From a virus (taxonomy: Duplodnaviria > Caudoviricetes), in IMG/VR virus record IMGVR_UViG_3300031576_000178, positions 1 through 38,090 of that record: a stretch of DNA of 38,090 nt, one strand, 5' to 3'. The position numbers were made by a program, and so were the translations under genes. The notes under the pieces are model-generated. The model did not search any database, was not told the origin of the DNA, and saw only the letters and a program-made list of their open reading frames with translations. Shown here piece by piece: positions 1-38,090 of the stretch. How positions within the stretch are numbered: the stretch's first letter is position 1; the number at the start of each line of letters is the position of its first letter.

Positions 1-119
1 TAGCCGAGCGGCATAAGAGCACGCCGGGTTAGAGCGTGGTTGCCTAGGTGCGGGGAAGAGTCGAACAGTAAACCACGAGTTACCGGTTTAACTCGGCGGG
101 TGATTTGAAACCCTAACAC

Positions 120-150
120 TTGGTTGGGGGTTCGAGTCCCTCACGGCCTA
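120..150 (+). other. tRNA 3' half (T-arm, acceptor strand, discriminator A): probable attP core, tRNA-Lys-like
   Basis: GGGGG-TTCGAGT-CCCTC T-arm (126-142) then ACGGCCT-A; no matching 5' half found; about 300 nt downstream of the integrase across the junction. Lys identity is from remembered similarity only. Confidence 0.8.
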
Positions 151-153
151 CTA

Positions 154-185
154 GCTCGGCAGGCGGGGAAACTTGCCCGCCGAGC
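154..185 (+). terminator. GC-rich hairpin directly after the tRNA 3' end (possible replacement terminator for the reconstituted tRNA)
   Basis: GCTCGGC-AGGCGGG-GAAA-CTTGCCC-GCCGAGC; no U tract. Confidence 0.5.
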
Positions 186-289
186 GAAGACCTAGCTATT
201 CGGTTGTAAATGAACTTGCGTTGTCTTCTCCCCGTCAAGGTTTCAGACAGCGCCGGTGCGAAGCACCGGATGGTTAGGTCACGACGCGC

Positions 290-484
290 TCAGGCTTCTT
301 CGGCTTGGGCGCGTCGTCTTTTTTGCCAGGAATCGAATTCTTTTCGAGGAATGATGTAGGGCGAGGTGGCCTTGTTTGGGTCTAGCTTGCTAGCCTTGAT
401 ATTGCCACGCTCGATCTCGGCCACAATGTACCGGGTGGTCACGCCCTCTTCCTCAGCGGCTTGGGAGACAGTTAGATAGTCCAT
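290..484 (-). CDS. Small helix-turn-helix protein (HTH_17/excisionase-like), 64 aa
   Basis: YLTVSQAAEEEGVTTRYIVAEIERGNIKA pattern; next to attP; ATG at 484 preferred because it follows the promoter. Confidence 0.8.
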   Translation of the reverse strand: MDYLTVSQAAEEEGVTTRYIVAEIERGNIKASKLDPNKATSPYIIPRKEFDSWQKRRRAQAEEA

Positions 485-493
485 ACCGAATTG

Positions 494-521
494 AGAATAG
501 CACACTCGGAACAAGAGTCAA
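494..521 (-). promoter_or_regulatory. Sigma70-type promoter for the HTH gene, nearly leaderless
   Basis: TTGACT-16 nt-TATTCT on the minus strand; ATG 9 nt after the -10. Confidence 0.6.
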
Positions 522-549
522 GAAGCAATTTCAGAGGGAGGGCTAAGAC

Positions 550-1305
550 ATGAAGACCTTGCTTCGCGCCGTGGTGTACTACATGGGCGCGTCTTTTATT
601 GCTGGTGTGTGCTTCGTGATGGTATTCATGATTTGGTCAGGCGACGCAAGCAACCCGATTCAAACCCAAAGATCGAGCAATCCCTCAAGACCAACGGCTT
701 ACCCGACCCGCTCGTTTGATGCCTACAACGCACAACCGGCCCAGACTGTTGCAGAGAAGTTTGAAGATGGAGTTCGGCGTGCACGCCCAGATAATATGGT
801 GTATCCCTACCGTGATCAGATCAGAGTATCCACCGATGGCGGCGTGTTAATGTTTATTTTTCGGGGTGAGACCGAGGCGCTCGAGGAAGCCATGGACGTG
901 GCGGCAGAATTGATCTCCTATGGCGCGACTACAATTCTAAGTGAAGGGCTGCCCTACACGGAGGTTGTGTTTGCTTATCCCGGCCCTCAGCAAACGCACA
1001 TGTTTGTGTGGATCGAGGGCGGGGACGCGATCCGGGTTGTCGCCAGAGAGCCAGCGAAAGTGTGGGAATACATGCGTTCTGGCGTGGATTGGGGAAATGT
1101 TCCGCTAGAAGATCGCCCACAATCGGCGCCCGTAGAGTTGCCAGTGTGCGATTGCTCAGGGAACGTCTATCAGTGTAGAGACTTCGCGCGACAAAGCGAT
1201 GCGCAAGCCTGCTACCAGTATTGTTTGCGCAAGGCTGGGGCGGCGGACGTGCATCAAATCGATACGGATGCTGATGGCATAGCGTGCGAGAGTCTTTCGC
1301 CGTGA
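550..1305 (+). CDS. Membrane-anchored protein with C-terminal Excalibur calcium-binding domain (moron)
   Basis: N-terminal hydrophobic helix; C-terminal C..F....AQ...DTDADGIACE (DxDxDGxxCE); GGAGG RBS; lower GC than the rest. Confidence 0.8.
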   Translation: MKTLLRAVVYYMGASFIAGVCFVMVFMIWSGDASNPIQTQRSSNPSRPTAYPTRSFDAYNAQPAQTVAEKFEDGVRRARPDNMVYPYRDQIRVSTDGGVLMFIFRGETEALEEAMDVAAELISYGATTILSEGLPYTEVVFAYPGPQQTHMFVWIEGGDAIRVVAREPAKVWEYMRSGVDWGNVPLEDRPQSAPVELPVCDCSGNVYQCRDFARQSDAQACYQYCLRKAGAADVHQIDTDADGIACESLSP

Positions 1306-1349
1306 CCAAAAAGACAAACCTGATCGCTTTTTTCGTACGATAGTGCAAC

Positions 1350-1377
1350 TTGACTTATTCCGAGTTGAGTATATAAT
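1350..1377 (+). promoter_or_regulatory. Strong sigma70-type promoter
   Basis: TTGACT-16 nt-TATAAT in AT-rich intergenic DNA. Confidence 0.75.
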
Positions 1378-1528
1378 ACTAATATAGAAATCGGCCCCGG
1401 CCAGTGTTATCACCACCGACCGAGGCCTGACCCACCCACTGAAGTAGCAGTGGAAGGGCTGACCCCGATTGTACCCCGGCACTCGCCGGCAACGGGCCGC
1501 CTTTCCACCCGGAAGGCGGCCCGTTTGC

Positions 1529-1951
1529 ATGGACAAGCGTTTGCTCCGTTCCCTCTCCAAAGTTGAACACACCCCGACCGGCTGCTGGCAATACACCGGC
1601 GGGCTGAACCGCGACGGCTACCCGCAGACCACGCGCCTGCTGCACCGCTTCGTGTATGAGTGCCTGGTCGGCCCCATCCCGGCCGGGCACGAGCTCGATC
1701 ACGTGTGCCGCAACCGCGCCTGCCTGAACCCGCTGCACCTGGAACCGGTGACCCACAAGGTCAACACCCTGCGGAGCAACGGCGTCACCGCCCTCAACGC
1801 CCGCAAGACCCACTGCCCGCACGGGCACGAATACACCGAGCGCAACACCTATCGTCACGCCGGGCGGCGCCGTTGCCGCACGTGCATGAACCAGAAGCGA
1901 TACGCGCGCGCCGTCCGGGCCCGCGCCCAGAAGAAAGGACTCTCAGCATGA
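1529..1951 (+). CDS. HNH endonuclease (HNH_3-like) with C-terminal Cys/His zinc module
   Basis: GCWQYTG..N.DGY, HRFVYE, LDHVCRNRACLNPLHLEPVTHKVN, THCPHGHEY...RRCRTC. Confidence 0.92.
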   Translation: MDKRLLRSLSKVEHTPTGCWQYTGGLNRDGYPQTTRLLHRFVYECLVGPIPAGHELDHVCRNRACLNPLHLEPVTHKVNTLRSNGVTALNARKTHCPHGHEYTERNTYRHAGRRRCRTCMNQKRYARAVRARAQKKGLSA

Positions 1952-2124
1952 ACAAGTCTGACCCGCACGCTTTGCTCGTCGGCGCGTACGTCCTGCGCTG
2001 GTTGGAGCGCAACGACGTGGCCGGCACGTATGCGCTCAGCCAGGCTGAGCAGGCCGCGCTGCTCAACCGCGCCCACGCCGTTGCCGCCCGCTTTGAGCGG
2101 ATTTATACTGGAGAGCAATCATGA
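1948..2124 (+). CDS. Hypothetical protein, 58 aa
   Basis: ATGA overlaps with both neighbours; AAGGA RBS. Confidence 0.6.
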   Translation: MNKSDPHALLVGAYVLRWLERNDVAGTYALSQAEQAALLNRAHAVAARFERIYTGEQS

Positions 2125-2546
2125 CCACGCCACCCTCCATCCCCCTGGCCACCCCCAGGTCACCCATCCCGGCGCCCCTCCAGACGGCCGCCCCCAATGG
2201 CCGCCCGCCCGCGCCCATCCCCAGCCCGTCCCAGATCCGCGCCGCCCGGCTGGAGATCAGTTACATCTCTGCCGCCGGCTTCGAGCACACGCTCATCCTA
2301 GAAGGCGAGAGCGGCCAGGCCCTGATCGAACTGGCCCACGCCGTGGACAAGCAACTGCTGAGCCGCAACTGCAAAGCGCGCGCGGCGAGCGCGCCCGCCA
2401 CTGCACCTGCACCGGCCAGCGCCGGGCAGGGGGCCGCGCCCAAGTGCAAGTATCACGGCGGCGTGATGAAGTTGGGCAAGGGCGGAAAGTACTTCTGCCC
2501 GAAGAAGGTGGACGGCGGCTACTGCGATTACACGGTGGCGGAGTAG
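2121..2546 (+). CDS. Hypothetical protein with C-terminal zinc-ribbon-like motif
   Basis: PKCKYHG...YFCPKK...YC; GGAG RBS; coupled start. Confidence 0.7.
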   Translation: MTTPPSIPLATPRSPIPAPLQTAAPNGRPPAPIPSPSQIRAARLEISYISAAGFEHTLILEGESGQALIELAHAVDKQLLSRNCKARAASAPATAPAPASAGQGAAPKCKYHGGVMKLGKGGKYFCPKKVDGGYCDYTVAE

Positions 2547-2658
2547 GCCATGATCGCACACTGTCGTGTTTCCATTTTCGAGACCTGGCTGTGCTACGCT
2601 GATCACGCTTCCTAATTTTCCAACTGGCGCATACACTGAAATAAGAAAGGATGACCCC

Positions 2659-2892
2659 ATGCGAAACAAAACCCATTACTTGAACCTCCTCGCCCAAAAC
2701 CCCTCCGCTCAAGTTGGTTTCACGCTCGCTGCCTCGGCTGTGTATGCGGCGCGGCATGGCAATTGCGACGACGCTGAGCGCGGCACGAACGAGTGGGCAG
2801 ACATCGCCCGCGACCTGAGGAAACGGTACGGCGAAAGTCTCGACGCTGACCAGGTGCGCGCTGAAATGGAACAACCCACAACGGGTGTATAA
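2659..2892 (+). CDS. Hypothetical protein, 77 aa
   Basis: AGAAAGGA RBS before ATG 2659; followed by a terminator. Confidence 0.6.
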   Translation: MRNKTHYLNLLAQNPSAQVGFTLAASAVYAARHGNCDDAERGTNEWADIARDLRKRYGESLDADQVRAEMEQPTTGV

Positions 2893-2922
2893 TACCGATC
2901 TAGTCTAGCCATGCTGGTTTTG

Positions 2923-2956
2923 TGCCGCCGCCCCGTGAAGAGGGGCGGTGGCATTT
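2923..2956 (+). terminator. Intrinsic terminator-like hairpin ending the HNH operon
   Basis: TGCCGCCGCCCC-GTGAAGA-GGGGCGGTGGCA-TTT. Confidence 0.65.
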
Positions 2957-2978
2957 AACCGGCCCCCGCCCCGCCCGA

Positions 2979-3090
2979 TTGACTCTCTCCCCCAACCGCT
3001 ATAGACTCTCATACGACCTGACAGAGTCGATGACACCGGGGTCTGCACCTGGCGCCTGCGCGCCACGTGCGGGCCCCGGCGTTTTATTTT
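2979..3090 (+). promoter_or_regulatory. Late promoter 1 with conserved 29-nt leader and long intrinsic terminator (attenuator)
   Basis: TTGACT-17-TAGACT; leader 3015-3043; stem CCGGGGTCTGCAC/GTGCGGGCCCCGG followed by CGTTTTATTTT; paralogous to 18678-18800. Confidence 0.8.
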
Positions 3091-3105
3091 CAAAGAGGCT
3101 CCTGC

Positions 3106-3549
3106 ATGACCCCCAACCCCATCACCGAACTTCTTAAGCGCCGTGAGACCATCGCCTTTATCGTGGCCACCCTAATGTCGGCCATCGCCGCAACCCAACT
3201 ACCGCAGCGCGCCGGCCTACCCCTCCCTGAAGCAGCGCTTGGTCAGCTCACCACCAGCGTCTGGCTGATCTTCGTGGGCTTCTTCGTCGAGGGCAAGTTC
3301 CGGGGCGCGGGCTACACCGGCGACCTTAAGACCGCCTTCACCTCCAGCCGCTTCCGACTCTTCTACGTGCAGGGCTTTGTACTGGTGGTCAACGCCTTTC
3401 TGCCGGAAGGCTTCAAGCTCCCCGAGGAAGCGCTGACCGGCCTGGGCCAGTTTGTGGTGGCCGGGGTGTTGGGCCTGACCACCGGCGACGTCGTCCAGAC
3501 TCTCCGCCTCACGCCTTCCATCAGCGGTGGCGGCCAGGCGCGTAGTTGA
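3106..3549 (+). CDS. Multi-pass membrane protein, holin-like, internally duplicated
   Basis: About 4 hydrophobic segments; LPEAALGQL and LPEEALTGL repeats; first gene of the late operon. Confidence 0.6.
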   Translation: MTPNPITELLKRRETIAFIVATLMSAIAATQLPQRAGLPLPEAALGQLTTSVWLIFVGFFVEGKFRGAGYTGDLKTAFTSSRFRLFYVQGFVLVVNAFLPEGFKLPEEALTGLGQFVVAGVLGLTTGDVVQTLRLTPSISGGGQARS

Positions 3550-3582
3550 CGCGCCCGAGCCGCGCCACCCGGCGCATGATGC

Positions 3583-3999
3583 GTGTTCACCGAGTCGGGC
3601 GCCATCGCCATTCTCCTGGCGGTCGTGGCGCTCTGGCTAGGTTTGAAATTAGCGAGCGTCCATCGCGAATACAACGCCAAGTTCGCTGAGCTGCGCAAGC
3701 AGCGCGAGATCGACGTCCGACAACACAGTATTGATGAGCAGGTGATCGCCCAGCTCGAAGACAAGAACGTCCAACTGCGCCTGGAAAAAGTGGCGTGTAT
3801 CGCCGAGAACAAGCAGTTGGAGAAACGGATCGTTGAACTGACCGAGGGCTCTGACCAAGTGAAGCACATGTGGGAAGAAATCCGGGCGCGGCGCGGCGAG
3901 CGACCGATCAGCATCGTCAACCAGAACACCGGCGGCGACTCGACCGTGGGCGGCGACGTGGCCGGACGCGACACGCGCCGCGAGACCGAGACCCCGTGA
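3583..3999 (+). CDS. Single-TM coiled-coil protein with C-terminal GGDVAGRD motif (lysis-cassette position)
   Basis: N-terminal TM, heptad-rich middle, tail ISIVNQNTGGDSTVGGDVAGRD. Confidence 0.7.
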   Translation: MFTESGAIAILLAVVALWLGLKLASVHREYNAKFAELRKQREIDVRQHSIDEQVIAQLEDKNVQLRLEKVACIAENKQLEKRIVELTEGSDQVKHMWEEIRARRGERPISIVNQNTGGDSTVGGDVAGRDTRRETETP

Positions 4000-4283
4000 T
4001 CACCAACGCCCAGGCCTTCCGCGCCCTCGACGTGGCGCTGCGCTGTGTGCAGATGCTAGCCGGCGACGTGCGCGCCCTGGAGGCGCTCACCTCGGACGAG
4101 ACGGTGACCGCCATCCTCGAGCGGCACGGCCTCGGCCCCAGCCAGATCGATCTCTTTCGCATGTGGGATCGGGTGCGCCAGGAGGCGGGCCAGGACACGC
4201 TGACCAAAACGATGCTGGTGTTGACTATGATGCGCGATGTCTTCCAGGGCCGCCCGGCGGACGAACCGGCGGTCTGGCCCTGA
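3996..4283 (+). CDS. Hypothetical protein
   Basis: GTG start overlapping the upstream stop (GTGA); GC3-rich codons. Confidence 0.65.
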   Translation: MITNAQAFRALDVALRCVQMLAGDVRALEALTSDETVTAILERHGLGPSQIDLFRMWDRVRQEAGQDTLTKTMLVLTMMRDVFQGRPADEPAVWP

Positions 4284-4286
4284 ACG

Positions 4287-4505
4287 ATGGATGACCCGGC
4301 CCTCACCCTGGCGCTGGCCACCCGCCTGGCGCGCTACCTCAACGTGGAGCAGACCATCAAACTGCTCGACCTGTTGGAGATGATCGAGACGACGGCCGGC
4401 GGTTATGGCGACGTCGCGATCGTGATGCAGGGCGGGCACGTGCGCTACCTGCGCCCGACGATGTCCGTGGACGTGACGCCGAAGCCGAAGCCCCGGCCCA
4501 CGTAA
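4287..4505 (+). CDS. Small DUF2292/YezD-like protein
   Basis: Helix followed by GYGDVAIVMQGGHVRYL, resembling the YG.V.I....G.V..I signature of DUF2292. Confidence 0.55.
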   Translation: MDDPALTLALATRLARYLNVEQTIKLLDLLEMIETTAGGYGDVAIVMQGGHVRYLRPTMSVDVTPKPKPRPT

Positions 4506-4605
4506 GCAGACGTTTGATTAGGGCCGATTTCAAAGGGGTATTCAAACGTGGTGAGGGCGCACACCGCCCTCATCCAGACCGGCTTTTTACGAGAGGCCGT
4601 GACCT

Positions 4606-4908
4606 ATGGCGAAGGATGGAACCCGACGCGGCGGCGCGCGCTCCGGCAGCGGCCGCAAGACCCGCGCGAGCACCCGGCTCAAGCAGCAGTTTCTAGCCCG
4701 GCAGCACAAGGCGGCGGAACAGGCCTTCGACCTGGTCGTGCGTACGATGCGCGGCCAGGCGAACGATTTAGGATTGAGAGTCGAGTGCGCCAAGCTGGTG
4801 ATGGATCGGGTGTATGGCAAACCCAAACAGGCCCTGCTGCTGGGATTGAGAGAGGAGACGCCAGGCGGAACATTGGAATGGACGGTCAAATTTTCCCGGC
4901 CCGATTAA
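4606..4908 (+). CDS. Probable terminase small subunit
   Basis: MAKDGTRRGGARSGSGRK N-terminus and MDRVYGKPKQ motif; directly upstream of TerL. Confidence 0.75.
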   Translation: MAKDGTRRGGARSGSGRKTRASTRLKQQFLARQHKAAEQAFDLVVRTMRGQANDLGLRVECAKLVMDRVYGKPKQALLLGLREETPGGTLEWTVKFSRPD

Positions 4909-4911
4909 GCG

Positions 4912-6354
4912 ATGCCCGACATTACCGTGCCCTGGTGGCCCCAGCCGCGCCAGGCCGAACTGATCCGGGCGGCCGGCCTGCTCGACACGCTGCGCACCGG
5001 CGCGCCGCCGCAGAAACCCCAGGCGCGCGTGATCGGGTACGGCGGTGCCGCGGGCGGGGGCAAGACCGACGCCGACCTGGGCCTCGCGTTCACCTGGGCC
5101 GCGGCCTACCCGGGCAGTCAGATTGCGTTCTTCCGCCGGACTTTCACCGAACTCGAAGGCCCGGACGGCGCCATTCAACGGGCGCACGAGCTGCTGGCCC
5201 CGCTCCGGCGCGCCGGCGCAGCGAAGTGGAACGGCGACAACCACCGCTGGACCTTCGCCTGGGGCAGCGTGCTTCAGTTTTGCCACTGCCAGACCGCCAA
5301 GGATGTATTCAACTATCAATCGGCGCGCTTCGACCTGCTCCTCATCGACGAGGCGACGCATTTTCCCTGGCCGATGGTGGACTACCTGATGACCCGCAAC
5401 GGCCCGACGGTGGACAGCGTGTTGCAACCGCTGGCCGTCTTCACCACCAACCCCGGCAATGTGGGGCACGGCTGGTACAAGACTCAATTTGTGGATGTGC
5501 GCCCGTGGGGTCAGCCGCACGACGTGCTCCTGCCCAGCGGCGAACCCGAGCGGCACATGTTCATCCTGGCCAAGCTGGACGACAACCCGATCCTCGACCG
5601 GCGCGCCAGCGGCGAGTATCGCCAGACCCTGAAGAAGCGTGATCCCGTGACCAAACAAGCGTTGCTCGACGCCGACTGGAATATCTTCATGGGCCAGGTC
5701 TTCAAAGAGTGGCGGGAGGATCGGCACATCATCAAGCCGATGGAACTGCCCGCGCACCATCCACGCTTCATGGGGATCGATTGGGGCTATGCCAGCCCGT
5801 TCGCCGCTTACTGGCGCGCCAAGGACCCGGACACCGGGCGGGTGTATGTGTATCGCGAGGCCTACGATGTGGGCTTGACCGATCGCCGGCAGGCTCGCCT
5901 GATCCGCGATATGACCCCGCCGCTGGAAAAGATAAGGCACCGTTACGCCGACCCGTCCATGTGGACCAAGCGCAACCAGGAGGATATGACCTTCTCGACC
6001 GCGGACGAGTACGCGGCGGAAGGGGTCTATCTCACCCGCGCGGACAACGACCGGCTGACGCGGGTGCGCAAGTTGCACACCCTGCTGGCCGATCTGCCGG
6101 ATGGCCGGCCCGGGCTGCTGGTCTTCCAGACCTGTGTGGAGTTGATCCGCACCCTGCCGGCGTTGGTGGCCGACCCGATCCGCCCGGAGGATGTGGACAC
6201 CGACGGCGAGGATCACGCCTACGACGCGCTGACCTATTCGCTGACTCCGGATCGGCCCGTGCCGCCGGGCAAAGACAAGGTGTTGGTCGTACACGACCCG
6301 CTCCTCGGGCGAGCACGCCGATCCGGGGATGGCCTCGGGAGCCGCGACCTATGA
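4912..6354 (+). CDS. terL: Terminase large subunit
   Basis: PQPRQ Q-motif, Walker A GGAAGGGKT, Walker B LLLIDEA, TTNPG, nuclease motifs GIDWG and DHAYDALTY. Confidence 0.96.
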   Translation: MPDITVPWWPQPRQAELIRAAGLLDTLRTGAPPQKPQARVIGYGGAAGGGKTDADLGLAFTWAAAYPGSQIAFFRRTFTELEGPDGAIQRAHELLAPLRRAGAAKWNGDNHRWTFAWGSVLQFCHCQTAKDVFNYQSARFDLLLIDEATHFPWPMVDYLMTRNGPTVDSVLQPLAVFTTNPGNVGHGWYKTQFVDVRPWGQPHDVLLPSGEPERHMFILAKLDDNPILDRRASGEYRQTLKKRDPVTKQALLDADWNIFMGQVFKEWREDRHIIKPMELPAHHPRFMGIDWGYASPFAAYWRAKDPDTGRVYVYREAYDVGLTDRRQARLIRDMTPPLEKIRHRYADPSMWTKRNQEDMTFSTADEYAAEGVYLTRADNDRLTRVRKLHTLLADLPDGRPGLLVFQTCVELIRTLPALVADPIRPEDVDTDGEDHAYDALTYSLTPDRPVPPGKDKVLVVHDPLLGRARRSGDGLGSRDL

Positions 6355-8078
6355 AAGACCTGACCGACATTCAACAGCGGGCGTCCACGCTGGTGGGCCT
6401 GTACTCGGGACGCGATGGGCTGTACGAAGAACTGCGCAAGATGTTCCACATGGAATGGAGCGACGAGCCCAAGGGCGACTGGATCAAAGCCACGATGGCG
6501 CCGTCGGCGCACAACGCCCTGCTGGGCGCGGTGCGGCTGATGATCTCGACTGCGCCGCAGTTCAACGTCGCCTATGACGAGGCCGACGCCGGCACCCGCG
6601 AGACCGCCAGCCAGATCGAGCAGGCGGCGCTGGCGATGTGGACGGGCAGCGGGCGGGCCACGCAGCGCCCGCCGCACTACGACCAGGTCTTCAGCGCGCT
6701 GATGTACGCCGAGATCTGCGCGGCCGTGACGCGCACGGCTGACCTGGTGAAGTATGCCGAAGGCTCCGGCGACAAAGCCCAGCGGGTGCGCATGAAACAC
6801 CTGGCGGTCGAGACGCCCTATCTGTTCACGACCTTCAACCCCGCCACCTGCTATGGGGATTTCGACCTGTACGGCCTGCGCGGGATGCTGCGCCGGACCA
6901 CGACCACCTGGGGCGAGGTGCAGGCGACCTGGGGAGCGTTGGTCCAGGACGACGGCCAACGCCGACCGGAAGAGAAGGTGGTGCTCAACGATTGGTACGA
7001 CTGGGCCGAGCGCGCCGTGTGGATGGATGGCGCTGACCCCATCTTCCATGCGGAGCACGGCCTGGCCTTCATGCCGGTGGTGGATCAACTGGTCGAGGGC
7101 ACCACACTCTTCGATCTGCCGGAGCGCCAGCGTCTCCCGTTCTTCTATGCGTTGCACAAGAGCGGGCTGTGGAAGCGCGAGAACCTGAGCCTGACCACGA
7201 TCTACTCACTCATCCACGCGCTGGGCTCCAACCCGTTGCTGGTGTACGAGACGGACGACCGGGATAACGCCCTGCTGATCGACCGCACCCTGCCCGGCGG
7301 GGTTCTTAAGATCAACAAGGGCGAAAGTCTGCGCTCGCTGGCCGAAGTCGTCGTCAACCCGGAGCTGTATCGCGGTCTGGAGATGGCGCAACGGCTCAAC
7401 GAAGAGAGCACCATCCCCAAGATGGCGCTGGGCGCGCCGCCTCAGCAGGCGCTGGCGTTCTCGGCGATCAGCCTGCTGGTGCAGAGCGGGCGCCTGCCCC
7501 TCATCACCACCAAACAACTGGGTGCGGAGGCCATCGCCAACCAGGTGCGCGCGGCCCTGGCCTGGTACAAGAGCGACCCACCCACCGGCATGAAGTTCTA
7601 CAACGCGCGCGGCGGCGCGATCCCGCTGCGGCCGGCCGACCTGCCCGAGCGCCTGGCCCTGCGCGTGAGCCTGGAGCCCGACCTGCCGACCGACAAGCTC
7701 CAGATGGCCAACACCGGCAACGCCCTGGCGGCCAGCGGCCTGGCCAGCACGCGCTGGGTGCGCGAGAACATCCTCAACATCGGCCAGTCGGAGGCGATGG
7801 ACAAGGAAATCTGGATGGAGAAACGGCTGCGCTTTGAGATCGAACGCCTGTTCCAGCAGTTGAACGCGCAAGACCAGCTGAAGCTCCAGCAGATGGCGGC
7901 GCAGATGCAGGCGGTGCAACAGGAGCGGAGTCAGGCGATGGCGCAAACCGTGGCCGAGAACGAGCCGGCCCAAGACCGGGCCAACGGCGGGCCGCCCCCC
8001 TCCCCCGTCCCGCCCGGCGGCGTCGGCGAGGGACAGCCGCTGAACGGGCCGCTGCCCCCTCGCTGGCAGGCGGGCTGA
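6351..8078 (+). CDS. Portal protein, 575 aa
   Basis: Follows TerL with ATGA overlap; portal-like size; Q/M-rich coiled-coil C-terminus. Confidence 0.8.
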   Translation: MKDLTDIQQRASTLVGLYSGRDGLYEELRKMFHMEWSDEPKGDWIKATMAPSAHNALLGAVRLMISTAPQFNVAYDEADAGTRETASQIEQAALAMWTGSGRATQRPPHYDQVFSALMYAEICAAVTRTADLVKYAEGSGDKAQRVRMKHLAVETPYLFTTFNPATCYGDFDLYGLRGMLRRTTTTWGEVQATWGALVQDDGQRRPEEKVVLNDWYDWAERAVWMDGADPIFHAEHGLAFMPVVDQLVEGTTLFDLPERQRLPFFYALHKSGLWKRENLSLTTIYSLIHALGSNPLLVYETDDRDNALLIDRTLPGGVLKINKGESLRSLAEVVVNPELYRGLEMAQRLNEESTIPKMALGAPPQQALAFSAISLLVQSGRLPLITTKQLGAEAIANQVRAALAWYKSDPPTGMKFYNARGGAIPLRPADLPERLALRVSLEPDLPTDKLQMANTGNALAASGLASTRWVRENILNIGQSEAMDKEIWMEKRLRFEIERLFQQLNAQDQLKLQQMAAQMQAVQQERSQAMAQTVAENEPAQDRANGGPPPSPVPPGGVGEGQPLNGPLPPRWQAG

Positions 8079-8672
8079 GATGGTGAAGATCACCGACCTG
8101 CTGGGCGCGTTTGTGGAGGTGCAGTTCCAGGCCGCCGAGTGGGAGCAGGAGTTCCAGGCGATATTTTTTGGGCCGCTGGCGCTGGCCCAGCAGGTGCAGG
8201 CGTTCCTGGCGGCCGATGATGAGACGAGGGAGTCGCTTCGCTTAGAGCTGCCCCCTCACGAAATGGCGCAGATGCGTGACCACGCCGGCCGGTTGGCCAG
8301 CGTGGTCAACCCGCCCCTTCGTGTGAGGGGGCAGAGCGACACAGGAGTTCCACCCTATGTACCCTAATCTCTTCCGCCGAGGGGGCACCGGCCAACAGCG
8401 CAACGTCAACACGCGCGCTACAGCTTTACCGGCCTTTCGCCAGCCCTCCACCAACCCCCGACTCTTCCCGGCTGTGTCGCCCAGACCCCTGGTGGCGCGC
8501 GCCCCCTCACAGCCGAGCGCGCCGAGGGGGCAGGCGTTTGGATCGAGGGGGCAGGACGCGGCCGCTATCCCACGCTACGAGGGGGCAGGGGTCGCTCCGC
8601 TTAGCGGTGCGCTGAGCGAGCCTGGATTTGGTGTGAGGGGGCAGAGCTACGCGTACGCGGATCGAGGGGGCA
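8053..8672. repeat. Cluster of GAGGGGGCA motifs: 7 forward, 2 exact reverse, 1 near-exact reverse
   Basis: Forward at 8325, 8379, 8524, 8545, 8579, 8635, 8664; reverse at 8053, 8249 and (8/9) 8500. Confidence 0.85.
8080..8367 (+). CDS. Hypothetical protein
   Basis: Starts 1 nt after the portal stop. Confidence 0.6.
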   Translation: MVKITDLLGAFVEVQFQAAEWEQEFQAIFFGPLALAQQVQAFLAADDETRESLRLELPPHEMAQMRDHAGRLASVVNPPLRVRGQSDTGVPPYVP

Positions 8673-8860
8673 CGGGCGCGGAGCCGCTGTCACCGTATGC
8701 CCTTCAGCCACTCCAACGGCGAGGCGGCTTTCTCGGCTACCCCCCGCGACCGAGTGGGGGATACCCCCCGATCGGCCTCCCGGCCTTCCAGTCCGGGGGC
8801 TTTGATCCATTTCGCCTCATCCATCGCCAAGTGACAGGAGGTTACTATGCCGCCTATTAG
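8357..8860 (+). CDS. Low-complexity Pro/Gly/Arg-rich hypothetical protein
   Basis: AGGAG RBS, overlapping start; atypical codon usage; largely built of DNA repeats. Confidence 0.5.
   Translation: MYPNLFRRGGTGQQRNVNTRATALPAFRQPSTNPRLFPAVSPRPLVARAPSQPSAPRGQAFGSRGQDAAAIPRYEGAGVAPLSGALSEPGFGVRGQSYAYADRGGTGAEPLSPYALQPLQRRGGFLGYPPRPSGGYPPIGLPAFQSGGFDPFRLIHRQVTGGYYAAY
8739..8761 (+). repeat. REP-like palindrome, internally deleted copy
   Basis: ACCCCCCGC-GACCG-AGTGGGGGA. Confidence 0.65.
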
Positions 8861-9632
8861 GCGCCCGCCGCGGCAAGGCTCGCCGCCCACCCCCACCCCC
8901 ACACGCCAGGGCCAGCAGAACCAGGGGCAGACGCCGCCGACCGTCACCCGATTCCCGGGGCGGGGCGGGGTGGGCGGCGGGACGGTCGCCATCCCGCCCT
9001 ACCCCCCGCGACCGGGGCGCGGAGCGCCCCCGGTCAGTGGGGGCTACCCCCCGCCCCCCGCGCAGTTGCCGGCCGGCTTCTCACTCTCGGGGGTGAACGC
9101 GCCCAGGGTGAGTCCGTGGGCGGGCTTTCCGAAATTCATTGAAAACGCGGCCGCATTTTTCTCCAATCTCGGCAAAGGAGTTCCCTACGATCCCAGCTAT
9201 GGGATCGGTGGGCCACCTGTCCCCGGTGTGCCAGGCTATGGCAAAATCTTGCCGGGTGTTCAATTGCCAGGATTACAGAGCGCCAGGCCCATTAAGGGGA
9301 CTTATCTTTTGGAACATCCACCCGATTACCTGCGGGACCCAAATACGCTCCGGTTCTCACCGCTGACGGCCGCCCAACTGAGAGCGCGCGAACGCAACCG
9401 CGCCAACCTGGTGCGGCAGAGCGGGACGTGGGGAACGGGGGGGGAATTGCTCGAAGTGGGGCCGCTCTACGAGGCGGCCTTCACGCCCGAGGCGCCGGAC
9501 ATCCCGGCCTACACCGGGGGCGGGGGCTATGACGACTACGGCGGCGGGGGCGGCGGGGGCGGGGGCGGGTATGACTACCCCGACCGCGAGCTGCCGCCCT
9601 GGATGTACGGCCTGCTGAACTGGCGCTTCTAG
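8847..9632 (+). CDS. Pro/Gly-rich disordered protein, possible internal virion protein
   Basis: AGGAGG RBS; poly-Gly/Tyr tail; ends 5 nt before the giant gene. Confidence 0.65.
   Translation: MPPIRRPPRQGSPPTPTPTRQGQQNQGQTPPTVTRFPGRGGVGGGTVAIPPYPPRPGRGAPPVSGGYPPPPAQLPAGFSLSGVNAPRVSPWAGFPKFIENAAAFFSNLGKGVPYDPSYGIGGPPVPGVPGYGKILPGVQLPGLQSARPIKGTYLLEHPPDYLRDPNTLRFSPLTAAQLRARERNRANLVRQSGTWGTGGELLEVGPLYEAAFTPEAPDIPAYTGGGGYDDYGGGGGGGGGGYDYPDRELPPWMYGLLNWRF
9001..9044 (+). repeat. REP-like palindrome, copy A
   Basis: ACCCCCCGC-GACCGGGGCGCGGAGCGCCCCCGGTC-AGTGGGGGC. Confidence 0.85.
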
Positions 9633-9637
9633 AGTCC

Positions 9638-12600
9638 ATGCCCAAACGCCTCCCCCAACCCCCCCGCCCGGGACCGGTGGCCCCGCCGCTGGCGGCCCCC
9701 ACAGAGCGGGGCGCGGAGCGCCCCCGGTCGCAGGGGGGGGCCGGAAGCGCCGCCCGCCCTCCGCGCTCATCGGCGCCCATCCGGCCGGCGCAAATCCGGC
9801 CCCGCATTCCGCTCACCCCGCCCACCTCGCAGGGCGACTTCGGGCCGCCGCAAGCCCTGACCCCCGAACAGCGCGCGCAGTTCTATCAACCGGGCGGCCC
9901 CGGCCAGCAGTATCAGGGCGTGGACCAACCCCGCCCGCAATCCTACGCCCTGCGCGAGGGCGACGTGGCCCCGGTGCGCCTGGTCGTCCGGCGCGGGCAG
10001 GGGCAGACGGTCATCGTCGAGGCCGGCACGAAGCTGACGCAAGACGCCTTGCGGGCAGCCCAAGCGGGCAACGAGTGGTCGAGCTACTTCGGCGGGGTCG
10101 CGCCGCCCTCCCCCTTGCGGCCGCGGAAGCCCCGGCTGGGGGCGCTGGGCTATCAAGCGCCCGTGCCGGGCCAGCAATTTGGCCTGCCCGAAGGCGACCC
10201 CAACAAAACCATGCGCGGCAAGTTCGCGCAGTTTCTGGGCTCGCCCCTGGGCGCCGCCAGCCAGATCGGGATAGGGGCGCTCCCCGGCGTGATGGTGGGC
10301 GCGTCGCTGGGCGGGCCGGTCGGGGCGCTGGCGGGCGGCCTGCTCACGGGCGGGGTCACGGCCGGCGGCCTGGCGTATCAGCGCTATCTGCAATCCGCCT
10401 ATGGCCTGGCGGAGGCGCAGAAGAAGTTTGACGAATCCGTCTTCGGTCAGTTTGGAAAAGTATTGGACGCGCCCCGGCAGTGGCTGGAGCAGGGGATCGG
10501 CGTCGGGACGCAGGCGGTGGAAGACCCGACCGAGGTCTTCCAGAATTTAGGCGCGGCCTGGGAGGCGGCCCGGCTGACGTATGTGTCGGCGCCGATTGAT
10601 CCGCGCGTCCTGGACCCGGCGCGCTGGTGGGCGGGCGACCTGAAGAACCCCATCGACTTCAGCACCAATCGGACCTTCGTCGATTACGATTTGCCCGAGA
10701 CGACGGGCGGGGTGGCGGCGTTGGTGGAAGCACGTAAGCGCATCGCCGCGGGCGAAAGCGCCGCCCAGGTCTTCGCCGAAATCCAGGGGCGCTACGGCGC
10801 GCCCGGCCAGATCCGCGAACTGCTGTCGGGGTTCCTGCTCGACCCGCTCAACTTCGCCGAGGGGGCGCAGGGCCTGGCCCTGCGCGGCCTGGCCCGGGCC
10901 GCGCACGCGGACGACCTGGCGCTGGCCACCCGGCTGGCGCGCGGGACGGGCCCACTCTCGCGCTTCACCCAGGGCGGGCTGATCGACACCGCCCAGGCCT
11001 ATCGCAATATCAAGCTCACGAAGCTCATGCGCGAGGGCTTCACCGACGCGCGCCACCTGTCCTGGTTCCAGCGCGCGCTGATCGGCCCGGAGATGGTCGG
11101 CATCCTGCGGGGCGAGTATCACCCGCCCCAACCGTGGGAGCTGTGGCGGCTGACCCCGGAGAGCCAGGCGCGCGAGCAGGTGGTGCAGGCCAACAATTAC
11201 GTGCAGGCCCACGTGCTCAGCCGACTGCCGAACGACGAGACCATCGCCGCCCGGGCGGCGGAGCTCTTGCAGGGGATGAAGACGGCCCGGCTGGACGAGA
11301 ACGTGGAGCGGCTCGACCCGGCGGCGCGGGCCATGCTGAGCCTCGAGGGCCAGGTGGTGCAGCGCTCGCTGCGCCACGGCGGCGACGTGGAGTTGAATCT
11401 ATTGACGGGTTGGCAGGACATGACCAGCGCGCGCGCGCTGCTGGCCGACGTGGCCGCCAAACTCGGCGACACCCCGACCGGCATTATCAAGCGGGCGACC
11501 GACGGCGAGGCTGGCAAGCTGCTGCGACTCTATGGCCAGGCCGGTGGACAGGTGGCCAAGGGCGTGACGGCCAAGAGCTTCGAACAGTCCATGCGCGCCT
11601 TCGCCGAGGGCGCGCCGTACAACCCCGAGATGTTCAAAGCGGCGCTGCTGTCGGGGCTGCTCGAACAATCGGGCAAGTGGGCGGCGGATTTCTTTAAGAT
11701 CAAGGCGCCCGGGTTCCTGGAACAGCTGGCCGGGGTGGTCAAGGCCGCGCAGAGCGCGGTCCTGCTGGGCCTCAACCCGGGCTACCTGGTCAACAATTTC
11801 CTGGGCAACCAGGTCACGATGCTGGCGCGCGGCGCGTGGGGGTTTCAAAACCTAAACACGCTGCGCGAGGAGATGGGGCGCTTCGGCCTGGCGCCGGCGC
11901 GCATGATCGAAGGCGTGTCGCCCGCCGACGAGGCGGCCACGCTCAGCGCGCAACAGCGGTACACCACCCTCGTCCAGGCGCATGAAGCCGGGCTGCGTCC
12001 CATTCAAGAGGCCCGCACCCCGGCCTCCCCGTTGGAGAACCTGCGCCAACACGCCAGCCGCCTGGCCCAGATGACGCCCTTTCTGAAGGCCTCGCAGGCC
12101 GTCGAGCGGCACGCCAGCGCCAACGCCTTCGGCGCCGGCTTTCGGCAGATGTGGGAGCGGGCCTGGCGGCGCGGCGTGGGTTTCGAGCGCCTGCCCGCGG
12201 AGCTGGAGCAAGCCCTGGCCGGGGTCGATCCGCGCCTGCCCGATTTCATCTACGCGGCGGCCGAGGCCGGCTACACCCCGCAAGACATTAGCGCCCGGGT
12301 GCTGGAGCGCGCGCCGCGCCCGGTGGTGCAGGAGTTCTACACCCAGGTGGCGCGCACCCTGGGCCTCGACGACGAGCGGCTGCGCTCACTGCTGGAGTCG
12401 GGCGGCCTGGGTCCGGCGCTCAACGCGCGGCTGGCCCAACTCCCCGACAACGCCACCCGTCAGGACGTGCGCCAGGTCTTCCAGGAGGTGCGCGTGCAGG
12501 CCGAGCAGTTCATGGCCGAGCAAGAGGCCGCCTATGCCCAGGCCCAACTCGACTACGTCGCCCAGGCGGCGGGCGGAAACGAGCTGGGGCTGACCGATGC

Positions 12601-15600
12601 CGGCGCGCTCCTGGAGACCTTCGACCAACTCACCACCCGCCAGGCCGAGAGCTTCATCAGCCACAAGCGCCTGCTCGAAGAAGTGTGGGACGACTGGCTA
12701 GGCGGGCGCATCACGCGCGACGAGCAACTGGCGCGCATGAAGGACGCCGGCGACAAGCTCTACCGGCAGGGGCTGTTTGTGGAGCAGCAGGCCACCGCCG
12801 ACGGGCTGGCGGCCGGGATGAAGACGGCCGGCCTGCCCCTCGACCCGGGCTTCCCCGCCGCGCAGCGCACCATCCACGATCTGACCGGCGACTTCCACGC
12901 GCAGCGTGAGCAGGTCTACCGCGAGTTCTTCCGCCGCCCGAAGAATGAACGCACGCCGGAATTGTGGGCGGCCACCCAGCAGCAGGTCGACGACGCCTAC
13001 CGCAACTTCATCGGCCATCGCGGGCAGCTCCAAGAGTCGATGGACGCCTATCTGGCGGCCGCCTACGAGCGGCGCTTTCCCGCCAGCGGGGAGCGGGTGC
13101 GCGCCTGGCGCGACGGGGTCCGCACGCACGAGGCCGCGTACGAAGACGCGGTCCTGAAACAGTTCACCGACGCGCGCGCGCTCCCTGACCCAGTCGCCCG
13201 GAATCAATTGTGGCGCGCCTTCGACGACCGCATGATCCAGCAGCGCCTGGCCTGGACGCGCGAGGCGATCGCCGCCCGGAAAGCGATCTGGGAGACGGTG
13301 CCCGGCCCGCAGGCCCTACAGAACGGGACCGCGATCGCGCAGGGAGCCGCGCCAGCGCCCATGTCCGCAGACATTTCGACTCTCCCCACGCCCCAGGCCG
13401 CTGACGAATTACAACGCCAGGCGACCGCCGGCGCGCAACTGGCCGAGGCCCAATCCGACCAGGCCCTGACGGCCGAGTACTTCGCGCTCGACCGGGACTA
13501 CACCCGACTGGGCGGGGAGGCGCCGCCGGAACTGGTGGCCCGCTTCCGCGATGTGCAGCAACGGTTCAATGATCGTTTCCCTGAAGCCCCACCCACGCGC
13601 GCGACTCCGCCCGAAGCCCAGAGCGCCGTCACCTGGAACCTGAGCCGCAAGCGGGTCGAGATCGGAGGCGAGCCGACCCCGGAGCAGCAGGACCTGCTGA
13701 AGAGCCTGGGCTGGCGGCAGGAGAAGGCCACCGGGGCGTGGTATAAGCGCGGCGACTTCGCCAGCGAGGGGCGGCGCGTGATGGGTGAGGCAGCCCTGCG
13801 GCCGTTTGAGCAGAAGCGCCTGGAGCGTCTGCGGGCCGGGCGGCTGCCCCTCGCCCCGGCCGCGCCGCCGCCCGAGGCCCTGACCCCGGCGGGCGCGATC
13901 CGCCTCCCCCGCCGTGAGCTGCCGCCCGCACTCTCGCAGGCGCTGGAGATGCAGGCGCGTGAGATGCTGCGCCAGGTGGCGGAGGGCGAGGCCGGGCAGC
14001 GGGTGTTCGTGCGGGACGAGGCGGGGTATCTCACCGGCGACGTGCTGGCCGCCCCTTCCACCTATCCCGATTGGTATGGCGCCCTGAACGCGCGGCGCGA
14101 GACCATCGTGAACGCGCTCCAGAAGATCGTGAAGGACGCCGGCGCCGACGTGGACCGGGCGGGCCAGGCGATCCTGCGCCGGCTGAAACAAGCCATCCTG
14201 GACGAACTGGCCAAGACCGATCCGCTGACGGGCCGCCCGCCGGAGCCGGAGGTGTTGCGCTTCCTGGGCCGTAGTTCAGCCGAGATCGACGCGGCCCGCG
14301 CCGCCTGGCGGGTGGCTCAGGCCGAGCCCTTCGTCCAGCCCTTTCTCGACTCACTCACCGAACAGGGCGGCCTCAGCCGGGCGCAGTTCGTCGAACGCCT
14401 GGGGCGCGAGTTTGAGAACGTCACCCCGGAGCAGGCGCGGGCCGTGGTGGCCATCACCGACGCCCGCGCGCAGGCCTGGGCGCGCCAGACCGGGCGCGAT
14501 CCGGAGCAGTGGTACGCCGCGCATCTGGCCGATGTGCGCACCGCCGGTGAGGCGGGCGATCTCTTCCAGCTCGCGACGCCCGAGCAGGTGCAGGCGCGCT
14601 TGGCCCGGGCGCGCACACAGTTGGGCGAGAGCGGCATTGCGCAGTTTGGAGGGATTCCGCTCAGCTTCATCGCCGATCCGCACACACGAGCGCTGGTCGA
14701 GGAATACCGGAGCGCCGCGCTCGACCAGCGCTTCCTCGAGGCCTACGGACGAGCGTTCAACCTGGGCGACCAGGGGCAGATCGCGCGTCTCCTGGCCGGG
14801 GAGGCCGCCGAGTTCCAGGCTCGCCCGGATGGCGCGTTCGATATCGTGCTCGGGGATCGCGCGGTGGCGAACGCGCCCAGCCTCGACGAGGCGCGCCGGA
14901 TGGTGCAGGAGCTGAACGTCAAGAACTATACGCCGCGCCTCTATCAGACCGGACCCGAGGCCTACCGCGTCTTCCGCGAGAGCGGGCCGGACGGCGTGCG
15001 CTATTACCTGCACGACGCCCAAACCAACCGGCGCATCCAGGGACCCTTTGAGTCGTCCGAGCAGGCCCGGGCCCGCATTGAGGAGCTGGTCGCCTTCGCC
15101 GAGCGCGGGTTCTACCAGGGGGAGGGGATGAAGAAAGGGAGCGTCGAGTTCCTGGAAGACGGCCGCGCCATCGTGCGCGCCTTTGAGACGGCGGACGTCT
15201 CGACTCTCGTGCATGAACTGGGCCACGTCTTCCGGCGCGACCTGCCGGCGGATGACCTGGCCCGAGCGGAGATTCATTACGGGGTAGAAAATGGTGAGTG
15301 GCAGGTCGGGCCCGAGGAGCAGTTTGCCCGCGATTTTGAGCGGTATCTGGCCACCGCCGACGCCCCAACGCCCCAACTGCGCGGAGTCTTCGAGCGTCTG
15401 CGCGCCTGGCTAACCGAAATCTATCGCTCCGTCCGGGACTTCCTGACCCGACCCAGCGACGAGACGACCGCTATCTTTGATCGGCTCTTGCGCGTGGACG
15501 ACGCGACCGAGGGCGCCGGCAACTTTGCGTTGACCCCGCGCACCGAGGGCCGGGTGCTGTATCAGGCGAACGATGGCAGCCTGGTGGTGCGATCCGGTGA

Positions 15601-18600
15601 CGAGGTGCAACGCCTGCCCCCGGCCAGCGCTGAGCCGCCGCTCCTGCCGCCGGGCGTGCTGGCTGACGATGGCGCGATGCCCACGCCGGTGGCCGCCGCG
15701 CAGTCCGAGACGTATTGGCGCCAGTTACGGCCGGCCCTGGCCGAGCTGCAACGCGCTATCGAAGCGGATGTCCAAACCGGAAGAGTCAAAGGCCAGGCCC
15801 TGGACCCCGACCAGCGCCAGGCGGTGACCCATTACCTGCAACGGGTGGGCGACCAGATGGGGGAGGCCAAGTTGCTGGCCCTGAAGTGGGGCGAGTACAA
15901 ACGCGACGCGGCGCTCCTCAATTACAGCCGCCGCTATATGCTCGACACCTATTTGGGGATGGTGGCGCCCTACGAATTCTTCGCGACTCACTCGATGATG
16001 AAGTGGGCGTTGCACTCCCTCCAAACGCCGGCGCTGCTGGCGCATTACTATCGGATCAAGCGCTTCCTGGAGACGAACGTGCAGAAGCCCGGCTTCCCCT
16101 CGCGCCTGATGGGACGGGTGAAAATCCCGCTCCCCTGGCTGCCGGAGTGGATGGGCGGCGGGGTGTGGGTGGACCCGCTCAAGCTGGGCCTGCCCCTTGA
16201 AACCTTCGGCGCGCCGTGGGAGCAATACGCCCAGTCTCAGACCCGGCTTGAGAGTCGGGTGCAGCGAGAACTGGAGAAGCAGCTCGAGGCCGGGCAGATC
16301 ACCCAGGCCGACTATGACCAGGCCGTGGCCAGCTACCAGCCCGGGATGCTGGAGCAGGCGACGGGGCAGGGCGGCAACGAACTCTGGAACCGCACCACCC
16401 AGAGCGTGATGGCCGCCGACCCCAGCCAGCGCTTCGACGGCGCGGATTTTGCCACGATGCTCTACTCGCCCAGCCTGCCGCTCAAATGGGCCTATGAAGT
16501 CCTGCGCGGCACGCCCGAACGGATCGGCCCGCTGCCGGTCACGCGCGATGTCAAGAACCTGACGGCGGCCCTGGGCCTGGGCGGGGCGGGCGGCCTGAAC
16601 CTGGAGGCGGGCGTGCGGCGCGCGCTCGCGTTGCCGGTCTTCGACCAGTGGGCGGACTACCGCATCGACCGCGAGCTGGCCAACATGGCCGCTGAAGGAT
16701 TGCTCACCGCTGAACAAGCCAAGGCCGCCATGATCGAACGCAGCGGCGCGGCCTTCGATGAAGCGCAGCGACGCGAGGCCCAGCAAGGCGGGGCCGACCC
16801 GAACGTGCAAGTGTTGGGCCGACTCTTCGGCGGCGCCGGGGTGTATCCGGAGGGCGAAGAGCGCCAGCGCCAATTGGCGCTCCTGAACCGTGCGGCCTGG
16901 CAGGCTCAGGACAATGGCGATGTGGACGCCCTGAACGAATTCATGGAGGCCTACCCCGAATACGAGGCGCGCCTGGCGCTGAAGAACGATCCGGACGAGC
17001 GCCTGCAAAACTTTCTCGTCGATCAGGTGTGGGCCGGCTACAACGCCCTGCCGACTCTCTATCGGCGCGCGGTGCAGGATCAGTTTGGGCCGGAGTTCCA
17101 GCAGGCGTTCCTGGAAAAAGAGACGCGCAGCTACCGCTCTATCCCGCCCGAAACCCTGGCGGCCTGGGCGCGCACGTTGGGGCGCTACGTGCCGGGCAAC
17201 CTGGAGGCCGAGCCGCTGCGGCTCGACCTGGCGCCGGAGCCGGTGGCGCGCGAGGCCGAAGAGTATTACGACCGGCGTGCGCGGGCCTTTGAGATGGAGC
17301 GGGTGCGCGCCCTGCAAACCGCCTACTTCCAAATCCCCGAGCACGCCCGGGCCACGGCCACGCCGATGCCGGCGGACGTCGAGGCCTATTACACCGCGCG
17401 GGATCGACTCTTCCCTGACATTGTCGAGCTGCTGGACGCCTACGGCAACCTGCCGAAGAACACCAAGCCGGCGGAGCGTGACCGGCTCTTCCCCGGGATT
17501 GGGCAGAAACTGGATGCCTACTTCGCACTGCCGGCGCGCTCGCGCGAACGCAAAGCCTTCCGCGAGACGAACCCGGACGTGGCGGCCTATTGGGAATGGG
17601 AGAAACAATTCGACGCCGAGCACCCGGAGGCGGCGTTGCGCAAACAGTTCCGCGAGCGCTTCCCCGTCATCGAGCAGTATTTCACCTGGCAGGAGGCCTG
17701 GCGGGCCGGGCATCCGGACGTGGGGAGGTACCTGGACGAGACCCACGTCAGCGCGCGCACAGCCTTCCTGCAAGCCAATGCGGAACTGAATGACTATTGG
17801 GACTTCCGCCGCGCGTGGATGGAGAGCCACCCGGTCACGGCCAGCTATCTGACTGAGCAAACGCCCGACGGCGTCGGCGAGAACCGCCAGTATGAGGCCA
17901 CCGCGGATCGGCGCGGGGTCGAGATTTACGCCAGCCCGGAGATGCACTGGCTGGTGAGCGCGCACCTGTTTGCGGGCGCGGCGTTGCCGGCGCGCGTGCG
18001 CGGCGAACTGGAGCGGCAATGGGAGGCGCAGGGGAGGCCGGCGGGCGGCTTCGACCGCTGGCTGTTGAACGTGATGGCCTTCGGCGGTGAGCTGGGACCA
18101 GCCGGGTATTTGAACATGGGGCAGGGCGGCTATCAATATCCAGGGACGCCCGGCCCGGCGCCCTCCCCCGGCGGCGCGCCGAGCGCGTCGCGGGGGGTCC
18201 GTGGGGGCCACCCCCGTGCGTCCGGGCCGCCGGCGGCGATCCCGGCGCCCGATCCCTACGCCACGCGCCCGGTGTCCAGTGTGGGCGGGATCGGTCAGTG
18301 GCGAGAGATGGCGGCGCAATATGGCCAGCAGCATGGCGTCCCGCCCGAATATATCCTGGCGCTGATCCTGGCGGAAAGCGGTGGGCGCGCCGATGCCGTC
18401 GGCGACGGCGGCCACAGCGTGGGGTTGTTCCAACTGCACGATCGCGGCGTGGGCACTGGCTACACGGTGGAGCAGCGCCAAGACCCGCGCCTGCAATTCG
18501 AGCTGATGATGCCGCGCATCGCGCGGGCGTATCAGCAGGGCCTGGCGCGCGGGTTGTCGGGGGCCCCCCTGGCCGTCTATGTGGGCCGGGAAGCGGAGCG

Positions 18601-18664
18601 GCCGGCGGCCGGCGCCGAGCGGCGCTACGGCGTGACCTATCAGCAGATCGTCGGCCTCCCGTAG
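9638..18664 (+). CDS. Giant (3008 aa) polyvalent/internal virion protein with zincin-like metallopeptidase and C-terminal lytic transglycosylase
   Basis: Gly-zipper hydrophobic segment near N-terminus; STLVHELGHVF...EEQFARDFERYL; ILAESGG...SVGLFQL (SLT). Confidence 0.88.
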   Translation: MPKRLPQPPRPGPVAPPLAAPTERGAERPRSQGGAGSAARPPRSSAPIRPAQIRPRIPLTPPTSQGDFGPPQALTPEQRAQFYQPGGPGQQYQGVDQPRPQSYALREGDVAPVRLVVRRGQGQTVIVEAGTKLTQDALRAAQAGNEWSSYFGGVAPPSPLRPRKPRLGALGYQAPVPGQQFGLPEGDPNKTMRGKFAQFLGSPLGAASQIGIGALPGVMVGASLGGPVGALAGGLLTGGVTAGGLAYQRYLQSAYGLAEAQKKFDESVFGQFGKVLDAPRQWLEQGIGVGTQAVEDPTEVFQNLGAAWEAARLTYVSAPIDPRVLDPARWWAGDLKNPIDFSTNRTFVDYDLPETTGGVAALVEARKRIAAGESAAQVFAEIQGRYGAPGQIRELLSGFLLDPLNFAEGAQGLALRGLARAAHADDLALATRLARGTGPLSRFTQGGLIDTAQAYRNIKLTKLMREGFTDARHLSWFQRALIGPEMVGILRGEYHPPQPWELWRLTPESQAREQVVQANNYVQAHVLSRLPNDETIAARAAELLQGMKTARLDENVERLDPAARAMLSLEGQVVQRSLRHGGDVELNLLTGWQDMTSARALLADVAAKLGDTPTGIIKRATDGEAGKLLRLYGQAGGQVAKGVTAKSFEQSMRAFAEGAPYNPEMFKAALLSGLLEQSGKWAADFFKIKAPGFLEQLAGVVKAAQSAVLLGLNPGYLVNNFLGNQVTMLARGAWGFQNLNTLREEMGRFGLAPARMIEGVSPADEAATLSAQQRYTTLVQAHEAGLRPIQEARTPASPLENLRQHASRLAQMTPFLKASQAVERHASANAFGAGFRQMWERAWRRGVGFERLPAELEQALAGVDPRLPDFIYAAAEAGYTPQDISARVLERAPRPVVQEFYTQVARTLGLDDERLRSLLESGGLGPALNARLAQLPDNATRQDVRQVFQEVRVQAEQFMAEQEAAYAQAQLDYVAQAAGGNELGLTDAGALLETFDQLTTRQAESFISHKRLLEEVWDDWLGGRITRDEQLARMKDAGDKLYRQGLFVEQQATADGLAAGMKTAGLPLDPGFPAAQRTIHDLTGDFHAQREQVYREFFRRPKNERTPELWAATQQQVDDAYRNFIGHRGQLQESMDAYLAAAYERRFPASGERVRAWRDGVRTHEAAYEDAVLKQFTDARALPDPVARNQLWRAFDDRMIQQRLAWTREAIAARKAIWETVPGPQALQNGTAIAQGAAPAPMSADISTLPTPQAADELQRQATAGAQLAEAQSDQALTAEYFALDRDYTRLGGEAPPELVARFRDVQQRFNDRFPEAPPTRATPPEAQSAVTWNLSRKRVEIGGEPTPEQQDLLKSLGWRQEKATGAWYKRGDFASEGRRVMGEAALRPFEQKRLERLRAGRLPLAPAAPPPEALTPAGAIRLPRRELPPALSQALEMQAREMLRQVAEGEAGQRVFVRDEAGYLTGDVLAAPSTYPDWYGALNARRETIVNALQKIVKDAGADVDRAGQAILRRLKQAILDELAKTDPLTGRPPEPEVLRFLGRSSAEIDAARAAWRVAQAEPFVQPFLDSLTEQGGLSRAQFVERLGREFENVTPEQARAVVAITDARAQAWARQTGRDPEQWYAAHLADVRTAGEAGDLFQLATPEQVQARLARARTQLGESGIAQFGGIPLSFIADPHTRALVEEYRSAALDQRFLEAYGRAFNLGDQGQIARLLAGEAAEFQARPDGAFDIVLGDRAVANAPSLDEARRMVQELNVKNYTPRLYQTGPEAYRVFRESGPDGVRYYLHDAQTNRRIQGPFESSEQARARIEELVAFAERGFYQGEGMKKGSVEFLEDGRAIVRAFETADVSTLVHELGHVFRRDLPADDLARAEIHYGVENGEWQVGPEEQFARDFERYLATADAPTPQLRGVFERLRAWLTEIYRSVRDFLTRPSDETTAIFDRLLRVDDATEGAGNFALTPRTEGRVLYQANDGSLVVRSGDEVQRLPPASAEPPLLPPGVLADDGAMPTPVAAAQSETYWRQLRPALAELQRAIEADVQTGRVKGQALDPDQRQAVTHYLQRVGDQMGEAKLLALKWGEYKRDAALLNYSRRYMLDTYLGMVAPYEFFATHSMMKWALHSLQTPALLAHYYRIKRFLETNVQKPGFPSRLMGRVKIPLPWLPEWMGGGVWVDPLKLGLPLETFGAPWEQYAQSQTRLESRVQRELEKQLEAGQITQADYDQAVASYQPGMLEQATGQGGNELWNRTTQSVMAADPSQRFDGADFATMLYSPSLPLKWAYEVLRGTPERIGPLPVTRDVKNLTAALGLGGAGGLNLEAGVRRALALPVFDQWADYRIDRELANMAAEGLLTAEQAKAAMIERSGAAFDEAQRREAQQGGADPNVQVLGRLFGGAGVYPEGEERQRQLALLNRAAWQAQDNGDVDALNEFMEAYPEYEARLALKNDPDERLQNFLVDQVWAGYNALPTLYRRAVQDQFGPEFQQAFLEKETRSYRSIPPETLAAWARTLGRYVPGNLEAEPLRLDLAPEPVAREAEEYYDRRARAFEMERVRALQTAYFQIPEHARATATPMPADVEAYYTARDRLFPDIVELLDAYGNLPKNTKPAERDRLFPGIGQKLDAYFALPARSRERKAFRETNPDVAAYWEWEKQFDAEHPEAALRKQFRERFPVIEQYFTWQEAWRAGHPDVGRYLDETHVSARTAFLQANAELNDYWDFRRAWMESHPVTASYLTEQTPDGVGENRQYEATADRRGVEIYASPEMHWLVSAHLFAGAALPARVRGELERQWEAQGRPAGGFDRWLLNVMAFGGELGPAGYLNMGQGGYQYPGTPGPAPSPGGAPSASRGVRGGHPRASGPPAAIPAPDPYATRPVSSVGGIGQWREMAAQYGQQHGVPPEYILALILAESGGRADAVGDGGHSVGLFQLHDRGVGTGYTVEQRQDPRLQFELMMPRIARAYQQGLARGLSGAPLAVYVGREAERPAAGAERRYGVTYQQIVGLP
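9695..9740 (-). repeat. REP-like palindrome, copy C
   Basis: Minus strand CCCCCTGC-GACCGGGGGCGCTCCGCGCCCCGCTC-TGTGGGGGC. Confidence 0.8.
18165..18198 (-). repeat. REP-like palindrome, degenerate copy in the linker before the SLT domain
   Basis: Minus strand ACCCCCCGC-GACGCGC-TCG-GCGCGCC-GCCGGGGG; an extra CGTGGGGGC arm follows on the plus strand. Confidence 0.55.
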
Positions 18665-18677
18665 GGCCGGTTCCCGC

Positions 18678-18800
18678 TTGACTCACACGGGGCCGGGGCC
18701 TATCATACACACAGACCCGACAGAGTTGATGAGACCGGGGTCATCCCCACCGACGGACGCGCCCGGAGCGTCCCGTCCCGGGGGTGGCCCCGGTTTTTTT
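18678..18800 (+). promoter_or_regulatory. Late promoter 2 with conserved 29-nt leader and long intrinsic terminator (attenuator)
   Basis: TTGACT-17-TATCAT; leader 18714-18742; stem CCGGGGTCATCCCC/GGGGGTGGCCCCGG followed by T7. Confidence 0.82.
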
Positions 18801-18826
18801 CCGGCTTGAGTCCCTGCGAGCCGGTG

Positions 18827-18870
18827 GCCCCCACTGACTGGTGCGCTCCGCGCCCCGGTCCGCGGGGGGT
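18827..18870 (-). repeat. REP-like palindrome, copy D, abutting the scaffold RBS
   Basis: Minus strand ACCCCCCGCG-GACCGGGGCGCGGAGCGCACCAGTC-AGTGGGGGC. Confidence 0.8.
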
Positions 18871-18880
18871 GGAGGTACCT

Positions 18881-19573
18881 ATGGGCCAGACGACCGATCC
18901 AGCGTTTGACGCCGCCTCCGAGGCCCCGGGCCCGGGGGAGACGCCCGCTTCCCAGGGAGCGGCCCCGGCGCAGACGCCGAACGGAGAGGCCGCGCCCGCC
19001 ACGCTGACGCTTGAACAGGTGCATGATTTGCTGGACCAGCAGGCCCGGCGATTCCAGAGCACCCTGGACAAGCGCGAGGCGCGGCTGGTGCGCCAGATCG
19101 CGGGCGACCCACGCCAGCGCGCCCTGAGGGCGGCCAGCGCGGCCGGGGTGGACATCCCGGACGCGAAGCGCGACGCCTTTTTGAAATCGCTCGAAGAGAG
19201 CGGCGTGCTGCCGGTGGAGCCGACGGAGCCGGAGGGCGGCGAGGCCGCGTCTTCGGGCTCACCGTCTGATCTGAACCCGGTCACGTACCAGGGGGAGCTC
19301 ATCGCCGAGGCCTTCGAGCTGACGGGCGATGACCCCGAGGTGAAGCTGATCAAGACCGGGCCGGGCGTGACGCCTCAGCAGTACCTCGAAAGCATTCGCC
19401 AGGCGGGGAGGGCGAAGCTCAAGCGCGTGAACGGCCAGGGCAACCCGGCGGCGATGCCGGGCCTGACGCCGGGCGGCCCGCCCGCCAAGACCAACCCGAT
19501 CGCCCACATCAGCAGCGCCGAGGAACTGTACCGTCAGGAATGGGAAGATGTCCTGAAGCGCAGGCGAACTTAG
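18881..19573 (+). CDS. Probable capsid scaffolding protein
   Basis: GGAGG RBS; acidic disordered N-terminus and helical core; directly upstream of the capsid gene. Confidence 0.6.
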   Translation: MGQTTDPAFDAASEAPGPGETPASQGAAPAQTPNGEAAPATLTLEQVHDLLDQQARRFQSTLDKREARLVRQIAGDPRQRALRAASAAGVDIPDAKRDAFLKSLEESGVLPVEPTEPEGGEAASSGSPSDLNPVTYQGELIAEAFELTGDDPEVKLIKTGPGVTPQQYLESIRQAGRAKLKRVNGQGNPAAMPGLTPGGPPAKTNPIAHISSAEELYRQEWEDVLKRRRT

Positions 19574-19585
19574 CGCTGACCGACC

Positions 19586-20641
19586 ATGTCTGTTTTCCTG
19601 AACGAAATCCTGAAGCTGACCCAGAGCCGGATGCACAAGGCGGTGCTGCTCGACCTGCTCCGCCAGTCGCCCGTGCTCCCCATGATCCCGGTGGACAACG
19701 TGGACGCCTTGCAGATGACGGCCACGCGCTGGCAGACCCTGCCCACCTCCTCGACGCGCAAGATCGGCGGCGCCTACACCGAAGGCACCGGCACGGTCGA
19801 GCAGGTGGCCGACACGCTCTTCGCCTACGGCGGAGACATCAAGGTGGATCGCCTGCTGACCAAGGTCAAAGCCATCGAGAACCCGCTCGAACTCCAAATG
19901 AAAATGAAGGTCGCGTCGGTGGCCGCGCTCTTCAACGATCACTGGATCAACGGCGATCACTCCCTGGGCGGCGCGTATATCGACGGCTTTGAAGGCCTGA
20001 AGAAACGCGTTTCCAATCAACCCGCCCGCATGACCATTGACCTGGCTACGGGCGGCGACTCGCTCAAGGTGCTGGCCACCAGCGCCAGCGAGCACACCTT
20101 CGTGGACGCGGTGCACGAAGCCCTGCACAAGGTCGGGGCCGTGCCGACCGCCGGGCCGACCGGCACCAACGTGGCGTTGTTTATGAACGAGGCCACGCTG
20201 CTCGGCATCCCCAAGGTGTTGAGACGGCTGGCGACCGTCCTGTCCACCTACTCGGACGCCTTCGACCGCACCTGGACCACGTGGGGACCGGCCAAACTGG
20301 TGGACATGGGCCTAAAATCGGACCAGTCCACCGAGATCATCACGGCGACCGAAGACCCGGGCGACGCCGGCAACGACGCGACCAGCCTGTACGCGGTGCG
20401 CTTCGGCGGCATCGCGCACCGGGACGCGAGCGGCAAGCTGTCGGTGATGGATGACGACGGCGTGCGGCTGTTGCAGCTGGCCGGCACCAGCGTGGAGCCG
20501 TATGACCCGCTGTCCGGCGGCGAGGGCGGGGCCGGGGCCGCGCCCGAACTCCTGCGCCGGATTGACGTGGCCTGGGGCCTGACGCAAAAGGGCCGCTATT
20601 CCATCTGCCGCCTCAAGGGCTTCAAGATGGCGGCGGCGTAA
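19586..20641 (+). CDS. Major capsid protein
   Basis: 351 aa; LLRQSPVLPMIP, GGDIKVDR, INGD...FEGLKKR motifs of HK97-fold capsids; position. Confidence 0.85.
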   Translation: MSVFLNEILKLTQSRMHKAVLLDLLRQSPVLPMIPVDNVDALQMTATRWQTLPTSSTRKIGGAYTEGTGTVEQVADTLFAYGGDIKVDRLLTKVKAIENPLELQMKMKVASVAALFNDHWINGDHSLGGAYIDGFEGLKKRVSNQPARMTIDLATGGDSLKVLATSASEHTFVDAVHEALHKVGAVPTAGPTGTNVALFMNEATLLGIPKVLRRLATVLSTYSDAFDRTWTTWGPAKLVDMGLKSDQSTEIITATEDPGDAGNDATSLYAVRFGGIAHRDASGKLSVMDDDGVRLLQLAGTSVEPYDPLSGGEGGAGAAPELLRRIDVAWGLTQKGRYSICRLKGFKMAAA

Positions 20642-20660
20642 GCCCAACGGGAGAGTCACC

Positions 20661-21047
20661 ATGTTTGACAACAACCAGATGTTTTCCAACGGCCAGGTGG
20701 TCACGGCGGATGGCTTCTCGACCAACGCCGCCCAGGTCGCCAAGACCGGCCCGGACGGGGTGTGGATCGAGATCATCCTCCCGGCCGCCCCGACCGGCAC
20801 GACGCCGACCCTGATCGTGGAGGTCTACGCCAAAGACACCGACGCGAGCTGGGCCACGACCGACACCAAGGTCGGCGTACTCAACCAGATCGCGGGCGCG
20901 GCCGCCGGCCAGGTGGGGCGCTACTTCCTGAAGATCGTGACCGACAAGCAGTACGTTAAGGTCTACTACGACGTGGGCGGCACCACCCCCAGCTACACCC
21001 TGACGGCCGGGATCGGCTCCGGGCCGCAGCAGGACGCGCTGGTTTAA
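20661..21047 (+). CDS. Capsid cement/decoration protein (Bbp16-like)
   Basis: MFDNNQMFSNGQVVTA...STN N-terminus; beta-rich; follows the capsid gene. Confidence 0.65.
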   Translation: MFDNNQMFSNGQVVTADGFSTNAAQVAKTGPDGVWIEIILPAAPTGTTPTLIVEVYAKDTDASWATTDTKVGVLNQIAGAAAGQVGRYFLKIVTDKQYVKVYYDVGGTTPSYTLTAGIGSGPQQDALV

Positions 21048-21069
21048 GCGCCTGAACGATCGTCTATCC

Positions 21070-21100
21070 GCGCGGGCGGCCGGTGAAGGGCCGCCCGCGC
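21070..21100 (+). terminator. 12-bp hairpin after the capsid/cement genes
   Basis: GCGCGGGCGGCC-GGTGAAG-GGCCGCCCGCGC; no U tract. Confidence 0.45.
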
Positions 21101-21142
21101 CCAGGCCCGACGGCCCGACGGGCCGTCTCGAGCGGAGGCGCT

Positions 21143-21523
21143 ATGCCCACTGCGACACTTGTTGACGTCACCGTTGCCCAACTGCTGATCCGGACGCCGC
21201 TCAACCCCACGTATGCCGGCATGGCGCTGGGCGTGAAGTTCGACGAGGGCCAGGCTCTGATTGGCGCTCGGGCCAAACCCAACCGCTACGGTTACACGCT
21301 GGAGCAACTGGCGATTAAGTTTGTCACCGACCTGCAGGGCTACGAGGTGACCGCGCTGAATGCCACCGGCCAGGAGATCGATCTGGCCACGTTACGGGCG
21401 CGGCTCGACCCTGATTACACCGTCCCGCTCCTGCCGGGCGGGGCGGCGGCCCCCACGGACGCGCCCGCGAAGCCCGCGCGCAAGCTGGCGAAGACCAAAG
21501 CGGCGGCCCATGCCGGCGGTTGA
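21143..21523 (+). CDS. Hypothetical virion-module protein
   Basis: GGAGG RBS before ATG 21143. Confidence 0.65.
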   Translation: MPTATLVDVTVAQLLIRTPLNPTYAGMALGVKFDEGQALIGARAKPNRYGYTLEQLAIKFVTDLQGYEVTALNATGQEIDLATLRARLDPDYTVPLLPGGAAAPTDAPAKPARKLAKTKAAAHAGG

Positions 21524-21812
21524 GATCCCCTTCAACCCGCTGGGCGCGCACGTGCGCCAGACCAGCCTCGGCTCGGTCTACACCCCTGCGCCGCCGTCGG
21601 GGGCCGGCATGTGCGTGGTGCAGGCGCTGGGGGCCAACGTGCGCTTCACGCTGGACGGGACCGACCCCTCCGCCACGTTTGGCTTTCAGCTGGCGACCGG
21701 CGACGTGGAGCGGGTGCTGCCGATCGGCTCGGCGACCGTGTTGAAGTTCATCCAGGAGGCGGCCGGCGCCGAGGTGCAGCTGCAATTCGGCAACAAGGGC
21801 GCGGCCAATTAA
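21510..21812 (+). CDS. Small beta-rich virion protein
   Basis: VQALGANVRFTLDGTDPSATFGFQL motif typical of small phage structural proteins. Confidence 0.65.
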   Translation: MPAVEIPFNPLGAHVRQTSLGSVYTPAPPSGAGMCVVQALGANVRFTLDGTDPSATFGFQLATGDVERVLPIGSATVLKFIQEAAGAEVQLQFGNKGAAN

Positions 21813-21814
21813 CC

Positions 21815-22273
21815 ATGGCTGGTACCACGAATCGCGGCGCGTTCCGAATTGCGCAGGCCTTCTACCGCAACACCAGCATCCCGACCAACCTGTTTGCGTT
21901 CCTGGCCACCAGCGCGGCCGCGCCGACCGCCGACACCAATCTTAAAAGCGACCTGACCGAGATCGCGGCGGGCAACGGCTACACAGCCGGAGGCCTTTCG
22001 CTCAACCGCAACAGCACCGACTTCGACGTGCTGACCGAGGACGACACCAACGACCGCGCCTTCGTGCAGATCAAAGACCTGGTCTGGACGGCTTCGGGCG
22101 GGCCGATCCCGGCCATCGGGGGCGGGGCGCGCTATCTGCCCGTCACCGACGACAACGCCACGCCGGCCAACCGCGATGTGATCCATTACTTTGACCTGGC
22201 CGCCGACCGCACCGTCAGCGCCGGCCAGAGCCTCACCATCCAGGACGCCGAGATTCGATTGAGGAACGTGTAA
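21815..22273 (+). CDS. Tail-associated structural protein
   Basis: LTEIAAGNGYTAGG...WTASGGPI...V.AGQSLTI pattern of tail-fibre-associated proteins. Confidence 0.7.
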   Translation: MAGTTNRGAFRIAQAFYRNTSIPTNLFAFLATSAAAPTADTNLKSDLTEIAAGNGYTAGGLSLNRNSTDFDVLTEDDTNDRAFVQIKDLVWTASGGPIPAIGGGARYLPVTDDNATPANRDVIHYFDLAADRTVSAGQSLTIQDAEIRLRNV

Positions 22274-22275
22274 CC

Positions 22276-22749
22276 ATGCTCGATTGGTTCCGCCGACTCT
22301 TCACCCGGGGCGCGGAGCACCCCCTTGACCCGCCCCACCCGGCCGGGGCGCCGCCGGGGCGAGAGCCGGACCTGCCCCCCGCCGTCCGGGAGTCGCTGCG
22401 CGCGCTGGACGTGGTGGTGGAGTCGCGCGCCGACCCGGATTACCTGTGGCTGCAAGCGGACCCGGACGTGATCTACCCCAAGGTGATCAACGCCATCCGC
22501 CTGGCGGTGGACGAGGAAGAAATCCCCAGCGGCCTGGCGCAGTATTACCATCAGGCCCTCACCCTGGACGACGAGGCCTGGCGCTGGGCGCTGACCCCGC
22601 GCGGCCAATGCCCGGACGCGGTGCTCGCGGCGCGCGCCGAGGCGCTGGAGCTGGCCCGGCGCTGGTTCACGGCCCAACTGCACGCCGAGCTGGGGGGGCG
22701 GCCGATCGGCGTCCATTGGCTGAAGCGCTCACGCTGGAGGCAGGCATGA
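22276..22749 (+). CDS. Hypothetical protein
   Basis: GAGG RBS; tight packing. Confidence 0.65.
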   Translation: MLDWFRRLFTRGAEHPLDPPHPAGAPPGREPDLPPAVRESLRALDVVVESRADPDYLWLQADPDVIYPKVINAIRLAVDEEEIPSGLAQYYHQALTLDDEAWRWALTPRGQCPDAVLAARAEALELARRWFTAQLHAELGGRPIGVHWLKRSRWRQA

Positions 22750-23063
22750 CCACGACCCTCCAGATCATCGGAATCCAGACCGAGGCGGGTGGGGCGCTGG
22801 AGGTGACGTACTACGTTAACGACCGCGAGATCCGGGGGCGGCGCTTCGCCAGCCGGGGGCAGCTGGCGGATTTTGTGGCCGAGCATCTGACCGAGGAGGC
22901 GCTGTTCGCCCAGGTCCTGGCGCACTGGCAGGCCAACGACATGCCGCTGCTGGACGACGTATTTGCCACGGGGAGGCTGATGACGTTTGACTATGGGCTC
23001 TCGACCGCCGTCACGGTGGTCGTCCGGCCCACACCGGCCCCGCCGCGAGGAGCTTCCGCATGA
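22746..23063 (+). CDS. Hypothetical protein, paralog of the next gene
   Basis: GGAGG RBS; GALEVTYYVN...FASRGQLADF. Confidence 0.65.
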   Translation: MTTTLQIIGIQTEAGGALEVTYYVNDREIRGRRFASRGQLADFVAEHLTEEALFAQVLAHWQANDMPLLDDVFATGRLMTFDYGLSTAVTVVVRPTPAPPRGASA

Positions 23064-23347
23064 CTTCCAAAATCGTCCGCCTCACCGCCTTCCAGGAATA
23101 TGTGAACGGGACCATTGAGGTGACTTACACGATCAACGGCGCGACCGCCGGCTATGTCTTCGGGAGCCGGGAACAGTTGCAGGCCTTCGCCGCCGAGATC
23201 GAAAGCGACGACAGCGTGTTCCGCGCGGCGCTCAACGGCCTGGTCTATCGCTGCCCGCTCTTGGAAAGTCCGCCGCTCAATTGGGAGCTCCGCTCCGATT
23301 GGGAGTTGACGCTGACCCCCGTCACTCAATCCCTGGTCGTCCTGTAG
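23060..23347 (+). CDS. Hypothetical protein, paralog of the previous gene
   Basis: GAGGAG RBS; GTIEVTYTIN...FGSREQLQAF. Confidence 0.65.
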   Translation: MTSKIVRLTAFQEYVNGTIEVTYTINGATAGYVFGSREQLQAFAAEIESDDSVFRAALNGLVYRCPLLESPPLNWELRSDWELTLTPVTQSLVVL

Positions 23348-23350
23348 CCG

Positions 23351-24535
23351 ATGCTCATCCCCAAGCCGAAGCCCCACAGCGTGGACACCCTGGCCGCCCG
23401 GCTCATCTACCTGGGCCGCCTGGCGCGCCGCATGCCGCCGAGCTGGGACGGGGCCGCCATCTCCCATCCGGTCTGCGGTCTGGGCGGCCAGTTCATTGGC
23501 CGCCTGCTGCCCGGGCGCGGCCTGTATCTGGACATTGACCCGACACACGTGGGCCTGACGCGCGGGCGGCTGCCGTTCGTGTTCCCCAAGACGCCGGTGC
23601 AGCGCCTGGCCGATTGGTTCGGTCGCAACGAACGGATGGCGATTGCGGCCTTCAACCTGATCGCCGGCTTCCCCTTCGCCGCCATCAACAGCTACGACCA
23701 GATCATCCGGAGTAGGGCGAATGGCAAGACCAACGATGTCTCGATCTCGAAGGCCTCCTATACCACGGTCGCCAACGTGTACTCGTCTGTCTACCGGGCC
23801 GGTGGCTTCCCGGTGGCCGGGACCTACGCGAACATCCCGGGCGGCGCGGCCCACGACCGCGCCTCGACCGGCGCGTGGTCGCAAGGGCTCACCAACCCGA
23901 CCGCCCCGGACAAGAAATATCTGCTGACCTTCGGGTACGGCGCGGCCCAGCAGATCAACATGGCCATCCTGGCCGACCTGTTGGTGGCGGCCGGCAATAT
24001 CAACGCCAACGCGACCGGCAACCAGACCATTAGCTCGACGGCCCTGACGAGGCAGTACGGCGCGACCCAGGGCGCGGGCGTGCTGATGACCTACGAGGTC
24101 ACCACCGCGCTGGGCGGCACGGCCAGCAACCTGACCGTCAATAGCTACACCGACCAGGACGGCAACACCGGCGCGACGACCCCGGCGGTGGCCATGACCA
24201 CCAGCGCGATTGTCCAGCGCCTTCAACCGGCGGCCCTGGGGCCGTACATGGAGCTGGCCTCCGGCGACTACGGCGTGCGCTCGGTGGAGACCCTGGTCTT
24301 CAGCGCGGCCATGGCGGCGGGGGTGGTGGCGCTCAATCTATATTTCCCGCTGGCCTTTGTGCCGGGCGTGGCGGCCAATAGCTACATCGAGCGCGACAGC
24401 ACCGTCCAGGTGGATGGCCTGATCGAACTGGCCAAAAATGGAAGCGACGTGATTGGGTGTCTGATGGCCTACGTCCTGACCAATACCACCTCGACCGGCG
24501 TGCTGACCGCGTTCCTGCGCGGCGTGGCGGGGTAA
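23351..24535 (+). CDS. Probable tail/virion structural protein
   Basis: Ala/Thr/Gly-rich and beta-rich; SYTDQDGNTG and LASGDYGVRSVE motifs. Confidence 0.65.
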   Translation: MLIPKPKPHSVDTLAARLIYLGRLARRMPPSWDGAAISHPVCGLGGQFIGRLLPGRGLYLDIDPTHVGLTRGRLPFVFPKTPVQRLADWFGRNERMAIAAFNLIAGFPFAAINSYDQIIRSRANGKTNDVSISKASYTTVANVYSSVYRAGGFPVAGTYANIPGGAAHDRASTGAWSQGLTNPTAPDKKYLLTFGYGAAQQINMAILADLLVAAGNINANATGNQTISSTALTRQYGATQGAGVLMTYEVTTALGGTASNLTVNSYTDQDGNTGATTPAVAMTTSAIVQRLQPAALGPYMELASGDYGVRSVETLVFSAAMAAGVVALNLYFPLAFVPGVAANSYIERDSTVQVDGLIELAKNGSDVIGCLMAYVLTNTTSTGVLTAFLRGVAG

Positions 24536-24536
24536 G

Positions 24537-24809
24537 ATGGCGTTGTCCTTCTATCTCAACGCGGGCGGGATCGAGCAGGCGGGGATGTTTGGCTACGAGA
24601 TGCTGACCGTCCGGACATTTCCGACGCGTAACATCGCCGAGACCCTGGGCCACGTCACCCCGTGGCGGCGCTGGCGGGCCTACGGGCGCTTCGGGGCGGG
24701 GCGTTTCGACCGAACGGTCGTCGCGCCCAACGACGGGATCATCCCTATGCCGGTCAAGGAATATCCGCTCCCGCTGCTGCCGGCGCCGATGCGGGTCATG
24801 GAGTATTGA
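24537..24809 (+). CDS. Hypothetical protein
   Basis: Fits between neighbours with 1-nt gaps. Confidence 0.55.
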   Translation: MALSFYLNAGGIEQAGMFGYEMLTVRTFPTRNIAETLGHVTPWRRWRAYGRFGAGRFDRTVVAPNDGIIPMPVKEYPLPLLPAPMRVMEY

Positions 24810-24810
24810 C

Positions 24811-25290
24811 ATGCCGCGTTACTACACGATCCCGATCGTCGGCCTGACCGGGCTGGAGGCCAACACCAACCCCTTCTTCCAGCTGGCCACCCCCGCGACG
24901 ATGGGGATCGAAGTGGTCAGCTTCCGCCTGGGCCAGCGCGACAGCGAGACCAGCGTCCAGGTCGCCCTCCAACCGGCGCGCCGCACGACGGCCTCGACTC
25001 TGCCGACGGCCAGCAATATCCGCCGGCTCAACCCGAACGATGCGGCCAGCCTGCTGGCCAGCTCCACCACCACCAACGCGCAGGGCCTGGCCACGGCGGT
25101 CGGCACGCTCGACCACGTGCTGGGGGGCTGGCCCTTTAACATTCTAGGAGAGGGCCTGGTCTGGCGGCCGCTGCGCGACGAAGAGCGGATCATCCTGGAC
25201 CTGAGCGAGTTTGTGACCTGGTCGTTCCTGGCCGTCCCGCCGGCCGGCCTGACGTTTGACGGCGAGTGCGTCGTCAAAGAATTGATCTAG
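24811..25290 (+). CDS. Hypothetical beta-rich tail-module protein
   Basis: Tight packing; GC3 bias. Confidence 0.65.
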   Translation: MPRYYTIPIVGLTGLEANTNPFFQLATPATMGIEVVSFRLGQRDSETSVQVALQPARRTTASTLPTASNIRRLNPNDAASLLASSTTTNAQGLATAVGTLDHVLGGWPFNILGEGLVWRPLRDEERIILDLSEFVTWSFLAVPPAGLTFDGECVVKELI

Positions 25291-25297
25291 GCGATGT

Positions 25298-25738
25298 ATG
25301 CCCACCGGCTTTATCCCGCGCCCCGCGCTCGCGCCGCCGCCCGCCCGGGCGGTCTTCCTGCCGCTCTTCGAGCCGGTCGGTGGGGTGACGGTGCTCCCGG
25401 CGGCCGCCGACCTGCTCTTCGACTCGTTCGACCCGGCGGTGGTGCTGGGCTCCCTCCTCCTGGTCAACCCCCTGGCGGACCTGCTCTTCGAGCACGCCGA
25501 CCCGGCGGTGGTGCTGGGCTCCCTCACCCTGGTCAACCCCCTGGCGGACCTGCTCTTCGAGCACGCCGACCCGGCGGTGGTCTTGGGGAGCCTGACCGTG
25601 GCCGGGCCGCTGGCCGATATCCTGTGGGAGCACGTCGATCCGACCGTGACCGTCACGGGCGGAGGCGGCCCGGGCGGAGGGCACGCGCGTTATCGTTGGC
25701 CGACCTGGCACTGGCGGCGCTTTAGCCGCTGGCCGTAA
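25298..25738 (+). CDS. Tail-module protein with 23-aa tandem repeats
   Basis: ADLLFEHADPAVVLGSLTLVNPL repeated about 3.5 times. Confidence 0.7.
   Translation: MPTGFIPRPALAPPPARAVFLPLFEPVGGVTVLPAAADLLFDSFDPAVVLGSLLLVNPLADLLFEHADPAVVLGSLTLVNPLADLLFEHADPAVVLGSLTVAGPLADILWEHVDPTVTVTGGGGPGGGHARYRWPTWHWRRFSRWP
25406..25648 (+). repeat. 69-nt coding tandem repeat, about 3.5 units
   Basis: Units start at 25406, 25475, 25544, 25613. Confidence 0.9.
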
Positions 25739-25747
25739 AGGAGCGCC

Positions 25748-26626
25748 ATGGCCCTCACGGTCTTTGATCTCCTCCTGCAAACGGCCCGCAACCTGGAAGC
25801 GGTGGTCGAGAGCCTGACCACGGCGGTCGGCACGGGCAACAACACCCTGGTGGACGCCAAGCTCTCCGACGCGAATTATGGCGCGGGCTGGGAGACGGAC
25901 GACTTCGCCGGGGGCACGGCCTTCTGGGTCCGGCGCGCCGCCGGGGGCAACCCGCAGAACCTGCGCGTGATCACGGACTACGACGCGCCGACCAACAAAG
26001 TCACGGTCGATCAGAGCTGGGACTTTTCCGGCGCGGCCAACACCGGCAGCGGCGACGGGTACGCCCTGCTGCAGAAGCAGTATCCGCGCGACCTGGTGGT
26101 GGGCAAATTGAACCAAGTGCTGCTCGACGCGGGCGACGCGCCGGTGGAAGACACGACGGTCACCACAGCGGCGGATCAGAAGGAATACAGCTACGCCGGC
26201 GACTACACCAACCGCATCCTGGAGGTCTGGCTGGCGCACCAACTCGCGGCGCCGTGGGAGTGGGAGCGCGTGGCCGGCGTGCGCGCGCGGCTGAGCGGGA
26301 GCACCACCCTCCTGGAGTTCCCCTATCAGCCCCGGGTCGGCTACAAGATCAAGCTGTTGGTGCTCACGCGGCCGAGTCCCGTCAGCCTGGCCCCGGCCGG
26401 CAATGAGAGCGCCAACACGCTCTCGCCGCACCTCAACGCCGATTGGCTGGCGCTGGAGACGGCCGTGCGCTGCGTGCGCTGGCGCTTGCAGCAACCGGAC
26501 GCCAGGGAGGACAAGCTGACCGCGCTCCTGAACGATCTGCTCAACCGCGCGGCGAACGCCAAGCGGCGGCGGGGTGTGCCCAGCCCTAACCCGCAGCCGA
26601 TCTTCCCGCACACCGAGATCGACTAA
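25748..26626 (+). CDS. Probable head-tail adaptor protein
   Basis: AAGGAG RBS; TTAADQKEYSY...RILEV pattern; precedes the large tail gene. Confidence 0.55.
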   Translation: MALTVFDLLLQTARNLEAVVESLTTAVGTGNNTLVDAKLSDANYGAGWETDDFAGGTAFWVRRAAGGNPQNLRVITDYDAPTNKVTVDQSWDFSGAANTGSGDGYALLQKQYPRDLVVGKLNQVLLDAGDAPVEDTTVTTAADQKEYSYAGDYTNRILEVWLAHQLAAPWEWERVAGVRARLSGSTTLLEFPYQPRVGYKIKLLVLTRPSPVSLAPAGNESANTLSPHLNADWLALETAVRCVRWRLQQPDAREDKLTALLNDLLNRAANAKRRRGVPSPNPQPIFPHTEID

Positions 26627-29244
26627 TGCCCCCCAGCGCCGCCGGACGCAAGCCCAAGTACGACATCACGATCAGCGACGGGACGGCCACCCTCGGCTTG
26701 ATGGTGAGCGGCAACGCCCTGAGCGCCATCCGGCAACTGCCGCGCGGGCCGGGCGTGGAGCGCAAACTCGCCAAGCAAAAGGACTGGAGCGGAGGCCGGG
26801 GGTTGGAGCGCTTCGGCGCGGACACCAGCCGCTTCTATGACTCAGGAGCGGTCTGGAGCATGGTGCCCGGGCAGGCGCTGAACGGACCACTCATGCGCCC
26901 GAGCCGGACGCCGTACCGTCAGCACCGCCTCTTCTGGCCGTGGGCGAACTCGACCATCGCGGCGTACACCGGCTATCAATGGCAGGCGCTGACCGGGTCG
27001 CAACGCTTCATCGGCGCGGACCTGACCATCAGCGGCGGCGAGTGGGGCGCCGCCCTGCCTTTCACGATGCGGCGCGCGACGGTGATCGTGCGCAAAGTGG
27101 GGACGCCGGCGAGCGCGTTGCAGGTGGCGATCTGCAACGATAACACCAACCAGCCTGGCACCGTCATTCAATCCGTCACCCTGGCGGTGGCCAGTGTGAC
27201 GGATTGGCTGGCGGTCACGTTTGAAGCCGCGTTCGGGTCGGACATCACCGTCGGCTCGGGGACGCGCAACTGGATTCGGGTCGGCGACAATGGCGGCACG
27301 GGCGACGCGTCCAACCACTGGGAGGTGCTGGGCGCGCACGACTCGGCCCTGGCCTTTTTCAAGTCGTCCGACGGCACGACCTGGGACACGAGCGGCACCT
27401 TCACTCTGTACTGGCGCATCTATCCAGAGCCGACCACCAAGCAGCGCCGGGTCTTCTTCTTTGAATACAAGCGGGCGCTGTACGCCGCCGTGGCCGTGCC
27501 GGGCGCGGGCGGCTCGGCGGCCGTCTACCGGAACGGCGACCGGGGCGTGGCCACCGGCGCGCAGGACACCACCCACCTGACCGACTCGACTAAGGCCTGG
27601 GGCGACAACGAGTGGCAGGGGGCGGTGGCGCTCTTTACCAGCGGCGGGCTGCGCGGCGAGGCCCGGGCCATCGTCAGCAACACCTCCACCCAGCTCAACT
27701 TCGGCTCGGACAGCCTCCCCAGCGCGCCCACCACCGGCGCCAGCGGCAGCGAGTACGTGATCCTGGGGAGTGATGAGTGGAGCGCGGTCTCGACCGTCAC
27801 GCTCAACGATAACCCCACCGACGTGGCGGTGCTGAATGACACCGTCTACCTCACCGGCGGCGACGGCGCCAATATCACGCGCTTTCGCGAGTTCAATAAT
27901 GCCGGCACGTGGACGGTGCAGGAGGCCGATGATGGCGCCAATAAAGCGGCCCTGATCGAGGCCTTTCAAGAGGGCAACAAGACCTACCTCTACCGGGTGA
28001 ACAACGACACGGTGCAATTCAGCCGCGCGCCGAGCGTGGCCTGGGGCACCAACCTGACCTTTGAGACGGCGGCGCCGGTGGGCGACACCAACGCGATCGC
28101 CACCGGCCTCACCGTGTACGACGACGCGGTGCACATCTCCAAGGAAGACTCGATCTACGTGGTGAAGAACGCCATCGCCACCAAGGTGCCGGTGCCCATC
28201 GACACCGCGCGCGACCTGGTCAACGGCACGGTCTTGCGCGGCTGGAACACGCAACTGTACTTCAACTTCCTGGATGGCTTCGAGCGCATGTATGGCCGCA
28301 CCATTGACGACATCGGCCCGAACCGCGACCAGGGCATGCCGCCCACGCGGCGCGGCACGGTGGCCGATTTTCAGGCCGTGCTGCAATATGGCTTCATCGC
28401 CTGGAACGGGGGCGAGGCGAGCAGCTACCTGTCGGCCATCCTGGCCACCCCCAGCCCGGGCGGGAGCTGGCACGAACTGTTCCGCATGCCGAGCGCCAAC
28501 CTGACGATCCAGAGCCTGGCCTATCAATCGATCCCGATCCTGCCCAACCGACTCTGGTTCCAGGGCGGCCACGACGTGGCCTACCTGACCATGCCCAACA
28601 CCGCGCAGAACCCGCTCAACGACAGCGATATGCGCTACACCTGGGAGGGCTACCTGACCACGGCCTGGATCGATTTAGACACCATTGAGCTGGACCATTT
28701 TTGGGATGAATTGCGCCTATTCACGCGCCACCTGTCGAGCGGCACGCCGCCGGCGCTGGTGGAGGTGGACTACCAGACCGATGCGGCCAGCGACGCCTCG
28801 GCCTGGACGCGCTTCACCAGCGCTTACAACACCAGCCCGGTGCAGATGCTGGCCGTGGGCAACACCAGCGTGACCGGGCGGCGCCTCCGCCTCCGGCTGC
28901 GCCTGTTACCGGGGAGCACGACCACGCCGGTGGTGATCAACGAGCTCGAGCTACGCGCCAACCAGCTGAACGAGGTGCTGTACGACTATGTGCTGGACGT
29001 GCGCTGGGGCGACCGGATGATGCTCTGGCACGGCGGGGAGGCGCGCGCGGCCAGCGAGCAGGCCGGCGCCATCCTGGCGCAGCTCAACGCCTGGAAGGGC
29101 AACGCGGCCCCGCTGACCCTGCGCACCCGCCACCCGCTGATCGATAATGTCCGCGGACATCTCGACCCGGTGGCCCTGACGCCGGCCAGCTGGGACCCGG
29201 ACGAGCAGGCCCTGGCCGGCAGCCTGACCTTCCGGGAGACCTGA
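26626..29244 (+). CDS. Large beta-rich tail protein (nozzle/tail-tubular-B-like), 872 aa
   Basis: DWSGGRG N-terminus, propeller-like beta content, C-terminal RRLRLRLRL...TPVVINELEL. Confidence 0.65.
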   Translation: MPPSAAGRKPKYDITISDGTATLGLMVSGNALSAIRQLPRGPGVERKLAKQKDWSGGRGLERFGADTSRFYDSGAVWSMVPGQALNGPLMRPSRTPYRQHRLFWPWANSTIAAYTGYQWQALTGSQRFIGADLTISGGEWGAALPFTMRRATVIVRKVGTPASALQVAICNDNTNQPGTVIQSVTLAVASVTDWLAVTFEAAFGSDITVGSGTRNWIRVGDNGGTGDASNHWEVLGAHDSALAFFKSSDGTTWDTSGTFTLYWRIYPEPTTKQRRVFFFEYKRALYAAVAVPGAGGSAAVYRNGDRGVATGAQDTTHLTDSTKAWGDNEWQGAVALFTSGGLRGEARAIVSNTSTQLNFGSDSLPSAPTTGASGSEYVILGSDEWSAVSTVTLNDNPTDVAVLNDTVYLTGGDGANITRFREFNNAGTWTVQEADDGANKAALIEAFQEGNKTYLYRVNNDTVQFSRAPSVAWGTNLTFETAAPVGDTNAIATGLTVYDDAVHISKEDSIYVVKNAIATKVPVPIDTARDLVNGTVLRGWNTQLYFNFLDGFERMYGRTIDDIGPNRDQGMPPTRRGTVADFQAVLQYGFIAWNGGEASSYLSAILATPSPGGSWHELFRMPSANLTIQSLAYQSIPILPNRLWFQGGHDVAYLTMPNTAQNPLNDSDMRYTWEGYLTTAWIDLDTIELDHFWDELRLFTRHLSSGTPPALVEVDYQTDAASDASAWTRFTSAYNTSPVQMLAVGNTSVTGRRLRLRLRLLPGSTTTPVVINELELRANQLNEVLYDYVLDVRWGDRMMLWHGGEARAASEQAGAILAQLNAWKGNAAPLTLRTRHPLIDNVRGHLDPVALTPASWDPDEQALAGSLTFRET

Positions 29245-29245
29245 C

Positions 29246-29785
29246 ATGCCCCGCGCGGCCCCTCCCCCCTACCCCCCGCGACCGGGGGCGCTCCGCGCCC
29301 CGGTCCGTGGGGGCTATGGGCGCGGCCCGTTTAAGGCCGGGCGGCGGACGGCGCGCCTGACGCGGCGCTTCAGCCCGGCCCGCGTGCCAACCTCTGGCGC
29401 GACCCTTCAGCCGCGCGGCCCGTTCCGGGTGCAGGGCCGCCGGGCCAGCGACCTGGAAGACCGCCTCTACCGGATGCTGAGGCGCCTGCGCTGGCCGGAG
29501 GACCGGATCGAGTTTCAAGTGGACGTGCTGGGCGGGCGGTTGCCGGGCGGGGCGGTGCTGGATTTCGTGGTGTGGACCTTTGGCGGGCCGATGATCATTG
29601 AACCGAACGGCGACCACTGGCACACGCAGACCGAGCAGCTCATCCAGCGCGACAAACTCCGGCGGGCCATGATCGCCGAGGCCTGGGGGCGGCCGTTCCA
29701 TTACTTCGTGTACGCGCAGGGCGACATCCTGACGGACGAGATGGCGTATCAGCGCCTGCGCCGCGACGTGGGGCGGGGCGGATGA
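29246..29785 (+). CDS. Vsr/DUF559-like endonuclease-fold protein
   Basis: SDLEDRLYRML...EFQ...LDFVV...IIEPNGDHWH...RDKLR. Confidence 0.65.
   Translation: MPRAAPPPYPPRPGALRAPVRGGYGRGPFKAGRRTARLTRRFSPARVPTSGATLQPRGPFRVQGRRASDLEDRLYRMLRRLRWPEDRIEFQVDVLGGRLPGGAVLDFVVWTFGGPMIIEPNGDHWHTQTEQLIQRDKLRRAMIAEAWGRPFHYFVYAQGDILTDEMAYQRLRRDVGRGG
29271..29314 (+). repeat. REP-like palindrome, copy B (inner hairpin inverted relative to A)
   Basis: ACCCCCCGC-GACCGGGGGCGCTCCGCGCCCCGGTC-CGTGGGGGC. Confidence 0.85.
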
Positions 29786-30282
29786 TCCCCAGCCAACTCC
29801 TGACGGCGGCCCTGGCCGGCGACGAGGCCGCCCGGCGCGAGCTGGGCCGCCTGCTGGACGACGTGCAGAACGCGCTCCAGCCCCGGCGCGACCAGACCGT
29901 GCGCGGCAAGCGCGGCGAGTTCGACCTGCAAAACTCCGGCTGGATTCTGACCCCGTATACCCTTATCACCGTAGCCACGGTGTGGGACTTCATCGTGCCG
30001 CGGCCGCTGACGGTGACGGAGTGGGCCGTCTTCGGGGTGTACAACGACGCCGCGGGCGGGGCGAATTACTGGACGATCACCCTGAAGACGCTGATCAACA
30101 CGCGCACGCTGGCCACTTTCAACTCGCAGAACTTCGGGGTCGGCAGCCGGCGCGATATCGTCCGACAGTTCAGCGGGCCGTTCGTCCAGCCCGACGCCCC
30201 CCACCAGGTGCTCGAGTTCCAGGTCACGGGGGTCGGCGCGCCCAACCCGGTCACGATTGGCGCGGCGATTTATTGTGTGTAG
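29782..30282 (+). CDS. Hypothetical protein, last late gene
   Basis: ATGA overlap; beta-rich C-terminal part. Confidence 0.65.
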   Translation: MIPSQLLTAALAGDEAARRELGRLLDDVQNALQPRRDQTVRGKRGEFDLQNSGWILTPYTLITVATVWDFIVPRPLTVTEWAVFGVYNDAAGGANYWTITLKTLINTRTLATFNSQNFGVGSRRDIVRQFSGPFVQPDAPHQVLEFQVTGVGAPNPVTIGAAIYCV

Positions 30283-30339
30283 TCGACGAGGACACGGGCG
30301 GATCTACATATCCGTCAGGGCCGCCCGAACGCCGTCCGA

Positions 30340-30711
30340 TTAGAGGGCGATCAACACCTGCCCGCATTTGAGCACGAGGGCCTCGTCGTCTCCGAGCACC
30401 TGACGTGCCCAGGTCACGCGCGCAGAATACGCGAGGCTGGGCTGGTATCGTTTAGCGATCACGATGGGTTGGGCCGTGCGCCGTGTTCCGAGCAGACCGA
30501 CGAGGCGCGGCCAGGCATGGGTTTGTTTGGCCCAGGCCAGCGCCGACTCGTGGCGCCGCTGTTCGCGCGGGCGGTGAGTGGCGCCGCTGACCACATCGGC
30601 CATCATCGGCATGGCGTCAATCGTGATCGAGCCGAGGCGAGGCGATTTTCGGCCCGCGCCGGGGCGACGGCCCCCCAGACCAGCGCCCTTCATTCCGAGT
30701 TTTCCAGGCAT
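30340..30711 (-). CDS. Hypothetical protein with GGRRPGAGRK motif
   Basis: ATG 30711 just after the upstream stop; motif also seen in TerS. Confidence 0.55.
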   Translation of the reverse strand: MPGKLGMKGAGLGGRRPGAGRKSPRLGSITIDAMPMMADVVSGATHRPREQRRHESALAWAKQTHAWPRLVGLLGTRRTAQPIVIAKRYQPSLAYSARVTWARQVLGDDEALVLKCGQVLIAL

Positions 30712-30716
30712 GACGT

Positions 30717-30965
30717 TTACTCGTTCTCGTTCTCGTTCTCGCTCAGAACGTCGAGTTCTGCCATAGCCGCCGCGCGCGACCATTTTTCGTATTGAGCGAC
30801 ATACCTCTCGAATTGTGCGGTTTTGGCCGCTATCTCCGCCGCGCTGGCCTGGGTGATGCCGTCGAGGACCTCGGCGTACCATTGATTGAGGCCCTGCATG
30901 GCCCAGTAGGCCGCATCGCATTTTTCTTCTAGTCGTTCGAGTTTGGTTTGGATTGGTCCTGGCAT
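30717..30965 (-). CDS. Small helical hypothetical protein
   Basis: Coiled-coil-like; ends in an ENENENE microrepeat. Confidence 0.6.
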   Translation of the reverse strand: MPGPIQTKLERLEEKCDAAYWAMQGLNQWYAEVLDGITQASAAEIAAKTAQFERYVAQYEKWSRAAAMAELDVLSENENENE

Positions 30966-30968
30966 CGT

Positions 30969-31403
30969 TCACTCTTTCGGCAGGCAGGCCGCCACTCGGC
31001 CATCCATCGGTTCGTGGGAGGCGGGCAGGCGGATGAGCACCCACTGGCCCGGGTCACATTGGAGCGCCGACTGCCGGGTCTGAAAGTTCAGCGCCCCGCG
31101 CAGGTAGAATATTTCCACGGCGTGCACCTTAATCCCCACCGCCACCAGCGCGGCGGCGAGGGACGGCAGGCTCAGCGGGGGGAGGGCGGATCGCGGCGCG
31201 GTCGGCCTTCCACGTTTGGTAGGCGGCCTCGCCGAGGGCGGGGAGGTCGTAGCGCCAGCGGCCGGTTTTGCGCCGCCCGGCGCGCCAGCGGTCGCGGGCG
31301 TAGCGGACGGCGCTGCGCGGGCGGCCGGCCCCGCCGGTGTAGCTGTACTCGCGCCAGCCTCGGCCGGCGGGGAGAGGGGTGAGGACGAAGAGAGGCGGCT
31401 CAT
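30969..31403 (-). CDS. Hypothetical protein with Ala/Pro-rich N-terminus
   Basis: GGAG RBS; operon packing. Confidence 0.55.
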   Translation of the reverse strand: MSRLSSSSPLSPPAEAGASTATPAGPAARAAPSATPATAGAPGGAKPAAGATTSPPSARPPTKRGRPTAPRSALPPLSLPSLAAALVAVGIKVHAVEIFYLRGALNFQTRQSALQCDPGQWVLIRLPASHEPMDGRVAACLPKE

Positions 31404-31436
31404 CGGTGATCTCCAGTGAAAGAGAGTCGAGCGGGT

Positions 31437-32138
31437 CTACTTCTTCCCGCCGGATAGTTTTGGGCCCGGGGCGGGCGCTTCCGCCGGATAGGCGGCCTCC
31501 GGGGTGCGGCCATTCCGGGCGCGGGGGGTGTCCGGGCGTGGCGGTGCGTATTGCTTGGCCCGCATCCGCTCGAGGAGCGAGTCGAGCATCTCCTGCGCTT
31601 TCCCCTCGGCCACGTCCTCAGCGATCGCGCGGCGCTTGTTATGCAATTCTTTGAAGGCCAGGTCTTCGATAGCCTGCTCCTCTTTGAGCGTGGCTTCTTC
31701 AATGCGGTCTTGTCGGGCGCGCTCGCGGAGGGCGGCCAGGGCGTTGGGCGAGGTGATGTGGAAGATGAACACCAGCGTCAGGTTGACGGCCACCGCCAAC
31801 GAGATCGTGAGGAGGGCGGCCAGGCCGACCCAGGCCGGCACGGCGGTGAGGGTTTGGCCGTGCAGGAACAGGTCGGCCACGACCGCCACGATCACCAGCC
31901 CCAGGTCGGCGACCGCGCCACACAGGGCGGCGGCGCGTTGCGGAAAGCCCTCGGCCAGGTGCAGGAAGATCAGAGTCCAGCACACGAAGCCCAGGTCGAA
32001 GACGACCAACCCCAGCGCCGGCAGGATCACGTCGCCGGGTGAGGTCAGGCTGAGCAGGTGATAGGTGCGCCACGCGGTGAAGGCCAGCAACACACCGGCG
32101 AACAGCAGGGCCAGGCCGGCCACGATTCGTTTGAACAT
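31437..32138 (-). CDS. Four-TM membrane protein with C-terminal coiled coil
   Basis: Four hydrophobic helices then a charged helix; GGAGG RBS. Confidence 0.75.
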   Translation of the reverse strand: MFKRIVAGLALLFAGVLLAFTAWRTYHLLSLTSPGDVILPALGLVVFDLGFVCWTLIFLHLAEGFPQRAAALCGAVADLGLVIVAVVADLFLHGQTLTAVPAWVGLAALLTISLAVAVNLTLVFIFHITSPNALAALRERARQDRIEEATLKEEQAIEDLAFKELHNKRRAIAEDVAEGKAQEMLDSLLERMRAKQYAPPRPDTPRARNGRTPEAAYPAEAPAPGPKLSGGKK

Positions 32139-32192
32139 AGAGTCCTCCGTCCAGGCCCGTGGGCGTTCACGCGCTCGCGGGCCGTCGCGTTT

Positions 32193-32402
32193 CTATTTCT
32201 TGACGACTCGCTTGACGACTCGCTTAGCGGTGGGCGCATAGGCGGCGATGACCTCAGTCACTTCGCTAGAGTGAACCGGGATCCCGCGCCCATCGAGCTG
32301 GATGGCCTTTTCGCGCGCGGCCGCTTTATCGTCGGCGGGGACGGTCATCTCCGAGTTAGAGTGGTCCACGTAGTGGAGGGTGACGCGGTACATGCGGGTC
32401 AT
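32193..32402 (-). CDS. Small hypothetical protein
   Basis: AGGAG RBS; YRVTL...V.ADD..AAREKA pattern; KRVVKRVVKK tail. Confidence 0.6.
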   Translation of the reverse strand: MTRMYRVTLHYVDHSNSEMTVPADDKAAAREKAIQLDGRGIPVHSSEVTEVIAAYAPTAKRVVKRVVKK

Positions 32403-32707
32403 ACGGATTCTCCTGGGGCGTCGTCACTGTCCGCCCATTCGGCGTAGGCGGACAGATCGAGCGGTAAATCGGCCCCCGGTCCGGGCGGCGGCGCGAGCGC
32501 GGGGCGCGGGAGATCGCCCCCACTGACTCGTCCCGCTGGGACGAGTCGCGGGGGGTCGCTATAGTGATGCTGGGGCGCGCCGGCCTGGAGGACGACGGTG
32601 GCATAGCGCGTGAGGCGGAGGCGCCGCCCGCAGACCGGGCAATGCCACTCCGTCGAATCGCTATCCGAGGCGACGAGTTGCAGGGAGTGGCTCATCTTGC
32701 TGCTCAT
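32399..32707 (-). CDS. Small CxxC zinc-ribbon protein
   Basis: EWHCPVCGRRL; ATGA overlap with the ParB stop. Confidence 0.65.
   Translation of the reverse strand: MSSKMSHSLQLVASDSDSTEWHCPVCGRRLRLTRYATVVLQAGAPQHHYSDPPRLVPAGRVSGGDLPRPALAPPPGPGADLPLDLSAYAEWADSDDAPGESV
32516..32556 (-). repeat. REP-like palindrome, copy E (different, perfectly paired inner stem)
   Basis: Minus strand ACCCCCCGC-GACTCGTCCC-AGC-GGGACGAGTC-AGTGGGGGC. Confidence 0.8.
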
Positions 32708-34614
32708 CGCTTGCTCTTCGCTTTCCTGACCTTGACCACGCTCTTCATTTTGACGGTCGCGGGTTTCGCCGCTGCCGCCCTTTCCGCCTTGGCCGCTTTT
32801 GCTATCGCTGACAACCATCCCCGCTCCGTGGTCTTGCGTGCAGCCTCGCCGCAGTGCGGGCACGTCACGTCCTTGACCTGCTTGCCATCCATCGTTAGAG
32901 ACCAGCCCGATTCCAAATCCTTCTTGCTCAGCTTGCGCTGATTGCCGCCGGCGAATGCGCCGCAGTGATGGCAGTTGTATTCGGTCGTGTGGACCGGCGG
33001 TTTGTCCCAGCCAGTGGGCAGCTTCACGTCGAAGCCGCGCTTTCTATCCCCGTACACACCCCGACTCGGCTCCGAAGACGCCAGCGCGGCCAGTCGCTCT
33101 GTGACTGTCTTCCAGCAATTCGTCGCGTTCGGCCCGGCCCACGGCAGCGCGTGTTCAAAGACTTCGGCGGCCACCAACTGCCGGCGGCGCGTCGGGTCGC
33201 CACCGGTGATGATGGCCCCTTGCTTCTCCAGTGCGTCGTACCAATCCAGCAGACCATAGAATCTGGACGCCTGCTGGCGGTTCTGGCGGTTGCTGTGGAG
33301 CAAACGGCCGACCACATACGCCAGCACGCCGCCGCTGATGGCGAGTTGATCGCCGACGATCTGGGCGTAATTCTTCACCAGCCAGATCACGTCCTGCTCG
33401 ACGCGCTGCCGGGCCGCGCGCTCCAGGCGGCGTTCTTCGCGCAACTCTTCGTATTGCAACCTTTGCTTTTCGATCTGCGCGGCGGTCGGTGGCTTGGCGC
33501 CGCTCGTCGCCGCCCTCCCCTGGGTCGCTGGCGCGCCGGCGGTCAGGAAGGCCCGCACCGCGGTCGCGTTCACGCTGGCCAGGGCGAGATGGTCGGAGCC
33601 GAACACGTTGCGCGCCCAGTACGGGGCGTGCTCGACCGCGACGAGGCGCAGGCCCAGGGCGGGATTCTTTTGGGCGGCGCTCACCAGCTTGCGCGCGCTG
33701 GCCTCGTAGCGGTAATCGTGGCGGTCGTACAGCGCCACGGCCTTTTCATCCGGCCCGGCGGCGGGAAGGCCCAGACGTTCGCTCGTGCGCGCGAGTAACT
33801 CGCTCAGGAAGCGAGCCTGCTTGAGATCGAAGCAACCCGGCTGGGTGCAGTAGTCGCCGTGCTCGTCGCTGTGGAACAACGCCGGGCAACCGGCGCAGGC
33901 GCGCAGCTCGGCGGGTTGGCCGTTCGCCGGGTGCTCGACCGGGACGGGCGTGGTGAGCCACTGGAGATCAAAGGCCGCGTCGAGCAGATCGCGGCCTTGA
34001 GTTTTCAGGACGTAGGCCATGTGCTTGGTGAAGGTGTCCTGGCGCGCGGGCGCGGGCGCCTCGGCGATGGCCTGCGCGATGCGTTCCGCGTCTTTGGGTG
34101 CGAACTCGGACAGGCCGACTAACTGCCGGGCGAAGCGCTCGGGCAGCTCGCCGGCCTCGACCGAGGCCTGCACGGGCTTGGGCAGCTTCAGGAGCTTGAG
34201 CAGGTTCGAGACGCTGGCCTGATCCCGATAGCCGAAGCGCTTCCCCGCGTCCGCCTGGGTCAGGTTGAAGGGCGGGGAGGTGAGACGCTGGAGCGCCCGG
34301 GCCTTATCGAGCGCGGTCGGGGTGCGGCGCTGGAAGTTCTCGACGATGGCGAAGTCGGCCAGCTCCAGATCGGTGAGCGGGCGGACGTCGACGGCCATCG
34401 TCGGCTGGCCGAGGGCGGCCAGGGCGGCGCGCCGGTGGTGGCCGAAGGCCAGCTGCACGTGGCCGGGTTGATCGGGGTGCGGGCGCGCCAGGCCGGGCTG
34501 GAGCTGGGTATGCTCGCGCAGGTCGGCGGCCAACGCGGCGACGTGGGCCGGGTCAATGGGCCACATCTGGTACGGGTTGAGGTGGATTTTGTCGAGCGGG
34601 ATGTCGGTGGACAT
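32704..34614 (-). CDS. ParB/RepB/Spo0J-family protein with long Cys-containing C-terminal extension
   Basis: IPLDKIHLNPYQ, QLQP, LAFGHHRRAA, IVENFQR, HTH TQADAGKRFG...VSNLLKLLKLP. Confidence 0.9.
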   Translation of the reverse strand: MSTDIPLDKIHLNPYQMWPIDPAHVAALAADLREHTQLQPGLARPHPDQPGHVQLAFGHHRRAALAALGQPTMAVDVRPLTDLELADFAIVENFQRRTPTALDKARALQRLTSPPFNLTQADAGKRFGYRDQASVSNLLKLLKLPKPVQASVEAGELPERFARQLVGLSEFAPKDAERIAQAIAEAPAPARQDTFTKHMAYVLKTQGRDLLDAAFDLQWLTTPVPVEHPANGQPAELRACAGCPALFHSDEHGDYCTQPGCFDLKQARFLSELLARTSERLGLPAAGPDEKAVALYDRHDYRYEASARKLVSAAQKNPALGLRLVAVEHAPYWARNVFGSDHLALASVNATAVRAFLTAGAPATQGRAATSGAKPPTAAQIEKQRLQYEELREERRLERAARQRVEQDVIWLVKNYAQIVGDQLAISGGVLAYVVGRLLHSNRQNRQQASRFYGLLDWYDALEKQGAIITGGDPTRRRQLVAAEVFEHALPWAGPNATNCWKTVTERLAALASSEPSRGVYGDRKRGFDVKLPTGWDKPPVHTTEYNCHHCGAFAGGNQRKLSKKDLESGWSLTMDGKQVKDVTCPHCGEAARKTTERGWLSAIAKAAKAERAAAAKPATVKMKSVVKVRKAKSKR

Positions 34615-34701
34615 GCTGAGCCTTTCTATTCGCCGTGCGGGGGGGGGGGCCGCAATACAAGCAACGGCCGCCCCCCGCCAGCGGCAGGGCGATGAAGCAT
34701 T

Positions 34702-35097
34702 TCACGCAGTAACGCCGGCGTGCTCCTTGAGGAGGTGCTGGTTGAGCCAGCCGATGTTTTTGAACTTCCGCTTGCAACGCGGGCACGGGTGGTTCCGCGG
34801 TCCGCCGGCCGCGGACGATTTGGCCGCACCAGAAGGCGCGGCTAATGCTTTTGGGGCGCTCTGGGCCGAGGGCTTGATTGGGATCGGCTCTGCGCCATTC
34901 ACGGTCTGGCCGGTGTCGTGCGCGTAGATCACGCTGACCGCGGCGACGGCGGCCAGGTGAGCGGCGATGCGGGTGGGCTGGAGATCGGCGCCGTCGTAGA
35001 GCGGCGTCAGCCCCTGGAGGGCTTCGTATTCGAGCAGCGGGGCGAGGCCCTCGATGAGTGTGTTGATGGCGCGGGTGCGTGGGTCGATGGGCAACAT
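34702..35097 (-). CDS. Protein with C-terminal classical C2H2 zinc finger
   Basis: HPCPRCKRKFKNIGWLNQHLLKEH (C-x2-C-x3-F-x5-L-x2-H-x4-H). Confidence 0.75.
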   Translation of the reverse strand: MLPIDPRTRAINTLIEGLAPLLEYEALQGLTPLYDGADLQPTRIAAHLAAVAAVSVIYAHDTGQTVNGAEPIPIKPSAQSAPKALAAPSGAAKSSAAGGPRNHPCPRCKRKFKNIGWLNQHLLKEHAGVTA

Positions 35098-35099
35098 GG

Positions 35100-35996
35100 T
35101 TATTCCTTTTCGGGGGGAGAGTCGGGGGCGTTCAACGGGTCGGCCCGGCAGTCGGGCAGGTGGTAGCCGCCACTGATGCCGCAGACGGGGCAGACGGTCG
35201 GGTCGGCGGCCTCGACCGGGCAGCGCTCGCCGTCGTGGAGGCGTTTGCAGACCAGGAATGGGAACCCGGCGGGCTTGATCGACTTGCCGGCCGACGAGGC
35301 TTTGTACGTCACCCAGCGATTGATCTCCTCCAGCAGGGTGGGGGCGTCCCAGGGCGAGGCGGCCACGGCCAGTTCCGCGTGGCGGCGGGGCGCGCCGGTT
35401 TTCTCGACCAGGTGCTGGACGGCCCGGCGCAGGTCGGGCGGGAAGGGGTCGTCCTCGACCGGGCGGTCCCGGCCTTTGCGGCCCAGGGCGGCCAGGATGG
35501 CGGCCAGGCGCCTGGGATTTTTGGGGTCGTCGGGAATTAACTGACTTCTGGAGGCAACAAACTCGTCCGTATTATTGTTAGTATTTAAAGGACCTAGAGG
35601 ACCTTTTAGATCACTAATACTAATACTTGGGGGTTTGTTGCCCTCTGTGGTCAATGAATCTTCTGTCAACGCCGGGGAGTCGGGGGGCGCGGGTATTTCC
35701 GCTGCATTGCCCGGGGGCAAACCCAACGACTCGCCCAGCAACAGTTGATGCCCGCCGCGCGACAGGTAGTACCAACTCTCGACCTGCACCACATAGCCCC
35801 GGCTCGTGAGGGCGTCTATATAGCGGCCCGTCTGGTGCTCGCCAATGCTCAGGAAGCTGGCGAGCTGGCGTTTTTGCACGCGCGTGTTAAGCGTGTGCAT
35901 CAACACCAGGATGGTGAGAGGCCAACCCTTGATGGCTAGCACCTTCTCGACCTGAGTGGTGAGGAGCGGGAGGGGGGCTTTGGAGCGGGCCATCAC
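35100..35996 (-). CDS. Probable replication initiator (N-terminal winged HTH, low-complexity linker, helical C-terminal domain, CxxC tail)
   Basis: KRQLASFLSIGEHQTGRYIDALTSRGYV wHTH; AT-rich linker DNA as in lambda O-type genes. Confidence 0.65.
   Translation of the reverse strand: MMARSKAPLPLLTTQVEKVLAIKGWPLTILVLMHTLNTRVQKRQLASFLSIGEHQTGRYIDALTSRGYVVQVESWYYLSRGGHQLLLGESLGLPPGNAAEIPAPPDSPALTEDSLTTEGNKPPSISISDLKGPLGPLNTNNNTDEFVASRSQLIPDDPKNPRRLAAILAALGRKGRDRPVEDDPFPPDLRRAVQHLVEKTGAPRRHAELAVAASPWDAPTLLEEINRWVTYKASSAGKSIKPAGFPFLVCKRLHDGERCPVEAADPTVCPVCGISGGYHLPDCRADPLNAPDSPPEKE
35565..35630. other. Probable replication origin (AT-rich patch inside the initiator gene)
   Basis: TATTATTGTTAGTATTTAAA, AGGACCT x2, CTAATA x2 in an otherwise GC-rich genome. 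Confidence 0.5.
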
Positions 35997-36274
35997 CCGA
36001 TCTCACGCACGCTCGCCTGGTCGGCCGGGATCAGGTAGCCGTTCGAGATCAGGTCGCGGAGCACCTGCTCCCGGTCCAGGCCCCGGCGGGCCGCCAGGCG
36101 CTCGCCCAGGTTGGCCAACTCGCCCAGCGTGAGCCGCTCGACATCCAGCCAGAAGACGCGCTGGCGGTCCACGATCTGCGGATAGAAACCGGTCACCGGC
36201 ACGGCGTCGGGGTCGAGCACGCCGTCCAGTTCGGCTCTGGCCGGGCCCGCGTGCAGGGCGGCGACGAAGCTCAT
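35993..36274 (-). CDS. Hypothetical protein
   Basis: GGAG RBS; ATGA overlap. Confidence 0.6.
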   Translation of the reverse strand: MSFVAALHAGPARAELDGVLDPDAVPVTGFYPQIVDRQRVFWLDVERLTLGELANLGERLAARRGLDREQVLRDLISNGYLIPADQASVREIG

Positions 36275-36381
36275 CGGCTCCACCAGCCCAGGATCAGGCC
36301 GACCAGGAACGCGGCGGCCGGGATGAGCAGGATGTCGCCGAAGAACCAGATGGAGTATTCGACCAGGAAGCGGCGCAGCAT
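36271..36381 (-). CDS. 36-aa single-TM peptide
   Basis: GGGAG RBS; hydrophobic ILLIPAAAFLVGLILGWW; coupled to neighbours. Confidence 0.5.
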   Translation of the reverse strand: MLRRFLVEYSIWFFGDILLIPAAAFLVGLILGWWSR

Positions 36382-36383
36382 GG

Positions 36384-36623
36384 CTAGGACTCCCGGAGCG
36401 CGTTGCGCTCGGCGCGCTTGATGGCCCGCATGAGCTCCAGGCGCACGTCGTCCTTCCCCAGGACGGGGCCCCACGCGGTGTTGAGGACGTCCAGCGCGGC
36501 GCGGCAAGCGGCCAGCAGGCTGGGGGCTTCGTCTGACAGGTGCGGGTATTGGGTGCGCATGCGGTCGAGCAGGACGAGCTCGAGGGACGGCTGTCGGGAG
36601 GGGTGTTCGGCGATGGCGGGCAT
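36384..36623 (-). CDS. Hypothetical early protein
   Basis: GAAAGGA RBS; APSLLAAC..AL...AIKRAE motif common in small phage proteins. Confidence 0.65.
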   Translation of the reverse strand: MPAIAEHPSRQPSLELVLLDRMRTQYPHLSDEAPSLLAACRAALDVLNTAWGPVLGKDDVRLELMRAIKRAERNALRES

Positions 36624-36648
36624 AGATCGTTTCCTTTCGTTAAGACGA

Positions 36649-36677
36649 TTGACAACACGACGACTCAGGGATACAGT
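36649..36677 (+). promoter_or_regulatory. Sigma70-type promoter facing the integrase
   Basis: TTGACA-17-TACAGT. Confidence 0.7.
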
Positions 36678-36682
36678 GATCG

Positions 36683-36829
36683 GGAGGGCGGGCCGGGCCG
36701 GAGTGGGCCTGGTTCTCCTGTTCGGCGCAGGTCCGCCGGTGCAACGGCGGGCCAGGCGCACCTTGCGAGAGCGCCGGTTCGGTTTAGGGCGGCGCGGATT
36801 CATTCGGAGTCCGTGGCCGCTTTTTGTTT
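36683..36829 (+). ncRNA. Candidate ~145-nt structured small RNA or integrase leader ending in an intrinsic terminator
   Basis: Promoter upstream; several stems; terminator GCGGCGCGGATTC-ATTCG-GAGTCCGTGGCCGC-TTTTTGTTT (36789-36829). Confidence 0.55.
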
Positions 36830-36892
36830 CCCTCACGGGAGGCCTGCTAGCCAGGCATGAAGCTTGCAAGCTGAGGCGGTCACGGGGAAAGG

Positions 36893-37783
36893 GTGAACAT
36901 GAGCGACTCGATTGCGACCTGGTTGAAATGGCTGATCAATCGGGAGCACAGCCCGGCCACGGTGCGGGCTTACCGCGACGAGATGGGGTGGCTGATGGGT
37001 TGGGCGGCCCGGCAATCGCCCCCGATCACCGAGTCAGAGACCATTCAATCCGGGGACCTGCTGTCCTATCAAGCCGAGCGGGCCGCGCTCTCGGGGTCGG
37101 CGCGCAAGCGCAGCGTGGCCGCGTTTCGTTCGTTCTACGGCTACCTCCGGCCCAATGACTCGCCGGCCCAGGCCCTGCCCTACCCCCGAGTCAAGCGCCG
37201 CCAACAACGGCATCCCGGCCCGGACGACGTGCTCCGCGTGATGGCGGTGTGCGATTCGTCGCCGCGCGGGGTGCGCGACCTGGCCCTCCTGGCGCTGATG
37301 TACGACACGGGCCTGCGCAATTCGGAAGTGTGCCGGCTGAAGCTGAACGACGTGGACGTGATCGGCCTGCGGCTGGCGGTGCGGGTCAAGGGGGGCGACG
37401 AGCACGAGCGCTACTTCGTCGAGGAGACGGCGGCCTGTCTGGGGAATTGGTTGGCCGCGCGCGCCGTTATCGCCAAGCCCGATTGCGGCACGTTCTTTTG
37501 CTCGGTGAGTAAAAACCGTCTGGGCGGACAAACCCTCACGCCCGAGGGAATGCGGGCGATCTTTCGCTACATCGGGCGGCGGGCCGGGCTGGAGACGAAG
37601 TTCTCGCCGCACGACATGCGCCGGGCCCTGGCGCGCTCGATGCACGAGCAGGGCGCCAGCCAGGAAACCGGGATGGCGGCGGGCGGCTGGACGGACGCCA
37701 CGGTGTATCGGGGCTACATCGGCGACGTGCGCGGGGAGATGGTGCGGCGCTTCAGCCCGATGAAGTTCCTGATGGGGCGGTGA
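36893..37783 (+). CDS. int: Tyrosine integrase/recombinase
   Basis: SPATVRAY N-terminal domain; RDLALL..MYDTGLRNSE, KGG, HDMRR, GGW, catalytic Tyr in YRGY; start may be ATG 36899. Confidence 0.95.
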   Translation: MNMSDSIATWLKWLINREHSPATVRAYRDEMGWLMGWAARQSPPITESETIQSGDLLSYQAERAALSGSARKRSVAAFRSFYGYLRPNDSPAQALPYPRVKRRQQRHPGPDDVLRVMAVCDSSPRGVRDLALLALMYDTGLRNSEVCRLKLNDVDVIGLRLAVRVKGGDEHERYFVEETAACLGNWLAARAVIAKPDCGTFFCSVSKNRLGGQTLTPEGMRAIFRYIGRRAGLETKFSPHDMRRALARSMHEQGASQETGMAAGGWTDATVYRGYIGDVRGEMVRRFSPMKFLMGR

Positions 37784-37963
37784 AGGCAACCGGGTGGTAG
37801 AGGCCCTGGCCCGGCCGGGTCCCCACCGCCCGGCCGGGCCGAGGGGATGTGCCCACCCCATCGCCAAGGGTGTGGAGGCCCTACGCCTCGCACCCATCGC
37901 CGAAGGCAGGGGGACCCCGGCGACAGCTCGCGCCAGTCGCGGGTGGGGCAGGCACGGCGGCAT

Positions 37964-38090
37964 TAGCCGAGCGGCATAAGAGCACGCCGGGTTAGAGCGT
38001 GGTTGCCTAGGTGCGGGGAAGAGTCGAACAGTAAACCACGAGTTACCGGTTTAACTCGGCGGGTGATTTGAAACCCTAACACTTGGTTGG
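37964..38090 (+). repeat. 127-nt terminal direct repeat of positions 1-127 (circular assembly overlap)
   Basis: Identical to 1-127 (TAGCCGAGCGGC...ACTTGGTTGG); 127 is a common assembler k-mer size. Confidence 0.95.

What the first reader, a model, noticed from the sequence alone, without database searches (positions are those of the whole stretch)
2979..18800. Twin late promoters share a 29-nt leader that can compete with an intrinsic terminator: candidate new antitermination/riboswitch element
Seen: the holin/terminase operon (2979-3090) and the scaffold/capsid operon (18678-18800) both start with TTGACT-17 nt-(-10). The leader begins at the 8th nt after the -10 in both: GACCTGACAGAGTCGATGACACCGGGGTC (3015-3043) vs GACCCGACAGAGTTGATGAGACCGGGGTC (18714-18742), 26/29 identical, while the spacers and upper hairpins are unrelated. 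The last 8 nt (CCGGGGTC) are the 5' base of a long terminator with a U tract that ends before the first gene. Two of the three differences preserve a 4-bp stem with an AGA loop (U-G/G-C vs C-G/G-U). The 5' GACC can pair with GGTC of the terminator arm, giving a mutually exclusive fold. Inference: late genes are off by default and switched on by a ligand or protein acting on this RNA, or on the DNA as with lambda qut. I do not recognise it as nut, qut, put or a known riboswitch.
Basis: partly seen in the sequence, partly recalled or inferred. Interest (0 to 1): 0.85.

Follow-up and report, generated by a model that had tools for sequence, protein, structure and literature searches.

The report
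Phage late-gene RNA antiterminator hairpin
This phage and its relatives place the same small, structurally conserved RNA hairpin across the base of a predicted transcription stop signal in front of both particle-building operons, and a 72-residue phage protein of unknown function likely binds the hairpin to let transcription run on, which would be an undescribed late-gene switch.

Summary
In detail: both late operons of this 38-kb temperate phage carry a sigma70-like promoter, a 29-nt leader (26/29 identical) and an overlapping predicted terminator. Rfam has no match.

Related phages supplied 10 further copies. In one copy, hairpin and terminator arm change together. The promoter distance varies from 11 to 173 nt, which favours RNA over a qut-like DNA site. 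The terminator wins by 7.6-24.2 kcal/mol, so the default is predicted OFF, as with LicT/RAT.

No CAT, ANTAR or Q domain was found. The best candidate factor is ORF 4287-4505: DUF2292-like (weak hits only), a predicted homodimer, present in 8 of 8 records with the first-operon copy.

Caveats: nothing is shown experimentally; co-occurrence is confounded by kinship; the candidate gene lies behind the terminator it would open; in both window copies another hairpin can still form at the U tract.

Verdict: a real new RNA motif, most likely a new variant of protein-dependent antitermination.

The parts
2979..3007 (+). P1, sigma70-like promoter (TTGACT-17-TAGACT)
   Evidence: same type at the same place in G001, G004, G005, L100, L102
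3015..3043 (+). Leader hairpin copy 1 (predicted antiterminator): basal helix 3015-3019 with 3039-3043, two bulged A's, inner stem, GAUGA loop; carries the one C-C mismatch of the family
3032..3090 (+). Predicted intrinsic terminator 1; 11 nt of the leader hairpin lie in its stem; U tract 3082-3090
3106..3549 (+). First gene of operon 1, hydrophobic, holin-like by position (inferred)
   Evidence: no Pfam or PHROG hit; translation
3583..3999 (+). Rz-like spanin (weak)
   Evidence: phrog_1152, E 3e-4
4287..4505 (+). 72-aa candidate antiterminator protein, DUF2292-like, predicted alpha-alpha-beta-beta fold and homodimer
4912..6354 (+). Terminase large subunit (operon 1)
   Evidence: phrog_979, E 2e-39
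18678..18706 (+). P2, sigma70-like promoter (TTGACT-17-TATCAT)
18714..18742 (+). Leader hairpin copy 2 (predicted antiterminator)
18731..18800 (+). Predicted intrinsic terminator 2; 12 nt of the leader hairpin lie in its stem
18778..18793 (+). Leader-independent 6-bp G-C hairpin next to the U tract, only in this copy (a caveat to the model)
18881..19573 (+). First gene of operon 2, scaffold-like by position (inferred)
   Evidence: no family hit; conserved before the capsid gene in relatives
19586..20641 (+). Major capsid protein
   Evidence: phrog_212, E 1e-31

Best explanation
The 29-nt leader is a conserved RNA hairpin whose 3' strand is also the base of a predicted intrinsic terminator, so both late operons are likely off by default and likely switched on when a phage protein, most plausibly the 72-aa DUF2292-like product of 4287-4505, binds and holds the hairpin.

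Shown by sequence comparison: the twin (in one phage triple) arrangement, the overlap, the covarying fold and the variable distance from the promoter.

Predicted: the promoters are active; the leader hairpin folds first during transcription and is then displaced by the far more stable terminator; the protein is a homodimer joined through its beta strands.

Inferred: the dimer recognises the bulged A's and the GNYGA loop. Because its gene lies inside operon 1, behind the terminator, leak-through would feed a positive loop that flips both operons on once protein passes a threshold, for instance after genome replication.

Odds: RNA switch opened by a protein about 0.75; the whole statement with this protein about 0.55.
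For: Fold: inner stem 98% paired in 10 distinct rows (49 of 50 cells), 2 of 5 pairs with compensatory changes, 0/500 shuffles reach the pairing or the covariation score, slid controls 26-46%. The basal helix forms 4 or 5 of 5 pairs in 12 of 12 copies, with an A-U/G-C swap. Three-way change: in G001 copy 3 the inner stem's 5' strand, its 3' strand and the terminator's 3' arm all change together. Switch: 6-15 nt of the hairpin lie inside the terminator stem in 12 of 12 copies; the terminator state is 7.6-24.2 kcal/mol more stable; basal pairs have probability 0.86-1.0 in 11 of 12 short transcripts (0.43 in one) and 0.0 at full length. RNA rather than DNA: -10 end to motif core is 11-15 nt in 7 copies, 86-173 nt in 4, and no TTGAC promoter lies within 260 nt in 1. 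Transcriptional level: G001 copy 3 precedes three tRNA genes. Protein: of the small non-structural ORFs, only this one and the excisionase-like HTH are shared between the window and nearly all motif carriers, and the HTH also occurs in motif-less G003. It is found in 8 of 8 records holding the operon-1 copy; 7 of 7 IMG/VR loci found with the protein also hold the motif; no match in G002, G003, G006, G010. Weak DUF2292 hits in 11 of 27 remote homologs and a below-bar Atlas lead. Model pLDDT 89. Homodimer score 0.56 against best control 0.00, runs agree in at least 89% of contacts, pLDDT at least 80; this mark was reached by 20 of 30 true homodimers and 1 of 23 monomers. The architecture matches the RAT description in PMC5393181 (29-33 nt, 6-10 nt overlap, terminator favoured).
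Against: No experiment and no transcript data. The alignment is small and made of kin (10 distinct rows; perhaps 3-4 independent compensatory events), and the shuffle control ignores relatedness. The structure was derived from these same sequences. In window copy 1 the C-G pair under the loop is a C-C mismatch, and the family fold is not the minimum-energy fold in 7 of 12 copies. With the leader held, window copy 2 can still form a 6-bp G-C hairpin at the U tract (P 0.98 at equilibrium, though the upper stem hides its 5' arm while the RNA is being made), and copy 1 can form an irregular hairpin ending at its U tract; the 10 other copies leave the U tract free. Protein-motif co-occurrence is confounded by kinship, and two record pairs are near duplicates. 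The candidate gene sits behind the terminator, so the trigger is unexplained. No member passes the DUF2292 cut-off, and nothing shows that the protein binds RNA. G002 and G003 have the same architecture with other leaders but no detectable homolog of the protein.
Confidence: 0.55

Rival explanations
1. The hairpin is a loading site (nut- or put-like) that modifies RNA polymerase for processive read-through, with or without a phage protein; overlap with the first terminator is secondary.
For: Both window copies can form a residual hairpin at the U tract even with the leader held, which a terminator-resistant polymerase would ignore. The operons are long (about 15 and 11 kb). The conserved GN..A pentaloop recalls lambda boxB (recalled, not tested).
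Against: Strict overlap with the terminator base in 12 of 12 copies and three-way covariation fit direct competition. A fresh promoter plus hairpin is installed for each operon. Only four other U-tract hairpin candidates were found in 3100-30300, three of them inside genes.
Confidence: 0.15
2. Same RNA switch, but the ligand is another protein (a host factor, or a phage protein too divergent to be seen as shared).
For: The link to 4287-4505 rests on co-occurrence among kin. G002 and G003 have the architecture without a detectable homolog. The candidate gene lies behind the terminator.
Against: No other small non-structural ORF specific to motif carriers emerged from the all-against-all and profile comparison. 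A host factor would be expected to keep one motif across related phages, yet G002 and G003 use other leaders.
Confidence: 0.13
3. A small riboswitch: the hairpin binds a metabolite or ion and turns the late genes on.
For: Invariant unpaired purines (AGA, G..GA) and an ON-type expression platform.
Against: No Rfam match. Exact-pattern scans of IMG/VR found convincing copies only in this phage group. Sister phages replace the sequence while keeping the architecture, which fits a co-evolving protein better than a fixed ligand (inference). Bacterial genomes were not scanned for the motif.
Confidence: 0.08
4. The short terminated transcript is itself the product (a small RNA or protein sponge), and late expression is set by leak or by upstream read-through.
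For: Promoter, structured leader and strong terminator are also the layout of a small RNA gene.
Against: In the finished transcript the conserved hairpin is destroyed (probability 0.0), and the upper hairpins vary freely in length (49-115 nt to the U tract).
Confidence: 0.05
5. A DNA element (qut- or ops-like) read on the template near the promoter.
For: In the window both copies lie at the same offset from the -10 box.
Against: The offset is 86-173 nt in four related copies, and there is no -10-like pause hexamer in the first 41 nt of either leader. Compensatory changes keep base pairs, not sequence. No Q domain. Only TTGAC-type promoters were looked for, so nearer degenerate promoters are not excluded.
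Confidence: 0.04

Closest known systems
BglG/SacY/LicT (CAT) antiterminators with RAT hairpins (PMC5393181, first part of the Introduction read; PMC3369936, first part of two read)
   Same: About 29-nt irregular hairpin whose 3' end overlaps an intrinsic terminator; two conserved interruptions in the stem; terminator thermodynamically favoured; a small dimeric beta-sheet protein is the (here only predicted) binder.
   Different: Conserved apical loop (variable in RAT); no CAT domain in five phage records; candidate protein has an unrelated alpha-alpha-beta-beta fold and no sensor domain; controls phage late operons and tRNAs, not sugar operons.
ANTAR (AmiR/NasR/EutV) dual-hairpin antitermination (PMC3369936; PMC12591593, passages)
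   Same: Short hairpin overlapping the terminator's 5' arm; repeated in front of several genes; A..G hexaloops can be drawn in the window copies.
   Different: The ANTAR-like second stem has 0 of 3 pairs in 6 of 12 copies; no ANTAR domain.
Lambda Q with pR'-qut-tR' (one passage of PMC8632103; further details recalled), and Q21-like BrrG of BaGTA (bioRxiv 10.1101/2024.11.20.624540, abstract and section list)
   Same: Same regulatory job: sigma70-type late promoter, short leader, terminator, then lysis and packaging genes.
   Different: The conserved element is a transcribed, covarying hairpin at variable distance; no pause hexamer; no Q domain; two or three gates per genome.
conAn and cATT of pLS20-type conjugation operons (PMC8191782, PMC13401043; abstracts and section lists)
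   Same: RNA-based antitermination or attenuation at the head of a long mobile-element operon, with a protein encoded in the operon.
   Different: conAn is a large RNA acting processively, and cATT is a zipper attenuator in a 456-nt leader; here the element is 29 nt and repeated.

Membership tests
BglG/SacY RAT system | 29-33-nt hairpin sharing 6-10 nt with an intrinsic terminator | tested here: met
   27-29 nt; 6-15 nt inside the terminator stem in 12 of 12 copies, so often longer than in RAT
BglG/SacY RAT system | Stem with two conserved internal loops, apical loop variable | tested here: not met
   two single-A bulges, but the apical loop is conserved (G..GA invariant in 12 of 12)
BglG/SacY RAT system | Cognate CAT-domain protein | tested here: not met
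   PF03123 in 0 of 5 phage records, control rang in 5 of 14 genomes; the host genome is unknown and was not searched
ANTAR system | Two 3-bp stems with A1/G4 hexaloops | tested here: not met
   second stem 0 of 3 pairs in 6 of 12 copies, and its loop loses A1 in 2
ANTAR system | ANTAR-domain protein | tested here: not met
   PF03861 in 0 of 5 records; no control genome passed the cut-off, so sensitivity is uncertain; host not searched
Lambdoid Q/qut | Q protein | tested here: not met
   PF06530 in 0 of 5 records; no Q hit among 51 ORFs in PHROGs or 45 in Pfam
Lambdoid Q/qut | Promoter-proximal sigma-dependent pause element at fixed distance | tested here: not met
   no TAnnnT in the first 41 nt; distance 11-173 nt
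Known riboswitch or Rfam cis-regulatory family | Match to a covariance model | tested here: not met
   0 at gathering over the window; only sub-threshold matches, best E 0.14
Known riboswitch or Rfam cis-regulatory family | Ligand-dependent structural change | not testable with these tools
   needs in-line probing
nut/put processive antitermination | Read-through of downstream heterologous terminators | not testable with these tools
   needs a reporter or in vitro transcription
DUF2292 (PF10055), for ORF 4287-4505 | Pfam gathering score of 22 bits | tested here: not met
   0 of 6 close members hit; 11 of 27 remote homologs hit weakly, best 20 bits; 0 of 5 records
DUF2292 (PF10055), for ORF 4287-4505 | Same fold (helix plus beta hairpin) | tested here: inconclusive
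   Atlas TM 0.58-0.60 to a DUF2292 cluster, under the bar; feature score 0.81

The most novel reading that the evidence does not exclude
A Q-independent phage late-gene switch: a tiny DUF2292-like dimer binds a 29-nt bulged hairpin at each late promoter and, being encoded behind the first gate, forms a positive-feedback loop. This would give the first molecular function to the DUF2292/YezD-like small proteins, as a new family of RNA-binding antiterminators whose target hairpins diverge between phage lineages.
Probability: 0.45. Interest if true: 0.82.

Novelty: new variant of a known kind. Interest (0 to 1): 0.66.

Why it matters
Late-gene control is understood mainly from Q-type antiterminators and promoter activators (established knowledge). 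A RAT-like RNA-protein gate on phage structural operons would be another solution, and it names a testable function for an unstudied small-protein family. A 29-nt RNA and a 72-aa protein are also a minimal, possibly orthogonal transcription ON switch, testable in a laboratory strain or with purified polymerase.

Tried and rejected
RNA structure and family:
- ANTAR-type double hexaloop, seen by eye in the window: not conserved.
- A K-turn/K-loop reading was considered by eye and dropped untested.
- Rfam: nothing at gathering or credible E-value.

Searches for relatives:
- Pattern scan (26 stretches): none had the promoter-leader-terminator context.
- Pattern scan: 3 of 27 were true copies.
- G002-type leader scan: 4 of 13 stretches were the G002 copies; the other 9 lacked the terminator.
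- Capsid protein as a single query found no viral relative. The genome-contig scan gave one distant locus, so no host genome or bacterial copy could be examined. The host is undetermined (searches gave no close named relative).

Candidate protein:
- No clear fold match in PDB, VIA (best Z 3.7, rmsd 7.1, 59 aligned) or BFVD; no NCBIfam or PHROG name; no INPHARED match for a remote homolog.
- Small ORFs next to leader copies in G003 and G002 looked similar by eye, but hhalign gave probability 0.1%, BLASTP between them E 0.19, the Atlas nothing and the single-sequence model was poor (pLDDT 61). The G002 copy has its own promoter 6 nt upstream. Left as an unproven lead.

Expression: no RNA holder listed.

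Literature: ten searches listed no paper on this motif or on DUF2292/YezD as an antiterminator. The two DUF2292 papers and the yezD papers were seen only as listings, and one search was swamped by unrelated hits. No supplements were read; motif catalogues in supplements or subscription journals could hold it.
Full report
SETTING. The window is a virus record with 127-nt terminal repeats, 67% G+C. It encodes an integrase, a ParB-like protein, an excisionase-like HTH, terminase, major capsid and a 3008-aa protein with a weak transglycosylase hit, so it is a temperate tailed phage. The host was not determined.

OBSERVATION. The two leaders match at 26 of 29 positions, start at the 8th nt after the -10 boxes of two TTGACT-17-(-10) promoters, and have no third copy above 19/29. 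Chance is about 0.009 over all window pairs before the shared offset is counted. Each runs into a long hairpin with a U tract (z -7.9 and -4.7) ahead of the first gene. Rfam gives nothing at gathering and only sub-threshold matches.

RELATIVES. A capsid alignment and motif scans led to related phage records. G001, G004 and G005 each carry the motif before both the holin-like and the scaffold-like gene; L100, L102, L104 and L111 carry the first copy, L044 and L045 the second. G001 has a third copy in front of three tRNA genes. Twelve copies from 7 records were aligned; the copies in L044, L104 and L111 were left out as duplicates. A covariance model built from them scored 15 places at 38.6 bits or more in 566,092 bases of 47 sources, all known copies or duplicates (they match by construction); the next best was 23.7 bits. 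So the sequence family is narrow in what could be searched. Bacterial genomes were not scanned for it.

STRUCTURE. Numbering the leader 1-29, the supported fold is a basal helix (1-5 with 25-29), a 0-2-nt 5' bulge, Y8-G24, bulged A9, G10-C23, bulged A11, a 3-bp stem (12-14 with 20-22) and a G-N-Y-G-A loop. The five inner pairs form in 49 of 50 cells, two pairs show compensatory changes (G-C to U-A, U-A to G-C), no shuffle of 500 reaches the pairing or covariation score, and slid controls give 26-46%. The basal helix keeps 4 or 5 of 5 pairs in all 12 copies, with an A-U/G-C swap. Limits: the rows are kin, the structure was derived from them, window copy 1 holds the single C-C mismatch, and the family fold is the energy minimum in only 5 of 12 copies.

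SWITCH. In all 12 copies 6-15 nt of the hairpin lie in the terminator stem. The terminator state is 7.6-24.2 kcal/mol more stable. The basal pairs have probability 0.86-1.0 in 11 of 12 transcripts ending just after the leader and 0.0 at full length. In G001 copy 3, positions 12-13, their partners 21-22 and the terminator's 3' arm all change together, so both alternative pairings are kept. This is the signature expected of a switch. Against the simple model: with the leader held, window copy 2 can still form a 6-bp G-C hairpin (18778-18793) at the U tract (P 0.98 at equilibrium; its 5' arm is hidden by the upper stem until the RNA reaches about 18793), and copy 1 can refold into an irregular hairpin ending at its U tract. 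The ten other copies leave the U tract free.

RNA OR DNA. The distance from the -10 end to A9 is 11-15 nt in 7 copies and 86-173 nt in 4; 1 copy has no TTGAC promoter within 260 nt. Spacers are not shared, and neither window leader has a -10-like pause hexamer. With the covariation, this argues against a qut-like site. A copy gating tRNA genes argues for control of transcription rather than translation.

TRANS FACTOR. CAT, ANTAR and Q domains are absent from 5 of 5 records searched, and the ANTAR-like second stem fails in 6 of 12 copies. All-against-all and profile comparisons leave one small non-structural ORF shared by the window and all motif carriers but not found in motif-less G002 and G003: 4287-4505, the fourth gene of operon 1, just before the putative small terminase. 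It is in 8 of 8 records with the first copy, and the 7 IMG/VR loci found with its alignment are all motif carriers. These records are kin and two pairs are near duplicates, so this is suggestive only. The protein has invariant or near-invariant Gly39, Gly41 and Arg53 among close homologs and a confident two-helix plus beta-hairpin model (pLDDT 89), with no clear match among solved folds. A homodimer through strand 41-48 is predicted (0.56 against best control 0.00; at least 89% contact agreement; pLDDT at least 80; mark reached by 20 of 30 dimers and 1 of 23 monomers). Eleven of 27 remote homologs hit DUF2292 below the cut-off, and the Atlas gives the same lead under its bar; it is DUF2292-like, not a shown member. 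RNA binding is inferred, not shown.

WIDER CLASS. The more distant phages G002 and G003 keep the layout with other sequences: four copies of one leader-terminator in G002 and two of another in G003, the latter before the holin-like and scaffold-like genes. The G002 and G003 leaders fold by computation with a GGC(G) 5' end paired into the terminator base in 5 of 6 copies. A conserved layout with a replaced sequence fits a co-evolving RNA-protein pair better than a metabolite sensor (inference). No homolog of the candidate was detected there, and small ORFs beside their leaders could not be linked to it.

MECHANISM. Predicted: constitutive promoters make short transcripts that stop at the U tracts. 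Inferred: a dimer of the 72-aa protein captures the leader hairpin as it emerges, the terminator base cannot form, and polymerase enters the lysis/packaging and capsid/tail operons. Since the gene lies behind gate 1, leak-through would create positive feedback that flips after a rise in genome copy number; this trigger is speculation. Confidence 0.55 for the whole, about 0.75 for a protein-opened RNA switch.

COMPARISON AND NOVELTY. It works like CAT-RAT as described in PMC5393181 (first part of the Introduction read) and PMC3369936 (first of two parts read) but fails membership (conserved loop, no CAT). It does the job of lambda Q (one passage of PMC8632103) by other means. A 2025 review of RNA-binding antiterminators has 0 occurrences of 'phage' (PMC12591593, passages). 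conAn, cATT and BrrG were seen as abstracts and section lists only. Ten searches listed no description of this motif or of DUF2292 as an antiterminator; supplements and subscription papers were not seen. After I had reached this reading (note 73), a word look-up returned eight earlier scan notes proposing DUF2292-like protein plus hairpin switches in other genomes. These are unchecked AI notes and not evidence; they indicate that the class recurs in this scan, while this sequence had no look-alike there.

VERDICT. A real, new cis-acting RNA motif; most likely a new variant of protein-dependent antitermination on phage late genes. Interest 0.66.

Noticed in passing
window 8732-8775, 8994-9046, 9688-9740, 18820-18872, 29264-29315: A second repeat family: about 45-55-nt imperfect G+C-rich palindromes in both orientations. 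One lies between terminator 2 and the scaffold-like gene's ribosome-binding site; REP- or MITE-like by appearance.
   Followed up: partly
G001:C1 near 38692 (-); L084 18705-18933: Third copy of the motif gates three tRNA genes: two tRNA-Ser(GCT) and one with a four-base anticodon call.
   Followed up: partly
G002:C1 67661, 55275, 49693, 18410 (-); G003:C1 33607, 12387 (-): Different repeated leader-plus-terminator motifs with the same layout; the G002 type has an A-rich loop with a GGA. Found nowhere else in IMG/VR by exact pattern.
   Followed up: partly
G001, G004, G005, L045, between P2 and the leader: A shared hairpin of another kind is inserted just after the P2 promoter in relatives, moving the motif 86-173 nt downstream.
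   Followed up: no
window 9638-18664 (+): A 3008-aa protein with a weak C-terminal transglycosylase hit, 52% identical over about 900-1080 aa in relatives, placed before the capsid operon; possibly an internal or ejection protein.
   Followed up: no
window 100-155: tRNA 3'-half-like sequence near the integrase end, a possible attP; ARAGORN calls no full tRNA.
   Followed up: no
window 25406-25612: Three 69-nt tandem repeats in a tail-region ORF.
   Followed up: no
G004 and G005, operon 1: A 67-aa Lys/Arg-rich ORF between the candidate gene and the small terminase, not seen in the same stretch of the window or G001.
   Followed up: no
L049 about 8710-9140; L041 about 255-330: Strong terminators also precede the scaffold-like gene in these more distant relatives; L049 has a 400-nt structured-looking leader.
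   Followed up: no
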